Source: a virus. From it: 64,000 nucleotides of DNA. The translations under genes and the position numbers were made by a program. This document shows, piece by piece, positions 1 through 64,000 of this stretch; the first letter of the stretch is position 1; every line of letters starts with the position of its first letter. The stretch is from the IMG/VR virus record IMGVR_UViG_3300020051_000004, one strand, 5' to 3'. The notes below the pieces were generated by a model. That model was given only the letters and a program-made list of their open reading frames with translations, had not been told where the DNA came from and did no database searches.

Positions 1-342
1 TTACAGCTACATAGCATCTTTTCAATTTCTTCCAGTTGATTATGATATTGATGCCATGACATTTAGGATGTGTACGAATTATGAGAGTTTTATAGTTAAC
101 ATGAGAATGGTAAAAGATTACGAAGTAGTCGGACACATCTTTGAAGATAATGAATCACAAACTAACCCTCTGGCCTAGCATTGCCGCCGTCATTATGTGG
201 CTAACCCCACTTCGATGCCAAGAAAAAGTTTCGCCGCCGAAACCAATTCTTGAGTTTAAACTAATTGAGCCAGGAATCCCTAGTTTTCCAAACATTCCGC
301 CAGTTTTGCCGCCGCCGAAACTAAACAACCAAAACTTGTCTC

Positions 343-795
343 TTGATCAAAAAAATAACAGACCCGAAAGAGTTTGAAATTTTATGCCGCCAAATCGCGG
401 CCAAATTCTCTAGCGAGAATGAAAAATACGGCCACTGGGAATCGAAAATCAACCCCGAATCTTTAATAAAGGCTTGGGGCGATTCTCGGTTGCTGAATTT
501 TCACTTACACGTTTGGGCTAATAAAGAGGAGGAGTATGATTCTGTTATCATGTTCCAAGGAGTGGACAACCACGTAACTGGCGAAAAACAGTGGCAAGAA
601 TATTTTTGGATTAGCAGCAACCCGAAAGTCTCGTTTCAACTTTTAAATCGGGCGAAAAAGTTTGGAAAGTCTCTCGGCTACAAGAAGATCATAATGTTCC
701 GCGTAATTAATTACCCGACTTCAGATAAACTTTGCAAAGTTTACGAAAAAATGGGCTTCAAAAAGGACTCCGAGATGTTTGTCTCAAATCTTTAA
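343..795 (+). CDS. GNAT-like acyltransferase fold protein
   Basis: C-terminal pattern typical of GNAT folds (LLNRAKKFGKSLGYKKI...LCKVYEKMGFKK). Confidence 0.45.
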   Translation: MIKKITDPKEFEILCRQIAAKFSSENEKYGHWESKINPESLIKAWGDSRLLNFHLHVWANKEEEYDSVIMFQGVDNHVTGEKQWQEYFWISSNPKVSFQLLNRAKKFGKSLGYKKIIMFRVINYPTSDKLCKVYEKMGFKKDSEMFVSNL

Positions 796-1862
796 AAGAA
801 ACTCGCGGCGAAAAATTCCGAAGAATCGCCAGAAGAAACCGCATCGCTATAGCCAACGCCATCAACGACAAGACCCATCCATGCAGCGCCAGAACCAGTT
901 ATGGTCCATGATCCTGTTCCAGTTGGCTCTCTAGACGAGCAAAGTTTAAAGTTTGGGTGAATCAAGCCACTTCCCAAATTATCGTCAAAAGCGTTTGCGT
1001 GATATAAAATTAGATTTGACGCTGAATATGGGCGCATTGTTAAGTAGTAATTCACGCCACTTTGCAATTCAACGCTTTGGCTAAACTCTAGGTAATGAAT
1101 ACCAGCACCAGCAGTTGGCGGCATATTTGTCCTGATTAGGCCAGAGGCAAGAACAGAAGACCCATTTGAGTCATAAATCAAAGCTGAACCACTAGCATCA
1201 GCATCCAACCAAGCCCAACACCCTTTAGCTCTTAGCGGACATTCTAACTGAAACTGATTACCAATATTATTAGGGGCCGAACCACTGTTAAAAGTTGAAG
1301 AGTTTAATTCTGAAATGGGGATACAGCCAAACGGCGAAATATAAGCTCCATCTGAATACTGCAAAGAAAATATCGGAGCGCCTTGAAGTGCCGCTGTAGG
1401 AGTTAAATTATTAACTAAAATATACGGCCCAAATAAATTTGAATCAGCAAACGAAGCAATTTGCAAACTTGTTGGAGTTCCAGAACTTACGTCTAATCTT
1501 GCCGCCAACCAGTCTCCTTTATTAACATTGGTGACGCCAGATAGCGTTGTTGGAAAAGACTTATTATCATCAGTGCTGGCGACAACAACAGAAGCGTTAC
1601 TTGAAGCGGATGCAAGTCTTCCAGTTGGAATACCAGAATCAAGGCTAGGAAGCTCCAATCTCACGTCCAAAGTACAGCCAGCACTAACACCAGCCGTTCG
1701 GAAAAACAGCCCGCTAATATCGCCGCTTTTTGGAGCTTGAAAAACAATGGAATATTCCCCAGTCGCCCCATTCACCCCAATATTTGAGATGAAACTAGGA
1801 ACCGTATCAGCCTCAAGCGGTGGCTCTGGATAAAATCGCGGCGCAATGTCTTTGTATGTCAT
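792..1862 (-). CDS. putative virion/tail-associated beta-rich protein
   Basis: 356 aa, rich in G/S/A/T, last gene of the tail operon, ATGA-coupled to the upstream fibre gene. Confidence 0.5.
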   Translation of the reverse strand: MTYKDIAPRFYPEPPLEADTVPSFISNIGVNGATGEYSIVFQAPKSGDISGLFFRTAGVSAGCTLDVRLELPSLDSGIPTGRLASASSNASVVVASTDDNKSFPTTLSGVTNVNKGDWLAARLDVSSGTPTSLQIASFADSNLFGPYILVNNLTPTAALQGAPIFSLQYSDGAYISPFGCIPISELNSSTFNSGSAPNNIGNQFQLECPLRAKGCWAWLDADASGSALIYDSNGSSVLASGLIRTNMPPTAGAGIHYLEFSQSVELQSGVNYYLTMRPYSASNLILYHANAFDDNLGSGLIHPNFKLCSSREPTGTGSWTITGSGAAWMGLVVDGVGYSDAVSSGDSSEFFAASFF

Positions 1863-4060
1863 GATTTTACGATCATTAGGTTAATATTAGCGAACTGAAC
1901 CCCACTAACAGAATTAATTTTGCACCCAAGGTAAGAATCTCTGCTTAACCCGCTTGTCCAACCAACCACATCTCCAGAATTTTTAATTTGCGCCGAAAGA
2001 TTTGGATTATTCGCGCTAACAATGTTTGTTAAAGCTGGAAAGCTTGAGTAATCTCCATAAACAATATCAAGATTAATTGATCCAGTGTTGGACGAAACAA
2101 CTTCCCAACCAGTTATGGTACAGTCAAAAGGAATTTTTGAATAACCTTTTACTCCAGTGGTTAAACTAGCGCCGCCTATAAATAGGTTGATTGTTCCCGT
2201 TTTGAGAGTGTTTAGCTGAGTCTGTAAATTTTCAGATGTAGTATTTACATAAGAAGCTGTCGCAAAAACTCCAGTATCATTTGGCCTCACAACGTCGCCC
2301 GTGACAAAATTTCCAGTATCACTAGGGCGAACCACGCTTCCTGTGGCGAAAACTCCTGTGTCGGAAGGTCTTACGACGTTTCCAGTTACGAATCCGCCAG
2401 TTTCAGATGGGCGCACCACATCACCAACAACAAAAGAACCTGTTTCTGACGGCCTAACTACAGAGCCAGTAACATAATTACCAGTCTGAGAGTTTAGAAG
2501 ATTGAATTGGCCGCTAAAATATCCACTAATACCAGAAACATAAGAAATCGAAGCATAAGACGAAAGATCAACACCAGTTAAATACCGTCCATCAAAATTA
2601 ACGAGGATTGTTCCGTTGTCGCCGCTTCTGTTTAAAGTTAAAACGCCGTTGCCAGTATTGAATTGGCCCGAATAAACAAACCAATTTTCGCCCGAAACAC
2701 TTTCTCCTGTTCCTTGTAAATCTGTGAAAGTGGTGGTTACAGTTGAGCCGTCTCTCTTGTAAAGAGACAATGTTTTAGAAGACGAACCAGAAACATTTGC
2801 GCCCGTTACATCAGTCAATAAAGGAGTCCACTGACCACTGTGACAAACATAAAGATTTTGGCCGCTTCCTGTTTGATAAAACGTGATTCCATCAAAAGGG
2901 CTAATCTGCGGAACTGAGTAACCAGTAAAAATACCACTCCTTTGACCGCTAGAACCAAACGGCGGAATACCTTCTGTGAAAGTTTTGGCCTCTTGAGGAT
3001 AGTCTAGAACGCCTGTTAGTTGTCCCGTCCAAAATAGTCCCGTCGAAAAATCATCATATGGAAGAACCTTGTAGTATAAAATTTCTCCTTTGGGCTGCTC
3101 CTCTTTATCTATTTGTAAAGAATAAGAAATATCTGAATCAAAAATAGGAACACTTTTCAGTAAGTTTCCGCTATTAGGAGAGAAAGAAGAATTTGCGCCT
3201 GTGAAAACATCAAATTGCCTGACCAAAAACTTCGTCCCATTATCTGGAACACTTAAAAATAAACTAACAGCGCCCGTTTGACCCTCTGAATATCCAGAAA
3301 CTTGCGCCGCATTAATTTGCGCGGGCAAATGATAAATTGTGAAATTGCTAAAATTAATTTCTGCGTTTTCTTGAAGCCTAAAATTTAATTGATAATAACG
3401 ATGAGCTTCGCCAGCAAAAGCCTCCTTGTTTTGCTCGTAAGTGAAAACATAGTTCGTAGAAGAAATACCGCTTCTAAAATTAGAGCCGCTAGGAGCAACG
3501 CTTCCTCCCGTGTGATAAACATCAAATCCAATGGAAACGTCAACAAAACTATTCGCCAAATCAAAATCATTAGAAATAGCGTTCCCAAACCGATCCTCGA
3601 ATTGAAAATCGAACGGCACATCTTTTTTCAGCGCTACAGAATAGCCAATGCCCGTTCCATTTGATCCGTCAGAAGGAACAAAAGAAGAAGGAAAACCAAT
3701 ATCAGGAGGACTCTCGAAAACAAATGGCGCGGGAGTAGTTGTTGGCGCTGGTGTTGTCGGGGGTGGCGTGGTTGGCGTGGGAGTAGTTGTGGGAGGAGGC
3801 GTCGTTGGCGGCGGGGTAGTCGGCGGCAACGTCGTCGTGGGCGGCAGTGTAGTAGTCGGAGGTGGAGTTGTGGTCGGCGGAGGCGTCGTCGTAGGGGGTG
3901 GCGTTGTCGGCGGAGGAGTCGTTGGTGGTGGGGTTGTGGGTGGCTCTGTCGTGGGAGGCGGAGTCGTTGGCGGAAGTGTAGTAGTTGGAGGAGGCGTTGT
4001 CGTAGGTGGCAACGTCGTCGTAGGTGGTAAAGTGGTGGTAGGAGGAAGAGTAGTTGTCAC
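1859..4060 (-). CDS. tail fibre-like protein with N-terminal Pro/Thr low-complexity region and 13-aa internal repeats
   Basis: GTG start overlaps the gpJ TGA stop; PT-rich N-terminus; FN3-like middle (YYKVLPYDDF); VVRP repeats; C-terminal domain with IPFDCTITGWEV. Confidence 0.6.
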   Translation of the reverse strand: MTTTLPPTTTLPPTTTLPPTTTPPPTTTLPPTTPPPTTEPPTTPPPTTPPPTTPPPTTTPPPTTTPPPTTTLPPTTTLPPTTPPPTTPPPTTTPTPTTPPPTTPAPTTTPAPFVFESPPDIGFPSSFVPSDGSNGTGIGYSVALKKDVPFDFQFEDRFGNAISNDFDLANSFVDVSIGFDVYHTGGSVAPSGSNFRSGISSTNYVFTYEQNKEAFAGEAHRYYQLNFRLQENAEINFSNFTIYHLPAQINAAQVSGYSEGQTGAVSLFLSVPDNGTKFLVRQFDVFTGANSSFSPNSGNLLKSVPIFDSDISYSLQIDKEEQPKGEILYYKVLPYDDFSTGLFWTGQLTGVLDYPQEAKTFTEGIPPFGSSGQRSGIFTGYSVPQISPFDGITFYQTGSGQNLYVCHSGQWTPLLTDVTGANVSGSSSKTLSLYKRDGSTVTTTFTDLQGTGESVSGENWFVYSGQFNTGNGVLTLNRSGDNGTILVNFDGRYLTGVDLSSYASISYVSGISGYFSGQFNLLNSQTGNYVTGSVVRPSETGSFVVGDVVRPSETGGFVTGNVVRPSDTGVFATGSVVRPSDTGNFVTGDVVRPNDTGVFATASYVNTTSENLQTQLNTLKTGTINLFIGGASLTTGVKGYSKIPFDCTITGWEVVSSNTGSINLDIVYGDYSSFPALTNIVSANNPNLSAQIKNSGDVVGWTSGLSRDSYLGCKINSVSGVQFANINLMIVKS
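2258..2486 (-). repeat. five 13-aa tandem repeats (G[S/D/N]VVRP[S/N][E/D]TGxF[V/A]x)
   Basis: Visible in the translation of 1859..4060. Confidence 0.9.
3725..4060 (-). repeat. mucin-like (PTTT[L/P]P)n repeat, ~110 aa
   Basis: Protein-level repeat encoded with heavily diversified synonymous codons. Confidence 0.9.
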
Positions 4061-7000
4061 TGCTTAATTTTTATTCCCGCGAAAATGCTGTTGTTTCTGA
4101 TTGGTGCTGAGTAAGATAACACTACAATACCTGAAGAATTGGTTGGCCCAATAGGATTAGGAATAGATTCCTCATTTCGTGCCGAAACTTTAAAAACAAA
4201 TCGGCCCGCTTGAGTTTGATCCGTGAAAACTGCATGGTTTCCAGTTGTTCTTCCTGTAATCGAATTGAACTTTGGCGTGATTAATTCGTAATCATAGCTC
4301 GTGGCATTAGAAGCTGCTTGCCAACTTCCAGAAATGTCTATAGAGTCCGCTTGTTGGTCGTAGTTTCCAGTAGTTACAGAATTTATAACAGGGTATCCAA
4401 GCTGATACAAGAAGCTCTGCCGAATAGTTTCGGAACCCTGAGTAGGAGAAGTGACGTTAGGATAATTATTATAAAAATCAACTAAACTTTGGCCGCTTTC
4501 AATTTGTCCGAACTTGCCAGTGTCAAATTTAATCGCCGCCACTTCATATTCTACAGAAGAAGATTCTTTAACTGTAGTGAGTTTGTAAATTTCCTGTTGA
4601 AGGCCGCTTAGAGTAACCGAGTAAATGCCGCCAATTTTAGCTTTGTCTAGCAAAGCAATGTTTTCGCCCGTCGCATTTAAATATAATTTTGATCCAAAAG
4701 AAAGATTTTCGTGCCCAGTAATTGAAAACGTCGCGATTTGCGGAACGTCATTCGCATACAAGTAGTTCATACTGAGTTTAGAAGGACTAACGGCGCGATT
4801 GTAGTAATCCGCGTAAGTATTTTGCCCAGTAGGAATAAACAAAGAAACTTCGTTGAAAAATTTGGCCGAATCAAACGAATCATCGACTCTCAAAATTCTA
4901 TTGGAATAATCAATATCCAAAACACGGCCAATGTTTTTTTGCAACGATTTAAGATCATCCTCGACACTAATCAAATCTCCTGGCTTGCAAGATAAAATTT
5001 CGGGGCCGCAAACAAATGATACCGCCTGATTCTCATTAACTGTAGAGTAAATTACGTGTTTACCAATGCGGTTAGCGTGAGCACGCGAGGTTATTCCATA
5101 AGTATCAATTTCAGTTCTTAAAACGCCGCGCTTCTTAATGTCTTCCGAGTCTTCAATGTATTCAACCTTTGCTTTAAAAGAGTCGTCACGGTCAAAGTAG
5201 TTGACTTCCAATGTGTTATACTGCTCGTCTCTACGAGAGTTTGTGTAATTGAAAATTCCCTCACGAACATTTTGGTTATTGAAAAACGCTTTAGGAAGTT
5301 TTACTCGGTCATCAGTAAAGTCAATATAAGAATTTGAGTAAAAAACATTACCACGGAATGCCGCCGAAATATTTTGAATCGCGTCAAAAACATTCACATT
5401 GTCGCCAATGATAATATTGCAAGAATATCTTGGTTCTAATCCACCAGTTGCACTAGGAACACCAGTAAAAACGCCATCATCATTTACAGCATCACAAAAG
5501 CGACCGATTTTATAAAGCTCCCAAACGTTCACATCGCTCGCTTCAATGAAATTGCCAAGCCCGTATCTCTTGTTGGTCAAAAGATCAAAAACAATCCACA
5601 CAGGGTTATCGCTCCACGCTTCTTTAAATGTTCCGTCCCATTCTCCATTGTAGATAATTTTATCAGATTCAGGCGCGGCAATAAATTCTGAGGTCGTTTT
5701 GTATAGCCTTTTATCTGTTCCATTTGTGCGAAGAGGATAGTAGTTGCTAGGAACAAGAATCCTTTTTAAGCGAGCGTCGTAAGAACGAGGAGGCAGGCTC
5801 GAAAGTGTTCTTGAGTCTAATTTGACGCCAACAATAGCCGAGTTAGGATAGGAAAATTTAGCATTGATAATCTCAGTAACTTTTTCAAGAGAAATTTCGC
5901 GCCGAATCAAAGAAGAATACGTCTCTGGTGTTAGTCGTGTGACTCGAATATAACGAAACGATCCATCAGTTGACTGAGGAATAGCTAAAGCAGACGCCAC
6001 ATTATCTGGCCCCTGAATAAACCGAGAGTAAGACGCCAAACTATTAGCATTTTCAGTGCGCCCAATATCAATTAAAACGGGCGATTCTGTTAACCCAGTA
6101 ATCTGAAAATCAAGGATTTCTGTGGGGTCTCGCTCTACGCCATTTAAATCTTGAAGACCCATTTCGATGCGAAACTTAACAAGCGTTGGGATTCTTGTTC
6201 CAGCGTCAATGTTTTCGCCGATACCTTTAATGTCTTTTGTTTTTTCAACAGTGTCACTTAAAACGCGCACGCCCATTGTTACGTAAACAGATGAAACGTT
6301 AGGGTTTTTAATTACATGAGTAACAGCATTAGGTTCTTCGTCAAATTGAGAATATGATCCAGCACTCCAATTTGAATAGCTTTTTCCGCCGCGAGTGTCG
6401 TTTGAACCTTCAAAATCACCAACGGCAATAAGAGATGCTGCGATTTGTTTTTTAAAGCTATCTATCTTATAAGTTACATCCGTAATCTTTTCGTCCGATA
6501 CGTTTTCTTCAAATGGATTGCTCTGTCGATCAAATGCCATTTGGATTTCAGACTTGTACTCATACTTCTTTAATGAACGAGTGAATACATCTCCAGTTTT
6601 TGTAAAAATAAACTTGTAAAAAGTGTCAGGCTTAGTTGTTAGGAATTCGTTTTCGGATAATTTGATTGCGCCGTCTTTTCTTTTTTTTGGCCATAAAACC
6701 TCTACTTGAAAGTTGCCGTTGTCGTTCAAATAGACCTGTTTAAGCTTTCTTAGGCCCCTGTTTCTATAATTTCGCGCCGCCTTATAGAACTTTCCATTTT
6801 TCAAGAGAAATTCTTGCAAATTCCATTCTTCAGCTAGAAAATTTCTATCTTCTTCTGAAATGTAAGCTCCTTCTTGGAAAGATGTGTATTCAAATGGAGA
6901 TGGAAAAATGTCAATGACGCCATTTTTAGGTATTTTTGGCGCAAAATTTTTAATTCTAGGAGTTTGACCCTGAGTAGAGAAAGGGCCAAGCAACTTGATC

Positions 7001-8139
7001 CCGTAGTTTTTGTCAAGGTAAGTTTTATCAAAAAACCCGAGAGATGACTGAAGTTCTTCGCCGTTTTTTATTTCAGCGAGAATATTATAGTAATTATACT
7101 TTTCCGAAGAAAAGTCAATCATGTAAAAATTCTTAACATTAGAAGAAATGGCCTCGACTGTTTCATGGGTTGGATAACCATTCTCCTGAACGCCAAAGAT
7201 ATAAATGCTGCCGCAAATTTTAACGTCGCTTGTAGAAGCTCCAAGACTTAAATACGACATGTCTAGCCACCTAAGAGGTCTTAAAACTCGACGCTTACCA
7301 ATTTCAGAAATTTCTAGCTTCTCAAAAACATAACTTGAAATATCAGAATCTAAGTAAGCTGAGCAAAATTTATTAACGCCGAATTCCCCAGCATCCTGAA
7401 CTGGTCTGGATGATTGAGAGTAGAAATCGCCAAGGTTAATCTTGATGCAAAAAAACGGATAATCCGTTGACGATGGAAAATCTTTCAGTAAGCTTGTCTC
7501 TATTGACGAAAAAGTAGAGTAACCATCAAACCTTAAAAGTTTTTGGCGCGAAATTGATTTACAAGTACTGTCTTGTTTCTTATCAACGGATACTCTTTTT
7601 AGGTCGTTAATCCCGCGAAGTATGCATTTAGCAATATTTGTTTTGCCGCTAACTATTTCTGCTGAAATATTCCCAGAATCTACAAAGTGAAATTTATAAG
7701 GGTCGCTTACATTTCTATCGCTTTGGTAAGAGCCGTCTTGAAGACTTAACGAAGACAAGCTTTTGTCAATTGTTTCGCCGCTTTCATTTTTCCAAACGTT
7801 CGAGATAGCGGCAGCTAAATTTTCCAAAGAAACGCTTGCTTTTTCAATACTCTCATCAAAAGGATTGATTGTCTTTTTAACGGGAACGTCATCAATATAA
7901 ATGCTTTCAAAGATTCTGTACCCATCAACAATTTCGCCGTTTTGATTGACTAATCCTTCAATTGGACCTTCTCCAAGCATGTCAATACTCTCACTATAGG
8001 AATACGACGACAAGGAACGCAGTTTCCCGAGCTTTGGGGGCAAAAGGGTGGCTGGAGGCGGAGGATCAGGACGGTCTTGTTTTTTGCCGCCGCCAGCGCC
8101 ATGAATTAAGGAGAAGTTTCTGGTTAAAAAGTGTTTCAA
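4057..8139 (-). CDS. tail tip / host-specificity protein, lambda gpJ-like
   Basis: gpJ motifs GEGPIEGLV, WSDNPVWIVFDLLTNKRYGLG, EPRYSCN, KPGDLISVED; position after L-K-I. Confidence 0.9.
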   Translation of the reverse strand: MKHFLTRNFSLIHGAGGGKKQDRPDPPPPATLLPPKLGKLRSLSSYSYSESIDMLGEGPIEGLVNQNGEIVDGYRIFESIYIDDVPVKKTINPFDESIEKASVSLENLAAAISNVWKNESGETIDKSLSSLSLQDGSYQSDRNVSDPYKFHFVDSGNISAEIVSGKTNIAKCILRGINDLKRVSVDKKQDSTCKSISRQKLLRFDGYSTFSSIETSLLKDFPSSTDYPFFCIKINLGDFYSQSSRPVQDAGEFGVNKFCSAYLDSDISSYVFEKLEISEIGKRRVLRPLRWLDMSYLSLGASTSDVKICGSIYIFGVQENGYPTHETVEAISSNVKNFYMIDFSSEKYNYYNILAEIKNGEELQSSLGFFDKTYLDKNYGIKLLGPFSTQGQTPRIKNFAPKIPKNGVIDIFPSPFEYTSFQEGAYISEEDRNFLAEEWNLQEFLLKNGKFYKAARNYRNRGLRKLKQVYLNDNGNFQVEVLWPKKRKDGAIKLSENEFLTTKPDTFYKFIFTKTGDVFTRSLKKYEYKSEIQMAFDRQSNPFEENVSDEKITDVTYKIDSFKKQIAASLIAVGDFEGSNDTRGGKSYSNWSAGSYSQFDEEPNAVTHVIKNPNVSSVYVTMGVRVLSDTVEKTKDIKGIGENIDAGTRIPTLVKFRIEMGLQDLNGVERDPTEILDFQITGLTESPVLIDIGRTENANSLASYSRFIQGPDNVASALAIPQSTDGSFRYIRVTRLTPETYSSLIRREISLEKVTEIINAKFSYPNSAIVGVKLDSRTLSSLPPRSYDARLKRILVPSNYYPLRTNGTDKRLYKTTSEFIAAPESDKIIYNGEWDGTFKEAWSDNPVWIVFDLLTNKRYGLGNFIEASDVNVWELYKIGRFCDAVNDDGVFTGVPSATGGLEPRYSCNIIIGDNVNVFDAIQNISAAFRGNVFYSNSYIDFTDDRVKLPKAFFNNQNVREGIFNYTNSRRDEQYNTLEVNYFDRDDSFKAKVEYIEDSEDIKKRGVLRTEIDTYGITSRAHANRIGKHVIYSTVNENQAVSFVCGPEILSCKPGDLISVEDDLKSLQKNIGRVLDIDYSNRILRVDDSFDSAKFFNEVSLFIPTGQNTYADYYNRAVSPSKLSMNYLYANDVPQIATFSITGHENLSFGSKLYLNATGENIALLDKAKIGGIYSVTLSGLQQEIYKLTTVKESSSVEYEVAAIKFDTGKFGQIESGQSLVDFYNNYPNVTSPTQGSETIRQSFLYQLGYPVINSVTTGNYDQQADSIDISGSWQAASNATSYDYELITPKFNSITGRTTGNHAVFTDQTQAGRFVFKVSARNEESIPNPIGPTNSSGIVVLSYSAPIRNNSIFAGIKIKQ

Positions 8140-8837
8140 TTGTTTGTTTGAATTTCGTCTTGGTTGTCAACGTAAGCCATGTATGAACCGCCTTTTTTTG
8201 TGGCTGTTTGGGTAAATTCGTTAAAGATTGGCAGACCGTTCTTCTCGTCAAATTTGGCAGGGAAACTTTTAATGGTTGATTGAATCACGGCAGAACCGAT
8301 TCTTAGTCTGCCATATCCAAGAGGCACGGGGTTCCCTTGTTCAGCAACATTTTCGCCATTTGAGAAAAGAAAGGATTTATTTAGGGCATTTGCTCTGGCA
8401 GAAGCAGAGCCAGCGTCTTTGGCTGTTTGACCAGAATCCTTCATTAGCAAATTTGAAATACCATAAGAAAGAGCTGCCGATCCCACGGTTATCAGAATAG
8501 TTGACAATAAAGCGTAACTTGTCCCAAGGGTTCCAGCATAAAGACCCCCTACTGTGGCTACAACACCAATAACAGCCGCCACTCCAGCGCTACCAATGAT
8601 AGAAGGAACAACATGAACCTCCTTGATATTCTTGATAGACAATGGAGAATGCTCTAACTTTCCATCAACAACTAAAGAATAGTGAGCGCCTTTTTTGCTT
8701 AATTCAATGATCCTATTGCAGAATCCAGTTTTGTTTGCATCAATAGCTTTTAACGCATCGCTGGCACGGGAAAGCGAAAATTTAAACTTTCGCCCAAATT
8801 CCTTTCCTAAAAGTCCGTGAACATAAACAGTTGTCAT
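8136..8837 (-). CDS. tail assembly protein, lambda gpI-like
   Basis: N-terminal VHGLLGKEFG, hydrophobic middle, SFLFS...EQGNPVPLGYGRLRIGSAVI. Confidence 0.88.
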   Translation of the reverse strand: MTTVYVHGLLGKEFGRKFKFSLSRASDALKAIDANKTGFCNRIIELSKKGAHYSLVVDGKLEHSPLSIKNIKEVHVVPSIIGSAGVAAVIGVVATVGGLYAGTLGTSYALLSTILITVGSAALSYGISNLLMKDSGQTAKDAGSASARANALNKSFLFSNGENVAEQGNPVPLGYGRLRIGSAVIQSTIKSFPAKFDEKNGLPIFNEFTQTATKKGGSYMAYVDNQDEIQTNN

Positions 8838-9214
8838 AGCGCATCCTTTAACCTGCTTAGATTTACACTGTCTAGTTCATTAGACTCTGGAACATACAGT
8901 GCAAATTTTCCTTCTGGCACGGAATAAACAACGAACGGCAAACAACAGTTCTCAGAAGTCGCCTCGTCAAAAGCTGAAAACTGCGAATCCCCATAAATAT
9001 GGGAATGAAGAACGGCCAAAAATAAATAATTACTTTTAAATTCTAAAAACTCAAGAGGATCAACGGCGAAATAATTTTGAGGGTCGGGCGAGCGGTTTTT
9101 AATTAATTTTAATTCGGCGCTTTCTTCTTTCAAGCCCAAGAATGCAATAATTTCCTTATTATTGTCGGAAATCGCGCTAGTTTTAAAAAGCTCTAAACAG
9201 TCTTTTATAGTCAT
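8834..9214 (-). CDS. tail assembly protein K-like (JAB/MPN domain only)
   Basis: E...HSH-x7-S-x2-D JAMM motif (VLHSHIYGDSQFSAFD); located between L and I; no NlpC/P60 domain. Confidence 0.8.
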   Translation of the reverse strand: MTIKDCLELFKTSAISDNNKEIIAFLGLKEESAELKLIKNRSPDPQNYFAVDPLEFLEFKSNYLFLAVLHSHIYGDSQFSAFDEATSENCCLPFVVYSVPEGKFALYVPESNELDSVNLSRLKDAL

Positions 9215-10191
9215 TGCGAGCCTTTCGAGTAACGATCAACTGCTGGATAGCCGCCAAAAGACATACTTCTATCTTCTTCTGGGATACCAAAACACAATGG
9301 GTTAGCGATTGTTGATCCGTCAATGTATGAAATTCCTGTTTGAAGAAATCTTTTATCGCAAGCAAAAACCTTTTTTGAGCATCCTTCTTTTTCCCAAGTA
9401 GTTGGACTTTGCGTAGGAGAGTTTGTCTCGTTGGAAACATGATCAACTGTTGAAACGTAGTAAGTTTTATAAGGGTCTTTGCCCAAAGGAACAAAGCAGT
9501 GGTCGCCGCTAGAATAGTTATGGCCGTATTTCCATTCTTTTTCAGCGTCTTGAAAATTAAATTTACCTGTAGGAGCAACTGAAAACGGCGTTCCATCTTC
9601 TTTTTCAACAAGCGGCCCCCAATAATTGCATCCGCATCCGCGATACTGAAAAGAGCAATAATTACTAGAGATTTTCCTCCCAGGAATTGTGTAGTCGCTC
9701 AAATCGTAGGGAACCGTGCATTCAAATTCTACCATGTCTCGGTTTTCGCCGAGTTTTTGAGACAAAACGAACGTATCAACAATCTCTTGAGTTGGGTCAG
9801 GAGTTCCAAAAGGATTTTCGCCGCCATCAAAATTTCGATCATCCAAGAATCTCATTTGAGTGCGAATGCGAGCAATTTTCGCATCTTTCAAGTCGTTCTT
9901 TTTGCGGAGAATCTGGGAGATTAGCAGGTTTTCATTGCTGATGCGGAGTTTTGGCCGTTGGATTCTTCCTAGCGAACCATATTCAAGATTCTCGATTTCA
10001 ATAGGAAGAGCGTTATATTGAACGCCTTGCCAGTAAATAGTGTTGCCATACCCATTTGTGGACGAGCACATAGGGTAAAAGCTACTTGGCTCATTTACGG
10101 GATCGTAGTAAAGGCGAAAAAACTCCACCTGCTGACTTCCAGGGTCGTTAATGGAAAGTAGTCCTGCAATAAATTTTTCGGAAAGAGCCAT
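9211..10191 (-). CDS. minor tail protein, lambda gpL-like
   Basis: WQGVQYNALPIE, RPKLRISN, RIRT..RFLD..NF, and Fe-S cysteines (CSFQYRGCGCNY; CSKKVFAC). Confidence 0.9.
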   Translation of the reverse strand: MALSEKFIAGLLSINDPGSQQVEFFRLYYDPVNEPSSFYPMCSSTNGYGNTIYWQGVQYNALPIEIENLEYGSLGRIQRPKLRISNENLLISQILRKKNDLKDAKIARIRTQMRFLDDRNFDGGENPFGTPDPTQEIVDTFVLSQKLGENRDMVEFECTVPYDLSDYTIPGRKISSNYCSFQYRGCGCNYWGPLVEKEDGTPFSVAPTGKFNFQDAEKEWKYGHNYSSGDHCFVPLGKDPYKTYYVSTVDHVSNETNSPTQSPTTWEKEGCSKKVFACDKRFLQTGISYIDGSTIANPLCFGIPEEDRSMSFGGYPAVDRYSKGSQ

Positions 10192-10222
10192 GAAGTTTTT
10201 TAGTAATGTATATTAGCAACCA

Positions 10223-10720
10223 GTGACTAATTTACACACCCTAGACCCAGAATTACTCCTAATCAGCGGCAAAGAGCTAAAACAAGCTCGCCAGCAGGTC
10301 TTCCCTTTCTTCTTGGAGTTTTGCCTACAAAGAAATCCGCTTCCATGGTTCACTGGGGGTTTAGCAGAGAGACAAGATCAAATCAAGAAATACTTCCTAG
10401 ACACTTTCACCGAGGAAAAAGATTTAATTCTTCGCGCCGAAGGAAATTCTTTAACGGGATTAGCGCTTTTCGACCCTCAAAATTGGAGCTTAGAAGGAGA
10501 AGTGGCCAATTCTACCATTGAATTAGTCATCGCAGCAAGTTTGCAAAAAAATCCATGGCGAGACAAAAAAGATTTTAAAATTTTAATCGCGGCCTATAAA
10601 AATTACAAAGGCCGAGACATTGTGGGCATGAACATCAATAGAGAATGGAAGAGGGCGAAATTCAAGAATTATTGCCTTAAACTAGGATTTCAGGAAAACC
10701 AAGGATTATTTATTATATGA
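10223..10720 (+). CDS. hypothetical protein, possible GNAT-like fold
   Basis: ends FKNYCLKLGFQE; weak resemblance only. Confidence 0.3.
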   Translation: MTNLHTLDPELLLISGKELKQARQQVFPFFLEFCLQRNPLPWFTGGLAERQDQIKKYFLDTFTEEKDLILRAEGNSLTGLALFDPQNWSLEGEVANSTIELVIAASLQKNPWRDKKDFKILIAAYKNYKGRDIVGMNINREWKRAKFKNYCLKLGFQENQGLFII

Positions 10721-11232
10721 GTAAAAACTTTACAAACGCTACTAAATTCGGGCCTCAAAATACCGAAACAGATATTTGGCTTACTCCTCAGTGGATAATT
10801 GACAAGATTGGCCCTTTTGATTTAGATCCATGCGGTCATTTACCAAATGGTCGGCCCATTGTAAAAACAGCAGAAAATTACTTCACAGAACTGGAAAACG
10901 GATTAATTCAGCCGTGGTTTGGAAATGTTTTTGTTAATTTTCCATATTCAGACTCATTTAATTGGCTGGAAAAGTGTAAAAACGAGTTTTTATCTGGCAA
11001 TGCAGAATCCATAACAGTCTTATGCTTTGCCAGAACGGAAACAAAGGCTTGGCAAGAAAACGTGAATCAAGCGACAGGAATTAATTTAATAAAGAGGCGC
11101 ATTAAATTTCTCTCGAAAGACGGAATTGAGAAAAGCAATGGGAATGCCCCGAGTTGTTTAATCGCGTTTGGAGAACAAGCGTTCAATAAAATTAAAAACG
11201 TGGATGGAATCTTTGTAAGAATTGAAAAATAA
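10717..11232 (+). CDS. phage DNA N6-adenine methyltransferase (phage Dam family)
   Basis: WLTP...FDLDPC...NGL...W...VFVNFPY...ARTET motifs; catalytic NPPY appears as NFPY. Confidence 0.82.
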   Translation: MSKNFTNATKFGPQNTETDIWLTPQWIIDKIGPFDLDPCGHLPNGRPIVKTAENYFTELENGLIQPWFGNVFVNFPYSDSFNWLEKCKNEFLSGNAESITVLCFARTETKAWQENVNQATGINLIKRRIKFLSKDGIEKSNGNAPSCLIAFGEQAFNKIKNVDGIFVRIEK

Positions 11233-11759
11233 TGGAGCATCAAAAATACCAACACAGCAAAGACAAAACGGGCGAATGTGCAAATTCAGGGTTCTCATGC
11301 GAGGAACAGTTCAAAAAACTTGCAGAGTCCAAAGGATACGAGGTTTTAGTAGCAGGAAGAAATCTTCAGTTCTGCCATGTTGATTTTATCCTCAAAAAAG
11401 ATGATAAGCAATGGAATTTTGAGTGTAAGAGCCGAAAAAAGATTCGCCGTGCTGATTCTGAACCTAATGATGATTATTGTTGGATCGAATTCAAGAGAAC
11501 GGATGGTCGCGATGGATGGATTTTTGGCGATGCTGATTTTGTTGTTTTGGAGCAAAAGGACGAATTTCTCATTGTTGAGAGAAAAGCGCTGCTAAAATTA
11601 GCTGAAAAGTTGGTGAACCGAGAAAAAGTTGTTGACCGTGCTGAAAAAGCGTTTAACGTGTCATATCGCCGATTTGGGAGAAAGGACGAAATTGCCTGTA
11701 TTCTCATGGCAGAAGTGCGAAAATTAAAAATATCAATATGGCCCAAACAAAACAACTAA
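11232..11759 (+). CDS. PD-(D/E)XK family nuclease
   Basis: E..F...HVDF...ECKSRK; WIEF....G..GW..G.AD pattern; TAATG-coupled to the methylase. Confidence 0.65.
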   Translation: MEHQKYQHSKDKTGECANSGFSCEEQFKKLAESKGYEVLVAGRNLQFCHVDFILKKDDKQWNFECKSRKKIRRADSEPNDDYCWIEFKRTDGRDGWIFGDADFVVLEQKDEFLIVERKALLKLAEKLVNREKVVDRAEKAFNVSYRRFGRKDEIACILMAEVRKLKISIWPKQNN

Positions 11760-12182
11760 AAACCTACCGATTCTACTTCTCCCAAGTTAATCAAGAAGTT
11801 GTAGAACAAAAAGGCTATTCTATAGACGCCTGCTTTCGTAAGGCGGTCAAAGAATGGAAGCAGGGAAATTCCAATCCAAGGCTTTTAAGTGCGGAATCCT
11901 TAGAGTCGAAAACATGGAAGGAAGTCAGCCATGATTGAACCACAACTAATCTGGAACATCTTTTCGTGGCTCAACTTTTTTGATGGAAAGGTTCGGCACA
12001 ATGCGGTTTACAGCAAAGAGGGGGAGCATTGGATTCTATTTGAAACCGAACGGTCGTCATTTTCCTGTAATTTATCGTCAAACAAAGATTTATTGGCCGC
12101 AAATTGCGTTCTTACTTGGTGGGCAAACATGGGAATTGACCATAACGAAAACCAAAACGGCGAAAACATTTTTGAATTTGAC

Positions 12183-12217
12183 TTGACAAAGAAGGTTAAC
12201 AGAGATAAATTTGTTGC
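12183..12217 (+). promoter_or_regulatory. sigma70-type leaderless promoter
   Basis: TTGACA-17-TAAATT-6nt-ATG(12218). Confidence 0.75.
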
Positions 12218-13674
12218 ATGATTAAATTACTCAAAAAACTCCTACAGCTAGCGCCAAAAGAAAATTTAGATGCGCCGCCAAAAATGAGGGTTCGGCCATT
12301 CACAAAAACCTCCGACCCATATTATCTTCCAGAGTATTTCTACAAAGGGAAGTGGGTTCCATTCACCAACAACTGGATGCACTTTGACAACTTGCGACTC
12401 TGGGAAAATAGGAGAAAAAACATCTTCGCCGATTTTGAAGAGGCCGTAAGTTTTTGCAAACAATGGAAAACCTTGCGAGAAATTTTAGAAAACCGCGCCG
12501 CCTTAGACAAAGAATTTGAAGAATCTAAACAAAACTTCCTAAAAATAATTAACAACAAGCAAAAAACATGGGAGAGTAACTAATGAGCACAAAGAAAGCA
12601 ATAAAAACGGCCAAACTTCTCTGCAAACAAGACGCCGAAAAACATTTAGCCACTTTAAATGGAGAATGGGAGGCTGAATTTCAAGATTTCATCTTTAGCG
12701 ACACTTTTATTTGGACAATTTTGTCAAAATGCCAGAGAGTCACCGTTAAAAAGTGGTCTGAGAGTTGTTTTTGCTCAAAAATGGGAAGATTCTACTCAAC
12801 GGGGAAAACCGTCAAATCCTCAATTAAAAACCTACAAAAAATCATCAAAGAAGAACTAACCAGAATCCGCGCAGAATTTGTTGAGCCGTTTCCTAGATTT
12901 TAACATGAACCTATCCCAATTCGCCATCGGAAAAGTCTGCCTTGACGAAGAAGAAATTGAAATCTTAGAAACAACATGATTCCATACGACCCCAATGACT
13001 GGCCAAAAGCTGGCGACAAAGTAAAATTTTTAAGCGCCGAAGGTAGGTTTTTTCCGAACTTCACGAACATTATTGATTTTGCCAAAAAGAATCTAACCTG
13101 TGGCCGCGAATATACTGTTAAAAAATGCGAGGTGTATAGTTCATGGTGCGGAATCTGGCTTGAAGAGGTTGAGTTTGATCACCCTTTTCATTTAACAATG
13201 TTCGAGTGGATAGCTAATCAGAAATAACATGACAACAGAATTCGCCGCCGACAAATTAACCGTCTCTACAACCAAATCAACCATCGGTTTAACTCGCTGT
13301 GAGAAAGATTATATGATTTCGTTTTTCCCCGTTTCTTTCAGAGGGCATAGGTTGATTGACGAGTCTGGTATTAACGTTGTTTACGATTTGTTTTTGACAA
13401 ACGAGCAAGTAGAGGCTATTGTTGATGAGTATAACAAGAAAAACGGCATTTTCTCAGAATAAACCATGTCAACTACTAAACAGCACTCCTTCGCAGGTCA
13501 AACCTTGAATCCTGACGTGTACTTATTCTTTTGTGACAAGAATAATCCTAAAAATTGGGGCGAAGACTCTCACCTTAAGAATGGCAATTATTTTTGTAAC
13601 TGTATTAAATGCGGTGAAAATTTCATTGGCTACAAGAGAAGAGTTTATTGCAAAATTTGCCATTACGAAAAACC

Positions 13675-13998
13675 ATGATCAAAATCAAAACAATCATCCA
13701 CTACGGCGGCGTTTGCCCCTTTCAGCTTGACGCATTAACAAATGATGATAGGATGATCTATGGTCGATACAGGCACGGCTGGATAGAAGTGAGAATTGGC
13801 GCAAAAGATGACGCATCAGAAGACGCGGCTGTTAGCGGCGAATCTATTTTCAGAGAAAAAATCGGAGAAAATTTTGACGGATACATCGACATTGAACAAT
13901 TCAAACTTGAGACTGAAGATTTGATTGATTGGAGCGAAGCTTTTGATCAACACGCTCTCGAAAGAGAGGCTTTGCTAAATAAACTGAGGAGTAAATAG
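13675..13998 (+). CDS. phage hypothetical protein (CPxQ...YxRYRxG type)
   Basis: Motif VCPFQLDALTNDDRMIYGRYRHG; start moved to the ATGA overlap. Confidence 0.55.
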   Translation: MIKIKTIIHYGGVCPFQLDALTNDDRMIYGRYRHGWIEVRIGAKDDASEDAAVSGESIFREKIGENFDGYIDIEQFKLETEDLIDWSEAFDQHALEREALLNKLRSK

Positions 13999-14001
13999 AC
14001 C

Positions 14002-14661
14002 ATGCTTAACCCCCTCAACCAACTCATAGGCAAGAAACTACACTACACGTTGGTTTATTATAGAAATCCAAAATCGGCGAGTTCGAGCATTTTCTCCGCT
14101 CTCGGCCCAAGAAATTTATTTTGGCGCGAAAAAAAGTTTTTAGATTCGGCCCTTTCTAAGGACAAGAAATACGGTGGAGTATTTGATCCATCTCACGTTC
14201 TTCCATCAGAAGCTCGAAAATTGTTTGGCCGTGGGTTGGATAATTTCTTTTCTTTTACTTGCGTGAGAAATCCTTTCTGCAAGCAAGTCTCACAATGGAG
14301 TTTTTCGCGGGCAAAAAATTGGGGCCGCTTGTATGGATTGCCTGATGATGGAAGTTTTAGCGAATGGTGCGAAGCTCTTTGGAAAAAACGGAAAGACCAA
14401 ACATTTTGGCCCGTTATACCTCAAACAAAATTCTCTCACGAATTTCCACTAAACTGCATTCTCAAATTTGAGACACTAAATAAAGATTGGTCTTCTATGT
14501 TAAAAGACAATCAAATCAGTGGACTACCAGAACATCTCCCGCACGAAAATAAGTCAAAACACCAGCCTTGGCAGGAAATAATCACAGAAAAAGACGCCGA
14601 CATTATTCGCGAAATTTTCGCTTGTGATTTCTCGGCTCTTGAGTATAGTTTAAAAATATGA
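14002..14661 (+). CDS. sulfotransferase (Sulfotransfer_2-like)
   Basis: 5'-PSB-like RNPKSASSS, 3'-PB-like FTCVRNPFCKQVSQW, KFETL..DW, LPHEN, IF..DF..LEY. Confidence 0.78.
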   Translation: MLNPLNQLIGKKLHYTLVYYRNPKSASSSIFSALGPRNLFWREKKFLDSALSKDKKYGGVFDPSHVLPSEARKLFGRGLDNFFSFTCVRNPFCKQVSQWSFSRAKNWGRLYGLPDDGSFSEWCEALWKKRKDQTFWPVIPQTKFSHEFPLNCILKFETLNKDWSSMLKDNQISGLPEHLPHENKSKHQPWQEIITEKDADIIREIFACDFSALEYSLKI

Positions 14662-15024
14662 CACTAACCTACAACAAAGACGGCAAACTAGAGTTTGAAT
14701 TGCACGACCTTCTTCCTGCTGTAAAGGCAGAAGACAAGGTTAAACTAATCGAAGACTTGTCTTGCGACGAAGCGATTATCCAGCACGTAGTTGATCAAAT
14801 TTTACACGGCTGGACAGAAAACTCTTATAGTGGGTCAACTGAGTGCGGTGCATCTGCAAATCCTCATTGCGCTCTAGACAAAGCGAGACGAGAAATCTCT
14901 AAACGCTCTAGCGAAATCGCCAAAGAGACAATCGAAAAACTAGAAAAAGCCCTGAAAGAGAAAACAGACGAATTGCGAAACCTGCGCGAAGAAAAGTTTT
15001 ACGGCAACTACAGAATGTAACAAC

Positions 15025-15594
15025 ATGATAACCCCACAAACCATCCAACGAGCCAAACAAAAGGCCGAAAAAATCAAAGAAGACCAAAGCGATGCGCCGA
15101 TTATTAATGTCGTACTATCTTTGGAACAAATCGAAGAAAAAGAACGCGCCGTTCTGGAAGAAATTGAGCGGCGCAAGCAAATTCAAGAGGTTGAAGTTGC
15201 TAAAGTAATCGAGGTAAAAGATAAACTTGTTGACGAGGAAGGATTTTTAGCCGCCAAACAATTAGTTGATGAAAAAGCCCCTTTTTTAAAGCTGAATGGA
15301 GCTTTTGGTAAGATTTCGTCTGGAATCTGGAAGGATCTGTCTGGTGTTCCAAGAAAAATTGTTGAGATGTGGTTGAAACTAGAGCCGTACGAGAAACTTG
15401 TTTCTATCGTTTGGTTAATTACTTTTCCTTTCTGCTTTTATTATGCGGTATTTGTTTTAAATCTTTGGGGTGGAAATTCGGCAATTCGGAAAACAGTGCT
15501 TTTCGTATATTTAATTATAAATAGTTTTGTTTTTTCTTATACGTTTACCTTCTTTTTAAAGCTTCTCTTTGATAGATACGTTGATAAAAAATAA
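15025..15594 (+). CDS. membrane protein (coiled-coil N-terminus, two C-terminal TM helices)
   Basis: Hydrophobic segments LVSIVWLITFPFCFYYAVFVL and TVLFVYLIINSFVFSYTFTFFL. Confidence 0.6.
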   Translation: MITPQTIQRAKQKAEKIKEDQSDAPIINVVLSLEQIEEKERAVLEEIERRKQIQEVEVAKVIEVKDKLVDEEGFLAAKQLVDEKAPFLKLNGAFGKISSGIWKDLSGVPRKIVEMWLKLEPYEKLVSIVWLITFPFCFYYAVFVLNLWGGNSAIRKTVLFVYLIINSFVFSYTFTFFLKLLFDRYVDKK

Positions 15595-16216
15595 CATGAC
15601 CACAACAATCCACTTCATCGCCACAAACCCTGCTACACAGCGTTTCCACGACCTCAAAACCGAGGCATTCATTGGTTCTCACACAGAAGATACGCTACTA
15701 ATTACTTTTGGCGGCGAAAACTTTTTCTTCCAGCCAAAGAAAATAGAAGTCTATGAGAAAATCCGCCTATCAGGGTTCTTTTCATCGAAAGATTGCTTGG
15801 GAAATGTCGTAATTGAATTATGCTAAAACTTGTTTTTTGCCTCGAAAATTTTATTTGGGCGTGTTTGCTTTTTGCCGCAACGCTTGTAGTCACTGATTGT
15901 GTTAAAACAACCGCCAAATATACAAAAGAATTTTGCGGCCAAAAAATCACCTTGACAGAGCGAATGTCTTGGCTAGATTACTCCTTGAAGAGAACAGAGA
16001 AAGGCTTCATAAGTTATGAGTAAAAGAATCTCCCTAAAAAACAACCAATACAACCTACCAGTGGGCCGAACAGGAACAATTTTGCGCGAAATCAAAACTC
16101 GCATGTTCGACGATGAAAAGAGCTACTTGGTAAAACTAGACGGCGCGAGTTATAATTTGCACTTTTTCGGCGGGGAGTTGTATTTTCCTGAGTTAAACAC
16201 CTACAATCAATAAACA

Positions 16217-16969
16217 ATGAGCTACAATAATGTTGGAAAAGTCTGGACGCCCGATTCTTTCGGGGAATATCTAAAAACATTAAAGCGCCCTGATTGGGTT
16301 AAGCGAGTATGTTTACATCATTGTTCAGCGCCAAGTCTTGAACAAAGACCTCAAGGATTTAAAGCACAACATCTTGAAAACCTAAAATCCTTTTACCAAG
16401 GAATGGGATGGACCAAGGGGCCGCATTTTTTCACTGACGAAGATCAAATTTGGGGGATGACGCCGCCAACAATTCGCGGTATTCATTCTGTAGGTTGGAA
16501 CTCTTCGGCCATTGGAATTGAGGCTCTAGGAGATTACGACAAAGAAGACCCAAAAACAGGCCGAGGACTAGAAGTATGGAAGACAACAGCCAAAACAACT
16601 GCCGAACTCTTAAAATGGCTATCTTTGCCAGCAAATAAGGACACCGTGACCCTACACAGGCTCGATAAAGTTACGAGCAAGTCATGCCCAGGAAACAAGG
16701 TTTCTCACGATTGGGTTGTTGATATGGTCAATAACGAACTCCAAAATAAAAACCCCGTCTTAAAAGTGCCCAACCAATTAAAGGTCTTTGTTCCCGTTGC
16801 CTCGACTCTTAAATCTCGCGGTTTTACCGACCAACAAATCAAAAAATCTTTGCGCCGCGAAGGAAAAAATTTCTTTTGGCTTGACGACTACCTAGAGTTC
16901 GCTTATTATGACTCCAAGATGGAAGCCACAATGGCCCCACTTTCAGAATTAGAAAATATCAAACCATGA
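16217..16969 (+). CDS. N-acetylmuramoyl-L-alanine amidase (Amidase_2), probable endolysin
   Basis: LHHCS, GPHFF, GIHSVGWNSSAIGIEALGDYD, LHR...KSCPG zinc-amidase motifs. Confidence 0.88.
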   Translation: MSYNNVGKVWTPDSFGEYLKTLKRPDWVKRVCLHHCSAPSLEQRPQGFKAQHLENLKSFYQGMGWTKGPHFFTDEDQIWGMTPPTIRGIHSVGWNSSAIGIEALGDYDKEDPKTGRGLEVWKTTAKTTAELLKWLSLPANKDTVTLHRLDKVTSKSCPGNKVSHDWVVDMVNNELQNKNPVLKVPNQLKVFVPVASTLKSRGFTDQQIKKSLRREGKNFFWLDDYLEFAYYDSKMEATMAPLSELENIKP

Positions 16970-17673
16970 ATACAATAATAGAATCCGAACCTCCAGCAGA
17001 ACCCTTCGACCCTCAAGATGGAGAGCTTTTCAAAAATGAACTTGGGATTTACATCCTTGGGGAGTTTGATAATAAATTTTTTCTTGTAAATTTAGAAAGC
17101 GGCTCAACCTATAACGGCTTCAAAAAGACCAAAGAGGAATTATTTGCAAACACTTTTGGCGAATTTAAAAAGATCAAGCATCCAATCACTTTAACGCCTC
17201 ATAAATAAACACATGACAACAAAAAACACAATCCTAGTTAGCGCCGCAACTTGTTTGGCGGTTAATTTTTCCCTCTGGCTGTTAGGGTGGATGGTTTTGC
17301 CGATTGTTTGGGCCGCTTCTGGAATCATTATCTTAAAAGTTGGAGATTTTCTCGCTTCAGAGGGGGCGGAGCCATGGATGAATTATGTGGCGGCTATTTT
17401 AGGTCCAATTATGATGATTGGTTTTATTTGGGCGTGCATTGGTGGATATTTCGATTTTGGCAAAGTTTCGACCTTAAATTGGTTCAAAAATAAGCTCCCA
17501 TCAATCCGTAACCCTTTCATTTGGCCAAATGACTAAATTCCACGTTTACCTTGAAACTATTTGGACGGCCACATACGATGGGTCAATTCCAAACGCTGAA
17601 AATCTTGCAAAACAAGCGGCAGATTTAATTGGCGGGTCTGTAGTAAAAGAAACAGACGGGCAAAAGTTTTTGC

Positions 17674-17707
17674 TTGACATTGACGAGATTCCACTGTAGT
17701 ATAAAAC
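17674..17707 (+). promoter_or_regulatory. sigma70-type leaderless promoter
   Basis: TTGACA-17-TAGTAT-5nt-ATG(17708). Confidence 0.75.
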
Positions 17708-18121
17708 ATGAACATTTTCCAATTCATGGCCGAAAGCCCGTTGTTGACCTTTTTTCTCTTTTGGATGACAACCAATATGTCATTTAAGGCGTGGAATCGT
17801 TTAATGAGAGTAATTAATATCCGAAAACATGGCTGGCCACCTCCCCACTGCGACGCAGATGGAGATTTTAAACCAGAACAAGAAAAAGACGACGAAAATT
17901 AATCCAACCCCTAAAACAATATGAAATCCCTCCTCAACAACTGGTCCTACCAAGAAACCCGCCTCGCAAACGCCCGCAAACAAATGTGTGATCGCGGCGC
18001 AACAAGTGATGCCGCAATCGCCGAAACGCTCATTGACCAAAAGAAAAACAACCGCCGATACGATGGTATTATGAGTAAAGGTCAATATCGAAGGACTGTT
18101 AGTTCCTTTGTGTGAACAATT

Positions 18122-18254
18122 TTCGCCGTGCCTCCGCTGGCCGATCTGGAAGGATGCCCTGACCCGTTCGTTCGGGGAAAAGAGTGGCCGATAGATACAG
18201 AAAGTCTAAAGTAGCGTAACATCCACTCCTTGCGGAGAACTTTAGAGCGGCGAA
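18122..18254 (+). ncRNA. putative structured ncRNA A (~133 nt)
   Basis: Closed by TTCGCCG/CGGCGAA; internal TCTAAAGT/ACTTTAGA stem containing CTCC-TTGC-GGAG; intergenic; follows AACAATTT. Confidence 0.6.
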
Positions 18255-18269
18255 TTAAATTTCGAGATT

Positions 18270-18332
18270 GCGAGTCAATCCCCGATTCAATGAAGCGATT
18301 CTCGACTTCGATAGGGGCAAAATAGACCGCCA
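18270..18332 (+). ncRNA. putative irregular hairpin RNA ending in CCA
   Basis: GCG(A)GTC/GACCGC, CCCC/GGGG and GAAG-CGA..TCG-A-CTTC nested stems; 3' CCA followed by AATTTTT. Confidence 0.4.
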
Positions 18333-18342
18333 AATTTTTAAC

Positions 18343-18428
18343 GAGCACATGGTAGATAAAGGCGGAATGGTATGTCGGGCTAGAAATAGCCTCTACAAGT
18401 GAAGGTTCAACCCCTTCTGTGCTCGCCA
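18343..18428 (+). ncRNA. tRNA-like RNA lacking an anticodon arm, CCA encoded
   Basis: Acceptor GAGCACA/TGTGCTC-G-CCA; T arm GAAGG-TTCAACC-CCTTC; interior has helix GTAGA/TCTAC enclosing a D-like hairpin GGCG-GAATGGTA-TGTC and GGCTA-GAAA-TAGCC. Confidence 0.75.
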
Positions 18429-18435
18429 ACAATTT

Positions 18436-18534
18436 GAGAACGTAGTTCAATGGTAGAACATAGAAATCCGAGACGCCGAAAGGTGGAGTAGGTATGCAAA
18501 TGCTAGATGGGAGTTCGATTCTCCCCGTATCTCA
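18436..18534 (+). ncRNA. tRNA-like RNA with the anticodon arm replaced by GNRA-capped hairpins
   Basis: Acceptor GAGAACG/CGT(A)TCTC; canonical D arm GTTC-AATGGTA-GAAC; T arm GGGAG-TTCGATT-CTCCC; ~45-nt central domain with GCC-GAAA-GGT and GTAT-GCAA-ATGC. Confidence 0.75.
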
Positions 18535-18832
18535 ACAACCACCAATTCGCCGACAATATGAGTACATGGACACACATCGAAGGAGAACACACCTCCAAAA
18601 AAGCCTCAATCCGCAAAATCATCGAATTCGTTCTCGACGGAGAAGATGTAGTTGCCGAATACGACCATAACGAATTCTGGGTTCGTTTTGAGCATGGCGG
18701 GGAAAAAACCGCTAACAGCATTAGCGAATCATTGATTACTTTAAGAGTTGCGACAAAAACGCGCGTTTAAATTTAACGGCAACAATTGAATATTCAGTTT
18801 GACAGTTGGCAGGCTATCCACTATATTCACAC

Positions 18833-19741
18833 ATGACTAAATACAAAGCAATCATCCTACCCGAAAAAGTTTTTATCGCAGACTCCCTTAATAAGGATTG
18901 GTGCGCAGTAGCCCTAGATAAAGATTTTCTTTTTGACGGAAGAAATGCACTACCAACTTTAAAGAAGGGCTGGTACGAATTGCCAAATCTTCCAAAGAAA
19001 GTGGAGAAATTAATTGCGCCGCCCAAAATTATTTCTTTTTATAAGCTCAAAGAAGGATTCGTTGCAACAGAAAAACTTCCAGAACGCCTTCCAGAATACT
19101 TCTTCAATTGGGACGGCGATGAAGAAGAATACAACAATGCCGAAATCAAAGGCTTATATGATCCAGTTTACGAACAAAAGGAGCCATACTTTGAAAACGT
19201 AGAATTTGAGATTGAAACAATTGCTCACAAAGGCTCAAGCTGGAAATTCCTCGCGGCCCCAAAAAATGTTCAACATCTCTTAGTTGACGAAATCATTAAG
19301 TTGCCAGAACTTTTGCAAGATGAGCATTGCTTCTTATCTTCGGAAGAAAGTTATTGCCGCATCAGAGACTTTGTAAAGTTAAATATTAATCCACGGGTTG
19401 CTTATGTGAGTTCTGATTATAATTTTCATTTTGTAGTTTCTAAAAAGATCCCTCTACACGAAAAAGAAAAATATCGAAAGTGCTTAAACATTTTCGCTAA
19501 GCGGCCAAAGTATGTCGATGACTACCGAGTTAACCGCAGCATTGAAGTTTATAACTTAACTCCAAACGAAAAAAACAACCGAGAATACCAAAACTCTCAG
19601 TTAGCTCCAAAATTTGAAGGCGCGAACTACGAAGACTTGGAGAACAATATCAATAACTACTTGGCAGAACTTATTGAAAAAATCAACGAACCAGTGCAAG
19701 ATTGTCCGCATTGCAAAGGTAGAGGAGTTGTCGCACCATGA
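18833..19741 (+). CDS. hypothetical protein with C-terminal CxxCxGxG zinc-ribbon motif
   Basis: Start reassigned to ATG 18833 behind TTGACA(18799)-17-TATATT; ends DCPHCKGRGV. Confidence 0.65.
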   Translation: MTKYKAIILPEKVFIADSLNKDWCAVALDKDFLFDGRNALPTLKKGWYELPNLPKKVEKLIAPPKIISFYKLKEGFVATEKLPERLPEYFFNWDGDEEEYNNAEIKGLYDPVYEQKEPYFENVEFEIETIAHKGSSWKFLAAPKNVQHLLVDEIIKLPELLQDEHCFLSSEESYCRIRDFVKLNINPRVAYVSSDYNFHFVVSKKIPLHEKEKYRKCLNIFAKRPKYVDDYRVNRSIEVYNLTPNEKNNREYQNSQLAPKFEGANYEDLENNINNYLAELIEKINEPVQDCPHCKGRGVVAP

Positions 19742-20371
19742 ACCTAATCCAAAAACTCGAATCCGATATTTCCCAAGCTGCTGAATACGGCGGAATTCCT
19801 AATTACTACTCTCGGTCAGAATTGAGAAAATTTCTTGCGGTCATGAAAGCTGGACAATTAGCCGCAAATGCCCTCAAGGAAGCGGCGGATGAATTAATTT
19901 CTATCGGCCCAGGTCCAAAAGACGACTACTACCTCGACACCCTTAGTAACTGGAACGACTCAATTAAATTATGAAATACCCAACTGGAAAACAATGCAGA
20001 AAAACTGATTGCATTCGCTACGATAGTTATGTTAAATGGGATTGCGGCGATTCAAATTTAAGCGTATGCATAAAGTGCAAATGGGCATTGCCGTCTCAAT
20101 TCCAACGTAAGAAACTATAACTCATGTACCTAGACCTACACAATATCCCAGAAAACACTGACTGGCAATCCCTATACTGGAAATTAGTGGACGAACATCA
20201 TGCGGCGCTTCTAGAAATTGTAGATTTGAAAGCGGCTATCAATAAATCTAATCCCGCAACCAACCCAAAGACTGAATGCTGCGTAGAATGGATGGACCTT
20301 TAATTTTGCTGCTTGGAAAAAGGTCATGCAGGCTATCACAAAACACTTTCGGGGCAACTATTTGGATAATT

Positions 20372-20641
20372 ATGATCCTCCTAACAACCATCAACTTACT
20401 CCTACAACTCGCTGTTCAATTTTTGCGCCTCAAAATCAAAACGTCAACCTATGACATTTTGGAAAAATTTGACGAGCGCCTTGACAAATTGGACCAACAG
20501 CGCGAAAAACTCCGCAAATCAACCAACACAGCCGACCAACAACGCGCCGATAAAATCATGGACGAAATCTTGGAAGAACAGAAGAAAAAGAAATTGTTCC
20601 TAGAAGATCAAAAAGTAATTGACGGGTCGAAAGAAAGCTGA
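20372..20641 (+). CDS. putative inner-membrane spanin-like protein
   Basis: N-terminal hydrophobic helix (MILLTTINLLLQLAVQFL) followed by a charged coiled coil. Confidence 0.4.
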   Translation: MILLTTINLLLQLAVQFLRLKIKTSTYDILEKFDERLDKLDQQREKLRKSTNTADQQRADKIMDEILEEQKKKKLFLEDQKVIDGSKES

Positions 20642-20653
20642 TATAGTAAAACC
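20619..20653 (+). promoter_or_regulatory. sigma70-type leaderless promoter
   Basis: TTGACG-17-TATAGT-6nt-ATG(20654). Confidence 0.75.
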
Positions 20654-21112
20654 ATGAAAGTTCAAGCAAAAGCCCGCGTTCAAGCGACAATCGAAGTAGA
20701 AGCATCTGCATGGGGCGGCGATTGTTCAATCAGTCAACTCTATAAACAAGCAGGAGAAAGCGCCATCAACCAAATCAAACATGCTTGCCAGTTATCCAAG
20801 CAAAAATTCACAATAGTTGGCGAACCTAAAGTAATCGGAATCATCACAGAACAACATTAAAAACATGGGACTTTACACACAATTCAAATTCCTAGACCAA
20901 AAAGACCCAGAATATCTCACGGCCAAAAACGGTTCTCCAGAAGAGATGGAGGAGTGGGAGGATGAATATGGGCCGCTTGATTTGCGACCAGGAAAACCAG
21001 TTGACGGCGAAGAATCCTGTATTGAAGAAACCGAAGAAGAATACGGCGGCTGGCTAATTGACTTGTCAAAGATTCCGAAGAAAGCAACACACCTACTCGT
21101 TTACCGATCCTA

Positions 21113-21329
21113 ATGCTCATGAGCAAATACGTCCTACTAACAACCCTCCTGCTAACCAGTTGCCAGTCAAAAGTTGATCAAAGAATTTATCAACCAGCGC
21201 TTTTGTTGCTTCCCCCCGCTAACCGAGGTCCAGACCACGGAAGGCGTATATACAAGTTCTGATTCTATTGAAAGGTGGTATCCCGCCAAGAAGGTAGAAG
21301 ACTTAGAAGCTAAACTGTCAAATTTTTAA
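21113..21329 (+). pseudogene. small lipoprotein (o-spanin-like) with an apparent +1 frameshift in a C6 tract
   Basis: Lipobox LLLTSC; removing one C at 21212-21217 gives a continuous ORF ...LLLLPPLTEVQTTEGVYTSSDSIERWY...SNF* that fills the gap to the next gene. Confidence 0.5.
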
Positions 21330-22071
21330 AAACCATGAATCAACAAAAACAAGACAAACTCATTGAAGTTTTATTAGATGGCCTAACTTTTGATGGAGCA
21401 CATCATAAACAATATTATCTTGGCGCGGCCCTAAAAATTATCTTGGGCGAATCAGAATACGCCGCATTATATGATCAATTTGCATGGAAAGAAGGGGTTC
21501 CAGCTTAACAATATGCAACTAACCGACCTCCCCCAAATCTTGGACGAAATGGTGTCCAAACAAAAAGAAAAACGCGCCAAAACTTTTGTTGCCCGCTATA
21601 AAGATAAGAATCTAATTATGCGAAGCGGCAAATCATCGTGGAAAGCAGTGAATCATGCGAAGGCCGCCGTAAGAAATCATTTTTCAAGCGAAGAGCGTAG
21701 TTTTGTTTATAGTGGCCGCGATTATGAAAATTACAATGACCGCCGAAAACAATTTGGCGAAGAACTCTTTAAACTAATTGACATTGTAGAATTAACAGAC
21801 TAACATGCAAACAATTACAACAACAGACAGAACCATCACTTTCGACGATTCGCCAGAAGCAAAGGATAGGGTTTTTGACTTAATGCTTGACTTTTTTAAG
21901 CAAGTTGATATGTTTAGCGGCGAATGTTTGGGGCAAAGCGATGAAACTTACATTGAGGCTCCAAACATTTTGTCAGAAGTGGCAGAAGATGGGTTTAAAT
22001 TTAAGGTAGAATACAGCGATGATTTATCCGACCAAACAGACTACAAAAACTCACTAAAGAACGACTGTTAA

Positions 22072-22965
22072 ATGAGCACTCTAGACACATCTTACCAACA
22101 AATCCTACGCGACATTCATCAATATGGCGAATGGGAAAACAATAGAACAGGAATCCGCGCCAAAATAATTCCATCCGCAATGATTACTCATGATATGAGT
22201 AGTGGATTTCCACTACTTACGATCAAGAGAACGCCATTTAAAACAATGGCCGTTGAACTTGAGGGTTTCATCAAAGGAATCACCTCTAAGAAATGGTTTC
22301 AAGAACGTGGATGTAAAATTTGGAACGAGTGGTGCAATCCTCAAAAAGTTCCTTATGGCAATGATAAATTGAGCAAAGCAAGAATGCTGTTAGAAGATGA
22401 TCTTGGATTAATTTACGGTAGCCAGTGGAGAGATTTTTGTTTCCCCGACAAAGATGGCATTTATACTGACTCGCATGGTAATTCTCCTAATGGAGTTGAT
22501 CAGTTGCAAATCATTGTTAATACGCTCAAAGAGAATCCACAGGATCGGCGAATGATTTGTTCCGCATGGAACCCTTTAGCCTTGGACCAAATGGCTCTTC
22601 CTCCTTGCCATGCTCTCTGGCAGGTTTCAGTGATCAATAACAAACTAAATCTCTGCTGGTTTCAGCGTAGCGTTGATACCCCCCTTGGGCTTGGAATAAA
22701 TATTGCATCTTATGGTCTTTTGCTTCACCTTTTGGCGCGGATTTATGGATTTAGAGAGGGCGTTCTTACTGGTTTCTTATCAAATGTTCATTTTTACGAA
22801 AATCAAATGGACGGCGTTGATGAAATTTTAGAGAGACATTCTACTTACAGCTTACCACAAGTTGAGACAGAAAAGCTTGATTCGATTTTTAATTGGTCGC
22901 ATTATCAAACAAAGTTGATTAATTACAATAGCCTTGATAAAATCAGTATGCCAGTTGCCGTTTAA
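22072..22965 (+). CDS. thyA: thymidylate synthase
   Basis: NRTG, FPLLT, LGLIYGSQWR, DRRMICSAWNP, MALPPCH, QRSVD, NIASY, HFYENQ. Confidence 0.96.
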   Translation: MSTLDTSYQQILRDIHQYGEWENNRTGIRAKIIPSAMITHDMSSGFPLLTIKRTPFKTMAVELEGFIKGITSKKWFQERGCKIWNEWCNPQKVPYGNDKLSKARMLLEDDLGLIYGSQWRDFCFPDKDGIYTDSHGNSPNGVDQLQIIVNTLKENPQDRRMICSAWNPLALDQMALPPCHALWQVSVINNKLNLCWFQRSVDTPLGLGINIASYGLLLHLLARIYGFREGVLTGFLSNVHFYENQMDGVDEILERHSTYSLPQVETEKLDSIFNWSHYQTKLINYNSLDKISMPVAV

Positions 22966-22966
22966 T

Positions 22967-23449
22967 ATGACCTTTGAACAACTTTTCGCCCCATCCATCC
23001 CAAAAATGAGAAGTGTCGCTCTCTCTTTGGGTCTTTCAAAAGAAGACTCAGAAGACTTGACTCAAGACGCTGCGATTCATTTCTGGAAAAAATTAGCGGC
23101 CAAAAAAATTGATTCGGCCCAAAATGTTGAAGCTTATTTTTGTCAATTTGTTCGCTGGCGGGCAAAAGATTTTCTCAGGAGCAAAAAGGTTTTTCAACCA
23201 GTAAGCTTAACAGACGACCTTTCTCAATTTATCCCCGCGCCCGAGAAAGAAGACGATTCGGTCATTTTAAATGAAATCATTTCTTGCGCCCAAAATAATT
23301 TAAGAAAAAGAGAAAAAATTTACTTCGACAGATTCATGGCGGGCAAAAAAGTTTCTGAAATCGGGGCGGAATTAAATCTTGACAACCAAGGGGTTTATCT
23401 GCTAAAATGTAGGATATTCAAGAAACTGAAAAGTAAGCTGATTAAATAA
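22967..23449 (+). CDS. ECF-type RNA polymerase sigma factor
   Basis: Region 2 (DSEDLTQDA...AYF...VRWRAKDFLR) and region 4 HTH (KVSEIGAELNL...VYLLKCRI..KL); start moved to ATG 22967. Confidence 0.85.
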   Translation: MTFEQLFAPSIPKMRSVALSLGLSKEDSEDLTQDAAIHFWKKLAAKKIDSAQNVEAYFCQFVRWRAKDFLRSKKVFQPVSLTDDLSQFIPAPEKEDDSVILNEIISCAQNNLRKREKIYFDRFMAGKKVSEIGAELNLDNQGVYLLKCRIFKKLKSKLIK

Positions 23450-26319
23450 ATATGCAAAATCACAATAAATTTGAAAAAACTTTTTGGATTGTTTTTTTAA
23501 TCTCATGCGTTCTTGCATTTGCGGCTGCATTATTTATTAATAATGGATTTGCTGAAATAGGTGTCATCTTTCTAATCACAGCTTTATCGTTGTCTGTTAT
23601 TGCAACAAAAAATTTTCCTGATTGTGGTTAAAATAACCTTGATAAGCGACCAAAATAATCCAAATATTAAAAACACATGAACGAAACACTAAAACCATAC
23701 ATTGAAAAACTACTTTCTTCGGGCGCAAAAACCGTTGAAGAGGCCGCAAAATTCATTGAAACTCAAACACCAGAACTAGCGAGCGAAATTGTTCGTTGGG
23801 GCGCTATTTCAGAAAGCGCCGCGCCACTATCTTTTATACTTCTTATGTTTATTTGCATTACCTTTCACTTTATTCTTTTAAAGGCAAAATGGTACATCAA
23901 AGGAACACTTGATGAAAGAAATGGCGATCCTCCAGTTTGGCCATTTAATTTGGTGGTATTTATTTTCTTCTTTGTCTGCTTCGCTGTTCAAATAATTGAT
24001 GTTTTATATCCACTCATTGCTCCACGCCTCTATATCCTCGAAAAAATCTCTTCTCTAGTCAAGTGACCGACATCTCTAAAAAATTCGCCCTAGTTTGCTC
24101 GCAAGAACACCTAAACACCCTAGTCACAGACTATATTATTTACGGCGTTGATAAAAACAACCTTGACAAAGGAGTTCTTGAAGTTTACAATGTAAGCTCA
24201 AACGAAGTGCTGAAAAAGCTAACCGAGATGCTGGCAATAAGCGTAGAAAAGAAAATTGAAAATGACCGCCGAACAAATTCTTAAATCTCATGGGTTTTCT
24301 AGTGGCAAATTAATATCCCTAAGCAAAAGCAGTTACCGCCACCTATACCCAAATAATACTGTCGTTTTCAACGCAACAATTTTGCTTAAATCGGGCGAAA
24401 AAGTTTCAATGTGCGACATAGATTTAACCCGCAGCGATGAAAAATTAATTTGCGCCGCGAAAGAAATTGGCGAATTCATCGTTCTAAGAGAAAGTGACTC
24501 TTGGAGCGTTGAAAAAGAAAATTACGAACAACTAAAACAAAAAGCAGTAAAAATTTATGGTTAATCCTTTTAAACGCACCTACCAAATTATTGAATATAA
24601 AAACCTAGACGGGAAAGTAAGATACACTGTAATTTACGCAAGCCTTTTAGAAAGGTTGTTTTCTTTTATTGGTTTTAATATATTCGTTGAAGCAAGTGGA
24701 GATTTGTATTGGAAGCAGTGGGCCTCTTCATTTCTTACCATAGAATTCGCCCAAAAAGCTGTTGAAAACCATAAAAATAAAGTAGAACAGGACAAAAGAC
24801 AAGAATACAAAAAATCAGCAATTCACTATGTCGAATAACACAGGAGCAGGCAAAGGTCCAAATTTAAGAAAGGGTGCGAATCTAAATGCCTATTGGCAAA
24901 ACTACGACAATATTTTTCGCCGCCCAAAAGTTGTCAAAGACGGATGCGGCAACGAATGGCAGTCTTGTAAAAGACAAGACTGTGGATTGCATGTAGTCCG
25001 CCCAGGAAAAGTTCAATGTTGGTGCGACGAAGAAGGAGGGCCGCTTGAGTAATTTTGAAAACCGTTTAGCCTCAGACGAGGCTATGAATTTGATCTCAGA
25101 TTTTGTTGACTTACTTGAAAAGTATGAGGATGTCTTGCTAGAAATCTCAAAAAGCAACCTCCCGAAAAAACTAAAAGATCGCGCCGCCGAAGCTCTTTCC
25201 TATGGAAATGAACTAATTGACGGGCCGCCAGACAACCTTGAAGATTGATAAATTAGTATGGAAAAACTGCCAAAAAATATCAGCGAAGCGATTCGATTCT
25301 CGGGTGGGCTGTCAAAAATCGTTAGAGACATGAGAGATATGCTTGACGCAACAAGTCAAGAAATATCCAGAGCTGCCGATTTAATTTCTTTCTACGAAAA
25401 AGAGCTAACTGAAATAGCCAACGCCAAAGGTTTTGACAATATTGGTAATTGGGCCAAAAATAAAGCAAAAGCGGCAATCAAGAAAGGTAAAACATTATGA
25501 CCAAATGCTACTCTCAAAACGAAGAAGACTTTCATTCTAACATGGAAACAGCCCTACAATTAGCTGTTGAAGATTTTTTAGGATGCAGTCCAGATTTTGA
25601 GGGAGAAACTGAAATTGAATTATTTGAGGGCGAAAAAGACTACAAAAGCATCTCAGCATTCCTACCCAAAATCAGCGAATACATCGAAGACAGGGCCTAT
25701 GGAGAAAGTGATGATTATGCCAAGCATTGGTGCAAAAGAATAGAGAAAAATTCCGCCGAAATACAAAAAACCTTGAGCGCTGCATTAGAAAATTGGGCCA
25801 ACCTTACCAACAATCAGCCAAACTTTTATAGCGTGAAAAACGTTCAACCAATCTCTGTGAAAATTAATGTTGACAAAGAGGGCAATTGGGAGGAAGTTAA
25901 AGCATGAAAAAAATCCGCCGCCCAAAATGGTGCACAGGTTTGCAGTCAATCCTAGATGCCTCAGACAAACAAATGCGGGAATATAGGGATTGGATTAACA
26001 GCCTACCAGAACCCGACCCGAAGTTTGAAAATAATCGCTACTCTTTTTGGAGCCGCTATAATAAAAGGCGTTATTTTATCTTAGAAAACAACGAATGGTT
26101 TTTTGACGGTGAAAAGTTGAATGACTATATCCGCGTGGGATACAAGGATAGTCCAAGCAACCCAACCTTTATTGACCCCGATGGTGGACCTTTTTTAGAA
26201 ATCGGCTCAAAGTTCAAAAAACATGTATCCGTCTTGCCAGAACACAATCTTCAAATCACTGGCTTTAAGAACGAGAATGGCCGCTGGAAACTACTGACAA
26301 CAGGAGCAAAGGAGGTAAA

Positions 26320-26655
26320 ATGTTAGACCAAGACGACTATCCCACAGAAGAATTCCTCAAAAGCATTGAAGAATTTGACGATTACAAAAACCTTGAAACT
26401 CTTTTTGCTGAAATTAAAAAGGCGTGGGCGTATGCTGGTTATTTTAGCGACCCATTGGATGAGCCGCCAGATGAAGTTAAGCCGCTGCTTTTCGGAGAGC
26501 GCCATTGCAAGTGGTTGAGATTAGCAACTGGAGGGTGGTCAGGCAACGAATCAATTATTGCGGCCTTGGAAAAGAATCCTATCGTTCAAGCTTTTTGTTG
26601 GTATATGTCAGCAAGAGGAGGTCTTCATATTTATCAACTTCCGCTATGGAAATAA
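26320..26655 (+). CDS. phage hypothetical protein (TGGWSGNE motif)
   Basis: DDYPTEE...LATGGWSGNESIIAAL...W.MSARGG. Confidence 0.6.
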   Translation: MLDQDDYPTEEFLKSIEEFDDYKNLETLFAEIKKAWAYAGYFSDPLDEPPDEVKPLLFGERHCKWLRLATGGWSGNESIIAALEKNPIVQAFCWYMSARGGLHIYQLPLWK

Positions 26656-26763
26656 TTGCTCTCGAACAACTAATCATTTTGGCACAAAACGACCTCGATA
26701 AATTCAAGGCTCGCAAAAGCGGCTATCCTAAAAACGACTCCCATATAGAATCGGCCAAAAATG

Positions 26764-27195
26764 TCATAAACGGGGCGAAAAAACTGCTAGAAGAGCTAAA
26801 AGCTGCTTAGCCACAAACTTTTCATTGCCGCGCTCTAAAATAAAAACATGCGGCGCTTCATTTTCTGATACCTCTTCAAACAAGGAGTCTGAGTCTTTGT
26901 ATTTGCCCGATCCAAGATGCGAACAATAAACAACCACATCGGGCGCAAATATTTTTCTCAACTCTTTTGTGGGGCAAATAAAATCACAAACCACAACTCG
27001 CGACCCACATTTTTTGGCCAAAAGTTTCATAGTTTCTGCTTGACGCTTTCTCCCATTCATGGTAAAGTCATTATTGCTAGTCAATTCCCTCATAAAATCA
27101 CCATTAAAATGAGTAAAATCAAAGAAACCTCGCAAATAATTGGCAAAAAAAGTTTTTCCGCTTGACGAGAGCCCGCAAATTAGAATCTTAATCAT
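26764..27195 (-). CDS. adenylyl-sulfate (APS) kinase-like P-loop kinase
   Basis: ILICGLSSSGKT, FNGD.MR...NDFT..GR.RQA..M, VCDFICPT..LR, KY.D...LFE; start at MIKILI. Confidence 0.75.
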   Translation of the reverse strand: MIKILICGLSSSGKTFFANYLRGFFDFTHFNGDFMRELTSNNDFTMNGRKRQAETMKLLAKKCGSRVVVCDFICPTKELRKIFAPDVVVYCSHLGSGKYKDSDSLFEEVSENEAPHVFILERGNEKFVAKQLLALLAVFSPRL

Positions 27196-27213
27196 AACAA
27201 TAATAACAACAAT

Positions 27214-27885
27214 ATGAAAATTACCTTCCTCCGCCACGGACACTCTAACAACTCTTCATCTAGCCATTCTCTTATTTTCACAAGGCAAGAACTGCCAAAC
27301 TCCGACGAGAGTTCTGAATTTGGCTGGCAATCTTTCACCTGCTCAAGCAAACAAGACAAGTTGAACTATTTATTGACTTGTCTGCACGAAAAGTTTTCGA
27401 GCCAATTAAATTTTCCGTATCTTTACGAGATTGATGACTATAAGAATGACAAGTGGCACTCTTACGTGGAATCTTCCAGGAAAACTTTAAATAATTTAGA
27501 AAGCTCAATGTTTAAGACTTGGGTGAAAATCTACCTTGGATTCGAGGATTTTAATGTGAGCGGTTATGTTGACCACCAATCAAGGATTAGCTTCCCATGT
27601 GATCGAGGCGGCAAAAAAATTCATTATGAATTTGCCAAAGACTTTATTAATGAGTTCGTTTGGTCTGGAAACTGGTATGTTTTCGGCGGCAATGACAATG
27701 AGGATCGTAGCGACCCCCCAACCAATGACGAAAAGGGTGATTTTGAAGATTTCCGTGCCGTCTGGAGGTTCCTAACCGATACTGGAGATATTATGTGTGT
27801 CAAAGACCAGTTGACAAACGAGTATGTCTTGAGTAATGTAGATGGACAAAACTATAACGGCTCAATCACCAAAATCAAATTCTAA
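27214..27885 (+). CDS. hypothetical protein with N-terminal RxGxxxNSSSSHS motif
   Basis: MKITFLRHGHSNNSSSSHSLIF; also FGW, GYVDHQS, GGNDN; TAATG-coupled to the radical SAM gene. Confidence 0.75.
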   Translation: MKITFLRHGHSNNSSSSHSLIFTRQELPNSDESSEFGWQSFTCSSKQDKLNYLLTCLHEKFSSQLNFPYLYEIDDYKNDKWHSYVESSRKTLNNLESSMFKTWVKIYLGFEDFNVSGYVDHQSRISFPCDRGGKKIHYEFAKDFINEFVWSGNWYVFGGNDNEDRSDPPTNDEKGDFEDFRAVWRFLTDTGDIMCVKDQLTNEYVLSNVDGQNYNGSITKIKF

Positions 27886-28754
27886 TGCACCTACCACAAA
27901 ACTTCGCGGCCAAATCTGGGTTTCCATACCTTGTTGATGTTAAAATTTCAGAGTTCTGCCCATATAACTGCAATTTTTGCTATCAGTCTTCAACGAAGGA
28001 GGGAAAACACGCCGAACAATATTTCTTATCTTCAACTTTGCCAGAGGTTTTGATGAATGCTGGTGTTCTTGAGGTTAATTTTGGTGGCGGCGAACCAACT
28101 CTTTACAAAGGGGAGGGCTATGGAACACTAGAATATGTCCTTCGCGCCTTTAAAAGCAAAAGGTTTAAGGTTGGAATTACTACAAAAAACTACAACTGGC
28201 ACAAAGACAAGAATTTTGCAGCACAAATTAAATTAGTTGATTCGGTGGCTATTTCAGTCAACTCTCTAGATGAATTAAAGGCTGCGGAAAAACTTGAAAA
28301 AGCTATTAACGCAGATGGTCGAGCGCCTGTTTATTATCAGTGCGTTTTTGAGTTGGTGTCTTATGAGCAATTTAAGGAATTTATTGTTGCCGTAGCCGAA
28401 AGACACAATCGAAACATTACACTTCTTGGATACAAAGACTTTGGTTTCGGGAAAAACGGTCAAAAGTACAATTATCCTAATGAGTGGATCGGTTTCATTA
28501 AAGAAATACATGATAAAACCCGATTGAACATTGGAATCGACTCCGTAATGGTAAAAAATTGGCGCGAAAAATTAATTAATTTCGGCATCAAAGATTATTA
28601 CCTTGTCGGGACAGAGGGGAAATCGACTTGTTATGTTGATGCGGTAAAACAGAAAATGTATTCCAGCAGTTTCTCAGACGAAGAAGGTTTGCCAATGCCA
28701 AGCAGTATTTACGATAAAAAGGTTGACTTTTTGAAAAACTTTGCGACATTTTAA
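27885..28754 (+). CDS. radical SAM enzyme
   Basis: CPYNCNFC (CxxxCxxC), FGGGEPT, LLGYK..GFG, EG..TCYVDAV. Confidence 0.92.
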   Translation: MHLPQNFAAKSGFPYLVDVKISEFCPYNCNFCYQSSTKEGKHAEQYFLSSTLPEVLMNAGVLEVNFGGGEPTLYKGEGYGTLEYVLRAFKSKRFKVGITTKNYNWHKDKNFAAQIKLVDSVAISVNSLDELKAAEKLEKAINADGRAPVYYQCVFELVSYEQFKEFIVAVAERHNRNITLLGYKDFGFGKNGQKYNYPNEWIGFIKEIHDKTRLNIGIDSVMVKNWREKLINFGIKDYYLVGTEGKSTCYVDAVKQKMYSSSFSDEEGLPMPSSIYDKKVDFLKNFATF

Positions 28755-30916
28755 CATGATCAACCCATCCCTACTCCTTAACCCCGCTCTAGAAGAAATT
28801 AAAGCGGCCCAAATAGAATTAAAAACTGCCCACCAATATTTGACCGCCGCAATTGAAGAATTTGAAACAATTAAAGTTCAAGACTGGGAGCTGTCTGATG
28901 AGAATTCTTAGTAAATATTTTTGGCGCGATTTTTATAGAGATATTAGGGATTTCTTTTGGCCGCGAAACAAATGGCTGACAGATCGCATCCCCAATAGTT
29001 GGCGCGACAAAGACTGGCTAATTGAGGAAACTTTAAGTGCCGCGATTATTCATTTTGTTGATGAAGAAAAAGGCTTTGAAGAAACTGTCTGGGACGATAC
29101 GCCAGAAAAATTAGACACTTACCATAAGCTCAATAGCGCTTACCACTGGTTCAAGTGGCAGCGAAAATCCTTAGAAGAAAAAGAAGGTAGGGATTTTGAG
29201 GCTTCTTTGCTGGAGAAACATTCATCTTTTCAAGAATTTAGAGCTGATTTGTATTACGATTTCGCCGCTAAAAAAGAAATTCTTGACAACCTTCACTTGA
29301 AGAATATAATCAAATACCGCAAACACTTATGGACATAATCGAAAAAACCAAACAAATCATCGCCAAACACAAAGTTGTAGCCAATTCGCTACCCTTTAAC
29401 CCATTCAAACTTCGGCGCGAATCAAAAAGCGGCGGGCTTGGCTGGGAGGGAGATGGAATCGTTGGTTTTTGCGACACCCCACAATTCAAGGATTCATATT
29501 TAAAAGCCACAAACCTCCAAAACAAATACCAAAACAGGGTTCCCGAAAATTGGTATGGTTTTGAAATTGATTGTTGGCCCGTTAATTGGATTGATGCCTT
29601 GGAAGAATTTTTGACTGAATTAGAAAAAGATTCGCCCGACTTTGAAATTTACCAACTTAAACTCAAATGGGGAAGTTTTCGCGGCTATATGGGGAATCTT
29701 TCGGAAGAGGCGGGAAAATCAGTTGACCTTCTTAAAGAAGCTATGCAAGACAAAAACCTGATTTACTAATATGCCATACGACCCTGAAACATTTCAAAAT
29801 CTTTATCCGTTTCCTGATAGGTCAAAAATTAGGGAACGAGTAGATAACCAAATTACAAACGGCGAATTAAAAATTCCGCAAAATAGAGTTCTAGACTCAA
29901 AACCTTGGGTCGCGGAGATGGTTAGCGAACGATACAAAGAAGAACATCGCTTGTGGCTTTATTCTGAATACGAGGCTCAACAAGCATGGGCAAAAACTCA
30001 AGAAGCTGAGTATGGTTTTAACAACCTACCTGAAAATTTAAAACAAAATATCCACAATTATGTCCGTGAGAATGGAGATGATCGCGGCGAAATGCTAAAC
30101 CTTTATGATGGCGTGTCTAGGTTGGTAATTGAGGCGTACGAAACTGGAATCAGAGAACACTTACAGAGAAAATGACCTTTGACTTAACATCTTCCGAAGC
30201 TCTTCAGCTTATTCGCAATGACAGAAACGAAGAACATACTGAACAATTATTCATTGCGGCGCGGCCAAACGATTGCACTTTTAATGGCACAATTAAAAGT
30301 TTCGGCGGCAAAGAAATTGTTTTTGAGTGCAAGGGCGACATTTTAGGGCCAGCCTATATTCATGAAGTAATTAAAGTTGACGGCGGATACAAACTGGAAT
30401 ACTGGGGAGATTCATTTAAAAGAATTTTGCCCGACAATTCTTCCTACTCTCAAGAGCGATTAGGCATAGACGACTATACTGGAAGATGCGAACAAGCTTT
30501 GCACAATCTTTGGATAGAAGAAAACGCCGAAAACGAACCATGGAAAATGGACAAAACTGGCCTCCTTCAAAGCTTAATTAATAGCCGAAAAGAAATCACC
30601 GACAAGTTTCTGACTAACCGCGAGAGAAAATTGGTGGCCACTATTGTTCAGTGGTTTGGGACAAATTGCGGGCGAGCATTTTTAGAAACGGCAAATTATA
30701 ACGCGGCGCAACTTGGAAAACAACATGATCAACTATCCCCATCACCCCGAAAAACTCCTAACCATTGAAGAAATCGCCGCCCAAATCAAAAGCGGAGAAT
30801 ATTCGGCGGAATTACTTTTGATGCATTTGTGTCATCTTTATAATGAGCTGGAAGCTGAAAAAGAAATTTAAGGAAAGAGGTTATTGACAAACGGGTTTTT
30901 GAGGTTAGGTTAAACC

Positions 30917-31807
30917 ATGAACCTATCCCTCTGCTGCATCTCTCAAACACTCTCCGACAACGGCCATTCGTTCAAAACAATGACCTATACTCAGTTTTGC
31001 AAAAAGCCATTTGACGTGGCCATCGCAGAATTGAGCGAGCGTATTCTTCACAATTTCAAGAATACTTTGCGGACAATTCGGTTCTGCCAGCTTAACAATA
31101 TCCAAGGATACAGATTGTCCAGTAGCCTTGCGCCAATCTTGACGCACAAAAACGTTAATTTACACATTCGCGACTTGCCAAATTTTGCGGCCATTAAAAA
31201 TGTGTGCGAGCAAATTAAAGCGGCGCTTTTAGTTTCTCCTCTGCGTCTTTCAGCTCATCCTAGCGAGTACATCACTCTCTCTAGCGATAACCCAGAGTGT
31301 ATTAAAAACAGCATACTCGACTTAGAACAGCACGCCGAGATTTTTGACTTGTTGGATTTGCCAAACGATTATCGCTCGCCCATGAACATTCATGTACGCC
31401 GTGACGATGATCCTGTAAAAGTTGCTACCCGAGTATGGGAAGTTTATGACGAGTTGCCAGACAATGTTCGTAATCGCCTTGTCCTAGAAAACAATGACAA
31501 TGCTAATGGCGTCTGGAGCGTTAAAAACCTTGTAGAGTATTTTCGCGGGATTCCAATTACTTTTGATACACTTCATCATTCTTTGTTACCTGATGGGTTG
31601 ATTGATCAAGAGGCATTTAACATAGCTTACGACACTTGGCCTGTTACTCCTATTTTTCATTATAGCGAGGGTGTAGATGGAACTCGCAAACACGCCGACA
31701 TGCCAGTTTCGTTTCCAAAAGATTATGGGCGGGAAGTGTTTTGGGAAATCGAGTTAAAACAAAAGAATTTAGCAATAGATAAAATTAGAGAATTAGCCGC
31801 AAAATAA
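30917..31807 (+). CDS. uvsE: UV damage endonuclease
   Basis: YRLSS, RLSAHPSEY..LSS, NIH, RLVLENND, PITFD.LHH, P.FHYSE, RKHAD, EIELKQK. Confidence 0.92.
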   Translation: MNLSLCCISQTLSDNGHSFKTMTYTQFCKKPFDVAIAELSERILHNFKNTLRTIRFCQLNNIQGYRLSSSLAPILTHKNVNLHIRDLPNFAAIKNVCEQIKAALLVSPLRLSAHPSEYITLSSDNPECIKNSILDLEQHAEIFDLLDLPNDYRSPMNIHVRRDDDPVKVATRVWEVYDELPDNVRNRLVLENNDNANGVWSVKNLVEYFRGIPITFDTLHHSLLPDGLIDQEAFNIAYDTWPVTPIFHYSEGVDGTRKHADMPVSFPKDYGREVFWEIELKQKNLAIDKIRELAAK

Positions 31808-31841
31808 ATTGACAAATTTGTAATTTCTATTATCATATACC

Positions 31842-32342
31842 ATGGGTACTAAAGTGGATCGCCTTGATAAATTTGCTGAAGATTTAATTTTAAATAACAA
31901 GTCTTTGGAGCTTACGCAGTCCGAGAAAAAACGACTCTCAACTTTAAAGTTTAAGAAAGAAAAAGACTCATGGAACAAAGAAATCGAATACGACAGAATA
32001 ATCAACTTTCATGAAACGCCGTTTGTAAAAGATTTTCTTGCGGCGCGAAAATTAAATTACAAAAATGTCAATGCATCCATCATTGTTTTCGGCACAGTTA
32101 ATATGCATGTTGATGGGAGCCTTAAAGATGGAGCTAACTGGAGAACCTTGATTATTTTCCTTGATGGAGAGGGAGAATTGGCTTATATTGATGATAATGA
32201 AAAAATCCAGTATGAGCGCATGAAAAAATATTCGGCAGTTATAATTAATGACGCAAAACCTCACGCTTTTATCAACAAGAACAAAACGTTATGTCGAGCG
32301 ATAATTGCCGAGATAGAAATCAGAGAACTAGCGGCCCAATAA
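31842..32342 (+). CDS. cupin / 2OG-Fe(II) oxygenase-like protein
   Basis: HxD...H metal triad (MHVD...KPHAF) in a beta-rich C-terminal half. Confidence 0.55.
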   Translation: MGTKVDRLDKFAEDLILNNKSLELTQSEKKRLSTLKFKKEKDSWNKEIEYDRIINFHETPFVKDFLAARKLNYKNVNASIIVFGTVNMHVDGSLKDGANWRTLIIFLDGEGELAYIDDNEKIQYERMKKYSAVIINDAKPHAFINKNKTLCRAIIAEIEIRELAAQ

Positions 32343-33662
32343 ATTATGTTTGATCAACTAGAATACCAGAGAAAAATCTCGTTTTTTCAGAAAATGGTGT
32401 CTTTAAATAGCGGAGACATGGGCAAAATAGCCTTTCTTTGGTTATCATGCTCAAGCCAAAGGCATATCAGAGAAAAACTTGAGAAAGCATTTAAAGACGA
32501 TATTGAAGACTGCATCAACATATTCTCCAACAACGGCATTCAATATTGAAACCCGCATAGCTGGCGTTTGGGAAACCGTCGAAATTGCCCATTCTGAATT
32601 AGAAGCGGCGCAAATTGCCTCATTTTTAACATTGACAACTAGAGAAGAGTGGATTAGAATAGTTAATCCGAACAATAAAATTTTATGAACTTCACCGTTA
32701 TTAATAACTGGCGCACCCAACCATATGTGCAAATGTCTGTTGAGTCAGACAATGCAAAGTTAGATTCTGGTCTCTTGGACGAAACAGAAGCAATTGAATT
32801 GGCTAGGCAATTAATCAATGCGGCCTATGACCTAATTTACAAACATGAAGACGAAATTGCCCAAAAGTTAGTTAACATTCTAAATGAAGACCTTTAAACT
32901 CAACGACAAAGTAATCGACACATGGTACCCTGAAGCTGGTACAGGAGTCATTACAAAAATACTAAAAACGCGCCTAAAAGTACATTTCAAGAGGGCCGAA
33001 TTAAAAGGTGGCTGGAAATGCCCACTTTTTCGCGCCGCAAAAGAAAATGGAGAGTTGACTTATGACCGATCACACTATAAGTTTTTGAAACATGAACACT
33101 GAAACATACATAACCTACCTTGAGGATATTGTCTTATCCCTTTTTGCTGAAAAGAACAGGGAATTTACTCTAAAAATGAAAAGCAAGAACCCTAGTTTTG
33201 ATGGGTTTTCTTTTTCGTCTATTAACGCAAAAGAGGAAATTAACCGCCAAAGAAACGCCCGACTTAAATCATGAAAATCACCAAAACAAATCTCCAAGAA
33301 AGCCTAGAAAAAATTAACGCCGCATCATTTTTCTTTAGTTTGGAAAAAGGAAAACGTTCATCAGAACGGCCAATTAAATTAAAAGTAATTAATTTAAACC
33401 CACGACTCGCTGAAACTCATTGGAGCCCATTAGGAGAAATGTGCGTTCCTTTTCAAGATATTCGGCGCAAATTAATCCCAGGTATTAGATTCTTTGAGTG
33501 TTTCGACTGTGGAATCTCTTATGAAGAAAAAACCCGTGATTGTTTTTCTCCCTCCGTTGAAAGCTGTCCAAATTGTTTCGCCGACAATGCCCCATTTAAA
33601 AATGAACAACACCCAGAATGGCCGCTTGACAAGTCAGGAAACTTAATCTAATATACAAAACT

Positions 33663-34613
33663 ATGGGACTATCCAACAACGAACGATTTGAGAAAATCGC
33701 CTACTCCATTACCAACATCGTTTCTCAAACTAGAAACTTGAAAGACGATTACACTTATTCCAGACTTAAAAACCTTGTAGAAGAACTTTGGCCTGCGTTT
33801 TTAGGAAAAAGCTCAAATAGCCTGTTTTGGATTACTGGCGGGGGATTTGATGTTAGTCATTTTTCAGAAAATTCTCTGCTTTGTTTGGCTTTTAAAGAGA
33901 ATCAACCTAGAGAAGATGAGGATTCTATCTATGGACAAGACGAGGATGGCGTTAAATACAATGACTCTATCGAATCGAGAAAAACCGTTGGCAAAATGCT
34001 AAAACTGGAAACCTTGATTAACGATCGAGAACTTGCCTCCGTAGTAGAAATCCACCAATGGGCCGAAAATCTTTCTTACGCCCTGTGCCGATATGACGAC
34101 AGTTTTTCTAAAAATCTTTGGCCGCTAAATAAAATTGTCAGAAAAATTCAAGGAGAACTGTTTGATATTATTCGTGGCGATTCCAACTTTTACAGAGCGT
34201 GGCTGCTGACTAATATTGTGAAAAAGTGCGTAAATCTTTGGGATGATGACGTTGTATCAAAATGGATTCGCCATCAAAACGTCCAACATAATCTTCGTTT
34301 GATGAACTCTAGAGAGCACAAGTTGGAAGATTTGCAGGCCGTTTACTTTGATTTGCAGCCTCACTATGTAAGAGACGTTCCTATTGAAAAGCGCATGTTT
34401 ATTCTCTTGGCTCTTTGTGGGAGAAGGTATCACTACGACCATGAGTTCAAGCAACTTAAAAAATGGGTCGAACAACACAATGAAAAATCTGACGAAAAAA
34501 TCAACCTTGACAAACTCCAAGAAATCTTCTATTGGTGTCAGGAGCAAAAGAAAATTTACGACGAAGAAGAAAAATACGAAACCTATTGCGAACTAAGCGG
34601 CCAAAAAGTATGA
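33663..34613 (+). CDS. hypothetical protein (316 aa)
   Basis: Long ORF behind TTGACA(33626)-17-TAATAT. Confidence 0.7.
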   Translation: MGLSNNERFEKIAYSITNIVSQTRNLKDDYTYSRLKNLVEELWPAFLGKSSNSLFWITGGGFDVSHFSENSLLCLAFKENQPREDEDSIYGQDEDGVKYNDSIESRKTVGKMLKLETLINDRELASVVEIHQWAENLSYALCRYDDSFSKNLWPLNKIVRKIQGELFDIIRGDSNFYRAWLLTNIVKKCVNLWDDDVVSKWIRHQNVQHNLRLMNSREHKLEDLQAVYFDLQPHYVRDVPIEKRMFILLALCGRRYHYDHEFKQLKKWVEQHNEKSDEKINLDKLQEIFYWCQEQKKIYDEEEKYETYCELSGQKV

Positions 34614-36416
34614 TCACAGAAACAGACAAACTAGAGTGCGAAATCATTTCTTGCATCGAAGAGACTTACGAGATGTATCCTCATCCTTCGATTAAAAAAG
34701 AAGATGTAATGAATTACCTCGAAAAATGCTTCGCCGCAAAAAGAATTATTGACGAGCAGAACAAATTAAAGCAAATTAACCCATGACCATTACATTTTCC
34801 GAACACCATATTCCTGTTATTTTGGCCGCTTTAAATAAACTGGAGAAACTTTATAACATTAAGTAATGACTGCTGAACAAATTACCATTTATGCCGCCTG
34901 CGATACAGACGATAGAGGATATGCGTTAAATCATTTAGCGTATTTTCCCATTCAAGCAGCGGCAAACGCTTATTTGTCAACCCAAAACCTTGGCGGATAT
35001 TGTACAGTTCAAACTTTAAAGGCAATTCGATTGGCTGATGTAATGTATCTTTTTGAAAAAGAGGTGGCCGAAAAAGCTTTAAAAAACTCAATTCAATCTT
35101 ACACTCCAGTTGAATGTTATAGAGATTATTCTTATAGTAGCCTAGATAATTCAGCTTACTATTTTGGAATAGAGAACTTAAAACTACTTCTTGACGATGG
35201 GAAAGATCATCATCTATCCAAAGTCCTTCTTTTGAAGGACTCAAAGAAAGTTTACCTTTTAAGAAAAAAAGAACCAATTGAACTAACTAAATTCTTAGAA
35301 AGTAGAGAAATGGCAACAGCCCACGCTTTAAGTAAACTAACAGAAGAAGAGAAAAAACTTCTCGGACTGGCATGAAAAAACTCTTCAACTCCCACCCTAA
35401 ATACCTCTACGTTGGCCCAGATAAGGGCTTGAACGGATTGTTCTTTTCAGAACTCTCTAATCCTTACAAAGAGGGCGAAGAATGGAAATCTGGGGACGAA
35501 GAGCCTATGGTTTACATGATGACCAGAGAACGCCATGAACAAACTGACAGCCGCCAAAGTCTTTTGCCGAAAGTTGATTTTGGGGCACTTGTTGATCTTG
35601 ACTATGCTGAAATCGAGGATATTGGTGTAGGTGGCTATATTTGGAGTGGCACAAAAGAACAGCGAGATAAACAATTTAAGAAACTTGGCGAATGACAAAC
35701 CGCGAACAATCAAAACTCCAACTTGCTCTTGCAAAAGAACTTCCAGAATTAATCTGCCATGAGCAGGATCGTGATGAGCTTGGCTTGGTTGCATACGAGG
35801 GATTTTCGTGGAGAGATACTTACGAAGAGATAACTTCCCGAGAATGGAGTTGGATTGCTGACGAATGCTGGAGGAGATGGTTTAAATCCAATGGAGAAGA
35901 TTATCGAAATTATTCTTTTTTCTCATCAGAAGCGGATTGGGAATTAGTTGCTTCCGCCTACTTTTTAGCGACAAATAAATCAATCTAAAACAACTTATGA
36001 CCATCAACCACCAAACCCTAACTTTCGACGTGGAACACCAACCTAGAGAACCATCTTTAGGAATCCCACGAAGTTTTCACATCAAAAGAGTCTATTGGAA
36101 AGGCGTTGACATTACAGAATTTGTTGACGACTATTGTGCACCTCTTTATGAAAAATGGGAGGACGAATTAATTCCTTATTGATATGAGAAACTACGACAG
36201 AACAATTTTTATAAGCAAAACCTCTTGGCGCGGAAAAACTACCAGCCATCGAACTTCAACTAATGCGGTTACTCTGCCCGACTTGTTGGAAGCTTTCGAG
36301 AATCACTTAAAAGGCGCGGGTTTTATTTTTGATGGGCGGCTGGATTTTGTGGATGAATATGGCGATCCAGTGAAAAAAGAAGTTGACGGAAGCGAATTTA
36401 ACGAGTATTTTGAAAA

Positions 36417-36929
36417 ATGAATCCATCCAACCTAATCATCGAAGATTTTGATTTTCAACAGTATCCTGTCGTGCGCGTTTACCCATTAGGCGGCAAAACA
36501 GTAGTCCAAATTAGCGAACCAACCAGTGAAAAAAGCCGAAACCAACTACACGACGAGATTGAAGAGCTTGAAGAACAAAATTCTAGTTTAGAAGAGGAAA
36601 TCAAAGACCTAGAGGGCGAAAACGAAGACCTTAAAAAAGACAAAGACAAGCTAGACGAACAACTCAACGAGTCTTTTGAGCTTTTGGAGGAAATTTTTGG
36701 ATTTACGCCCGATTTTCATGAGACGATGCAGAAAAATCTTTGGGCGTTGAAAGATTTTATTAATAACAGGGCTCGTAGTAACGCCGAATTCGAGCGTTTA
36801 GAGGAAGAAATTGCTGGTTTGCAACTTGACAATCGCGCTCTTGCCTCTACAATAGACAAGCAAGACGAAACCATCTCAGACCTAACAGAACAACTCGCAA
36901 GATGGGAAACCGCTTATCCAAATGGCTAA
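36417..36929 (+). CDS. acidic coiled-coil protein
   Basis: Heptad-rich EIEELEEQNSSLEEEIKDLE. Confidence 0.6.
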   Translation: MNPSNLIIEDFDFQQYPVVRVYPLGGKTVVQISEPTSEKSRNQLHDEIEELEEQNSSLEEEIKDLEGENEDLKKDKDKLDEQLNESFELLEEIFGFTPDFHETMQKNLWALKDFINNRARSNAEFERLEEEIAGLQLDNRALASTIDKQDETISDLTEQLARWETAYPNG

Positions 36930-37759
36930 AATGAGAAGCCTATATACCGTCATCAACCAACTCCTAGAAGTAATCCCCGCTTCCGAGGAATCTTTGAGAC
37001 GGAAACTAATTTCGGCCCAAATTAAATTAAAATATGCCGCGCCCGAAACTTTTCATTATCACTGGTCAGTAGTAGCACGGATTTTAAAAGTGAATACACT
37101 TGACAGGTCAGATAGTTGGATTAAAGTAACACAATCAATTTTCAACAACCAACCATTACAAGAACAATGATGGAAAACATTCCAAATGCAATCGAAGCTC
37201 GCCGTTTAATTGAAAGAGGCGAATACGAAAAAGCTTCAAAACAAGCAGAACAAATTAGCTTGCTTATTCAAGAGGCTATTTCAGAAGGAAAATGTAGCAT
37301 CAGTGGAGAGGGCTCCTTAGAAATGCCAGTAATAAAGAAACTTGAAGAAAAAGACTATAAATGCAAATCTGGCAGTCAGTACAACGAAAACTATTGGTCG
37401 ATTTCTTGGTAACATGAAAATTCTACTCAGAAAAATAATTTGCCGCACTAATTATTGGGTTGGCAAGGTTTATTCTTTAGTTGGCCTTTGCCCAAAATGT
37501 TTTCGCGGGCTATCAGCTAATCGCCACCAACTATTTTGCATAAATCCTGACTGCAAATTCAGAACCAACAAGTTGTTTTAACCTTTATGAGAAAAAGAGA
37601 ATTAGTTTTAATGGGTTTTTTGGGCGGATTTACTGCTGCGTCTGCTCTTTGGATACCCGTTTTTGTAGTTTCTAATCGAACCTCTGCCATAAAAGCTGGT
37701 GTCGCCGAATATACAGTTGACAAAACCACAGGAGAGGTTAAATTTCAGTACATTAAACC

Positions 37760-38170
37760 ATGAACATCCGCCTTTTTTCTAAAAAGCACAACCTATACAC
37801 CAACTCCCCACTTTGGCCGTCTAATCAGAGGTCATTTTCAGATTGGGCGCTTAGTCCAAGCGGAGAAGTTATTGAAATTGTTTCTTTTGACGACGAAAGA
37901 TCAAGTTCTTACATAACCAAGCATGACCCTAGAACTTTCGACATTGAACCTTGGAGTGGCTACTTTGACTCAACGGGCAAGAAAATTTATCGCGGAGACA
38001 TTATTGAATGCGAATCAATGTTTCATTTTATCTCTGAGGTAACTTGGAAAGAAGGAGCATTCTGGCTGAAAACTCTTGACGAACACGGTTTAGACCGACA
38101 GTTCAATGGTTATTTGTCAAATATTTGGACGGTCACGAAAAACATTCATGGAGTAGAGTATGCTGATTAA
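37760..38170 (+). CDS. YopX-family protein
   Basis: SGYFDSTGKKIYRGDII...V.WKEGAF...V..NIH. Confidence 0.75.
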   Translation: MNIRLFSKKHNLYTNSPLWPSNQRSFSDWALSPSGEVIEIVSFDDERSSSYITKHDPRTFDIEPWSGYFDSTGKKIYRGDIIECESMFHFISEVTWKEGAFWLKTLDEHGLDRQFNGYLSNIWTVTKNIHGVEYAD

Positions 38171-38305
38171 CCTTCTTAAACTGCTAGCGTTAAAACTTTT
38201 ATGCGGCGCATTAAAATTAATTTGCGGCCCAAAAAAGACCGCCTTCCAGAATAGCTTAAAGAGGAAAGGCGAAAGGCTTTGGACAAAGATTCTGGAGTTT
38301 TAATT

Positions 38306-38338
38306 TTGACAAACAAACAAAAACACATATAATACAAC
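38306..38338 (+). promoter_or_regulatory. consensus sigma70 leaderless promoter
   Basis: TTGACA-16-TATAAT-5nt-ATG(38339). Confidence 0.8.
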
Positions 38339-38825
38339 ATGCAAAACACACTCTACCACTCAAGCACAAACACAACGGGGCGAGAAGAAAACTCCGCCGA
38401 AACGCCCGACACGCTAACTACGCAAGCGCCCAAGGACACCAACGCCCCGTTGTTGTCTGCTGCGCCTTGTTCTGCCGTCGATTGCTCTAAGACGTTGAAG
38501 GAGAGGCTTGAAAGCGCCGTAAAGAGAATCAGTCTTTTAAAAGAGATTTCAACCCTTGGAGACAAGATTCTCTCTCAGATGCGTAGTTCGTCAGTGACTC
38601 CAGATGAGATTGCATCTCTTGCAGACTCTCTAATGAAAGCTCCGAAGTAAATGAAGGTTCTTTAGCTCTGATTGTCTCGATGTTAACTAAAGCGTCGATT
38701 GCTTTAAACATTGTGATAGTCGTCTTAACGATTGTTGTTTTTTCTTGTGGTGTCATATCTAGTTAGAAAATCTTCGATTTTAATTTTTGGGCCGCGAATA
38801 AAAATTGGTTTGGGGCAGAACGGAA

Positions 38826-38863
38826 AGCTCACCCACTGAGCCTTAGCGAAGTTGGGTGAAGCT
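38826..38863. repeat. REP-like imperfect palindrome with an AGCCTTAGCGAAG core
   Basis: AGCT-CACCCA-CT...AG-T-TGGGTG-A-AGCT in intergenic DNA. Confidence 0.45.
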
Positions 38864-38909
38864 AATTGGCGGAGAGAAAGTGTAATGTACTGTACAACTT
38901 CCTAATACT

Positions 38910-39098
38910 ATGAACGAACTCATTACATGGACAATCGCCCACAGTAGCGACATTTACGTTGCTATCACAAGCCTCGTTACCGCTGCTGCCGCAATAACGG
39001 CTCTCACGCCATCGCCTAAAGATGACGGCGCAATTAAGAAGGTCAGAGAAATTCTCGACAAGGTTGCCTTCAATTTTGGTTTTGCCAAAAACAAGTAA
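38910..39098 (+). CDS. putative holin
   Basis: 62 aa; TM segment (AITSLVTAAAAITALTP), TPSPKDD turn and basic tail ..AFNFGFAKNK; followed by a terminator. Confidence 0.65.
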   Translation: MNELITWTIAHSSDIYVAITSLVTAAAAITALTPSPKDDGAIKKVREILDKVAFNFGFAKNK

Positions 39099-39117
39099 CA
39101 ATTAGCCAACCAATTCG

Positions 39118-39149
39118 CCCGCGCATCTTTTTTAGGTGCGCGGGTTTTT
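39118..39149 (+). terminator. intrinsic terminator
   Basis: CCCGCGCATC-loop-GGTGCGCGGG followed by TTTTTG, between convergent genes. Confidence 0.85.
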
Positions 39150-39152
39150 GTT

Positions 39153-39785
39153 TTACAGATACTTCTCAAAAGCCTCTCTTAACTTCTGCGGAATAACCTC
39201 ATACTTTCGGCGCAACTTAGGCTCACATGCCGCCAAAATCTCAGGTTGGTAAAGAGGCTTCTTGAACCATTCGCCTGTTTCCGCTACCCAAAGGTATCCA
39301 TAAAGATAAACGCTTGCCATTCTAGCATAACTTTCTGGCGAAACAATGTGAGAAAACTTTCGGCGGATTAATTTTAGGGCCATTTTTTCGCATTCTAGCT
39401 CAATTTTTATAGCAGCTTGAGTTAGTTCGTTGATTTTGTAGTGTTTGGCCCCTTCTAGCCAGTAGAAAAATTTAGAGTGGTTGGCTGAAATTGTCGGGTC
39501 GTTATAAATACTATGAGGGTTTTTGAACTGCAATGAGTGGCAATATTCGTGGCACAACAAAAAAACAAACCTCTGCAACCCTCCTCCTAAGCAGACAGCC
39601 AACTTCCTCTCAAAAGAGTCAAAATACCCTCCACATTTGCCACATCCTAATTTCACGCTAGAATGTTCAGACACAATGAATTGAATATTGCGGCGCTTTA
39701 AATCTTCTGACACCTCATCAACGAACGAGAGAACATCCTTGGGCATCTTTGAGAGGATTTTTTTGGCGCGGGTGGATGCTTTCAT
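39153..39785 (-). CDS. HEXXH zinc metallopeptidase-like protein
   Basis: CGGYF...LLCHEYCHSLQ...ELECE. Confidence 0.65.
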   Translation of the reverse strand: MKASTRAKKILSKMPKDVLSFVDEVSEDLKRRNIQFIVSEHSSVKLGCGKCGGYFDSFERKLAVCLGGGLQRFVFLLCHEYCHSLQFKNPHSIYNDPTISANHSKFFYWLEGAKHYKINELTQAAIKIELECEKMALKLIRRKFSHIVSPESYARMASVYLYGYLWVAETGEWFKKPLYQPEILAACEPKLRRKYEVIPQKLREAFEKYL

Positions 39786-41586
39786 TACTGTACTTTACAG
39801 TTTTTTGGGCGAAACTCAACAAAAAATTTGACAGCGGCCAAAGTTATTTTATACTGGGGAATGATTGATTTGAGTAATCCAGCACATGTTTTCGTTCTAC
39901 TTATAGTTTTTGCTCTTTGGGGAGCCGCGAATTATTTTGCAGCGCAAAATAAGTCAACAACTCCCATGACAATTACTTTTGTTTTTTGGATATTTTTAAT
40001 TGCAGCTATTGCCTCCTCGTTCACTCACGCAATTTTCAATCAACTATGATTAACATAAACAACCCGTCACATTGTCTAATTATCATCCTAGCTTTCCTAT
40101 TCTGGGGAATCTTATCCAGCAACGCAAACAAGAATGACTTATACTTCAGGACATGGCTGGCTGTTTGTTGGTTGGCGACTTTTGGTGGGTGTTGTTGTTT
40201 TTTGGAAATTATTCGTGGGGTTTTCCGTTAAACTTGCATGATTAAACTACTAAGAAACTGTGAAATTTACGTTGACAATGGTTCCTTATGCGGCGACGGT
40301 TGCTGCTGGAACGCATGGTGGGAAAGTGAAAAATTCTTTGCGGGCGAAGAAATTAATGACAATAATCCAAAATACAACATTTCTAGCTTGACAGAGGGAG
40401 AAGATTACGTTAAAATTGACCCATGAACTCAGACTACCCCCACACCCCAAAAGTAATCAAAGACGCACTATTTTCTTGTGTCATTCGCGACTTTAAAACA
40501 GACAACGATAAAAAGTTGAATGACTTTTTGTTTGACATTCTTAACGAATGCGAGAGAGTTTTCTCAGAAAGGAGCAAGCAATAATGATCGCTTGGAAAAT
40601 CCTCAAGGGTGCGATTACCCTGTCTATCATTTGGGTAATTTGTTTGGCGGCAAGTCCAGTTTTTCTGGGAATTATTGCGGCGCGATATGTTCAAGATTTT
40701 CTTGCGGCAAAGAAAAAATTAGTTGACGAGCCGAAAAGTTTGAGTTATGTTCCTGCGTCAAGGGATAACGAAATTCACTCGTACAACTAAAATGGTCATT
40801 GCTCTACACGACACTGTAATTAATCTATCCAATATTTGCTCTATCGAGCCCCGCGCTCACAAGGATACTCCTTATGATAGATATGTTCAAATGTTTGACG
40901 TTAACGGCTCCTTCGGGCAAACCAGATACATTATTCACAGAGGAGACTTTTACAAAACCCCTGAAGAAGCTGTCCAAGCAGCCAAAAACGCCTTACACTT
41001 AGCTTGTTTTGAACAAAAAATTTAATATGAACCGCGCCATCTTAATTTTCCTCTTAATTGCAAGTATTTGCTTTTTTTTACTGCCATTTTTTATCTTTTA
41101 ACGACCATGACAATCACTACAAAATTCCAACCCCGCCAAAAAGTCTGGACTATGATTGGTTCTGACTGCTTAGCTAAGCCAGTTGAAGTAGAAATCCTTA
41201 AAACAAAAATTATCATTAACCCAGATGATGATCGACCAATTATTCGATACTTTTTTCAAAAATCTACTGTTGACGAACCCATAGAAATGGGCGAATTTGC
41301 ATTCTACGAAACCAAAGAACAACTAATCGCCGCCCTTTACAAATAATCCAATATGAAATCAGAAAAAACACTAGAACCCGCCGAACCAATCTTTTTTCCA
41401 ATTTTGATGGAACATAAAAACAATGATTTCGTCGTTCTTTTTACATCAAGCAGGAAGGGAATCGTTATCGACTCTCAAATTTCATCTTACGAAATTGGCC
41501 ATACAAGCAATTTCTGGCACGATGCTGGAAATACCCAACACTGGCACCCTTTTCAAGGAAAAATCACACTCTCTAATTAACACATT

Positions 41587-42090
41587 ATGCACTACGACAC
41601 ACCACCCCAAGAAACCCTTGACCTAATTAACTTTATCAAGGACAAACATCACCCCGAACTCCGCGACAACAACGTAACAGTTGACGCAATCTTCGCCTAC
41701 AATGACAAATCGGAGTACCCAGTAAAGCAAGGCGGTTATCCTGTTCTTGCTTTTACAAAAGTTACGCCGCTAAAAAACCGCGTAAAAGGTTTTGCCGACG
41801 TTGAAATCACCATTGATGGCTCTGCATGGGAAAGCCTTAACGACGCTCAAAAAGAGGCTCTAATTGACCGAGAACTGTATTCCCTTACCCTAATTTACGA
41901 CAAAGAAGGGGCGCTTAAAACTGATGACGCGAATCGTCCAAAAATCAAGCTCAAAAAATACGACTACAGGCTGAGTTGGTTCAGGGAAATCGCCACTCGT
42001 CACAAAGAAAACTCTCCAGAAGTTTATCAGGCAAAAATTCTCTGGAACCAAGACGGCCCGACATTTTTTCCGAAAGTTTTTCAGGAATAG
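41587..42090 (+). CDS. putative phage metallopeptidase-family protein with a degenerate active site
   Basis: HPEL...D..ITID...W..L...QKEALIDRELYSL (the family motif is normally DHELxH). Confidence 0.55.
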   Translation: MHYDTPPQETLDLINFIKDKHHPELRDNNVTVDAIFAYNDKSEYPVKQGGYPVLAFTKVTPLKNRVKGFADVEITIDGSAWESLNDAQKEALIDRELYSLTLIYDKEGALKTDDANRPKIKLKKYDYRLSWFREIATRHKENSPEVYQAKILWNQDGPTFFPKVFQE

Positions 42091-42127
42091 TATTTGACAA
42101 ATCAACAACCTAACATTATAGTAACAC

Positions 42128-42463
42128 ATGGACAATTTTTCAGCATTTGCAATGGGAGCAGCTAATCGGGGAAAACCAATTAAAGTTTTCGACTGGATTA
42201 AGGCGGCAAAAATAATTAAAGAAAGCGGCCAAACAAAAGCTTCCGCTGGCCTTTCAGGCGATTGGGAATATACAGGAGGTGTTATCTTTGAAGATGGGAA
42301 GCCTAATTTTGACGAATACACCTATCTCGCATCAACATGGGCGACTCCAGAGCTGGAGATCGGAGATGATTTGATTGACTGTTGGATTTATCAGAAAGAC
42401 TCTCCAGATTGGGATTCTGATACAAAATGGCCAAAAGAAGCCTTAGACATTTTAAAACAATAG
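42128..42463 (+). CDS. phage hypothetical protein
   Basis: VFDWIKAA.IIKE...AGL..DWEYTGG.IF...YLAS.WATP; own promoter TTGACA(42094)-17-TATAGT. Confidence 0.7.
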   Translation: MDNFSAFAMGAANRGKPIKVFDWIKAAKIIKESGQTKASAGLSGDWEYTGGVIFEDGKPNFDEYTYLASTWATPELEIGDDLIDCWIYQKDSPDWDSDTKWPKEALDILKQ

Positions 42464-42766
42464 TTTGACACAATCTAAAACCCTGATATATTAACAATAT
42501 GAACAACAACCTAAAACGCGGCCCAAAAACCAAAACTCTAATTACAATCCCCCTATCGGAGCTTGTAAAGAACCTTCCCGTCAGCGGAAACGTCAAAGTT
42601 AGCCGAGTCTGGTATGATTCGGTCAAAGAAACTCTTGGATTTTCTAGTGAGACTAACGAGCTTCCTGAAAACCAGCAATTAGACCCAGAGCCCGAAAACA
42701 AAATCTTCGTAGAGTCTATCGACCTTGATAGTGAAGACTAATTCTCAAACAGGAAAACAAAAACAC

Positions 42767-42988
42767 ATGAACAAAAAAATCGACATCGAAACCCTAAAAT
42801 CCATCGCGAAAAACTTTTCGACAAAGAAAGGCCGCAAACGTCTTTTCTCTGACGAACAACTTGACGCAGTGCGGAAACTTCGCTCTAGTGGATTGGGGCA
42901 CCAAGCTATCTTTCAAGCACTAAAGAGTCAAGGACAGATGCCTTATGGTAGTTATGGAAGCTATTATCAAGCGTATAAAAACCGTTAA
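42767..42988 (+). CDS. small HTH DNA-binding protein
   Basis: KGRKRLFSDEQLDAVRKLRSSGLGHQAIFQAL resembles a resolvase-type GRxR + HTH. Confidence 0.5.
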   Translation: MNKKIDIETLKSIAKNFSTKKGRKRLFSDEQLDAVRKLRSSGLGHQAIFQALKSQGQMPYGSYGSYYQAYKNR

Positions 42989-43219
42989 TCTAAAAAACAT
43001 GAAAGATTTAATCGCCGCCCTAAATATTTTCCTAAAATATGGAAACCCATACTCGCCAACTCGTTGCGAACATGACGAATTGTGGATTTGTGGATATGAA
43101 GATGCTGAAATCTCAGATGAAGACAAGGTTCAACTAGAAAAACTAGGCTTTCGTTACGATGGTAACGGATGGAAGTCATATCGCTACGGCAGCGCATAAA
43201 CAAATTTCGGCTGAAAATT

Positions 43220-43335
43220 AAACGCCTGTTCTCCGCCGAATCGAACAAGCAAAGGTGTTTTTCCCGCCGCAAGATTAGGTTTCCCACCGAGTCTAGCTAA
43301 TTTGATCCCAAGTTGGCGAATGTGGCGGGGTTTTT
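43220..43335 (+). ncRNA. putative structured RNA or complex terminator
   Basis: AAACGCCT/AGGTGTTT stem, then CCCGCCGCA/TGTGGCGGG stem enclosing AGATTAG/CTAATTT, then a T tract; follows AACAAATTT. Confidence 0.45.
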
Positions 43336-43664
43336 CGTTTGTAAATAGCTTGACAATGTTCACGGCTAATGGTATGTTCACGTACGCATGAACACTTTAA
43401 AATTTATTCGCAGCGCTCAAACAGAGCTTTTGGCCACGCCCGCAAAGCAATGGGCCGAAACTTTTGTTCGTTTGAGAATGAGATTTTGCCGAGAGCATTC
43501 TAATGGTTATATTTTTAGCACAAGATTTGGTGCATCGTTCTTTGATGAAGTTGCTGATTTACTTGTTAGCGGCAAAAATTTACAACCAGAAAAAGATCAA
43601 AAACTTGGAGAATATGATGAAAATTTCAATCGCTGGTTAAAAGTCGCTAGAACAATGAAATAAC

Positions 43665-43698
43665 TTGACGGGCGAAAATAATTAGTTATAATAAATCC
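43665..43698 (+). promoter_or_regulatory. sigma70-type leaderless promoter
   Basis: TTGACG-16-TATAAT-6nt-ATG(43699). Confidence 0.8.
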
Positions 43699-44670
43699 AT
43701 GAACGAACCATTTAAAAATTTGACTGGGCAAGTTAGCCTAAAGAACAAATTGTCATTTCACCTAGAGTCATTCAAACAAGGTGCGCCGCTTCCTCACTTT
43801 TTGTTTACGGGGAGCAAAGGGGGAGGCAAGTCGCAGTTTGCCAAGCAGTTAGCAGTTGAGATTAAAAAAGTAAATTCATCATTTGAGGGACATTTAATTA
43901 ACTGCGCTACGATCAAAAATGTCAATTCCTTTTATGAGCAAATTTACCAGCCAAAGATAGAAGGAAAACACTGTATCTGTCTTTTGGATGAGGCCCACAA
44001 TTTACCCGATATTATTCAAAATCTTTTATTAACAACAATTGAGGTTGACGATAAGATTGAGCGTATCATTCCTACTGATAGTGGGGACATGAGAATTAAT
44101 ACTCTACAGCACATTTTTGTGTTTATGAGCAGCGAACCCGACCGTTTGTTTTCTCCGCTTCGCGACAGAATGGAAATCATGGCCCTAGCTGGCTACAAAC
44201 CTGAAGACCTCGGTCAAATCCTAGTTAAAAGCTGCAAAGAAATCGCCTTCGATGAAGGAGCGGTAGGAGTTATTTGCGACTCTCTCAGGGGAAACCCTCG
44301 CGATGCTATCAAAACAGCAAACGGTATTAAAAAATACTGCCTAATCAGCAAATCCAATACTTTCACCTCTGACGACTGGCAAAAATATTGCCTGATGAAC
44401 GACGTTAAGCCGTTCGGCCTAAATTCAGGGGAGATTCAAATTTTGCGCGTCTTAGCTCAAAACGGACATTGTTCATTAAATGATCTTCGCGGCGCAACAG
44501 GAATTTCAAGAACAGCCATCATGAACGACCTAGAGCCGTTCCTCTTGTACAAGCATTTTATCAAGATCGACGGGAAGCGAATAATTACAGAAAAAGGCAA
44601 AAAAGTTTGGGCCACCGTTGAAGCGTTTATAAATCAATCTCGAAACAACTTGACGGGCGAATTAATTTAA
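43699..44670 (+). CDS. ruvB: RuvB-like AAA+ ATPase (Holliday junction branch-migration motor)
   Basis: F..L.GQ..LK..L, HFLFTGSKGGGKS, LLDEAH, SPLRDR, RGNPRDA, LEPFLL...FI....RIITEKG. Confidence 0.8.
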   Translation: MNEPFKNLTGQVSLKNKLSFHLESFKQGAPLPHFLFTGSKGGGKSQFAKQLAVEIKKVNSSFEGHLINCATIKNVNSFYEQIYQPKIEGKHCICLLDEAHNLPDIIQNLLLTTIEVDDKIERIIPTDSGDMRINTLQHIFVFMSSEPDRLFSPLRDRMEIMALAGYKPEDLGQILVKSCKEIAFDEGAVGVICDSLRGNPRDAIKTANGIKKYCLISKSNTFTSDDWQKYCLMNDVKPFGLNSGEIQILRVLAQNGHCSLNDLRGATGISRTAIMNDLEPFLLYKHFIKIDGKRIITEKGKKVWATVEAFINQSRNNLTGELI

Positions 44671-45705
44671 AATATATTACTGCATGAATAAAAAGTTTAC
44701 AGTAGTTCAATGGTCAACTTCAACATCTTCTTATGGTGGTTATGGAGTTTGCAATAAATTCGTCTTTTCAACTTTAGTAAAAGCCAGAACATTCGTCTTA
44801 AAAGCGCCGCTACAGTCAAGTGGAGATTGGCCCCATCTATTCAAATACCAGATAGAAGATGAGTGCGGCAAAATATATGGAATCCTCTCTCCTAAAGAGG
44901 TCAAAACACTAAACCTCCTGAAAGAAAAATTAAAAAGAACAGGTGAAAAGATTTGACGCGCCGCCAAAAATAATTTAATCTACCTCCATGAAAACCTTCG
45001 ACCAACCAATCAACGGAACTTACGGACTGTCAATCTCTGACGACGATGTTTGTTCAACTTGTCAGTTTTGTGTTTACAACTGCGGCGAATTAAGTTTTTG
45101 TAAAAAAGACTGGCCGTGCGAACCAGACGAAGACCTTCAAATCAGAAGTTGCCCAGAATATCGGGCAAATCAAAATGTTACTGAGAATGATTGACATGAA
45201 CCTTCTGCTAGCAATCTACCATCTTGGGCTAAAAAACGGCTACCGTTACTGGAAAATCAGTCGTTACTACTCAAAACATCCTGATGAACTAGAAGAGTTT
45301 ATCAAAACAATGTTCCACATGGCGATTCTTGAACCACATGAGCCTTGGTTAGATTTCGCTAAGCAATGTCAAAAGTCACTCGATAAATACAAGTTGACAA
45401 GTGGGAAATAGCTCGTAAGTTATCAAATGAACAACGAACACATTTTTTCTTATTACGACAACGGGGAAATAACGAAAGATGAGCAAGAGCGGCGAAACAT
45501 TTTTCTTGAAAATCTCTTAATGATCGCTTTAATGATTAAGTACTTATGACAATCGAACAACTCGTCAAACTTGGTTTCTGGGAACAGTTTTACCAAAATA
45601 AGGCTGGCCAAAAATTTCCAGTCACAGAAGAAACAAAAGCCACATTCTTCTCAAACAAGGATACAAAAGACTGGAGCTTAGTTAGCAAAAAGGTGAAAAA
45701 ATAAT

Positions 45706-45739
45706 TTGCGCCGCAAATAATTATTGATACACTACCAAC
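45706..45739 (+). promoter_or_regulatory. TTGCGCCGC-class leaderless promoter
   Basis: TTGCGC-cgcaaataattattga-TACACT-6nt-ATG(45740); near-identical copies at 46161 and 54334. Confidence 0.75.
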
Positions 45740-46159
45740 ATGAGACAACAAGACATTGCCTACGAGTTAGCTAAGAAGGGCCACGAAGGACAGTTTAGGC
45801 GCGATGGGGTCACTCCGTATCTTAATCATGTTTTAGACGTGGCTAGAATCGCTCAAATGAGGGGCGGAAATGATGATGTAATCGCAGCGGCAACGGCCCA
45901 CGACCTCCTTGAAGACTCAAGTTTTTCTAAGTTTGACCTCTTGAATGCTGGATTGTCTCAGGTTGTAGTTGATGCTGTGATTGATTTAACTCATCTTCAC
46001 GAAGGAGAGTCTTACGAACAAGCAATTCTAAGAGCTAAGAACAACCCTATTGCCCGTCAAGTTAAGATTGCAGATAATCTCTCCAATCTATCTGACGCTC
46101 CTACTGACAAGCAGATTCTCAAGTACGCGAAGAGTTTACAGACATTAATGCAGGAATAA
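45740..46159 (+). CDS. HD-domain small alarmone hydrolase (SpoT/Mesh1-like)
   Basis: HEGQFRRDG.TPY.NH...AHDLLED...V..LT...VKIAD..SNL. Confidence 0.85.
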   Translation: MRQQDIAYELAKKGHEGQFRRDGVTPYLNHVLDVARIAQMRGGNDDVIAAATAHDLLEDSSFSKFDLLNAGLSQVVVDAVIDLTHLHEGESYEQAILRAKNNPIARQVKIADNLSNLSDAPTDKQILKYAKSLQTLMQE

Positions 46160-48856
46160 GTTGCGCCGCAAATAATTCTCTGATATATTGTTCCATGGAC
46201 AAACGCATCATCACTCACAAATGGGGCAACAATCCCACCAACGACGAATACACAAACTCCAACGGTTTCATCATTTCGTCTGGAACTTACGATAGGTCAA
46301 TCTCTTTCTTCAAAAAACTAGCAAGAGAAGCAAAAAAAGACTTTCCGTTTTTGAAGGATAGCGATATTGAGTGTTTTGTAATCACTCGGTCAACTTACAA
46401 TAAAGGTTTCGGCGGCATTAAATTTTCTCTGCCAAGCAACACAAAAAAGGCTGGATACTACCAAGGATCAAAAATCGACTTCGACTGGAACTAATATGCT
46501 GACAAAAACAACCTACAAAGAACGCGCCGCTTTTCAATCTGCCGCAGATTATTTATTTGGCCGCGAAAAAGTTTTCACTATTGGCCGATCATGCGAGTGG
46601 CAAATTGAATTTTTCAATCGAGTTCTTAAACCAAAGAAAAAAAACCTACTGACAATCTTAGCTGATGCTGCTAGACTAGAGAACGAACGAGAAGTTCTTT
46701 CAATTCTCTATACACTGGAACCGTGCGAAGAGATTGTCGAAGAACCAATTGAAATAAAAAACCCCAAACAATATGCCGAATTCTTTGACATTTCAGAGGA
46801 AGAGGCGAAGGAAATTTACAAATGAGAATTTTAGAATATAAACCAAGAAGCGGCGGAATGTTCCATGATGTTGCTAAAGAAGCTATTGATTTTGCCCGAA
46901 ACAATATTTGTCGCGACATGCAGCCAGTAGCGGCGTCATTTACGTTTAACGGCATAGAAATCTTGGCCCGCTCCGATTCTTCAGTTAGCAACATTTGTTT
47001 GATTTACGACTTGCAAAACGAAATCCGCCGATTAAAGTAACAACATGAAAGACTTCGACCTCCAAAAGTTTAAAGAAAACTGCCAAACTCTCTTAACTCG
47101 CGCCGAAAAAAGAATTGCCGATTTAAAGGAGGGAGTAGCTAAAAAATTGCAACCACAATTCTCCGACAAATTTAGCGTTGAGGAATTGGATGACACTGCC
47201 AATATAATTGGCACTGCAACTGGTTACGCCAAAATCATGAGAAAAATGTTGGAGGCTCACGAACAGGTTGACAGTTTAACCCTGGCTTTGTATCTCGGGC
47301 GTCATTTAGCGGGTAGTTCTCGCGATACATGGAGCGGACGAGGAAATGATTTGCGCCGCTCTGTGATTGACGGAGAAAAACAAGCTGCGAGGGATATTTT
47401 TGATTTGATTGAATACGAATCATGCCTTAGTTTGTAACATGGAAACACTAGAACAAATCATTAACACAATCCTGAGTGACTATGCCGTTGACGGCATTGT
47501 TAAAAACAAAGGAGAAGATTGGGCCGTAATCAATGACGACGAGTTGACTTTTAGAGTTAATTATTGCTTGACTACCCTCAAACACTGCATTAGCGTTGAC
47601 AATAGAAAGTGCTTCAACAAAGACAGCCAATGCCCCGTCCATTTTACTCTTGACTTGTCGAATCGCAAAAAAGATCGTTTGCGCCAAGCTCTCAAGTTTT
47701 TGAGGACCAAAGAAGGAGAAAAAGCCAGCGCCACATTTAATTGGACGGGCTGGGATGAGTTTGGTGGCCATGTTAGGGATGAATTTTACAGAGATTAGTG
47801 ACTATGAGCTACCCAAAATCCAAGAAAACAGCCAAACTTTACGCTGATTATTTATCGGACTTGCACAACAAAAAGTTCCTACCTATTGAGCGTAAAGATA
47901 AAATCAAAAACCCATTTACAATTAATTTCGCCGCCGCTGAAGAAGGGGAAGAATTGACGGATTTCATTACAAACGGGTGGGAAATCATAGAGTAAAATAA
48001 CACATGACTCCAGAACAATTCCAAGCCTACTGTCTTGCGCAATCAAATTACTGGATTGCCTACGCAAATACACCAATGAACAAAAAGAGAAAAGTCTATC
48101 ATCTAGGCTATCTATTGACAGAGGATGAACTCATTGAAGATGCTTTTAATACAGCCAAACAACACCTTGACAATTACTGGAAGTCATGTAATGGTATTGA
48201 GGTTTAAATCCATAGGATTTTAACAACTTCTGGAAACAAACAGCCACAGAACAAATGAAAAAGTTTGGGCCGCTTTAAATTATGAACATTCACCCAAATG
48301 AAGCAAAAAGCCACGAATATGGTTGGACAAGAGATGGTACAGAGGAATTTTGCTCAGAACCATCAACGAAAAGACTAGCTGAGTTATTAATCGCCGACAT
48401 GAGGAAACAACATTCATTCAGCGAGTCAATTAGATTCTTTGTTAGAGAAACAAAAGAGTGGGCTGAATAAAAAAAAACAACTTGCGCCGCTCAATAAATT
48501 AATCTACCTTCCAACATGCAACTAATCATCCCCGTTCGCTTAGAGTTTAAATACAACCAGTACAAACACGCAGGTTGTATGCAAAATAAGTTTCGCAACA
48601 ATGAAATCTCCTTAATTGGAAACATTCGTGCGGTAGTTTGCGACTCGTTTGGCGAGGGTATGCAAATGCTAAAAAGCGACATTACCAGCTGGATGGCACC
48701 ATTGCTTGAGTGTGGAGTCACGATGAAAGACTTCTCCCTTGTTTATTCAAGCAACAACATTGAAAACGGGCGAGTTTGGGCGTCAACGTCAGTTGTTTCT
48801 TGGGAAAGTTTTGATTAACAATTTGACACGCCGCAATAAATAGTTTAAAATAACCT

Positions 48857-49300
48857 ATGAACAAAAACATCCTTGATAGCCGCGACCTTATTGAGAGAGC
48901 CGAAGAACTTTTATATTACTTTGAAAACTGGAAAACAGATTTAACAGACGACGAAAAGGCCGATATGGTTGATAAATTTGGCTACGAATCATTCTCGAAC
49001 TTTGAGCACGAAGAATTGCTTCAGTGGTGGCAAGATTCAACCTCAGAAGGGGAGGAACATCGGTCAATCGTTAGTCTTTCAGATGAATTTGGTTCTAGCC
49101 AGTGGGAAGACGGCATCACTTTCGTCAAAGACTATTATTTTGAGGATTACGCCCGAGAATTTGCCGAAGATATCGGCGCAATCAGCGGAGACGAACGCTG
49201 GCCTGCCACTTGCATCGACTGGGAAAAGGCGGCTAGCGAATTGAAGTATGACTACTCTAGTGTGGAATTTGACGGAGAAACATATTGGTATAGAGAATAG
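48857..49300 (+). CDS. acidic ArdA-like (antirestriction/DNA mimic) protein
   Basis: Very D/E rich; C-terminus FEDYAREFAED.G......P..CIDWEKAA.EL..DY resembles the ArdA C-terminal domain. Confidence 0.55.
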   Translation: MNKNILDSRDLIERAEELLYYFENWKTDLTDDEKADMVDKFGYESFSNFEHEELLQWWQDSTSEGEEHRSIVSLSDEFGSSQWEDGITFVKDYYFEDYAREFAEDIGAISGDERWPATCIDWEKAASELKYDYSSVEFDGETYWYRE

Positions 49301-50660
49301 TTATGGAAAAACACTACGCACTCTATTGGCTCAATGGCGATAATTTTAAGTCTATAGTAATCGACACGACGGGAGTAAAAACCCAAGAACAAATTCTGCG
49401 CGAAATAAACAAATAATTTGACGGGCCGCAATAAATAATTTAAAATAACCACATGATTAACAAACCACTCAACCCAGACGCCTTTCGGGAATTTAAATTC
49501 CGCAAATGGATTCACTCAAGACTCGGAACCACTGGTATCTGGATGGACGATTACCAGAAAATGAATTGGCGTCAAAAACTCGCTTTTCACCTTTTTGGAA
49601 GCGTTGTAGAAAATTTTCGCCCGAAGTTTAAATTGTATCTTGATTTGGAGGAAGTAAAGGGTTAAATAATGCCTTATTAACATGCATTACCTATCCGCCA
49701 CCATCCATCTCGGCCATGGATTACAGAAAACAATCACCGACTTAGTGGTTGACTGCCCCTCAAAACGAGCCGCCAAACAAAAATACTATCTTTTCTTGAA
49801 AAAAGAGTTGCCAGAGTGGCAAAAAGTTGGTAAGGTGTCAGTCTTATGAACACGCTGCAAATCTTCTACGACTCTGAGGCTGGGAACAGTGATAATGCAG
49901 AACTTCTGCGTTTCGGAGGCTGTGAACGGCTTAGAACAGGCTGGTACACCATAAGCTATCGTGGAGTCAACCTTGACAACTCAACAATTTGCGCCGCAAA
50001 AAGAAATAAAAAGGGTGAATTTGTTTTGCCTCCAAAATGATCTTGACCTTGTTTAGAAACCCGATACATTAATCACATGGAAATCTTCATCCTCGAATGG
50101 TTTGACTACAAACTTCACAGAAAAGACTTTATCCGAGCCTATTCTTCCCTTGAGCTTGCAATGGAAGTAACTCCGAAACCAAAGGACAAAGACGGCCAAT
50201 TCACCATTATCAAAACAACTCTCAATACTGGTGGATACGAAACGCTCTTTGAAAGAGTTATTTATTCATGTGGCGAGGATTTGGGATGGAGCGCCGTTGG
50301 AAGTTTTGATCTTTAATTGGGTGCTAAAAATTTCTGGAATTAATTTGACAACCCTTTAAGCTCAGACTATACTACCAATATGAACGAAATCGAACCTCGC
50401 ACAACCAAAAGCCTTCAATCTAAAACTTGGAGCGCCGCCCCTACTAAAGCAAAAAAGAACCACTGGAACTACCTCCCTGCAAAACTGCGTGGCCAACTTC
50501 CAGAAATTTCTTCAACCATTAAGCCAAAAACTTTTGGTAGCAAAATTTACAAACTTGGACCATACGAGGGGAGTCTTGAAGAACTGAAAGAATTTGCGGC
50601 CTTTAAAGGGTTGACAACCTTGACTAACGGCGCGATTCGTTATAAGGTGGCTTAACAATT

Positions 50661-50793
50661 TGACTGCTAACGGCGGAAATGGAGGCATCTAACAGCCTCA
50701 CGAAACACTAGGGGAGATGGAGCGAAAGCTTAGAAGTTCATGATCCTAGAGAGTCGGAAAAGTTCTCGAAAAGAATACTCCCGTTAGCAGTCA
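50661..50793 (+). ncRNA. putative structured ncRNA B (133 nt)
   Basis: Perfect 13-bp closing stem TGACTGCTAACGG/CCGTTAGCAGTCA with three internal arms; upstream TTGACT(50621)-17-TAAGGT promoter. Confidence 0.72.
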
Positions 50794-50831
50794 TTAACAA
50801 ATTTGTTTAAGGTGATTCCTTAAACGAAAAC

Positions 50832-50921
50832 GAGCGCGTGGCGGAATAGTAGACGCGGCGCATAGTAGGACGCCAAAACCGAAACGTGCTTGCATTGCAC
50901 GTTCAAATCCTGCCGCGCTTT
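50832..50921 (+). ncRNA. tRNA-like RNA with an elongated non-canonical anticodon arm
   Basis: Acceptor GAGCGCG/CGCGCTT; Leu-type D arm GCG-GAATAGTAGA-CGC; T arm GCACG-TTCAAAT-CCTGC (one mismatch); central arm GCAT-AGTA-GG..CC-GAAAC-GTGC. Confidence 0.65.
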
Positions 50922-52955
50922 TAAATCTAAAAATTCAGAAGCCCTTTGGCTCTTGAGAATTAACAAATGGATTTCCTTTTCTTCTTTTTTGTTGTAGCAG
51001 TGGCAGGGTATTTTATTTTTCATTAATTGGTTGGTTGGCTAACTAAAACAAGCAAATTACAATATGAAGTTCAAAAACGCTCAATTTGTTGACACGATTA
51101 GTTATTGTTTGTCTTTTGAGATGAACAGAAGATTGTATGATAAATTTTGTGCTTATTCAAAAACTGGTGCGCGACGTTATATTCCAGAGTCTTGTTTAGA
51201 AGACTTTAACTCAGGTCATAAACTTCTCTTTGCTAAAGACGTGTCTGATGGGTTTGATGGAGACACAAATTTTCGTGTTGAGGTATCAATGGATGCCGAC
51301 AAAGCGCGGCCCATAGAAGAAATTAAAAAGATTTTACTTGATCACTTGAATAGCTGGATTAAAGTAAACCTATGAATAAAACACTCTACCAAGTCAACTG
51401 GTCAACAGAAGAAATAGAAACCGCCGTTCTTCTTGACGAAAATAACTTGAATGAAGGAGCCTTAAGAGAAACATGGCTTTGTATAGATTCAAGTGGGCGA
51501 AAGTTTAGCTGCTCAAAAGGAAGCTGGCAATTTTCAGAGCTTGCAGCATGGCAAGAATATCAGGCAGAGCTAGAAGAAAATGAAAGAGCCGTATTTGAGG
51601 CGCTTCTTGACGCTCAGAATTGCTACGAAGAGGCAACAAACGCCCTACTCAGCGCCAAACAAAAGGTGCAAAATTTAAAAGACGCGCAAAATAAAAATTA
51701 ATTTGACGCGCCGATTAATTTTGGTAAATTAAACCTATGAACAGTTTCCAAAAAACCATCTCACGGATATTAGTTTCCGCCGACTTAGATATTTCGAGCA
51801 GAGAAATATTAGAAATGAGCGATGAAAACTTTCGCGCACTCTTATTTGGTAATTTGCAAAGTCAATTTCCTGACTTGACGCCTGAAATCTACAGAGAGGT
51901 TCTGCAACACTACAAAGATAACCCCTCATCTTTAACGCTGAAAGATCATATTGGTTGGTATTTTGAATCTCGAAAAATTCTTGACGACAAAGAAGGTTTT
52001 AAAAAGCGAACTGAAAGAATCTGGGAATTTCAGCGTGGCAATGAAGAAATTTGTCTTTCGGTATTAAATCGGGAATTGTGGCCGCCTCATCGCTTCAAAA
52101 AGTTTCCAGTCGAGGAGAAATAAAAACAATTAATTGTTGCGCCGCGAATTAGTCTCTCTATATTAACACTATGAATGACGAGAAAAAAGGCGAACTCATT
52201 GCCTCAATTACAAACAGCATCCTTTCAACTCTCCAACGTCAAGACTTTGCAGATTGGTATGGTGATGGCGGACGTTTCGACGCATTTCTTCGCGGCGGGG
52301 AAGAAATGGAGAAAAGATTTGGTACTTCAAATTATCGAGTCGCAGAAGTGTTGATTATGCAAGATATTCAAAAGATGTTTAATTTGATTTGACGCCCCCC
52401 AATAATCTGATATACTAATCGCATGACTAAACCAAAACACCTCTCCGACGAATCCTGGGCAATAATTTCTCGCCCTGAGAATAAGTTTCAGCAATTTTTG
52501 TTTGGATTTGGGGAAACTGGCGAGACGGTAGAAAGTCGCGGCGCGGTTTTTAAATTTGTGGGAAATTTTGCCCGTAAGAAAGATGCTGACGCTTTGAAGT
52601 CGGAAACGCGGAAAGTTCACCCTTATCTTTACGGGAAGCTAAAAACAGGATGGGCAGTGATTGAAAAAATTTGACGCGCCGATAAATTTTATTATATTAA
52701 ACGCATGAGTACAACAATCTACGCACGCAAAGAGCCCACTACAGACAGTATCCTTCTTAACCTTGCGCCAAAAGCTAAAAAATTTGACGTAATTCTTTAC
52801 TCCGACAATCAGGGTAAATATAAAAAAGGAATCTATCGTTGGGATATGAGCAGCAAACCAACGCGGCGCAACAAATATGTCATGCACAACTGTTTCAGGT
52901 ATAAACTTGAGTGGATTTAAGTTGACAGCGGCCAAAAATAGTTTAAATTAACACC

Positions 52956-53621
52956 ATGAACAGACTCGCCTTCTTCTTCCCTGCTAAAATCGTCTTTGCT
53001 GAATCCGCCATTGAGCTAACGCCACACGAAGGAAAACACCCTGTTTACCTTGGTCCAATCGGGCGCAAGTATTATTTCAAAACAGACAAGGGTAAAGTCG
53101 TTTTCGAGCGTATTGAAGACGATAAACGCCAAGTATTCTTGAAGGTGAAAGATTGTTTTTGTCCTTGCAATGTTTCTTTTATTGATAATATCCCGTCTAT
53201 GATTGAAACGATGGCCGACCGTATCGAGGCAAAGCTTCCAATCTGGGAAAAGGAGATTGAAAATCCCTTGGCCTACGAACAAAAGGCCGCTGAAACCCGC
53301 GCCAAAATTAATGCTGAACGCGAAGAGCAGGATAAAAGGATTGCGGCGCAAAAACTAGAGCGCGAACAAGCGGCGCAAAAAGATTACGAAGATTCTCTTG
53401 CGGTTTTTAAAGCTGGCATTCACATGATTGAATGGGGCCACTTCGAGCGAGCCTGTAAAGAAAACAATGTTAAGCTGCCAATCAAAACACTAGGCTTTGG
53501 CCGCGCAAACGTGGCTAAAATCGGCCAGACTGGCTACTCAGTGCATAGCAGTAGCCACAATTCACCCGTATTATGGGCAGCGATTCAAGAATTGTCGGAA
53601 AAATTACTTGTGGCGCAATAA
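52956..53621 (+). CDS. hypothetical protein (221 aa)
   Basis: ORF behind TTGACA(52922)-16-TAAATT. Confidence 0.7.
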   Translation: MNRLAFFFPAKIVFAESAIELTPHEGKHPVYLGPIGRKYYFKTDKGKVVFERIEDDKRQVFLKVKDCFCPCNVSFIDNIPSMIETMADRIEAKLPIWEKEIENPLAYEQKAAETRAKINAEREEQDKRIAAQKLEREQAAQKDYEDSLAVFKAGIHMIEWGHFERACKENNVKLPIKTLGFGRANVAKIGQTGYSVHSSSHNSPVLWAAIQELSEKLLVAQ

Positions 53622-53641
53622 ATTATCACTATATTACTAAC

Positions 53642-53923
53642 ATGACTCTAACACCTGATCAATTCGAGAGCTTCCAAGATTTAGCTTGGAACATTAACGG
53701 CGAAGTTTATGAAAATTATAGTGGCCGTCGTATGTACGGCAAAACCTGCTTAGGTATCACAGTCGAAAATCTAAACAAAGCGTTATTTAGCCTTGGCAGA
53801 TACACAGCAGAGCCGTTTGATGAAGATTTGGCAAGCGCCGTTGAAAGATTTGAAACTGACAACATGGACCGCAGTTACATTATTTATTTTCCAAAAATTC
53901 AGAAAGCAGTTGACGGCGAATAG
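53642..53923 (+). CDS. phage hypothetical protein (YSGRxMYG motif)
   Basis: YENYSGRRMYGKTCLGI...DNM...IIYFP; start reassigned to the promoter-proximal ATG. Confidence 0.65.
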   Translation: MTLTPDQFESFQDLAWNINGEVYENYSGRRMYGKTCLGITVENLNKALFSLGRYTAEPFDEDLASAVERFETDNMDRSYIIYFPKIQKAVDGE

Positions 53924-54623
53924 TTTTTGTGCTAAAATAACCCATGATTCTAAAAACCATCCATTATCGCGATCATGTTATCGAGCTAACCCCTAACTGG
54001 TGGACTTGTTTCATGATCAACCATGGAACTCTAAAAAGCGATACTCTACAGGGTATCAAGTCTAAAATTAGAGAATTGAGCGAAAAATAGTTGCGCCGCG
54101 AAATAATTTGCTAATATTTAATCATGAAATACTCAACAATAAACAAATTCTCTTTCGAGAAAGACGAATTGAAAGAATTTTCACCTATATCCCTTCTTCT
54201 TGCAAGCGAGCTTATCAGGGAGAATGGCGAATTGCCAATTTTTGAAAAAGGTAAAATTTACAAAATAACAATCGAAGAGGCGCTAAGTAGCGATAGTGAA
54301 ACTTAAAAACAAGGAAATTTTGAAATAAATAACTTGCGCCGCAAATAAATCTCTGTACAATTCTACCATGAAACTTAACCAATGCACCCTCGGTAAACTC
54401 GTCATCACAGAAGATAAGAAGGTTGGTCATATTGTCGGCCTTACTTATAATATTTCTCTTGACTTAACTGGTTATATGTCGGACCAAGAGAAGTTTGAAA
54501 GAACTATTCCCCTTGTGAGGTTCCCTGATGGAGAGCGCGGCATTCATTACTCGAATTTAAGTGAATTTAAATAATTTTGGCATTTAATCTTGACTGTCTC
54601 TAATAACCTGCTAATTTACCAAT

Positions 54624-55034
54624 ATGACTGACTACCAACAACAAGCTACCGACTTCCTCGCTAAACACAACATTGCCTTTTCCTTTAAACTGACAAACAC
54701 CAAAACGCCAGACTGGGAAAATAATGGCCAACAGAGAAATCACTTTGTCGCTACCCTTAAGCAAGGCAAAAAGAGAATGTCGTTTGATTATTTTGATTCA
54801 ATCAAGAATTTTGAAAGCGGCAAGACAGAAATCACCGCTTATGATGCCTTGACCATTTGTTCGTCCGAAATTAACTGCCCTGACTCGTTTGAAGATTTTT
54901 GTGGCGAATTTGGATACGATGAAGATTCGCGCAAGGCCGAAAAAACTTTTCGCGCCCTGAAAAAATCTTCAGATAAACTGAAAAAATTCTTTGACACTGA
55001 GGAAATCCGAGATGATCTTTCGGAAATTCAGTGA
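54624..55034 (+). CDS. phage hypothetical protein
   Basis: SFEDFCGEFGYDEDSRKAEK motif; own promoter at 54590. Confidence 0.65.
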   Translation: MTDYQQQATDFLAKHNIAFSFKLTNTKTPDWENNGQQRNHFVATLKQGKKRMSFDYFDSIKNFESGKTEITAYDALTICSSEINCPDSFEDFCGEFGYDEDSRKAEKTFRALKKSSDKLKKFFDTEEIRDDLSEIQ

Positions 55035-55040
55035 ACAATT

Positions 55041-55177
55041 TGTCTGCCGTTCTTTGCTGGACGATAGCGTGCAAGACCTACAAAGTCCGTCGCACAATGC
55101 TAAAGCATAAGAAAGCAACAGCGCCCAACTAATCGGTAATAACTAGCGGGAACCCCGAATTCTTATGGCGGCAGACA
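55041..55177 (+). ncRNA. putative structured ncRNA C (137 nt)
   Basis: 10-bp closing stem TGTCTGCCGT/GCGGCAGACA, 8-bp CATAAGAA/TTCTTATG arm, CTTTG/CAAAG arm; follows AACAATT. Confidence 0.65.
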
Positions 55178-57851
55178 CTCCTTTTATCAAACGCCGAACG
55201 GCTCCTGAATAATATGAAAGACTCCCTAAGATTCGTTTACGAGAAAGTGGAAAACGGCTGGAAAAAAGTGTACGAAGCTCAGAGCTTCCAGAATGCTCTT
55301 TTCATGGCCAAACAAATGAAATTAATTGCGCCGAAGAAAGAATTTTGTGTGAATAGTTAGATTTTTTCTTGCGTTGGGCAAATAACGTGATACATTGATT
55401 TATAATTGTATGATGAACCGCAAAACTTGCAATCATTCCTAGAAACGTAAAAAAAATCAATTCTTCCGCAGTAATATGAAAAAATCCAAAGACGCACAAA
55501 GAATCATTGTCGCACTTTACTTGCGAAAAAGACGCAAGCGCGAACATCTGAGAATTATTCAGAGAGATGATTGCAGCTATCCAGATTACAAAAAATGGAA
55601 ACAAAATCCTGAACTCTGGCAAAAAATTCTTAGTGACTGTAGAACTACATTGGCAGAACGTCATAATACACTTCAGGTCGCTAGAAGAGCCTTGTATAAT
55701 ATTTGGGGTTGACAGGTTTTAGAGAGGTGATCCAATAACGCTTGACGGCGCAAAGAAATCTCTCTAATACTTGGGGCGCTTTCAATTGCCAAGTATGAAG
55801 GGCGCGGACTAGATGGATACGAAGAGCTAGAAAAACAAATCTCCGACTTGCAAAAGAAATTGCAGAAATAATTTGCGCCGCATTAAATTTTAATCTATAC
55901 TCTACTCATGAGCGCCGACAATGCAATTTACATTCGACCATTAAAAACTGGTGGCTATGCCGTCAAATGTATTTCTTCATTATATCCAGAATACGGAAAT
56001 GACGAGGGTATTGATGAAGAGTTTAAAGATGCGCCAGTTTTCGCCACATTAGATGAAGCTTGGGAGTACGAAGAAAAGATTCAACAAAAATATGAAGATT
56101 CTGGACGTTATATTGAGTATGACTCAGAAGTTTTGACTCGAAAAGATGGATTTTAGTTGACACGGCCAATTTAATAGCCTAATATCTACCCATGAACAAC
56201 GAATACACTCTTGAAGATTTCCGCAAGGTTGCCAAAGTCGGGCGAACAAAGAAAGCCAATGGTTTTCTCTCTGGTTCTAGACTAATCAGCGCCGTTGCTG
56301 TGCGTTGGAATAGCAAAGCAGGAAAGCGTGAACTGCATTACGATTTCAAAAAGGGCTGCGATTATGTCAAAGAATGCTTTGAAGAATTGCAAAAAAGGTG
56401 CATAATCCGCGATTGTTTGATGCCAGCGTAATTAATTAACGCCAAAAAACCAAAACACTTGACAATAATTAACTCTAATGTCATTCTATGAAATAAACCT
56501 TTCTAATTGCGATGGATGCAATGCGACAATTCACGTTTTTGAGAACGGCAAAATTGATCGTAGGGGAAATTCCTACAACAAAGTGAAGCGCCTAGCTAAA
56601 TTTTGCAAAGAATCAGAATATGATGAGGAAATGCCAGAATGGGCGAAAACTGCAATGCGAAAACTGGAAAAGTGAAGAAAATACTTGCTAAGTATTGGAT
56701 CAAATGATAGACTCCACGCATGAAAACATTCACAGTCCGCGATTTCTACCACTATTCGCAGCTTGACGGCGGAAAAACGTATTTTGATTTGCCAGTTGTT
56801 TTTGAGGGAGGATGGAATGCCGTTCACGATTTCTGTCAAAATAAAGGATATTCGTGGAAAAAAGATTCCTCAATTTTCGGCGGATATTATGTTGACAATG
56901 AGGGGAAATGCCTTATGATTGTGTAATGAAACTCCATACACTCAGACTAGGCGGTTGCGTTTCTAGGGCAGAAGCTCTTTACAAAATTAAAGCGTGGAAG
57001 AAAGCGGCCAAAAGCTTCACTATAATTTCCATAAGCCGTTATTGGTATGGTGTGCAAAATAAGCACTTGAACACTTTTCGTTTTGAGGTAGAGTACTACT
57101 CAAAGAAAAACGAAGGCCGCTATCAAATTCCACTTGACAAAGTTGGCGTTTTATGTGGAGCGAGTAGAAGAAAACACGGCGGAAACCTTGACAAGAGGGC
57201 AAAAATATGAAAGTCTTTCTTTTCCATTATAGTTACCATAAAGGCAAATGGTCAAGCCGTTCTAGCTGGCCCCCTAAGCGAATAATTGCAGAAGATTTAC
57301 AAGCCGCAAAAGAAATTTTCGGCAAAAAACGCCGTGGCGCAGGATTTAGACTTGACAAAATTGAAGATGTGACAGGTAAACCGCACAAAATACCAGAAAA
57401 AACGGTTTTTTAGCTTGCGGGCAAAAGTTTAATGTGATATATTCAAGTCTTATGTTTGATCCTGCTTTAACTCACCATTACCTTGTTCAAGAGGCTCGCC
57501 GCTCTGGTTCTGTCTTAACTTTTGAAGAAAAGGTTAGTCATTTAGTGCGAAAGTATGGAGTTTTGCGCTCTCTTGCCGCTTTGGCAGTGAATTATGCAGA
57601 AAATCCTTGATTAATTCGCTAAACAATTGTAGAGTTTAATTATGAATCGCCGCCTTAAAACCGCCAAACAGAAACTCTTTAAAGCTATGACTCTGATTGA
57701 ATCAGAGTCAACAAAAAGCTCTGGCGATAGAAAAAACGAGCTTTTCAATCAGGCGAGTGATATTCAGGAAATTATTTCGGCGATTGATAGAATTTTGATT
57801 TTGGACGAAAAATAACTTGCGCCGCCCATAATTCCAAACTATATTTAATCT

Positions 57852-58289
57852 ATGAACGCCAAACTTCTCAAACAAATCTCCGACAACCTCACTCCCCTTG
57901 ATACCTCAGACATGTATCGAACATTCTTGGAGGAATGCTATGGGGAAATTACACTCGGAAACTTAACATTTAGTGCCGCTCGCATCATTGAGGAACTTGA
58001 TCCTACGGCTTTTAGATGCGGCGAGGCTGATTACATTGATTCCTTGTCTTTGGTTGAAATTCAGGGGGATTATTATGAGCAAGATGCCGTAGAGCAGGAA
58101 AGGGATGGGTTGATCGAGGAACTGGAAAGTGAGCTTTCAGACTTAGAAGAGGGGCTTCTCGAAAATGAGAAAGACATTAAAAACGAAGTAATTTCAGAAG
58201 AAGCTGGCATGAGTGAATCTGAAAGATTACAGGCAGAAATTGACGCTTTGACCGCCGAGATTGAAGAAATCAAAGAATATTGTTTTTAA
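57852..58289 (+). CDS. highly acidic hypothetical protein (possible nucleic-acid mimic)
   Basis: LDPTAFRCG motif, extreme Glu/Asp excess; own TTGCGCCGC promoter at 57817. Confidence 0.6.
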   Translation: MNAKLLKQISDNLTPLDTSDMYRTFLEECYGEITLGNLTFSAARIIEELDPTAFRCGEADYIDSLSLVEIQGDYYEQDAVEQERDGLIEELESELSDLEEGLLENEKDIKNEVISEEAGMSESERLQAEIDALTAEIEEIKEYCF

Positions 58290-60391
58290 CTTGACGGTTT
58301 ATCAAATCGGCGACATATTAAACCATGAGCGAGCCATACCGATTCAAACAGTTCAAGCAAAATGCCAGAACTAAAATAAAAAATCATTCTTGGATCAAAA
58401 AGAAAGGGCCGAACTCTTTTATTGAATTTGACAGGAAAACTTTCGAGGCCGCAATTGATTCTCTCAAAAATAAGGTTGATCTTTATGCTTCTGGATTGGA
58501 TGAGATTGCGCCACATGAGACGCTTTTGATTCAAATTCTAGGTGAATATGGACTTTAACGCTTGACGTTTAGAAAAATCTAGCTTAAAATAAGTCATGGA
58601 CGAAGAAAGAATCGCAAAAATCATAGAAGAAACCTTAATGAACGCTGGCTATGGGAAAAGGGCTGCTAAAATGGCCGCTAGTCCCATCGCTACAGAGGTT
58701 TTTTATGTGGCTTACGAGCTTGGGAAGTTAGAAATGAAAAATAAACTTGGATTTCTAGATGCAGTCAGCGAATTAAAATAATTACAAATAATTGTTGCGG
58801 CTTTTTGGTTATCTGTTATATTGATTGCATGAAAATTAAACCTGCTCACTTCGACAAGATCAAAGAAATGATTGAAGCACTGCTTTCCAAACACGGAAGG
58901 GATCAAATTATTCTCAAATATGAGACGGGCGATTTCCCTCGTTCCGAAAAAGTGAAAGACTTGCAAACAAGGTTTAACTTTGATCTTTATCATTTTTCAG
59001 GAGCACTAGGAGCCGTTGCTAGCGAGGTATATGAGTATGCCAATGATGAACATATAGCTACGGCCTTAAAGAGAATCTGCCCGAAAGTGGAGAGAAAATT
59101 TTAATTGCAGTGAGCCTAGAAACAAGGCGATAGTCGAAGAATTGGAAAAAATTTAAATTATTACTTGCGGACTGCTAATTTTGATATACATTTAAACATG
59201 AAAACAAAAGACCTCCTTTTTAATCTAGGTGATAAATTCACAGAAATGGCCGAAATGCTTGAACAAGCGGCTGAATATCTGGCAGACTCTCCTAACAAAT
59301 GCGAGAGAGACCTATTTGAGAAAATTCACGCTTATCTTGAAAGTGAAAAATAATTTTCGCGCCGCAAAATTGTTCTTGACTTTTGGGTAAATTTCTTTAG
59401 ATTAACTGCATGAAAAAACACCGCACACCCTCAAAAATTTACTCTTTAGCGCTTTTTCGTAAAATTCAAGGAAAAACTGTAAGAATTTGCTCTGTCGAGA
59501 GCTGGTATTTTTCGACTGTAAAAAGAGACGCTGAAAGAAAAGCTAGCCGCTTAAATAGAGATAATGGATACATCACTAAGGATCAGTTGTCTTGCGACAT
59601 TGACAAATGGATTCAAGTCGAAACTCTTTAACCCGACAATTTTCTTTCGCCGCAAAATAAATTAGCGTTCTCCCCTAAGAAGACGCCGCTCATTAAAAGA
59701 GGAAAATTTTTAGGAGAGAGGTTCTTGAGAAAACTGGAATTCTAAGAAAAAAACCTAAACGAAAAACTGCAAATAACGTGCGCGAAAGGTTTTTAGGCGG
59801 TTTCTGTAAATAGCTGAGTTTCAGCACTTTAAAGCGCTTGCGTGCTTGCCTTTTAGCGCCTTTAAATAGTAGAAACATATAGAGTAATATAGAGAGAAGA
59901 TAAGAAGAGAACTGGCAATTGACTAATGCTTGTGAAATACAAGTGATTTACTAGACTTCTCATCCTAAAATAGCCTAAGATCATTACCAAATGTAATGAA
60001 CTCAAATAAACCGCTTGACTCTCTAATCTCCTGTGATATTGTGTCTTATGACGAAAATCGAAATCCTCATTTGTTCCCTTTTTGGCCTTGCGTTCGGCGC
60101 TCTATTGCTCGCTTGCTGTGCATAAAGCACTGACAATCAACAAACTAAAAAACCGCTTGACAAGCCTCTTACCCTAGACTAACTTACTCAATGATTAAAA
60201 CACTCTCAGCCCTTCGTATGTCTTTTTGGGAAGCTCATCCGCAATTCGCTAGCGATTTCCGCACTAAAAAGCGCCAAAATGATTATAAATGTGACATCCG
60301 CCTCTCATGGATTGACTACGTAAATTCCCTATCTCAAGATGGGATTATCAGCGAAAAGCTTGCAAATAATGCTACGCTATAAGCACGGAAA

Positions 60392-60874
60392 CTATCGCCC
60401 CCTTTTAATAGGGTTGGGCATTCTAGTCTTATTCCTTAGTTGCTTATCTGAGAAATTATTCTCAACGATCAATTCTTGCGCTCCAATAAAATCACTAAAG
60501 AAAACATCTAGCGCCGCCGTGTCTCTGCCAACATATAGGAAAAATTCTCTGCTGCCTATCAATTTAAATAAGGGGTGATTGGACGCCTTTCCCATAAGAA
60601 AAGTCTCTGCATCCTTAGCGTTCACCACAGAATCTTGACTACAGGAAATAATTAAATCACTAGGTTGAGCCAAGCCATAGCATGTAAAATGTCCTACATG
60701 TACAACCATTCTAGCTCTAACATCGTTAGAAATACCAAATTTTACTACGCCAGTTTTTAGGTTTAATATATAGTAAAAATGATTACCCTTTGTTTTTGGG
60801 AGAATCGTGGAGTATAAATTTTCTGCATTTACTGAGAAAAGCAACTCATGCTTGAACGGGATAAACTCTATCAT
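60392..60874 (-). CDS. GIY-YIG-like / T5orf172-domain protein
   Basis: FYYI......VKFGISND...R....H....AE..L.....SREFF. Confidence 0.65.
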   Translation of the reverse strand: MIEFIPFKHELLFSVNAENLYSTILPKTKGNHFYYILNLKTGVVKFGISNDVRARMVVHVGHFTCYGLAQPSDLIISCSQDSVVNAKDAETFLMGKASNHPLFKLIGSREFFLYVGRDTAALDVFFSDFIGAQELIVENNFSDKQLRNKTRMPNPIKRGR

Positions 60875-62072
60875 CTTTTTTAAGCTTTTCAGCTAATCAG
60901 GATATTTTCGGCTCTAAGACTTTCTTTTAGTCTTTTTCCTTGAACTCACTTGAGGGTCGTAACCCGTGGAACTCGGAAATTTTCTTAGTCAGATTGTCAG
61001 TTTTTTGCTTAGGGATTATTGTGCGTATCTAAGCTGCACTCACATAAATAGTTACACTTTCTGCTTGCACAAATAAATAGAGAGAGTAAATTGATTGCAT
61101 GAAATCAACAAGAAACCCCGCCGACTATATCAGTGAAAAAATTAACGACGATTTAACGCTGACTAATTGCGTTCGCTCTTATGTGGATAAAGTTACGGGC
61201 GAAACTAAGCCAAGCGGTGACTTTGGATGGTGGCTCTATGACGAGACTTTTGGTATGAATCTAGCTATGAAGGCTAAATCCAAAGAAGAAGCTTTGATCG
61301 AAGCGTTGCAGTATTATAACGAAAGATTCAAGCAAGAAAGAGATGCTTTGTTGTCACTACGGTACAAGGTTAATGGTTTTTTAAATCAATTCGCCAGTGA
61401 CGACGACGAATAATTTAAAATAAAACTTGCGGCGCATAAATAATCTGGTATCTTTCCTCATGAAATACTCAATCAAAGTTTTGAAAAACAACAAATTTCA
61501 GGCGTATCTCATTATTGGGAATCGCTCTGAATGGTGCAAGCGCACAGCGAAAAAACACGTTGTTTCCGCTATGAGTAAAGAACATTTTCAGGGATGTGAA
61601 TTTTGCCTCGAAGAAAATTAAAAACAAATATTTATTGCGCCGCTTCAAATAATGTGATAAACTGTCCTATGAACGAAACACTAAAAGAAAAAATGCTCGC
61701 CGCTTATCTTGATCGGGTAAATAATTTCATTACCCTAGAAAAGTTTGCAGAGCATTATGGAATTTCCGAAAGTTTGGCAAATGCGATGATTAACGAGATG
61801 GCGGAATATAACGAATTTCTTGCCAGCATCGAAAAGGCGAAAAAACTTCGCGCCGCAAAATAAATAACTTGACAACAAACAACCACTCGCCTACTGTATC
61901 ACATGACAAAGAAACACTTCATTGCAGCCGCCAAAGCCATCTCAGCACTTGCTGACCAAGGGAAAATTTCAGAAGCAAATGCTGCCGCTAACGTCATCAT
62001 TATCATGAATGATAATCCAGCATTCGACAAGGGAAAATTCCTTAAAGCCTGCAATATTTACTAAATAATTTC

Positions 62073-62156
62073 CCTACTCTGGCGTAATAGGTAGCCGCAT
62101 CAGACTTAAAATCTGATACTAGAAATAGTGTGCCAGTTCGAGTCTGGCGAGTAGGA
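62073..62156 (+). tRNA. tRNA-Leu(TAA)
   Basis: Full cloverleaf: CCTACTC/GAGTAGG, anticodon arm TCAGA-CTTAAAA-TCTGA, long variable arm, GCCAG-TTCGAGT-CTGGC, discriminator A; CCA not encoded. Confidence 0.95.
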
Positions 62157-62168
62157 CTTTCCCCTAAT

Positions 62169-62242
62169 GTTCCTGTAACTCAATAGGATAGAGTATCGTT
62201 TTTCTAAAGCGAAAGTTCTAGGTTCGAGCCCTAGCAGGAATG
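62169..62242 (+). tRNA. tRNA-Arg(TCT)
   Basis: GTTCCTG/CAGGAAT, D arm ACTC/GAGT, anticodon arm TCGTT-TTTCTAA-AGCGA, CTAGG-TTCGAGC-CCTAG. Confidence 0.92.
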
Positions 62243-62575
62243 CTCCTCTAAGAAAAATCCCTAGTCGAGGAAAAAAAGACAAATAATACTTGCGCCGCCC
62301 AAAATAACCTGCTACTTTAAACCATGAATAAATTTAAAAACGGCAACTTCATTGAATCGCTCGAATCTGGCACGGTTAAAGCTGGAATCTATGGGTACGT
62401 GATTGACACTTTCCGCGATGGAAATTTCTGGAAATATGAAATTTACTGGATAGGCGGAGGAAAAACAATCGCCCGAGAAAAAGATTTAAAGCTTGCCGAG
62501 TAATACATTTACCTATAGAAAAACGAGTCTCTTACCTAGGTGTCTTTTGCACTCTATACACTGAAAAGTTTTTAG

Positions 62576-62608
62576 CTCCTAGCCTCAAAAGGGTTAGGGG
62601 ATTTTTTT
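62576..62608 (+). terminator. intrinsic terminator
   Basis: CTCCTAGCCT-CAAAA-GGGTTAGGGG-ATTTTTTT. Confidence 0.7.
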
Positions 62609-63434
62609 ACGCCGCAAATTTTTAAACTAGAGGTCCATGATAACTTTACAGAGAAAACTAATGGGCGCAACAAAAAAATAAAAATAATTTCGGCCGTAAA
62701 TAATTCTTGATTCTTCAGTTCTCCCCTGTATTGTACAAATATGAGAAACCAAAAACTTTTCGCGCTTCAATTGCTGGACTTCCATGGTGGTCAATTTTCA
62801 CCTTTGTACGCTGTGGGCTCCTGTATGCTTTCGGACTCCGAGAAAGGCATCAAATATCAGCCATCTAATCATCATGGCCATTCTTGCGATGAGGAATTTT
62901 GCGGCGCTGTAAAGAATGCAATTTTTGAATTGCGTGGACTCAGGAAAAATGCCAACTTCCCTGAATGCGTGAAAGCTAGCGATGAAAAGAGGGCCGAAAA
63001 GCTGGCGGCACGCTTGGAGAAGTTTCTGAAATAAGAAATAATTCTTGATTTAACTTTTTCACCTGCTATCTTTTCAGTCTTATGAGTCAAATATCCGCCC
63101 CTCAATGCATCGCCTTGTCAGTTAAATTTCTTGGCCCGTCTAATCATCGCGGCTCGCGAGTTAAAGCCAGTTGTAAACGGTTAAGCCTGAATAAAACCTT
63201 TTCTTACAAATATGAGGAAAATGGAGCCGTTGAACAAATAGAGGCGGCCCTCCTTAGAGCTGGAATCCCTTGTCAGAGCTTGCTTGATATGGGGGATCAT
63301 TACATCCTGGTCATCGACTGGCAGTACCGCGAGGCATTGACCGCTTTTATGAAGTAGTGTTTTGGCTTAGGGAAAGCATTTTGCGGCTTCTCATTTTTGA
63401 GAGAAACTATTTTCAACTTTTTCACTCTCCTTCA

Positions 63435-63517
63435 TTGACAGTACAGAAACCCTGCTTTATAGTAGGGGGCGCTAGCGGAAAGCAGCACAGGCACCCGCCT
63501 TTTGATCTTTGACAACT
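63435..63517 (+). promoter_or_regulatory. strong promoter followed by an rrn-like boxB/boxA antitermination leader
   Basis: TTGACA-17-TATAGT, GC-rich hairpin with a GGAAA loop, then TGATCTTTGACAAC (63503-63516). Confidence 0.6.
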
Positions 63518-63613
63518 CCACAAGCAAGCACGCCCATCGCGTGCGTTGCATTCAGGCGACCACTTGCCACGTTGGCAATTAGCCGCTTGAAAAACAACGC
63601 ATTATAAGATATT

Positions 63614-63961
63614 ATGACTACCCTTGACCAATCCGACAAGCTCGCCCTTTCCGCCCTCTTTTGTCACGAAGACGATGAAGGTGTGGAGCCTCTGCCAGCC
63701 GCACCCCTCTTTGATTACGGCGCGTGCCGCGATCGTATCCAAGGGTACGCGCCTCCCGCCCCTCGCTCCTACTCGCCATCCTATGACGTGGAAGAAGCGC
63801 CAGACATTAGCGAAGATGAAGATGAGGAAACCTTGAACGCCCTGCTTACCGCCTTTTATGTCAGCAAGCAGGGGCACGACTACAGCGGCGACATCTTGCC
63901 AAGCATGCGTTCGCGTGGCGCAATCTCCGCTGAATTGCGCTCTATGGGCTGTGAATGGTAA
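63614..63961 (+). CDS. acidic hypothetical protein in a GC-richer segment
   Basis: 115-aa ORF rich in D/E/P, downstream of the boxA leader. Confidence 0.5.
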   Translation: MTTLDQSDKLALSALFCHEDDEGVEPLPAAPLFDYGACRDRIQGYAPPAPRSYSPSYDVEEAPDISEDEDEETLNALLTAFYVSKQGHDYSGDILPSMRSRGAISAELRSMGCEW

Positions 63962-64000
63962 GGATTATCAACCTATGCTTACTTTCTTACTTCTCGGCTT

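What the first reader, a model, noticed from the sequence alone, without database searches (positions are those of the whole stretch)
12183..63082. About 55 one-gene leaderless cassettes: a sigma70 promoter sits directly on each ATG
Seen: by hand I count about 55 sites with the geometry TTG(ACA/ACG/ACT/CGC/CGG)-N16-17-TAnnnT-N5-6(-9)-ATG. Examples start at 12183, 17674, 18799, 20619, 30884, 31809, 38306, 42094, 42465, 43665, 44650, 44953, 45706, 46161, 48482, 48823, 49418, 50345, 51703, 52137, 52389, 52671, 52922, 53910, 54334, 55873, 57817, 58562, 59376, 60157, 61869 and 62290. Density rises to nearly one per gene after ~42 kb, the -35 box usually abuts or overlaps the previous stop codon, and no Shine-Dalgarno motifs are visible. 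Established: this spacing puts +1 at or next to the A of ATG, giving leaderless mRNA that 70S ribosomes initiate directly. Inference: a whole early programme built on leaderless translation, which could let the phage bypass or disable canonical initiation. The pattern also corrects ORF starts (18833, 39861, 53642, 58829, 59198) and reveals short genes missing from the track (40423, 45427, 53944, 57452, 57642, 60048, 61903, 62324).
Basis: partly seen in the sequence, partly recalled or inferred. Interest (0 to 1): 0.8.

Follow-up and report, generated by a model that had tools for sequence, protein, structure and literature searches.

The report
Leaderless promoter-per-gene cassettes in phage
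An uncultured large tailed phage places a textbook host-type promoter directly against the ATG of 54 genes, so these messages should begin at the start codon with no ribosome-binding leader; the layout is real, far beyond chance and kept in close relatives, but no RNA mapping has yet confirmed it.

Summary
A promoter search that ignores the ATG (TTGNNN, 16-18 nt, TANNNT) finds an ATG exactly 5-6 nt after the -10 box at 56 plus-strand sites. The minus strand has 2 and dinucleotide shuffles give 2.1 +/- 1.4. Fifty-four sites open ORFs of at least 25 aa, and all 53 that open ORFs of at least 40 aa use ATG.

Such promoters sit on 68% of plus-strand genes in 42-63 kb and 13% in 10-42 kb. Three close relatives show the same peak. 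In a 148-kb, ~91% complete relative, all 66 plus-strand sites lie in one 40-kb sector downstream of the tail genes.

Most remaining genes also lack Shine-Dalgarno motifs and are stop-start coupled, and this holds genome-wide. No stem-loops or terminators separate the cassettes. Gene content turns over fast, but shared genes keep the promoter on the ATG.

Best reading: an early, host-RNA-polymerase-read sector of leaderless one-gene cassettes, a leaderless, terminator-less counterpart of T4-type PeSL cassettes. The idea that the phage disables canonical initiation is unsupported. Transcription starts are unmapped and the host is unknown. This scan has noted similar arrays in other uncultured phages.

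The parts
12183..12583 (+). promoter-on-ATG cassette, ATG 12218, 121 aa
   Evidence: spacer 17, d 6
14622..15020 (+). weak promoter-on-ATG site, ATG 14658, 120 aa
   Evidence: spacer 18, d 6, poor -35
17674..17902 (+). cassette, ATG 17708, 64 aa
   Evidence: spacer 17, d 5
18799..19741 (+). cassette, ATG 18833, 302 aa, Gad1 anti-Gabija protein
   Evidence: spacer 17, d 5; Pfam Gad1 1e-69; same geometry in G001
20619..20860 (+). cassette, ATG 20654, 68 aa
   Evidence: spacer 17, d 6
22934..23449 (+). small phage sigma factor gene (no promoter of its own, inside an operon)
   Evidence: Pfam Sigma70_r2 1e-7 plus HTH; orthologue in G001
30884..31807 (+). cassette, ATG 30917, 296 aa, UvdE endonuclease
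   Evidence: spacer 16, d 5; Pfam UvdE; geometry kept in G001
31809..32342 (+). cassette, ATG 31842, 166 aa
   Evidence: spacer 16, d 5
36383..36929 (+). cassette, ATG 36417, 170 aa coiled-coil protein
   Evidence: spacer 17, d 5; geometry kept in G001
38306..38650 (+). cassette, ATG 38339, 103 aa
   Evidence: spacer 16, d 5, both hexamers consensus
39828..40049 (+). cassette, ATG 39861, 62 aa
   Evidence: spacer 16, d 5; no homologue found
40388..40584 (+). cassette, ATG 40423, 53 aa
   Evidence: spacer 17, d 6; conserved in G001 and L002
42094..42463 (+). cassette, ATG 42128, 111 aa
   Evidence: spacer 17, d 5
42465..42741 (+). cassette, ATG 42499, 80 aa
   Evidence: spacer 16, d 6; geometry kept in L001 and G001
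43665..44670 (+). cassette, ATG 43699, 323 aa RuvB-like AAA+ ATPase
   Evidence: spacer 16, d 6; Pfam; geometry kept in L001 and L003
44650..44956 (+). cassette, ATG 44684, 90 aa
   Evidence: spacer 17, d 5
44953..45194 (+). cassette, ATG 44988, 68 aa
   Evidence: spacer 17, d 6
45394..45549 (+). cassette, ATG 45427, 40 aa
   Evidence: spacer 16, d 5
45706..46159 (+). cassette (TTGCGCCGC class), ATG 45740, 139 aa HD-domain protein
   Evidence: spacer 16, d 6; Pfam HD_4
46161..46494 (+). cassette (TTGCGCCGC class), ATG 46195, 99 aa
   Evidence: spacer 17, d 5
47011..47437 (+). cassette, ATG 47045, 130 aa
   Evidence: spacer 16, d 6
47405..47798 (+). weak site, ATG 47439, 119 aa
   Evidence: spacer 17, d 5; orthologue in G001 lacks the promoter
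48482..48818 (+). cassette (TTGCGCCGC class), ATG 48516, 100 aa
   Evidence: spacer 17, d 5
48823..49300 (+). cassette, ATG 48857, 147 aa
   Evidence: spacer 17, d 5; geometry kept in L002
49418..49665 (+). cassette, ATG 49453, 70 aa
   Evidence: spacer 17, d 6
50043..50316 (+). cassette, ATG 50077, 79 aa
   Evidence: spacer 16, d 6; absent from a wastewater relative, with the joint inside the flanking promoters
50345..50655 (+). cassette, ATG 50380, 91 aa
   Evidence: spacer 17, d 6; geometry kept in G001 and L002
51338..51701 (+). cassette, ATG 51372, 109 aa
   Evidence: spacer 16, d 6
51703..52123 (+). cassette, ATG 51737, 128 aa
   Evidence: spacer 16, d 6
52137..52392 (+). cassette (TTGCGCCGC class), ATG 52171, 73 aa
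   Evidence: spacer 16, d 6
52389..52674 (+). cassette, ATG 52423, 83 aa; previous stop lies inside the -35 box
   Evidence: spacer 16, d 6
52671..52920 (+). cassette, ATG 52705, 71 aa; previous stop lies inside the -35 box
   Evidence: spacer 16, d 6
52922..53621 (+). cassette, ATG 52956, 221 aa
   Evidence: spacer 16, d 6
53608..53923 (+). cassette, ATG 53642, 93 aa
   Evidence: spacer 16, d 6
53910..54090 (+). cassette, ATG 53944, 48 aa
   Evidence: spacer 17, d 5
54091..54306 (+). cassette with 15-nt spacer (TTGCGCCGC class), ATG 54124, 60 aa
   Evidence: spacer 15, d 6
54334..54574 (+). cassette (TTGCGCCGC class), ATG 54368, 68 aa
   Evidence: spacer 16, d 6; skipped in a wastewater relative
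54590..55034 (+). cassette, ATG 54624, 136 aa
   Evidence: spacer 16, d 6; geometry kept in G001 and L001
55873..56156 (+). cassette (TTGCGCCGC class), ATG 55908, 82 aa
   Evidence: spacer 17, d 6
56157..56431 (+). cassette, ATG 56192, 79 aa
   Evidence: spacer 17, d 6
56685..56926 (+). cassette, ATG 56720, 68 aa
   Evidence: spacer 17, d 6
56892..57210 (+). cassette, ATG 56926, 94 aa
   Evidence: spacer 16, d 6
57607..57815 (+). cassette, ATG 57642, 57 aa
   Evidence: spacer 17, d 6
57817..58289 (+). cassette (TTGCGCCGC class), ATG 57852, 145 aa
   Evidence: spacer 17, d 6; geometry kept in G001
58562..58781 (+). cassette, ATG 58596, 61 aa
   Evidence: spacer 17, d 5
58795..59104 (+). cassette, ATG 58829, 91 aa
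   Evidence: spacer 16, d 6; homology to G001 starts at this ATG, geometry kept
59165..59353 (+). cassette, ATG 59198, 51 aa
   Evidence: spacer 16, d 5
59376..59631 (+). cassette, ATG 59410, 73 aa
   Evidence: spacer 16, d 6
60015..60125 (+). promoter with a 25-aa ORF, ATG 60048 (doubtful gene)
   Evidence: spacer 16, d 5; no other support
60157..60382 (+). cassette, ATG 60191, 63 aa
   Evidence: spacer 17, d 5; geometry kept in G001
61065..61413 (+). cassette, ATG 61099, 104 aa
   Evidence: spacer 16, d 6
61427..61621 (+). cassette, ATG 61460, 53 aa
   Evidence: spacer 16, d 5
61635..61863 (+). cassette (TTGCGCCGC class), ATG 61669, 64 aa
   Evidence: spacer 17, d 5
61869..62064 (+). cassette, ATG 61903, 53 aa
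   Evidence: spacer 17, d 5; conserved in G001
62290..62503 (+). cassette (TTGCGCCGC class), ATG 62324, 59 aa
   Evidence: spacer 17, d 5
62707..63034 (+). cassette, ATG 62741, 97 aa
   Evidence: spacer 16, d 6
33626..34613 (+). promoter 8 nt before ATG 33663 (predicted 1-2 nt leader), 316 aa
   Evidence: spacer 17, d 8
43350..43663 (+). promoter 9 nt before ATG 43388 (predicted 2-3 nt leader), 91 aa
   Evidence: spacer 17, d 9
57415..57610 (+). promoter 8 nt before ATG 57452, 52 aa
   Evidence: spacer 17, d 8
63045..63357 (+). promoter 9 nt before ATG 63082, 91 aa
   Evidence: spacer 16, d 9

Best explanation
The plus-strand block from about 10 kb to 63 kb is the early, host-RNA-polymerase-transcribed sector of a large uncultured siphovirus-like phage. 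In it, 54 genes each carry their own sigma70-type promoter (TTGACA-like box, 16-17 nt, TATAAT-like box). The A of the ATG lies 5-6 nt after the -10 box, which is where RNA polymerase normally starts, so each promoter should make an mRNA that begins with AUG. Shown here: the geometry, its statistics, its restriction to one strand and one genome sector, and its conservation. Inferred: the start site, and translation by direct binding of ribosomes (70S, per the leaderless-mRNA literature) to the 5'-terminal AUG, helped by an A/C-rich, G-poor, unstructured 5' coding end. Because only a 5'-terminal AUG is read this way, and no terminator or Shine-Dalgarno separates the genes, every gene that needs independent strong expression needs its own promoter. 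This explains the one-promoter-per-gene layout. Genes without a promoter are expressed by tight stop-start coupling. The compact 34-35 bp promoter also marks the module boundary at which related phages differ in gene content, so it probably doubles as a junction for cassette gain, loss and replacement.
For: Peak at d = 5-6: 56 sites against 2.06 +/- 1.44 in shuffles and 2 on the minus strand; 34 against 0.20 for the TTGAC subclass. The unconstrained hexamer positions give the consensus (-35 positions 4-6: A 37, C 33, A 21 of 54; -10 position 4: A 36 of 54). Spacers are 16 (27 sites) or 17 (26 sites). Position -1 is C or T in 49 of 54 and G in 0. ATG at 53 of 53 sites that open ORFs of at least 40 aa, with no GTG or TTG. 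Domain profiles begin at residues 5-7 of proteins read from the promoter-adjacent ATG (Gad1, UvdE, RuvB_N, HD_4). The same peak is present in relatives L001-L003. In the 148-kb relative all 66 plus-strand sites lie at 55-95 kb. Twelve of 16 shared genes keep a promoter on the ATG although the promoter sequence differs. Codons 2-7 are 73% A+C and 8.6% G, and the first 40 nt fold at -1.7 against -5.3 kcal/mol for internal windows (p = 2e-7). No hairpins in the promoter segments and no terminators at gene ends. SD motifs are at background, and 60 of 83 promoter-less genes start within -23 to +11 nt of the previous stop. Homology blocks with the relative begin at ATGs and end at stops. Contig joints in related wastewater strains fall in or at the promoters. 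Framework: leaderless mRNAs bind 70S ribosomes through a 5'-terminal AUG (PMC9031893).
Against: No transcription start has been mapped. The one RNA library that holds the phage is available only as contigs, and several of these bridge promoter/ATG junctions, so they neither confirm nor refute the predicted starts. The host is unknown, so it is not known whether its ribosomes translate leaderless mRNA well. With d = 5 the usual start position would be the T or G of the ATG unless the polymerase picks the A one base earlier. The pyrimidine at -1 followed by A at +1 argues that it does, but this is inference. Read-through transcripts could also be translated internally, so leaderless mRNAs may not be the only productive form. 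The joints were laid at 90% likeness in metagenomes, where some may be artefacts.
Confidence: 0.78

Rival explanations
1. The promoters are real, but the productive templates are mostly long read-through transcripts. The AU-rich promoter sequence, once transcribed, serves as an unstructured, SD-independent ribosome landing site in front of each internal AUG. Leaderless transcripts would then be a minor by-product.
For: No terminators between cassettes. RNA-library contigs run across promoter/ATG junctions. Promoter-less genes have the same G-poor, unstructured start regions and also lack SD, so the host or phage clearly supports SD-independent internal initiation or coupling.
Against: This does not explain why the distance from the -10 box to the ATG is fixed at 5-6 nt, why position -1 is a pyrimidine, or why the start codon is always ATG at these sites when promoter-less genes also use GTG and TTG. 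A landing-site role would tolerate variable spacing.
Confidence: 0.25
2. The repeated promoter units are primarily recombination modules, like PeSLs of T4-type phages, that shuffle small accessory genes. The fixed geometry then reflects common descent of one mobile unit rather than selection for leaderless starts.
For: Only 16 of 61 promoter-adjacent ORFs have homologues in relatives whose tail protein is 73% identical. Homology blocks equal ORFs. Joints in related strains fall in promoters. The promoters share a spacer signature (GC-rich block followed by an A/T-rich tract). PeSL precedent (PMC2839356).
Against: Orthologous genes keep the geometry while spacer, discriminator and even d (5 or 6) change, which indicates selection on function and not mere copying. 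This reading is compatible with the best explanation rather than an alternative to it.
Confidence: 0.35
3. The boxes are read by one of the phage's own sigma factors, not by the host's primary sigma, so the sector is a middle class rather than an early class.
For: The phage and its relative encode small sigma70-family proteins. A subclass of promoters has a non-consensus TTGCGC -35 box with a conserved extension.
Against: The consensus is the housekeeping TTGACA/TATAAT with 16-17 nt spacing. One sigma gene lies inside the sector and must itself be transcribed first. Both promoter subclasses share the same -10 box and spacing.
Confidence: 0.07
4. Chance or compositional artefact of an AT-rich genome.
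For: TANNNT and TTG are common words in 40% GC DNA; 152 loose promoter hits exist on the plus strand.
Against: Observed 56 against 2.06 +/- 1.44 in shuffles, 2 on the opposite strand, a sharp two-bin peak, sector restriction in a whole genome, and no peak in three more distant relatives.
Confidence: 0.01

Closest known systems
PeSLs (promoter-early stem-loops) of T4-type phages RB49 and phi1 (Arbiol et al. 2010, PMC2839356)
   Same: Small regulatory cassettes between small, mostly ORFan genes in hyperplastic regions. The upstream stop codon sits in an AT-rich stretch just before a strong sigma70-type promoter. Related phages differ by insertion, deletion or replacement of genes at these cassettes (here).
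   Different: PeSLs contain a stem-loop terminator/attenuator and end with a Shine-Dalgarno plus start codon. Here no stem-loop is predicted (0 of 54 with z below -2), no terminators are found, there is no SD, and the ATG is at +1. The phage has lambda/T5-type tail genes and is not a T4-type myovirus.
Leaderless middle/late transcripts of Thermus phage phiYS40 (Sevostyanova et al. 2007, as summarised in PMC3594737)
   Same: A large phage that makes most transcripts of a temporal class without a leader and relies on the host apparatus to translate them.
   Different: There the leaderless class is middle/late and the starts were mapped experimentally. Infection is reported to raise IF2 and lower IF3. 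Here the class is read by consensus -35/-10 promoters in a presumptive early sector, nothing is mapped, and the host is unknown. The primary paper is not held, so details rest on the review.
Leaderless gene architecture of Deinococcus-Thermus and Actinobacteria (PMC4007540, PMC12340547, PMC4633059)
   Same: A -10 box directly next to the ORF, so that the TSS coincides with the start codon. In D. deserti 47% of mRNAs start exactly at the initiation codon (abstract shown).
   Different: Those are cellular genomes, and the papers emphasise the -10 region. Here every site also has a clear -35 box, the DNA is 40% GC, and AUG is used exclusively (that study's starts include GUG).
Lambda cI mRNA from PRM (single leaderless phage gene; cited in PMC9031893)
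   Same: A sigma70 promoter whose start is the A of the AUG. From memory, its -10 box is followed by 6 nt and then ATG, the same d = 6 geometry.
   Different: That is one regulatory gene, not 54 genes or two-thirds of a 21-kb stretch. The PRM spacing is recalled and was not checked here.

Membership tests
sigma70-type (-35/-10) bacterial promoter | -35 hexamer close to TTGACA | tested here: met
   Only TTG was required. The free positions 4-6 give A 37, C 33 and A 21 of 54; mean 4.7 of 6 matches.
sigma70-type (-35/-10) bacterial promoter | -10 hexamer close to TATAAT, 17 +/- 1 nt downstream of the -35 box | tested here: met
   Spacer 16 (27 sites), 17 (26) or 18 (1). Mean 4.3 of 6 matches. 14 of 54 also have TG at -15/-14.
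sigma70-type (-35/-10) bacterial promoter | Drives transcription by the host holoenzyme | not testable with these tools
   Needs in vitro transcription or reporters; the host is unknown.
Leaderless mRNA genes | Transcription start at, or within a few nt of, the start codon | not testable with these tools
   Predicted from d = 5-6 and pyrimidine at -1 / A at +1. Only contigs of an RNA library were available.
Leaderless mRNA genes | No Shine-Dalgarno or other leader signal | tested here: met
   The whole upstream space is promoter. SD motifs are at background even among the other genes.
Leaderless mRNA genes | 5'-terminal AUG as start codon | tested here: met
   ATG at 53 of 53 sites that open ORFs of at least 40 aa.
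PeSL cassettes of T4-type phages | sigma70-like early promoter between small genes of a hyperplastic region | tested here: met
PeSL cassettes of T4-type phages | Stem-loop acting as terminator/attenuator within the cassette | tested here: not met
   Mean folding z-score +0.64, none below -2. No terminator-like sites at gene ends.
PeSL cassettes of T4-type phages | Shine-Dalgarno and start codon at the 3' end of the cassette | tested here: not met
   The ATG follows the -10 box by 5-6 nt, leaving no room for an SD.
PeSL cassettes of T4-type phages | Recombination between cassettes shuffles genes among relatives | tested here: inconclusive
   Homology blocks equal ORFs, and joints in related strains fall in promoters. 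However, the joints come from metagenome contigs laid at 90% likeness.
phiYS40-type leaderless programme | Phage alters the initiation-factor balance (IF2 up, IF3 down) to favour leaderless mRNAs | not testable with these tools
   No IF3 homologue in the 91%-complete relative. Host factor levels cannot be examined.

The most novel reading that the evidence does not exclude
This phage clade expresses essentially its whole proteome without Shine-Dalgarno pairing: 5'-terminal AUGs behind consensus sigma70 promoters in the early sector, and stop-start coupling elsewhere. If its host is an ordinary SD-using bacterium (weak hints point to Pseudomonadota), one of the many ORFan early proteins must shift host ribosomes towards leaderless mRNAs. 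That would be a new translational take-over mechanism, and the promoter cassettes would be its dedicated delivery format.
Probability: 0.12. Interest if true: 0.85.

Novelty: new variant of a known kind. Interest (0 to 1): 0.6.

Why it matters
Leaderless translation is usually treated as a trait of particular cellular lineages or of single phage genes. Here it appears to be the organising principle of a 50-kb phage sector: one consensus promoter per gene, no leader, no terminator and no ribosome-binding site, in a genome that hardly uses Shine-Dalgarno sites at all. Practical consequences are that standard gene callers mis-set starts and miss small genes in such phages, and that the promoter geometry gives base-exact start codons. 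The cassettes form a very compact (34-35 bp) natural expression unit. The promoter-bounded modules also suggest how accessory genes such as the anti-Gabija Gad1 gene are exchanged. If the host proves to depend on SD pairing, the phage would point to an unknown way of redirecting ribosomes.

Tried and rejected
1. Megablast of two 10-kb stretches against 50,697 phage records found no match, and no whole genome is held for the window.

2. Host identification failed. A genome-contig scan with the tail J protein found no relative. A scan with the relative's RNR found only scattered MAG contigs of unrelated phyla at 39-69% identity. The protein atlas gives only a weak Pseudomonadota lean for the RNR. 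The terminase-region ORF matches only helicases of Enterococcus phages at about 24%. Earlier notes on this genome carry no host.

3. RNA evidence is uninformative. X1 (salt-marsh metatranscriptome) holds contigs identical to the window, but contigs cannot show 5' ends and several bridge promoter/ATG junctions. DNA carry-over cannot be excluded, and uncovered bins are not evidence.

4. Stem-loops and terminators in the cassettes: none.

5. Translation-modifying genes in the 91%-complete relative: IF3_C, PemK/MazF, bS21 and S1 were all absent. The search for a T7-like RNA polymerase found nothing, but its control was silent too, so it is uninformative.

6. Three more distant relatives (34-38% identity on the AAA+ gene) show no d = 5-6 peak in the stretches fetched. 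The architecture is not shown beyond the close clade.

7. The late motif GTGTAA mentioned in earlier notes shows only a weak excess of ATG 8-9 nt downstream in the relative. I did not pursue it.

8. The primary phiYS40 paper is not held.

Full report
**Observation**

I scanned for TTGNNN, 16-18 nt, TANNNT without reference to any ATG, to avoid circularity. The plus strand has 152 such hits. The distance from the end of the -10 hexamer to an ATG shows a two-bin spike: 25 hits at 5 nt and 31 at 6 nt, against 0-4 in most neighbouring bins (8 at 9 nt). The minus strand has 0 and 2.

The full pattern occurs 56 times on the plus strand and 2 times on the minus strand. Two hundred dinucleotide-preserving shuffles give 2.06 +/- 1.44, with a maximum of 9. 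The search tool's own shuffles give 0.20 expected for the TTGAC subclass, against 34 observed, all on the plus strand. Fifty-four sites open ORFs of at least 25 aa.

**Anatomy**

- The hexamer positions that the search left free converge on the sigma70 consensus. At -35 positions 4-6, A, C and A lead with 37, 33 and 21 of 54.
- Spacers are 16 or 17 nt in 53 of 54 sites, and 14 sites add a TG at -15/-14.
- The base before the ATG is C (36) or T (13) and never G. The next base after ATG is A in 46 of 54. A pyrimidine at -1 and a purine at +1 is the known start-site preference of bacterial RNA polymerase (my background knowledge).
- Every site that opens an ORF of at least 40 aa uses ATG: 53 of 53, with no GTG or TTG. 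Promoter-less genes in my promoter-blind gene map do use GTG and TTG.
- Pfam profiles begin at residues 5-7 of the proteins read from the promoter-adjacent ATG (Gad1, UvdE, RuvB_N, HD_4). These ATGs are therefore the true starts.
- In 35 of 54 sites an upstream open frame ends within 15 nt before to 7 nt after the start of the -35 box. In 7 of these the stop overlaps the hexamer.
- The promoter segments have no folding potential: mean z +0.64, none below -2. No terminator-like site lies at a gene end in 42-62 kb.
- Many spacers share a GC-rich block right after the -35 box, followed by an A/T-rich tract. Ten sites begin with the 9-mer TTGCGCCGC.

**Genome context**

The window holds lambda/T5-type tail-tip genes on the minus strand (0.8-10.2 kb), followed by an uninterrupted plus-strand block. 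It has no near-identical record among phages. Three IMG/VR contigs are close relatives, at 71-82% aa identity on the AAA+ gene. All three show the same 5-6 nt spike on the gene strand only.

One relative is a 148,420-bp contig rated 91% complete, which I fetched whole. It has 66 plus-strand sites that open ORFs. All lie between 55 and 95 kb, directly downstream of the tail genes as in the window, with up to 18 per 5 kb and none elsewhere on that strand. The rest of that genome carries replication and nucleotide-metabolism genes, then a terminase-to-tape-measure module. The promoters therefore define one discrete compartment.

In the window, promoter density is 13% of plus-strand genes in 10.2-42 kb and 68% in 42-63.1 kb. 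The proximal part holds larger genes: thymidylate synthase, a radical-SAM enzyme, UvdE, and a small sigma factor at 22934-23449. The distal part is mostly small ORFans. One cassette gene (18833-19741) is a clear Gad1 anti-Gabija protein (E = 1e-69). Host-type promoters, an anti-defence gene and a phage sigma factor for later classes together fit an early sector. Timing itself is inferred.

**Conservation and turnover**

Only 16 of 61 promoter-adjacent ORFs have a homologue in the relatives, although the tail J protein is 73% identical. Of those 16, 12 keep a sigma70 promoter on the aligned ATG in at least one relative. Their spacers and discriminators differ, and d switches between 5 and 6. 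This indicates selection on the geometry rather than simple copying.

Nucleotide homology blocks begin within a few bases of ATGs and end at stops. Contigs of related wastewater strains differ from the window by skips whose ends fall in or at promoters. Examples are 50060 to 50368 (one cassette), 54318 to 54575 (one cassette), and 55907 to 57852, which runs from the base before one ATG to another ATG. These joints were laid at 90% likeness in metagenomes and are suggestive only.

Three more distant relatives lack the spike in the stretches I fetched.

**Translation signals**

Among 83 promoter-less plus-strand genes, 11 (13%) have an SD-like 4-mer at -17 to -5, against 8.9% at arbitrary ATGs. 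Sixty of them start within -23 to +11 nt of the previous stop, most often with a 4-nt ATGA overlap. In the whole relative genome, SD-like motifs are at background in every sector, 23 of 255 genes.

Codons 2-7 are 73% A+C and 8.6% G, against 21% G in gene interiors. The first 40 nt of the predicted leaderless mRNAs are nearly unstructured: -1.7 against -5.3 kcal/mol, p = 2e-7. Promoter-less genes show the same start-region signature. SD-independence is thus a property of the whole phage and not of the early genes alone.

**RNA data**

A salt-marsh metatranscriptome library holds contigs identical to the window over most of 42-62 kb. It is held only as contigs, and several run across promoter/ATG junctions. 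This is compatible with read-through or with DNA carry-over, and it says nothing about 5' ends.

**Mechanism (inference)**

Host RNA polymerase with its primary sigma binds each promoter and starts at the A of the ATG. Ribosomes then bind the 5'-terminal AUG directly, the 70S route described for leaderless mRNAs (PMC9031893). A 5'-terminal AUG exists only once per transcript, and there are no SD sites or terminators between the genes. Each gene that needs strong independent expression therefore needs its own promoter, and the others ride on stop-start coupling. The 34-35 bp promoter also marks the module boundary at which relatives differ.

**Comparison with known systems**

- The closest described system is the PeSL cassette of T4-type phages. 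It shares the stop codon in an AT-rich stretch, a strong sigma70 promoter, small ORFan genes and recombination between cassettes. PeSLs, however, contain a stem-loop terminator and an SD before the start codon (PMC2839356). Both features were tested here and are absent.
- Thermus phage phiYS40 makes most middle/late transcripts leaderless (review PMC3594737).
- Deinococcus and actinobacterial genomes place the -10 box next to ORFs.
- In contrast, dRNA-seq of phage phiKZ found no leaderless transcript (PMC8244752).
- I found no paper in the held library that describes a phage array of consensus -35/-10 promoters fused to dozens of ATGs.
- This scan's own earlier notes report similar arrays in other uncultured phages. 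Those notes are unverified leads and not evidence.

I found nothing to support the idea that the phage bypasses or disables canonical initiation. No IF3, bS21, S1 or MazF homologue is present in the near-complete relative, and the late genes lack SD as well.

**Limits**

The host is unknown. No transcription start is mapped, and early timing is inferred.

Noticed in passing
window, whole; e.g. 3302, 16850, 19014, 24450, 47351, 49989 (+) and 53378, 53351, 52871, 44497, 32613, 30711, 18002, 15176, 1846 (-): The 9-mer TTGCGCCGC occurs 16 times on the plus strand and 9 times on the minus strand of 64 kb, where base composition predicts about 0.1 per strand. Ten plus-strand copies start promoter-on-ATG sites; the rest lie inside ORFs on either strand or between genes. 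Related GC-rich words head the 8-mer list, and TTGCGSCGCAA is palindromic. Unexplained.
   Followed up: partly
window 1-64000: CCGG is completely absent (0 copies), while GGCC (177), GCGC (214) and CGCG (158) are abundant. This looks like avoidance of a CCGG-specific restriction system.
   Followed up: partly
window 18833-19741 (+): Full-length Gad1 (Gabija anti-defence 1) homologue, Pfam E = 1e-69, expressed from one of the promoter-on-ATG cassettes and conserved at 66% identity in the 148-kb relative.
   Followed up: partly
window 22934-23449 (+); G001 58971-59165 and 106757-106972: Small sigma70-family proteins (region 2 plus a C-terminal HTH). One lies inside the early sector and a second just upstream of the terminase module of the relative. 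They are probably sigma factors for later promoter classes.
   Followed up: partly
window 45740-46159 (+): A cassette gene encodes an HD_4/HD-domain protein, the family that includes (p)ppGpp hydrolase domains. A review lists (p)ppGpp as activating leaderless translation (PMC9031893), so a link is conceivable but untested.
   Followed up: no
window 50832-50921 (+): ARAGORN calls a tRNA-like gene with a 4-base anticodon loop reading (agta). Ordinary tRNA-Leu(taa) and tRNA-Arg(tct) lie at 62073-62243.
   Followed up: no
G001 109407-112556 (L011:9407-12556): A 1049-aa ORF combines terminase large-subunit matches with a helicase-like and an endonuclease-like middle part. It may be an intein or a fusion.
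   Followed up: no
window 19738, 25045, 25904, 26320, 40584 (+): A handful of genes do carry strong SD motifs (GGAGG or AGGAG) at the proper distance. The host ribosome can presumably use SD pairing, and the phage simply rarely does.
   Followed up: partly

What the first reader, a model, noticed from the sequence alone, without database searches (positions are those of the whole stretch)
18343..18428. Anticodon-less tRNA mimic with a perfect acceptor stem, T arm and encoded CCA
Seen: a 7/7 acceptor stem, discriminator G, CCA and a 5/5 T stem. Between them an extra helix (GTAGA/TCTAC) encloses a Leu-type D-like hairpin (GGCG-GAATGGTA-TGTC) and a GGCTA-GAAA-TAGCC hairpin. That hairpin resembles the variable arm of this phage's real tRNA-Leu (ACTA-GAAA-TAGT). 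There is no anticodon arm. Intact pairing argues against simple decay. Established: SerRS and LeuRS do not read the anticodon, and the tmRNA TLD and bacterial Y RNAs are tRNA mimics without anticodon arms. Here no tag ORF is present and no Ro/Rsr gene lies in the window. Inference: a chargeable but non-decoding RNA, for example an aminoacyl donor, an EF-Tu or RelA decoy, or bait for anticodon nucleases.
Basis: partly seen in the sequence, partly recalled or inferred. Interest (0 to 1): 0.85.

Follow-up and report, generated by a model that had tools for sequence, protein, structure and literature searches.

The report
Non-decoding tRNA-shaped RNA gene in phage
An uncultured large phage carries a real, conserved 86-base RNA gene shaped like a tRNA but with no anticodon; it is a new example of the phage "tRNA-like stable RNAs" known since T4 and T5, whose job is still unknown.

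Summary
Window 18343-18428 (+) folds as described: a 7-bp acceptor stem, G73, encoded CCA, a T arm, and an extra 5-bp helix enclosing a D-arm-like hairpin and a GAAA-capped hairpin. There is no anticodon loop.

It is not chance or decay. A homologue in a related metagenomic phage (L027:345-432, 73% identical) keeps all 24 base pairs, 8 of them through changes on both sides, and keeps G73-CCA. ARAGORN calls neither copy. Rfam's tRNA model scores the window copy 26.7 bits, below its 29-bit threshold. No other Rfam family matches.

The family is rare. I found it in two phage lineages only, and not in INPHARED or IMG/VR.

The gene sits in an array of four structured RNAs inside an accessory-gene region, about 400 bp upstream of a Gad1 (anti-Gabija) homologue. 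Related phages carry different tRNA-like cassettes, or a true tRNA-Gln, at the same place.

The kind is known: T5 RNA1 and T4 rnaC/rnaD are phage tRNA-like stable RNAs of unknown function. This scan has reported other anticodon-less phage tRNA mimics on other DNA, but not this family.

Charging and decoy roles remain untested. G73 argues against LeuRS and would fit a Ser-type identity.

The parts
18343..18349 (+). acceptor stem, 5' strand (7 nt)
   Evidence: pairs 7/7 with 18418-18424; 2 of the 7 pairs changed on both sides in L027
18350..18351 (+). UG linker (positions 8-9 of a tRNA)
   Evidence: invariant between window and L027
18352..18356 (+). extra helix X, 5' strand
   Evidence: pairs 5/5 with 18392-18396; 3 of the 5 pairs changed on both sides in L027
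18357..18360 (+). UAAA junction
   Evidence: invariant between the two copies
18361..18376 (+). D-arm-like hairpin: 4-bp stem and 8-nt loop carrying the GG of a D loop
   Evidence: 1 compensatory pair; the loop resembles class II tRNA D loops, including the window's tRNA-Leu and T5 RNA1
18378..18391 (+). 5-bp hairpin capped by a GAAA tetraloop; adjoins helix X with no linker, so it can stack on it
   Evidence: the outer 3 pairs are kept in L027, where the inner part and loop differ (6-nt loop); 10-nt core identical to the tRNA-Leu variable arm
18392..18396 (+). extra helix X, 3' strand
18397..18400 (+). AAGU linker before the T arm
   Evidence: invariant between the two copies
18401..18417 (+). 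T arm: 5-bp stem and 7-nt T loop (UUCAACC)
   Evidence: 2 of the 5 pairs changed on both sides in L027
18418..18424 (+). acceptor stem, 3' strand
18425..18428 (+). discriminator G73 and encoded CCA
   Evidence: identical in L027; the window's canonical tRNA-Leu and tRNA-Arg do not encode CCA
18122..18335 (+). two further structured non-coding elements heading the same array (A about 18122-18250, B about 18255-18335)
   Evidence: no ORF; homologous stretch in L027:80-262 at 55% identity; no Rfam match
18436..18533 (+). neighbouring tRNA-framed RNA (E2): a conserved 44-nt module replaces the anticodon arm
   Evidence: Rfam tRNA 31.3 bits; 13 homologues; 98.6% of cells paired; 9 of 17 pairs compensatory
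18833..19741 (+). Gad1 (anti-Gabija) homologue downstream of the array
   Evidence: tblastn 36% identity, E about 1e-45, to SPbeta/phi3T Gad1; Pfam PF25705 on all relatives
17674..17702 (+). sigma70-like promoter that could drive two small ORFs and the RNA array
   Evidence: consensus scan only, 10 of 12 matches; inference

Best explanation
Window 18343-18428 is a gene for an 86-nt tRNA-shaped RNA that cannot decode.

Origin and shape. It looks derived from a class II (Leu/Ser-type) tRNA. It keeps the acceptor stem, G73-CCA, the T arm and a D arm with its GG. The anticodon arm is absent. A new 5-bp helix clamps the D arm and a variable-arm-like hairpin together. That hairpin adjoins the new helix with no linker. 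The two could therefore stack into a roughly 10-bp arm sealed by a GAAA loop, where a tRNA has its D-stem/anticodon-stem stack (inference from the secondary structure).

Maturation. It is transcribed inside an array of tRNA-like RNAs. I infer that it is cut out by the host tRNA maturation enzymes: RNase P at 18343 and 3' trimming to the encoded CCA.

Function. Most likely it works by mimicry, occupying a host protein that recognises the tRNA body or the CCA end. Given its place in a fast-changing accessory region beside gad1, the most likely target is a tRNA-directed defence enzyme.

My odds: real, conserved, non-decoding tRNA-shaped RNA gene, about 0.9. Matured like a tRNA, about 0.7. Acts by occupying a tRNA-binding protein, about 0.45. 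That protein is a defence factor, about 0.25.
For: - Structure: the fold is as described.
- Conservation: the homologue L027:345-432 keeps 24/24 pairs. Eight changed on both sides, none on one side only, and all the slid-partner controls give 0. RNAalifold agrees.
- Selection: E1 is 73% identical between the two phages, like the gad1 coding DNA (74%) and above the neighbouring RNAs A and B (55%). The minus-strand ORF across it is not conserved.
- Not a decoder: ARAGORN makes no call in either copy. Rfam tRNA is below threshold.
- tRNA-type context: in L027 it starts 7 nt after a canonical tRNA-Gln that also encodes CCA. G73-CCA is kept in both copies although the window's true tRNAs do not encode CCA.
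- Class II ancestry: the D loop and hairpin resemble the window's tRNA-Leu. The best non-self hits of model R1 include tRNA-Leu and tRNA-Ser.
- Context: a Gad1 homologue lies about 400 bp downstream. Related phages carry different cassettes at the same site.
- Precedent: T5 RNA1 and T4 rnaC/rnaD are annotated stable tRNA-like RNAs in phage tRNA clusters.
Against: - Only two diverged copies are known, so the covariation rests on one pairwise comparison.
- The single-sequence fold energy is unremarkable (z -1.66 in the window, -0.87 in L027).
- The GAAA cap is not kept in L027, so the sealed tip is not strictly conserved.
- Close relatives lack the element: L026 and L024 have other RNAs at that place. 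It is therefore dispensable.
- Nearness to gad1 is weak evidence. In other relatives gad1 directly follows a sulfotransferase or a kinase-like gene with no RNA array.
- No tRNA-directed enzyme gene (PTH, RtcB, CCA enzyme, Ro) was seen in the window.
Confidence: 0.5

Rival explanations
1. Processing signal only. The tRNA-like fold serves as an RNase P / 3'-end processing site. It cuts the polycistronic transcript and sets the ends of neighbouring RNAs or mRNAs (tRNA punctuation). The excised RNA has no function of its own.
For: It lies inside an operon-like run of small ORFs and RNAs with no terminator between them. Every cassette in the related arrays ends with CCA or a similar end followed by an A/T-rich spacer. 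An acceptor/T-arm minihelix is enough for RNase P (established knowledge).
Against: A punctuation site would need only the acceptor and T arms. Yet helix X and the D-like hairpin also show compensatory changes (4 of their 9 pairs), and the junction strings UG, UAAA and AAGU are invariant.
Confidence: 0.2
2. Chargeable non-decoding carrier. The RNA is aminoacylated, most plausibly by SerRS. It then serves as an aminoacyl donor for a non-ribosomal transferase, or titrates EF-Tu or RelA.
For: The acceptor stem is intact and G73-CCA is conserved. The D loop GG and the T loop are present, so the elbow contact is possible. E. coli tRNA-Leu lacking the anticodon and variable arms is still charged, and G73 favours Ser identity (PMC9976931).
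Against: No assay was done. G73 disfavours LeuRS. SerRS reads the position of a long variable arm, which here is buried in a different junction. Pair 2-71 is A-U in the window but G-C in L027, so a typical Ser acceptor determinant is not kept. No aminoacyl-tRNA-dependent transferase was found in the window.
Confidence: 0.15
3. Decaying pseudogene of a class II tRNA that lost its anticodon arm by deletion.
For: Sequence likeness of the D arm and hairpin to the phage's own tRNA-Leu. Patchy presence among relatives. Sub-threshold Rfam tRNA score.
Against: At 27% divergence all 24 pairs are kept, 8 by double changes and none by a single change. Helix X is a gain, not a loss. G73-CCA is kept.
Confidence: 0.05

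Closest known systems
Phage T5 RNA1, annotated 'tRNA-like stable RNA with unknown functions' (NC_005859 30501-30644), with RNAI and RNAIII beside it
   Same: Encoded in a phage tRNA/small-RNA cluster. It has an acceptor-like stem, a Leu-type D arm, a T arm nearly identical over 22 nt, no usable anticodon arm, and unknown function.
   Different: T5 RNA1 is 144 nt with a large insert. It has no helix X. Model R1 scores it only 17 bits, so it is not the same sequence family.
Phage T4 rnaC and rnaD (species 1 and 2 stable RNAs)
   Same: Small stable RNAs at the end of a phage tRNA cluster. From my own knowledge they are processed with the tRNAs, and their function is still unknown.
   Different: 119-139 nt, with a different fold. 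No R1 match.
Class II tRNAs (Leu, Ser), including the window's own tRNA-Leu(UAA)
   Same: Acceptor stem, T arm, D loop with GG, and a GAAA-capped hairpin like the variable arm. Their synthetases do not read the anticodon (PMC9976931).
   Different: No anticodon arm. The D arm is displaced by 9 nt and enclosed with the hairpin by a new helix. Not called by ARAGORN and below the Rfam threshold.
Engineered minimal tRNA-Leu lacking the anticodon and variable arms
   Same: A tRNA body without an anticodon arm that keeps the D/T-loop contacts and can still be charged (PMC9976931).
   Different: Those need A73, while this RNA has G73. They are laboratory constructs, not natural genes.
tmRNA tRNA-like domain and bacterial YrlA (Y RNA-like) tRNA mimics
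   Same: Acceptor/T-arm mimicry without an anticodon.
   Different: No G3-U70, no tag reading frame and no tmRNA model match. The ends are in the acceptor stem, not in a Ro-binding stem. No Ro gene was found.

Membership tests
Canonical tRNA (Rfam RF00005) | 7-bp acceptor stem with discriminator base | tested here: met
   7/7 pairs plus G73
Canonical tRNA (Rfam RF00005) | T arm with a 5-bp stem and a 7-nt T loop of UUCRANY type | tested here: met
Canonical tRNA (Rfam RF00005) | Anticodon arm with a 7-nt loop | tested here: not met
   No such arm in either copy. ARAGORN makes no call. The only candidate hairpin has a 4-nt loop (window) or a 6-nt loop (L027).
Canonical tRNA (Rfam RF00005) | Score at or above the family's gathering threshold | tested here: not met
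   26.7 bits against 29
Canonical tRNA (Rfam RF00005) | D arm directly after positions 8-9 | tested here: not met
   A D-like hairpin exists but follows a 9-nt insert and lies inside helix X.
tmRNA (tRNA-like domain) | G3-U70 alanine identity pair, tag reading frame, tmRNA model match | tested here: not met
   Pair 3-70 is G-C in both copies. No tmRNA by ARAGORN or Rfam.
YrlA / bacterial Y RNA | 5' and 3' ends form a Ro-binding stem; Ro60/Rsr gene nearby | tested here: not met
   The ends are in the acceptor stem. No TROVE match in the scanned ORFs. No Rfam Y RNA match.
Phage tRNA-like stable RNAs (T5 RNA1, T4 rnaC/rnaD): a functional kind, not a sequence family | Encoded in a phage tRNA or small-RNA cluster, tRNA-like ends, non-decoding | tested here: met
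Phage tRNA-like stable RNAs (T5 RNA1, T4 rnaC/rnaD) | Accumulates as a stable processed RNA in infected cells | not testable with these tools
Phage tRNA-like stable RNAs (T5 RNA1, T4 rnaC/rnaD) | Sequence/structure homology to T5 RNA1 or T4 rnaC/rnaD | tested here: not met
   R1 gives 17 bits on T5 RNA1 and nothing on rnaC/rnaD.

The most novel reading that the evidence does not exclude
The element is one cassette of an exchangeable phage array of anti-defence RNAs. It would be a tRNA decoy with a sealed tip, matured like a tRNA and carrying a genuine CCA end. It would soak up a host immune enzyme that attacks tRNAs (an anticodon nuclease, or a toxin that modifies the CCA end) and so protect the real tRNA pool. 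Related phages would swap such cassettes to match the defences they meet.
Probability: 0.2. Interest if true: 0.85.

Novelty: new variant of a known kind. Interest (0 to 1): 0.5.

Why it matters
Phage tRNA-like stable RNAs have been known for about fifty years (T4 species 1 and 2, T5 RNA1) without an assigned function. This small example (86 nt) has a simple, covariation-supported architecture. It keeps a tRNA's top half and elbow while the decoding end is closed off. It sits in a modular array beside a proven class of anti-defence gene.

That makes it a tractable test object for three questions:
- Is such an RNA processed?
- Is it charged?
- Does it bind a host factor?

If it proves to be a decoy for tRNA-directed immunity, it would add an RNA class to the phage counter-defence repertoire.

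Tried and rejected
- Known Rfam family: only a sub-threshold tRNA match, nothing else, with both gathering and permissive thresholds.
- Refolding into a cloverleaf: ARAGORN finds none. The Rfam alignment needs mispaired D and anticodon stems.
- Protein-coding explanation: the 122-aa minus-strand ORF over the array has stops in all frames in L027.
- Cultured phages: no homologue in INPHARED by blastn. The only hits are T-arm matches to tRNAs and to T5 RNA1.
- IMG/VR: three pattern scans found no homologue. The seven hits include short matches that appear to lie inside a coding region and ordinary tRNAs; all score 27 bits or less with R1.
- Prokaryote genomes: six pattern hits, none in a tRNA-like context by eye, i.e. 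chance matches.
- L005:2586-2692 has a similar layout (acceptor, enclosing helix, D-like hairpin, T arm). It scores only 25 bits with R1, the level of ordinary tRNAs, so I do not count it as a member.
- L001, from the closest relative (83% Gad1 identity), is cut just upstream of E2. What remains there is the 3' end of a tRNA-Gln, not of this element.
- The first protein-based locus search in IMG/VR found nothing.
- Literature searches for anticodon-less phage tRNA mimics, decoys or T5 tRNA-like RNAs found no paper describing this family.

Full report
**The observation**

The minimum-energy fold of the 86 nt gives:
- a 7-bp acceptor stem;
- a two-base linker;
- a 5-bp helix (here called X);
- inside X, a 4-bp hairpin with an 8-nt D-loop-like loop, one G, and a 5-bp hairpin with a GAAA loop;
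- a four-base linker;
- a T arm with a 5-bp stem and a 7-nt loop;
- then G and CCA.

The fold energy alone is not remarkable (z -1.66; 13 of 200 shuffles fold as well). ARAGORN does not call a tRNA here. With permissive thresholds Rfam's tRNA model aligns end to end at 26.7 bits, under its 29-bit gathering score, and needs mispaired D and anticodon stems. No other family matches.

**Surroundings**

The window is a phage with many small plus-strand ORFs, an amidase-type endolysin and tail genes. No whole genome is held for it.

The element is the third of four non-coding structured units in an ORF-free stretch, 18116-18540.
- Two units of unknown type lie upstream, at about 18122-18250 and 18255-18335.
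- Seven bases downstream lies a second tRNA-framed RNA, E2 (18436-18533). It passes the Rfam tRNA threshold (31.3 bits), but 44 nt stand where the 17-nt anticodon arm should be.

About 400 bp further on is a homologue of Gad1, the phage inhibitor of the Gabija defence system. It shows 36% identity to SPbeta/phi3T Gad1 (E about 1e-45), and Pfam PF25705 is recorded on all its relatives.

None of the ORFs scanned (those of 140 aa or more outside the tail genes, plus the small neighbours) matched a peptidyl-tRNA hydrolase, RNA ligase, CCA-adding enzyme, synthetase or Ro protein.

**Relatives**

The Gad1 protein has 30 relatives at 54-83% identity, on metagenomic phage contigs of up to 164 kb. I fetched the DNA around twelve of them.

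One, L027 (Gad1 74% identical), carries a clear homologue of the element at L027:345-432. The two copies are 73% identical. That equals the gad1 coding DNA (74%) and exceeds the two upstream RNAs (55%).

All 24 base pairs are kept in both copies. Eight differ on both sides:

| Helix | Pairs changed on both sides |
|---|---|
| Acceptor stem | 2 |
| Helix X | 3 |
| D-like hairpin | 1 |
| T stem | 2 |

No pair differs on one side only. Sliding the partners by one to three columns drops pairing to 33-48% with no double changes. RNAalifold predicts the same structure without my input.

The linkers, the D-like loop apart from one base, G73 and CCA are unchanged. The capped hairpin keeps its three outer pairs, but in L027 it has a longer, non-GNRA loop.

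The minus-strand ORF that crosses the element in the window is broken in every frame in L027. A covariance model built from the two copies scores them 107 and 112 bits. Everything else in 280 kb of related loci scores 31 bits or less, and those hits are ordinary tRNAs with class II Leu and Ser among the best.

So the element is a selectively maintained RNA structure, not a decaying tRNA. It is also rare:
- no match in 50,697 cultured-phage records;
- none in IMG/VR;
- only chance pattern hits in prokaryote genomes.

**What it is**

The order of parts is that of a class II tRNA from which the anticodon arm has been removed: D arm, one base, then a variable-arm-like hairpin. The whole is clamped by the new helix X.
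- The D loop keeps the GG that contacts the T loop in tRNAs.
- The capped hairpin shares a 10-base core with the variable arm of the window's own tRNA-Leu.
- That hairpin joins helix X with no linker, so the two may stack into a roughly 10-bp arm with a closed tip, about the length of a tRNA's D-stem plus anticodon-stem stack. This step is inference from the secondary structure.

In L027 the element starts seven bases after a canonical tRNA-Gln that also encodes CCA. This is the spacing of a tRNA operon, so maturation by RNase P and 3' trimming is the natural expectation (inference). The window's true tRNA-Leu and tRNA-Arg do not encode CCA. That makes the conserved CCA here more notable.

**The array is modular**

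At the same place, relatives carry other units:

| Locus | What stands at the site |
|---|---|
| L001, L027 | a tRNA-Gln |
| L023, L026 | a 125-nt acceptor/T-arm RNA |
| L024 | a minihelix-like RNA of about 50 nt |
| L005, L008 | other acceptor-stem RNAs |

Most of these end in a discriminator base plus CCA, followed by an A/T-rich spacer. The element is absent from L024 and L026. In L002, L010 and L011 gad1 has no RNA array before it at all. The link to gad1 is therefore one of neighbourhood in an accessory region, not of fixed partnership.

**How it may work**

I favour action by tRNA mimicry on a protein that reads the tRNA body or the CCA end. A tRNA-directed defence enzyme is the most likely target because of the setting. 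This is inference, and I give it about one chance in four or five.

A pure processing-signal role would not explain the compensatory changes in helix X and the D-like hairpin, or the invariant junction strings.

Charging is possible in principle. E. coli tRNA-Leu without its anticodon and variable arms is still leucylated if A73 and the D/T-loop contacts remain, and changing A73 to G73 shifts identity towards serine (PMC9976931). Both copies have G73, which argues against LeuRS despite the Leu-like D arm. A Ser-type identity is conceivable, but pair 2-71 is not conserved.

**Comparison with what is known**

The kind is known.
- The T5 genome record annotates RNA1 as a "tRNA-like stable RNA with unknown functions", next to RNAI and RNAIII in its tRNA region. 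RNA1 folds with a Leu-type D arm, a large insert and a T arm almost identical to the one here.
- T4 annotates rnaC and rnaD as small stable RNAs at the end of its tRNA cluster.

Neither is a sequence relative. tmRNA and YrlA-type mimics fail their defining features (no G3-U70, no tag frame, ends in the acceptor stem, no Ro gene).

Notes from this scan describe several other anticodon-less tRNA-shaped RNAs in phages on other DNA, but no look-alike of this sequence. My literature searches found no description of this family.

**Verdict**

- It is a new architectural variant of a known but unexplained kind of phage RNA, rare in current data, and small and well enough defined to be a good experimental object.

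Noticed in passing
window 18436-18533 (+); also L001:31-131, L005:2793-2893, L008:2343-2443, L014:2605-2703, L016:2057-2158, L017:3521-3620(-), L018:975-1077, L019:24-127(-), L021:346-446(-), L022:3346-3447(-), L023:667-767(-), L026:92-192: The neighbouring tRNA-framed RNA (E2) belongs to a widespread family, often inside large phage tRNA arrays of 17-27 tRNAs. Its acceptor, D and T arms are normal, with a Gly-like D arm. The anticodon arm is replaced by a nearly invariant ~44-nt module. The module has a 2-4-bp closing stem that covaries strongly, a purine-rich internal loop that reads like a bulged-G / loop-E motif (my reading, not tested), a 4-bp stem with a GAAA loop, and a conserved CAAAUG strand. 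98.6% of cells are paired and 9 of 17 pairs are compensatory. Some copies encode CCA and some do not. It is not in INPHARED.
   Followed up: partly
window 18122-18335 (+); L027:80-262: Two further ORF-free structured units head the array and are conserved in L027 at 55% identity. They match no Rfam family and their single-sequence fold is not significant. L005 and L008 share a different conserved RNA at the head of their arrays.
   Followed up: partly
window 50832-50921 (+): ARAGORN calls a 90-nt 'tRNA-???' with a four-base anticodon. It has a Leu-type D arm very like that of the element studied, an odd anticodon stem and loop, a long variable region and a weak T stem. R1 scores it 17.5 bits. 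It could be a quadruplet-reading tRNA or another non-decoding mimic.
   Followed up: no
window 18799-18833 (+); same place in L001, L005, L008, L024, L026, L027: A near-consensus sigma70-type promoter (TTGACA, 17 nt, TATATT) ends about 5 nt before the gad1 ATG. The TTGACA box is conserved at that spot in the relatives I read. This suggests a leaderless or nearly leaderless early gad1 mRNA.
   Followed up: no
L024:96-140 and L025:96-140: In these relatives the E2 gene is cut off just after its D arm and runs straight into the start of the next small ORF. This is an apparent deletion that removed the module, T arm and 3' acceptor strand.
   Followed up: no
L014:4636-4710: A phage tRNA array of 27 genes includes a tRNA with a CUA anticodon, a possible amber suppressor, which ARAGORN labels tRNA-Pyl.
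   Followed up: no
L001:2768-2931: Sub-threshold match to the Hatchet ribozyme model (31.2 bits against a gathering score of 51; E 0.032) in a relative of this phage.
   Followed up: no
window 39063-39155 (+): Sub-threshold match to the trpB ncRNA motif (36.6 bits against a gathering score of 59).
   Followed up: no

What the first reader, a model, noticed from the sequence alone, without database searches (positions are those of the whole stretch)
18436..18534. tRNA scaffold whose anticodon arm is swapped for a ~45-nt GNRA-capped domain
Seen: textbook D and T arms and an acceptor stem with one bulge. The anticodon position carries TAGAAATCCGAGACGCCGAAAGGTGGAGTAGGTATGCAAATGCTA, which can form GCC-GAAA-GGT and GTAT-GCAA-ATGC hairpins. 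It is too short for a group I intron and has no obvious bulge-helix-bulge. It resembles an engineered tRNA scaffold displaying an aptamer. Inference: natural use of a tRNA chassis to stabilise and display a functional RNA domain.
Basis: partly seen in the sequence, partly recalled or inferred. Interest (0 to 1): 0.8.

Follow-up and report, generated by a model that had tools for sequence, protein, structure and literature searches.

The report
Phage tRNA look-alike with conserved arm
This 99-base stretch is a real gene for a tRNA-shaped RNA that cannot read codons, because a strongly conserved 44-base arm replaces its anticodon arm; it belongs to a widespread family of phage RNAs that I could not find described, and its function is unknown.

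Summary
Window 18436-18534 (+) has a tRNA acceptor stem (one bulged A), D arm and T arm. It scores 31.3 bits on Rfam tRNA (cut-off 29), and ARAGORN does not call it. The 44 nt in the anticodon position are not an intron and not decay.

Pattern scans of IMG/VR found 53 distinct full-length homologues, plus about four further variants that I did not model. A covariance model built here gives them 55-106 bits; ordinary tRNAs score 40 or less. Each of five large phage genomes checked (136-365 kb) has one copy. 21 of 26 modelled pairs show compensatory changes.

The tRNA stems change freely, while the arm's unpaired bases (AAGU-CC-GAGA ... GAGUA-GG-CA..CAAAUG) are almost invariant. GAGA/GAGUA has the sequence signature of a sarcin-ricin/loop-E (S-turn) motif.

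The family has no conserved discriminator base, no U33 and almost never an encoded CCA, although 82% of neighbouring tRNAs have one. No phage protein co-occurs with it, and no Ro60 gene was found.

My best reading is a non-decoding RNA, matured like a tRNA, whose arm docks a conserved host factor. The partner is unknown. Rfam 15, the phage isolate collection (by BLAST only) and the literature I searched hold nothing like it. This scan has noted other phage tRNA mimics on other DNA, but not this family.

The parts
18436..18442 (+). Acceptor stem, 5' strand (GAGAACG)
   Evidence: Pairs with 18526-18533. All 7 acceptor pairs show changes on both sides across the family.
18445..18459 (+). D arm: GUUC / AAUGGUA / GAAC, preceded by U8 and A9
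   Evidence: Rfam tRNA alignment. In the 53-sequence alignment G18 is kept in 50 and G19 in 51.
18461..18463 (+). Basal helix A, 5' strand (UAG), at the base of the replaced anticodon arm
   Evidence: Pairs with 18503-18505 (CUA). 100% paired in the family with GC/AU/CG/UA types; length 2-5 bp. The near-identical copy L110 has UGG/CCA.
18464..18469 (+). AAAU-CC (AAGU-CC in most members): two-A junction, then a purine that pairs with 18493, a probably bulged U, and CC pairing with GG at 18491-18492
   Evidence: AA, U and CC are invariant in 53/53, but the scans behind most members required ...AGUCCGAGA, so only AA is free of that bias in most of them. G-to-A at 18466 changes together with C-to-U at 18493 in two separate lineages.
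18470..18473 (+). GAGA, 5' strand of the internal loop
   Evidence: Invariant, including in 14 loci (about four distinct sequences) found with a pattern that did not specify it.
18474..18485 (+). Hairpin CGCC-GAAA-GGUG
   Evidence: All 4 pairs covary. The loop varies in sequence and length in the family.
18486..18492 (+). GAGUA-GG, 3' strand of the internal loop plus GG; with GAGA it has the AGUA/GA signature of a sarcin-ricin/loop-E (S-turn) motif
   Evidence: GAGUA in 53/53 (required by the scans behind most members). Variants GGGUA and, once, UAAUA turned up in the scan that left the loop free. The motif assignment is an inference from sequence; no 3D test was possible.
18493..18502 (+). 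UAUGCAAAUG: conserved 3' junction strand (family consensus C-A-N-N-C-A-A-A-U-G), a relic of an anticodon loop
   Evidence: Three A's are kept in 51-53 and the final G in 53 of 53 sequences, and no search pattern specified them. The position matching U33 is not conserved. Rarer variants have CAAGA or UCACUU.
18503..18508 (+). Basal helix A, 3' strand (CUA), followed by a 3-nt variable region (GAU)
18509..18525 (+). T arm GGGAG-UUCGAUU-CUCCC
   Evidence: The stem covaries (4 of 5 pairs). T-loop UUCGA is kept in 48-53 of 53 and G53:C61 in 52 of 53.
18526..18534 (+). Acceptor stem, 3' strand CGUAUCUC (A at 18529 bulged) and discriminator A (18534); no encoded CCA

Best explanation
18436-18534 encodes a member of a phage-borne family of non-decoding tRNA-shaped RNAs that I could not find described.

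Shown by comparison:
- The acceptor/T minihelix and the D/T elbow are kept as structure.
- The anticodon arm is replaced by a rod. It consists of a 2-5-bp basal helix, an asymmetric junction (AA opposite A-NN-CAAAUG), a short G:C / bulged-U / C:G / C:G helix, a GAGA/GAGUA internal loop, a 3-5-bp helix and a variable cap.

Inferred:
- The tRNA frame makes the RNA a substrate of the host's tRNA maturation enzymes. RNase P would cut the 5' end. An RNase Z-type cut would make the 3' end, because there is no encoded CCA. Host CCA addition may follow. The frame would also make the RNA stable.
- The internal loop folds as an S-turn and, with the invariant junction bases, forms a docking surface.
- The arm is nearly invariant in phages that share no proteins, and no phage protein co-occurs with it. 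So the partner is most probably a conserved host component, such as translation or tRNA-handling machinery. The phage RNA would bind, titrate or redirect it during infection.

The partner and the benefit to the phage are unknown.
For: 1. Family: exact-pattern scans of IMG/VR returned homologues. Model R1 scores 53 distinct full-length sequences at 55-106 bits and the 400-plus ordinary tRNAs in the same loci at 40 or less.
2. Structure: on a MAFFT alignment, 93.8% of cells pair against 32-44% when partners are slid, and 21 of 28 pairs have compensatory changes. On the model-fitted alignment of 53 the figures are 96.8% and 21 of 26. RNAalifold independently recovers the acceptor, D, T and arm helices.
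3. Orthologue test: a 148-kb IMG/VR phage (handle G005) is syntenic with this window (proteins 40-88% identical). It has the RNA at the same place, before the Gad1 gene. Every stem differs with compensation, and the loop bases are identical apart from one co-varying pair. A metagenome fragment (L110) has a 93% identical copy within flanks that do not align.
4. Not decoding or charging: position 1 is U20/G18/A14 and the discriminator is A25/C16/U9/G3. There is no U33, the loop is 6 nt and the basal helix is 2-5 bp. Encoded CCA occurs in about 3-4 of 54 members against 433 of 530 neighbouring tRNAs. Arrays that hold the RNA also hold normal tRNA-Trp, -Cys and -Leu.
5. Context: it usually lies on the same strand 4-10 nt from tRNA genes in arrays of up to 31 tRNAs. 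Each of five large phage genomes has one copy.
6. No phage partner: there is no recurrent neighbouring gene. The only proteins shared by three genomes that carry the RNA are GDP-mannose dehydratase and ThyX.
Against:
- The S-turn assignment rests on sequence signature only. RNAalifold prefers a register with a symmetric 5x5 loop.
- Most members were found with patterns that required parts of the arm, so its invariance is partly due to how they were found. One scan that left the loop free still found GAGA invariant, but it added only about four further distinct sequences.
- The host-factor idea is an argument from absence at BLASTP sensitivity in three genomes.
- About a quarter of loci have no tRNA nearby, so co-processing with tRNAs is not universal.
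- A few members lack the G18/G19 D loop.
Confidence: 0.6

Rival explanations
1. It is a Y-RNA-like partner of a Ro60/Rsr-type ring protein. A tRNA-like module would be joined to a Ro-binding helix, as in bacterial and phage YrlA, but with the ends at the acceptor stem.
For: The invariant 5' strand AAGUCCGAGA contains GUCCGA, six of the seven bases of GGUCCGA. Ro60 contacts that motif mainly on the 5' strand of Y RNAs, and YrlA carries the related GNCGAAN0-1G (PMC4201824, read). The helix here also probably has a bulged pyrimidine. YrlA likewise places its protein-binding stem where a tRNA has its anticodon stem. Earlier notes of this scan report Ro60-linked tRNA mimics in other phages; those are leads, not evidence.
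Against: The Pfam TROVE family (PF05731) is absent from all five phage genomes checked that carry the RNA, while the control genomes gave hits. No YrlA (RF02553) match reaches the cut-off, and no Rfam YrlA match was found in the window. The 3' strand is GAGUAGG, not the UUGAC-type partner. The motif runs away from the tRNA body, whereas in YrlA it runs towards it, so this is not a simple circular permutation. Unlike YrlA, no gene is linked within 4 kb. A six-base match found after the fact has roughly a 1% chance.
Confidence: 0.12
2. It acts in cis as a processing signal. The tRNA-like fold would recruit RNase P or RNase Z to cut the polycistronic transcript, here to release the 5' end of the Gad1 mRNA. 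The arm would be incidental.
For: It lies 272 nt upstream of the Gad1 gene in the window and 39 nt upstream in the relative G005. No promoter-like site lies directly before it. Processing guided by a tRNA fold is a known principle.
Against: A processing signal needs only the acceptor/T minihelix. It does not explain near-invariance of 25 or more arm bases across unrelated phages, one copy per genome, or a location inside tRNA arrays that already supply such sites.
Confidence: 0.08
3. It is a working but aberrant tRNA. Either it decodes with a branched anticodon stem, or the branch is removed as a small intron to give tRNA-Cys(GCA) in this phage.
For: The junction strand looks like an anticodon loop of a tRNA that reads UNN codons (xCA or CAA followed by A37, A38). 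The D arm is identical to phage tRNA-Trp D arms. It passes Rfam's tRNA cut-off.
Against: The loop is mostly 6 nt. The U33 position is U, A, C or G. The triplet at the anticodon place varies (CCA, CAA, GCA, UCA, ACA) with no matching change in the acceptor or discriminator. The basal helix of 2-5 bp would give a 4-7-bp stem after excision. There is no bulge-helix-bulge, no group I intron match, and 44 nt is far too short for group I. CCA is not encoded although it is in the neighbours. Normal isoacceptors sit in the same arrays.
Confidence: 0.06
4. It is a decaying tRNA pseudogene, or a chance resemblance to a tRNA.
For: The Rfam score is marginal (31.3 against 29), the acceptor stem has a bulge, and ARAGORN is silent.
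Against: There are 53 distinct homologues with compensatory changes in all variable stems, the orthologue is retained in a relative whose proteins are about 60% identical, and a 93% identical copy sits in unrelated flanks.
Confidence: 0.02

Closest known systems
Canonical tRNA (Rfam RF00005)
   Same: It has a 7-bp acceptor stem, U8, a D arm with G18 and G19, a T arm with UUCGAUU and G53:C61, and a short variable region. It sits in tRNA arrays on the same strand.
   Different: There is no 5-bp anticodon stem with a 7-nt loop, no U33 and no fixed anticodon. A 44-nt conserved rod stands in that place. The discriminator base is not conserved and CCA is almost never encoded.
YrlA / bacterial and phage Y RNAs bound by Rsr (Ro60) (Rfam RF02553; Chen et al. 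2014, PMC4201824)
   Same: Both join a tRNA-like module to a conserved protein-binding stem at the position of the anticodon stem. The GUCCGA 5'-strand motif resembles the Ro60 contact GGUCCGA. M. smegmatis YrlA is cut by RNase P and receives CCA.
   Different: Here the ends lie at the acceptor stem, not at the binding stem, and the motif has the opposite polarity relative to the tRNA body. The partner strand differs (loop-E-like). No Ro60 gene is nearby or anywhere in five genomes, and no RF02553 match was found.
Phage T4 stable RNAs, species 1 and 2 (rnaC, rnaD)
   Same: They are small stable RNAs of unknown function encoded at the end of a phage tRNA cluster. rnaC ends in a T arm and an acceptor-like stem.
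   Different: They are not homologous: R1 gives 18.8 bits over the T-arm part only. They are longer (119-139 nt) and have no D arm and no AAGUCC-GAGA/GAGUAGG arm.
Engineered tRNA scaffolds (an RNA of interest inserted in place of the anticodon arm; from my own knowledge)
   Same: The design principle is the same: acceptor, D and T arms are kept for processing and nuclease resistance, and the cargo replaces the anticodon arm.
   Different: This one is natural, conserved and single-copy in phage genomes, and its cargo is one specific conserved motif.
Sarcin-ricin / loop E (S-turn, bulged-G) motif of 23S and 5S rRNA (from established knowledge)
   Same: The 3' strand AGUA faces the 5' strand GA(G), flanked by Watson-Crick pairs. 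CCGA.../...AGUAGG is also the sequence at the base of E. coli 5S rRNA loop E; that comparison is from memory and was not tested here.
   Different: The arm is a short rod on a tRNA body and not part of rRNA. An extra G-A pair is present and the cap is variable. The fold has not been verified.

Membership tests
tRNA (RF00005), functional decoder | Cloverleaf frame: acceptor stem, D arm and T arm with conserved tertiary bases | tested here: met
   Rfam alignment at 31.3 bits against a cut-off of 29. U8, G18, G19, the T-loop and G53:C61 are conserved in the family.
tRNA (RF00005), functional decoder | 5-bp anticodon stem and 7-nt loop with U33 and a defined anticodon | tested here: not met
   44 nt stand in place of 17. 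The basal helix is 2-5 bp, the loop-like strand is mostly 6 nt and the U33 position is variable. ARAGORN makes no call.
tRNA (RF00005), functional decoder | Identity elements for one synthetase (discriminator base, acceptor pairs) and a CCA end | tested here: not met
   The discriminator is A25/C16/U9/G3 and pair 1:72 takes any type. CCA is encoded in about 3-4 of 54 members against 82% of neighbouring tRNAs. CCA addition after transcription could not be tested.
Intron-bearing tRNA (group I or bulge-helix-bulge) | A group I core (P1-P9, 200 nt or more) or two 3-nt bulges 4 bp apart, with excision giving a canonical tRNA | tested here: not met
   The insert is 44 nt, with no Rfam intron match at E up to 10 and no bulge-helix-bulge by inspection. 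Excision would give a 4-7-bp stem and a 6-nt loop.
YrlA / Y RNA (RF02553) | Match to the family model, a Ro60-binding helix formed by the 5' and 3' ends, and a Ro60 (TROVE) gene within about 4 kb on the same strand | tested here: not met
   No RF02553 match in the window or above the cut-off in five genomes. No TROVE match in five genomes. The ends lie at the acceptor stem. Only the six-base GUCCGA is shared.
tmRNA | tRNA-like domain plus pseudoknots and a tag reading frame | tested here: not met
   Neither ARAGORN nor Rfam reports a tmRNA here, and 99 nt leave no room for the tag frame and pseudoknots of a tmRNA.
T4 rnaC / rnaD | Sequence and structure homology | tested here: not met
   R1 on the T4 cluster gives 18.8 bits over the T arm of rnaC only.
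Sarcin-ricin / loop E motif | AGUA opposite GA(N), flanked by Watson-Crick pairs, with a bulged G and an S-shaped backbone | tested here: inconclusive
   The sequence signature is met and conserved. The 3D fold cannot be tested with these tools, and RNAalifold offers another register.
New family defined here (model R1) | tRNA frame plus AAGU-CC-GAGA-[hairpin]-GAGUA-GG-CA-NN-CAAAUG in the anticodon position | tested here: met
   The window scores 89.8 bits; note that the window sequence was one of the 14 used to build the model. Independent support comes from the exact-pattern hits and the orthologue in G005.

The most novel reading that the evidence does not exclude
Unrelated large phages share one tRNA-framed RNA whose invariant S-turn arm imitates a binding site of the universal translation or tRNA machinery (for example an rRNA loop-E or factor-binding element). 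The RNA would then capture or redirect a core host factor during infection. That would be a natural 'tRNA scaffold' effector RNA and a new class of phage takeover or counter-defence molecule.
Probability: 0.2. Interest if true: 0.85.

Novelty: new variant of a known kind. Interest (0 to 1): 0.7.

Why it matters
Phage tRNA clusters are usually read as codon-usage or anti-defence tRNA supplies. This family shows that they also carry a conserved, single-copy RNA that uses the tRNA shape for something other than decoding. It has a sequence-invariant arm shared by phages with no proteins in common.

That gives a concrete target, well supported by covariation, for finding a new host-phage RNA-protein interaction. 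It adds a natural precedent for the engineered tRNA scaffold. It may also help explain the old puzzle of stable non-tRNA RNAs in phage tRNA clusters, such as T4 species 1 and 2. The covariance model can be used at once to annotate these genes, which tRNA finders miss or call pseudo-tRNAs.

Tried and rejected
- Nucleotide searches of the phage isolate collection with the window region and with three family members found nothing beyond D-arm or T-arm matches to ordinary tRNAs. BLAST cannot bridge the variable hairpin, so absence from isolates is not proven.
- The scan of representative bacterial and archaeal genomes with the GAAA-type pattern gave five chance hits, with no complementary hairpin and no tRNA frame.
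- The Gad1 protein was used to look for relatives in IMG/VR: none were found.
- T4 rnaC/rnaD were tested as relatives and rejected.
- The glutamine riboswitch, which has an E-loop three-way junction, was considered and rejected. Its AGUA lies on the opposite strand and there is no Rfam match.
- Hammerhead, k-turn, SRP helix 8 and T-box specifier readings were considered by eye and dropped because core bases or strand polarity do not fit. A resemblance of GGAAGUCCG to the RNase P P4 strand comes from memory, is untested and was set aside.
- A conserved neighbouring gene was looked for twice. Only spurious frames over RNA genes, homing endonucleases and one RNase H-like family in 5 loci turned up.
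- Ro60 and YrlA were tested and not found.
- My first model had a three-way junction with a C-A/U-G mini-hairpin. I weakened it after RNAalifold and the G/C to A/U co-change pointed to a pair between the linker purine and the base after GG.
- Full-text searches for the motif and for anticodon-less phage tRNA-like RNAs found no description.

Full report
**Setting**

The window is part of a large tailed-phage genome. It encodes lambda-type tail tip proteins J and L, an amidase endolysin, ThyA, UvdE, a clamp-loader-like ATPase and a Gad1 (anti-Gabija) homologue at 18806-19741. It has no nucleotide relative among isolated phages. Its replication protein is only about 24% identical to anything there.

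The finding lies in a gene-free stretch, 18116 to about 18557. That stretch sits between a 64-aa ORF and a 70-aa ORF that precedes Gad1.

**Observation**

- 18436-18534 reads as a tRNA frame: a 7-bp acceptor stem with one bulged A, U8-A9, D arm GUUC/AAUGGUA/GAAC, T arm GGGAG/UUCGAUU/CUCCC and discriminator A.
- Rfam's tRNA model aligns end to end at 31.3 bits (cut-off 29). It skips 44 nt where it expects 17. ARAGORN does not report it.
- The minimum-free-energy fold of the single sequence is unremarkable (z = -1.4). The case therefore rests on comparison with homologues.

**A family**

- An exact 21-nt piece of the insert found one IMG/VR contig. In the alignment the insert was almost identical, but the acceptor, D and T stems differed with compensation.
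- Degenerate patterns then found many more loci. One scan returned 80 loci, the most any scan here returned, so more may exist.
- I built covariance model R1 from 14 sequences. It scores 53 distinct full-length members at 55-106 bits. The hundreds of ordinary tRNAs in the same loci score 40 or less.
- On the MAFFT alignment, 93.8% of cells pair, against 32-44% with slid partners, and 21 of 28 pairs carry changes on both sides. On the model-fitted alignment of 53 the figures are 96.8% and 21 of 26. RNAalifold alone recovers the acceptor, D, T and arm helices.
- Each of five large phage genomes (136-365 kb; four are at least 91% complete and one is 81%) holds exactly one copy.

**Orthologue in a relative**

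- One of those genomes, a 148-kb IMG/VR contig (handle G005), is colinear with the window. Protein identities are 40-88%.
- Its copy sits at the same place: after the homologue of ORF 17921-18115 and directly before the Gad1 homologue.
- All five stems differ with compensation:

| Stem | Window | G005 |
|---|---|---|
| Acceptor | GAGAACG | AAGCGUA |
| D stem | GUUC | GUGU |
| Basal helix | UAG/CUA | CUC/GAG |
| Arm hairpin | CGCC/GGUG | CGGC/GCUG |
| T stem | GGGAG | GAAAG |

- The unpaired arm bases are identical apart from one co-varying pair.
- A 1.4-kb metagenome fragment (L110) holds a 93% identical copy, and nothing else around it aligns.
- Two other carrier genomes share no protein with the window at E 1e-3. 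So the RNA is kept in at least three unrelated phage lineages.

**Anatomy of the arm**

Family consensus after the D arm:

1. A basal helix of 2-5 bp, which covaries.
2. A-A.
3. G-U-C-C.
4. G-A-G-A.
6. G-A-G-U-A.
7. G-G.
8. C-A-N-N-C-A-A-A-U-G.
9. The return strand of the basal helix.

The linker purine and the base after GG change together (G with C, A with U) in two separate lineages: window/L110 against G005, and L015/L018 against the rest. So they very probably pair.

That leaves two registers. One has a bulged U followed by two C:G pairs and a 4x5 loop. The other, which RNAalifold prefers, has G:C, U-G, C:G and a 5x5 loop.

In the first register, GAGA opposite GAGUA has the signature of a sarcin-ricin/loop-E motif: AGUA facing GA, with a bulged G, flanked by Watson-Crick pairs. 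This is an inference from sequence. I could not test the fold.

The strand C-A-NN-CAAA-U-G looks like a shortened anticodon loop of a tRNA that reads UNN codons. However, its U33 position is variable and its two possible closing pairs show no double changes and 19% mismatches. I now read it as a conserved junction strand and not as a hairpin.

A caveat on invariance: most members were found with patterns that specify parts of the arm. Still, the A's and the final G of CAAAUG, and the C-R-C/G-Y-G pairs, were never specified and are conserved. A scan anchored only on the D arm and AAGUCC found GAGA in all 14 true hits. It also revealed the variants GGGUA and UAAUA and, in the junction strand, CAAGA and UCACUU.

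**Not a decoder, not an intron, not decay**

- Position 1 is U, G or A in similar numbers, and the discriminator takes all four bases.
- Removing the branch would leave stems of 4-7 bp and mostly 6-nt loops.
- The triplet at the anticodon place differs between members (CCA, CAA, GCA, UCA, ACA) with no matching change elsewhere.
- Arrays with the RNA also have ordinary tRNA-Trp, -Cys and -Leu.
- Only about 3-4 of 54 members have CCA at the 3' end. By the same loose test, 433 of 530 neighbouring tRNAs do.
- There is no group I or bulge-helix-bulge feature.

**Context**

- In about three quarters of loci the gene lies in or near a tRNA array (up to 31 tRNAs). It is often on the same strand 4-10 nt from a neighbour. 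tRNA-Tyr, -Pro and -Trp neighbours recur, but there is no fixed partner.
- In this window and in G005 it is instead the last element of a cluster of odd T-arm-bearing RNAs. The two real tRNAs (Leu-UAA, Arg-UCU) are about 44 kb away.
- No protein gene recurs next to it.
- The only protein families shared by three carrier genomes are GDP-mannose dehydratase and ThyX.

**Comparison with known systems**

- The nearest described concept is YrlA, the tRNA-like Y RNA bound by Rsr/Ro60. The lead came from earlier notes of this scan. I read the paper (PMC4201824).
- The invariant GUCCGA here matches six bases of the Ro60 contact GGUCCGA. The protein-binding stem of YrlA also occupies the anticodon position.
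- The rest does not fit. The partner strand and the polarity differ. There is no RF02553 match, no TROVE gene in five carrier genomes while controls gave hits, and no linked gene.
- T4's stable RNAs rnaC and rnaD are analogous in location but not homologous.
- Rfam 15 has no other match. Full-text searches found no description.

**Mechanism**

- Shown: this is a structured RNA gene with a tRNA frame under selection for structure and an arm under selection for sequence. It is single-copy and occurs in unrelated large phages.
- Inferred: it is matured by RNase P and an RNase Z-type cut, and it is stable because of the tRNA fold. The arm is a docking surface. The arm is invariant across phages that share no proteins, so the partner is more likely a conserved host component than a lineage-specific defence nuclease or a phage protein.
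- What the phage gains is open.

I give 0.6 to this reading as a whole, 0.12 to a Ro60-type partner, 0.08 to a purely cis processing role, 0.06 to a working or spliced tRNA and 0.02 to decay or chance.

**Verdict**

Its GNRA and tRNA-Cys details are not. This is a new family within the known kind 'tRNA mimics'.

Noticed in passing
window 18343-18428 (+): A second tRNA-like RNA lies 10 nt upstream. It has a perfect 7-bp acceptor stem, a T arm, discriminator G and an encoded CCA, but a GGCUA-GAAA-UAGCC hairpin and no anticodon loop. It scores 26.7 bits on Rfam tRNA, below the cut-off. In L110 a different odd tRNA-like RNA with encoded CCA occupies the same position.
   Followed up: partly
window 18116-18262 (+); L120:14680-14790: The first element of the gene-free stretch is closed by UUCGCCG/CGGCGAA. 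It is conserved in the syntenic relative G005 (74% identity, with a 40-nt deletion in its middle), so it is probably another RNA gene. It has no Rfam match and the single-sequence fold is not exceptional.
   Followed up: partly
L120:14680-15394 (G005 54680-55394): The relative's gene-free stretch is about 710 nt. It holds at least three further elements with textbook T arms and closing acceptor-like stems, none called as tRNA. This is a cluster of tRNA-framed RNAs directly upstream of the family member and Gad1.
   Followed up: partly
window 50832-50921 (+): ARAGORN reports a tRNA-like gene with a four-base 'anticodon' (agta) in an 8-nt loop and a long extra arm. Rfam does not report it at its cut-off.
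   Followed up: no
window 18806-19741 (+): This is a full-length Gad1 (anti-Gabija) homologue: Pfam E 1e-69, about 36% identical to Gad1 of the SPbeta/phi3T phages, in a phage otherwise unrelated to them. The RNA cluster directly precedes it in both this phage and G005.
   Followed up: partly
L001:2512-2603 and L001:4636-4710: In a 27-tRNA array, ARAGORN misses an apparent tRNA-Tyr (GUA loop, encoded CCA) next to the family member. The array also holds a CUA-anticodon (amber-reading) tRNA.
   Followed up: no
L006:8356-8445, L007:8119-8210, L014:380-473, L020:10628-10718: Several arrays carry overlong (90-94 nt) genes that ARAGORN calls tRNA-Ile(UAU). L006 also encodes a phage tmRNA at 9357-9718.
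   Followed up: no
L030:2909-3047 (T4 rnaC): T4 species 1 RNA contains GAGUAGCG twice and ends in a T arm plus an acceptor-like stem. It is not homologous to the family by the model.
   Followed up: partly

Follow-up and report, generated by a model that had tools for sequence, protein, structure and literature searches.

The window analyzed here is a 64,000-nucleotide stretch of viral DNA (IMG/VR record IMGVR_UViG_3300020051_000004), which holds at positions 27214-28754 two overlapping genes, ORF A and ORF B, with the following features.

27214..27885, plus strand: ORF A, the tag-bearing N-domain half of a split enzyme; 223 aa, starts MKITFLRHGHSNNSSSSHS
27214..27279, plus strand: predicted N-terminal tag hairpin, ORF A residues 1-22 (strand, loop, strand)
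27319..27327, plus strand: FGW motif (F36 G37 W38), invariant in the split clade
27568..27582, plus strand: VDHQS motif (V119-S123); D120 and H121 invariant in 50 fused proteins
27685..27699, plus strand: GGNDN motif (G158-N162); G158 and D161 invariant in 71 sequences
27781..27882, plus strand: C-terminal three-stranded beta-sheet of ORF A, approximately residues 190-223, ending GSITKIKF; docks on the enzyme barrel in the complex model
27883..27887, plus strand: TAATG, the stop/start overlap of ORF A with ORF B, at the site of the former interdomain linker; also in loci L057 and L058
27885..28754, plus strand: ORF B, the radical SAM half, without auxiliary cluster; 289 aa; Pfam PF04055, phrog_16999
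27957..27980, plus strand: putative CxxxCxxC [4Fe-4S] binding motif of ORF B (C25, C29, C32), from sequence
28083..28094, plus strand: putative GGGE SAM-binding motif of ORF B (G67-E70), from sequence

The TAA stop of ORF A (27883-27885) shares one base with the ATG of ORF B (27885-27887), an overlap that is consistent with translational coupling of the two genes. An earlier note on this DNA had described this junction to a CxxxCxxC enzyme, and we found it kept in the two related loci L057 and L058, whose ORF A counterparts are 83% and 71% identical to ORF A. Genes for ThyA, UvdE and a clamp loader lie in the same region of the window. A link to the divergent P-loop kinase at 26764-27195 was considered and rejected: its homologue occurs in one relative only (L058), 3 kb away, and is absent next to ORF A in L057, and the kinase is unrelated to the AAA_33 kinases of 9 other loci.

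The tag loop of ORF A reads R7-x-G9-x-x-N12-N13-S14-S15-S16-S17-H18-S19, and residues 7-19 match the family pattern R-x-G-x-A-[TN]-N-S-S-S-x-H-S. We found that N12, N13, S14, S15, S16, H18, S19, F36, G37 and W38, as well as V119, D120, H121, S123 and G158-N162, are invariant in 19 stand-alone ORF A homologues (38-90% identity), so the islands FGW, GYVDHQS (residues 117-123) and GGNDN pointed out earlier are not due to chance. Across 71 N-domains with a mean column identity of 22%, N13, S14, S15, S16 and H18 are 100% conserved, and R7, N13, S14, S15, S16, H18 and S19 are 97-100% conserved in the 71- and 50-sequence sets. G9 is 96-97% conserved, with C or N in its place in a few members, and G37 and W38 are at least 90% conserved family-wide. 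The tag always occupies the extreme N-terminus, and the invariant N-S-S-S begins at residue 13-14.

Separated halves of a widespread phage protein

Our data indicate that ORF A and ORF B correspond to two halves, now separate, of a widespread phage protein; most relatives have it as a single chain. Of 53 related viral loci, 51 carry both parts in a single ORF (431-545 aa), and the parts are fused in approximately 25 of the 34 metagenome loci that could be scored. A profile search with ORF A recovered at least 1,431 protein clusters (50% identity; E<=1e-3), mostly fused. Gp146c of Salmonella phage Arash (WGL32597.1) is such a fused form: ORF A aligns with its residues 1-136 (E 2e-11), and it shares the tag, FGW, DH, GNDN and the enzyme domain. 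The ORF A tail GSITKIKF matches GxKxRxSF, the consensus found ahead of the radical SAM domain of fused proteins. The suggestion of a split fusion, made earlier from the likeness of this tail to the segment before the SAM domain, proved correct. The gp146c gene is not mentioned in the Arash paper (PMC10585845), and our data give no support to its annotation as a methyltransferase.

The window belongs to a large, old clade in which all members are split, and the split form persists across approximately 57 clusters (50% identity), in which both halves remain intact and no motif has been lost. The tree requires a minimum of 4 transitions between the fused and split states. Other lineages have split independently, swapped the gene order or gained a gene between the halves. 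In L060 the halves stand apart as TAA, 5 nt, ATG; in L063 and L064 the enzyme precedes the tagged half, with an ATGA overlap; further splits are seen in L080 and L112. RM378 p106 and p108 belong to the same family, with the tag, motifs and enzyme domain, and differ from the window by the gene order p108, p107, p106, which puts the enzyme ahead of the tagged half, with a small gene in between. ORF128 and ORF126 ('Fe-S oxidoreductase') of the Microcystis phages MaMV-DC and Ma-LMM01 are likewise of this family and carry its motifs, with the difference that a transposase lies between the halves in MaMV-DC. These partners in RM378 and MaMV-DC were found by profile search; tblastn and blastn searches of isolated phages with ORF A and the DNA gave no match. 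A programmed frameshift is not needed to explain the window: upstream of its ATG, ORF B has an open frame of only 9 codons, and in other lineages the halves are separated by spacers or stand in swapped order.

The family occurs in phages that infect cyanobacteria, enterobacteria, thermophiles and gut Bacteroidota, and in a few cellular genomes, and its hosts include oxygenic Microcystis, aerobic Thermus-type and Salmonella hosts. The earlier note had described a pairing of RxGxxxNSSSxHS proteins with radical SAM enzymes in phages. This pairing is real and nearly absolute: examination of genome neighborhoods placed the tagged protein fused to, or within approximately 2.5 kb of, a phrog_16999-type radical SAM domain in 52 of 53 viral loci, and for the FETNSSS variant of gut phages the enzyme was present in 78 of 80 tag-bearing loci. 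Tag and enzyme are also paired in representative isolated phages of all four groups that have a full-length ORF-B-type enzyme. No conserved neighbor genes were found in phages or cells, and the unit therefore appears self-contained. A literature search found no description of a phage family combining this tag with a radical SAM enzyme, in line with the earlier view that the family is functionally uncharacterized.

ORF A had no family match in Pfam, NCBIfam or PHROGs, the 71 N-domains had no recurrent match in Pfam, and searches of solved structures by sequence profile (A1, A4) gave nothing useful. The AF2 model of ORF A (pLDDT 84, pTM 0.84) has a flexible tag loop (pLDDT <50). This model had no Foldseek match in the PDB at E<=0.001, and in VIA-align against 48,161 chains the only part matched was the variable helical hairpin (residues 57-111), at Z <6. 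The ESM Atlas returned unnamed viral clusters only. Assignment of ORF A as a flavodoxin, SGNH hydrolase, metallophosphoesterase, HAD or DHH protein is unsupported by motif order or fold search. No known fold was thus found for the modeled ORF A, which falls short of proving that its fold is new.

These results bear on whether ORF A may be an electron-transfer, chaperone or regulatory subunit that merely docks on the enzyme, or whether the pair could be a split pseudogene in decay. A reductant is required by radical SAM enzymes, some of which have flavodoxin domains fused to them. However, ORF A has no flavodoxin or other known fold that we could find and no match to a cofactor-binding family. 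Decay is at odds with the persistence of intact halves through the clusters described above, and inteins such as those that interrupt the cluster motif of some relatives are typical of strongly selected proteins. We regard either one as very unlikely.

The radical SAM half and its predicted complex with ORF A

ORF B matches the Pfam Radical_SAM family (PF04055) at 49.9 bits (gathering cut-off 29.5, E 5e-13) and phrog_16999 at 3.5e-31, and shares 40% identity with the C-terminal half of P0041, a fused protein (E 4e-56). C25, C29 and C32 (33 homologues) and G67, G68, G69 and E70 are invariant; some relatives have another cluster spacing (Cx5-11Cx2C or Cx6Cx3C). Inteins lie inside the cluster motif of some relatives. 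Only the three cluster cysteines among the five of ORF B are conserved, from which we conclude that the family is without a SPASM/twitch auxiliary cluster. The invariant residues of the barrel are mostly acidic (D18, E63, D219, E244 and D252). The model of the fused relative P0041 has a TIM-barrel-type fold, partial or full, with structural matches at Z 17-23 to SkfB, SuiB, viperin and MoaA.

We found that ORF A and ORF B are predicted to interact, as complex prediction gave ipSAE values of 0.75, 0.79 and 0.65, compared to 0.01 for the best of 3 controls. Among solved complexes, 58 of 80 reach this ipSAE mark, as do 2 of 110 mismatched pairs; these counts serve only as a rough guide because the alignments used were our own. 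The runs agree in at least 88% of contacts, with a partner pLDDT of at least 71. The predicted interface comprises residues 3-22, 131-133 and 194-218 of ORF A and the invariant L16, D18, E63, D219, E244 and S262 of ORF B. Its lowest-error contacts join ORF A 194-218 with ORF B 11-16, 60-62 and 93-95, and all of ORF A residues 3-22 touch ORF B. The tag hairpin and the last beta-sheet of ORF A are thus predicted to lie against the inner face of the enzyme barrel. The model of a fused relative is one compact body (pTM 0.89) with low confidence in the tag loop only, and in Lak phages the equivalent of the last hairpin of ORF A lies in the enzyme's own chain.

The structures closest to the fused model are SkfB (6EFN; Z 23.0, rmsd 3.4, 280 residues) and SuiB (5V1T; Z 22.3, rmsd 3.2, 291 residues). 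These alignments start within the beta-sheet that ends ORF A, at model residue 193 for SkfB and 136-192 for the SuiB chains, which is where SkfB and SuiB have their peptide-recognition region. When checked for an RRE, the terminal three-stranded sheet of ORF A alone superposed on the N-terminal region of SkfB and SuiB, and no RRE helices were identified. SkfB and SuiB act on a short conserved motif in a partner protein or peptide, as the phage enzyme would in our leading reading. The phage family differs from them in having no SPASM/twitch cluster, no leader-core peptide and no nearby protease or exporter, and in that its motif forms the N-terminal end of a folded domain, which in most cases is fused to the enzyme.

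ORF B may instead act like a glycyl-radical activating enzyme, placing a stable radical on ORF A (e.g., on G9 of R-x-G) so that ORF A would then catalyze a radical reaction. Like PflA and NrdG, ORF B is small, has its cluster motif at 25-32 and is without an auxiliary cluster; R7 and G9 are 96-100% conserved; the loop is predicted to lie in the barrel; and ORF B has a weak match to NrdG2 (TIGR02495; 8e-10, 38.4 bits). This score, however, is far below the cut-off of 131, and PFL-activating enzyme is a far weaker structural match (Z 13) than SkfB or viperin. Partners of such enzymes carry an RVxG[FWY] loop, unlike the R-x-G spacing seen here, and a few members have C or N at G9. A glycyl radical would moreover be destroyed in the oxygenic Microcystis and the aerobic Thermus-type and Salmonella hosts. 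We consider activation of this kind very unlikely.

The tag as a candidate site of radical chemistry

Our leading reading, to which we give a probability of about one half, is that ORF A and ORF B form an obligate heterodimer whose enzyme half carries out radical chemistry on the tag. In the lineage of this phage the gene was cut in its linker, and the halves, made from overlapping genes, would reassemble as this heterodimer. The last beta-sheet of ORF A would pack on strands 1-3 of the barrel, and the invariant hairpin (R-x-G-x-A-x-N-S-S-S-x-H-S) would sit in the open side of the barrel, facing the invariant polar residues of the enzyme. The enzyme would cleave SAM, and a hydrogen would be abstracted from a residue of the tag loop, most probably a serine. 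The resulting covalent change (e.g., oxidation to an aldehyde, epimerization or a cross-link) may mature ORF A. We infer the tag as the site of chemistry, and likewise the kind of chemistry and a role in the phage for the matured protein.

The gut phages show the tag to be a separable unit. Lak-C1 has one enzyme followed by five ORFs that share approximately their first 22 residues only, and two or more tagged ORFs are present in 31 of 80 gut-phage tag loci. The DH and GNDN motifs are absent from 107 of 126 tagged gut-phage ORFs, a tag-only call that rests on a crude pattern test, and the tag-only paralogues have no VDHQS. Several other tagged proteins would also be acted on by the one enzyme in some of these phages. 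The enzyme-substrate pair proposed in the earlier note is our leading hypothesis, on the indirect evidence of the tag-only paralogues and of the predicted position of the tag in the mouth of the barrel. A classical RiPP pathway is unlikely: a leader peptide is absent, neither a conserved protease nor a conserved exporter was found nearby, and the tag forms the very N-terminal end of a folded domain.

Two known systems resemble such a pair. Like the phage enzyme of our leading reading, anSME (AtsB, 4K38; structural match Z 16.5-17.1) is a radical SAM enzyme that acts on a short invariant motif, oxidizing a Ser or Cys of its client, a folded protein that it thereby matures, to a catalytic aldehyde. 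The two auxiliary clusters of anSME, the C/S-x-P-x-R motif and the alkaline-phosphatase-fold sulfatase clients have no counterpart in the phage family. In the HXS antiphage system, HxsA, which carries short His/Ser motifs, is matured by the radical SAM enzymes HxsB and HxsC in phage-bacterium conflict (PMC13128918). HXS differs in being a bacterial defense with SPASM enzymes, HxS repeats and an architecture unlike that of ORF A and ORF B; ORF A has no HxS repeats, and the HxsC model scores 19.8 bits against ORF B (cut-off 268) and 20-37 bits overall.

Several features argue against the tag as substrate. A one-to-one fusion of enzyme and substrate implies a single turnover per molecule, which is unusual, and the family is without the auxiliary clusters of most peptide-modifying radical SAM enzymes, including anSME. 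Full N-domains place the tag beside the invariant DH and GNDN, and the three motifs jointly resemble a binding pocket. The fold is, in addition, a good fit to viperin, which is a nucleotide enzyme.

ORF A may instead be a subunit that is not itself the substrate, with the NSSSSHS loop, DHQS and GGNDN forming a polar pocket that closes the barrel over a non-protein molecule (a nucleotide, DNA or RNA base, sugar or cofactor precursor) held for hydrogen abstraction. The one-to-one stoichiometry and the mostly fused relatives fit such an arrangement, and the secondary-structure assignment of the model suggests that the strands preceding the three invariant polar motifs are neighbors. The enzyme half superposes along its entire length on viperin (Z ~20, rmsd 2.7, 236-241 residues) and on MoaA (Z 17.7), and resembles viperin and prokaryotic viperin (5VSL, 9DGW; NF038283) in the size and fold of the catalytic domain, including the C-terminal extension. 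Prokaryotic viperin is also its best weak sequence match, below cut-off (NF038283, 51.2 bits, cut-off 180; TIGR04278, 22 bits, cut-off 450). Genes of DNA metabolism lie around the pair, namely the ThyA, UvdE and clamp loader genes here and helicases, polymerases and RNA ligase elsewhere. However, no adjacent nucleotide-metabolism gene is conserved, and many gut-phage partners retain the tag alone and have lost DH and GNDN. Viperin, which has no partner domain, has a triphosphate site rich in Lys and Arg, unlike the mostly acidic barrel of the phage family. We know of no radical SAM enzyme that requires a hairpin in trans, which also counts against a shared pocket. We consider this alternative rather unlikely. 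The two-part nucleotide-modifying system raised earlier gained no positive support, as nucleotide-metabolism neighbors are not conserved and the invariant barrel residues are mostly acidic.

Returning to the enzyme-substrate pair, we tentatively propose that the N-S-S-S-x-H-S loop could be a new protein tag, turned into a protein-derived cofactor or cross-link by a dedicated radical SAM enzyme that is free of auxiliary clusters. Maturation would take place in cis in most phages, and on one to five separate tagged proteins in the split and gut forms.

Radical SAM enzymes that act on proteins have repeatedly yielded new chemistry, including formylglycine, sactionine, cyclophanes and epimerization. 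The natural split in the window makes the system easy to test: enzyme and tagged partner already exist as separate proteins, and the presumed target is a defined 13-residue peptide. Should the tag prove to be modified, the family would represent a new and very widespread phage protein-modification system. Otherwise, the pair would be a new radical enzyme in two parts, acting on a substrate that probably matters in phage-host conflict.

An overlapping gene pair and its fused relatives

We found that ORF A, which bears the invariant N-terminal serine-rich tag (residues ~1-22; R-x-G-x-x-N-N-S-S-S-S-H-S), and ORF B, the radical SAM half, are overlapping genes, with the TAA stop of the former running into the ATG of the latter.

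27214-27885, + strand: ORF A, 223 aa, N-terminus MKITFLRHGHSNNSSSSHS; FGW, GYVDHQS and GGNDN present
27885-28754, + strand: ORF B, 289 aa; Cys 25, 29 and 32; GGGE at 67-70

The coordinates, the overlap and the three cysteines agree with the motif-bearing gene, junction and CxxxCxxC enzyme described in the earlier note. ORF B matches Radical_SAM in Pfam (49.9 bits against a cut-off of 29.5) and phrog_16999, 'Fe-S oxidoreductase' (3.5e-31); no match to ORF A was found in Pfam, PHROGs or NCBIfam. The window is of phage origin, with genes for J-like and minor tail proteins, for ThyA, UvdE and a clamp loader, and for tRNAs. The strand that bears the pair also carries a sulfotransferase-like gene (phrog_3347; 14002-14661) and the genes for thymidylate synthase (22072-22965) and the UvdE UV-damage endonuclease (30917-31807).

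A tblastn search of isolated phages with ORF B recovered Salmonella phage Arash gp146c (476 aa), of which residues 1-136 match ORF A (E 2e-11) and share its motifs (...ATNSSSSHS, FGYGW, GYIDHES and GGNDN), while the C-terminal half is the enzyme. Arash gp146c (L001:3482-4912) is annotated 'methyltransferase', a label without any support in this analysis. Stand-alone ORF A homologues (215-235 aa, 38-90% identity) retain all motifs, and their profile matched 1,431 clusters at 50% identity, 1,037 of them at E<=1e-10; the top matches are ~210-250 aa, and the remainder are mostly 450-545 aa with an enzyme domain. Among 53 IMG/VR loci encoding an ORF A relative, 51 carry both parts in a single open frame of 431-545 aa, one is interrupted and one is without the enzyme. 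The closest fused relative, P0041 (ORF A profile 3.4e-49; 40% identity to ORF B, E 4e-56), has its interdomain linker at the site of the window's cut. Together, the fused loci, Arash gp146c and this linker bear out the split fusion that had been suggested from sequence. That ORF A and ORF B are a two-domain enzyme in split form is secure; very probably they form an obligate complex, as predicted below.

History of the split and genomic surroundings

The split of the pair is old and real, and splitting has occurred more than once. The TAATG junction also occurs in relatives with ORF A identities of 83% and 71%, and at 40% identity the junction is TAA, five bases, then ATG. Two loci (L063, L064) have the reversed order, in which the enzyme is 5' and overlaps the tagged gene by ATGA, and L080 and L112 are additional split cases. 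In a quick tree of 159 N-domains, the window falls inside one large all-split clade (~57 clusters), and well-supported branches force at least four fused/split changes. Profile searches of whole phage records recovered partners of seemingly 'stand-alone' enzymes: p106 of RM378, two genes past enzyme p108, and ORF128 of MaMV-DC, separated by a transposase from enzyme ORF126. Both are annotated 'hypothetical protein' and are unrecognised partners of those phages' 'Fe-S oxidoreductase' genes. The same search found no partner in Thermus phage TMA, whose enzyme matches ORF B over only 32% of its length. Since the N-terminus of the Lak enzyme itself aligns with the final hairpin of ORF A, lineages differ in their cut point.

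No universal neighbour gene was found across phage loci, where helicases (17 loci), P-loop kinases (9) and, in some loci, homing endonucleases occur, nor was a conserved neighbour found among ~20 cellular copies, which include a Myxococcales contig (1.65 Mb), Bailinhaonella thermotolerans, an Anaerolineae MAG, CPR bacteria and a Woesearchaeota MAG. Fused copies on long cellular contigs (L097, L098, L100, L108, L115: Myxococcales, the isolate Bailinhaonella thermotolerans, and Anaerolineae, Woesearchaeota and Tessaracoccus MAGs) have no neighbours in common. Two further features of the window are as follows.

26764-27195, - strand: P-loop kinase, phrog_10255, weak APS-kinase and AAA_17 matches; divergent, 18 bp from ORF A
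50832-50921, + strand: putative tRNA with four-base anticodon (agta), identity unassigned (ARAGORN)

The kinase was rejected as a conserved partner because a homologue was found in L058 alone, at a distance of 3 kb. Near the agta tRNA are genes for normal tRNA-Leu(taa) and tRNA-Arg(tct), at 62073-62243.

Predicted folds and complex

The ORF A model (pLDDT 84, pTM 0.84) is confident except in the tag loop, and fold searches with it found no known fold, which does not prove the fold new. Fused P0041 is modelled as one compact body (pLDDT 89.8, pTM 0.89), with residues 13-25 alone below pLDDT 50. The enzyme half is without an auxiliary cluster.

Structural matches to the fused model
SkfB: Z 23.0, rmsd 3.4 Å, 280 residues aligned, model range 193-516
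SuiB: Z 22.3, rmsd 3.2 Å, 291 residues aligned, model range 136-516
Viperins: Z ~20, rmsd 2.7 Å, 236-241 residues aligned, model range 228-516
PFL-activating enzyme: Z 13

Cluster-motif spacing varies (Cx5Cx2C, Cx6Cx3C and Cx7Cx3C among P0095, P0106, P0107, P0119, P0125, P0129 and P0146), and inteins lie exactly at the third Cys in L021 and P0131 (920 aa; a complete intein with a LAGLIDADG domain).

L060:1381-2289: enzyme with Cx11Cx2C
L021:4277-7160: intein region, IMGVR_UViG_3300023210_003613

In L021, one ORF terminates in the N-intein half, and another, ~1 kb downstream, opens with the C-intein half (...VHN|CYQNS); the arrangement could be a split intein, or an intein broken by a free-standing gene.

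Complex prediction used alignments of 33 ORF B and 19 ORF A sequences. The prediction scores were 0.75, 0.79 and 0.65 against 0.01 for the best of three controls, for a pair that, as halves of a split gene, is of a kind that tends to pass. Of 80 solved complexes 58 attained that mark, versus 2 of 110 mismatched pairs, counts that hold only roughly since author-made alignments were used. Contacts agree by at least 88% between runs, with partner pLDDT of at least 71; searches for a similar solved complex found none. In the predicted interface, ORF B residues 11-16, 60-62 and 93-95 lie against the final sheet of ORF A (194-218), and the whole tag hairpin (residues 3-22) lies along alternate residues of the barrel strands, among them invariant D18, E63, D219, E244 and S262 of ORF B.

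The tag as a separable unit

Our data indicate that the tag is a separable unit. In the Prevotella phage Lak-C1 (MK250029.1; L178:2896-6244), the enzyme is followed by five tandem ORFs of 165, 223, 118, 186 and 101 aa, alike only in ~22 N-terminal residues (MKxQxRxGVFETNSSSxH); one of the five retains FGW, GYIDH and GNDN.

L178:2896-3783: Lak-C1 enzyme gene, stand-alone radical SAM

The Lak enzyme has NGND in place of the family's GGGE. The association of tagged proteins with radical SAM genes, proposed earlier, held in a neighbourhood check: the enzyme is in the locus for 78 of 80 IMG/VR loci with the Lak (FETNSSS) variant and is missing from only one of the 53 loci with ORF A relatives. Two or more tagged ORFs occur in 31 of the 80, and a crude pattern test scored 107 of the 126 tagged ORFs as lacking DH and GNDN. 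In the part of the family to which the window belongs, the tag:enzyme ratio is one-to-one; across 181 loci, window included, there is exactly one tagged ORF in each of 111 tag-carrying loci outside Lak-C1, four or five in the Lak-C1 region and none in the rest.

The preferred reading, at even odds (about 0.5), is radical chemistry directed at protein, with the tag as its target. The grounds are that no feature except the tag is shared by all partners, that the tag is predicted to sit in the mouth of the barrel facing residues invariant in the enzyme, that one enzyme can have several tagged proteins with nothing else in common, and that peptide maturases are the nearest structures. The main rival, a tentative alternative, is a composite active site that acts on a substrate other than protein; in its favour are the viperin-like fold, the pocket of DH and GNDN, and fusion at a one-to-one ratio. 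Accessory or decay readings appear improbable, and glycyl-radical-type activation slightly more so.

Our literature search found no paper describing the tag and radical SAM family, whose members are named 'Fe-S oxidoreductase', 'methyltransferase' or 'organic radical activating enzyme' in public records. The family falls within a known kind, that of radical SAM enzymes paired with a protein partner of their own.
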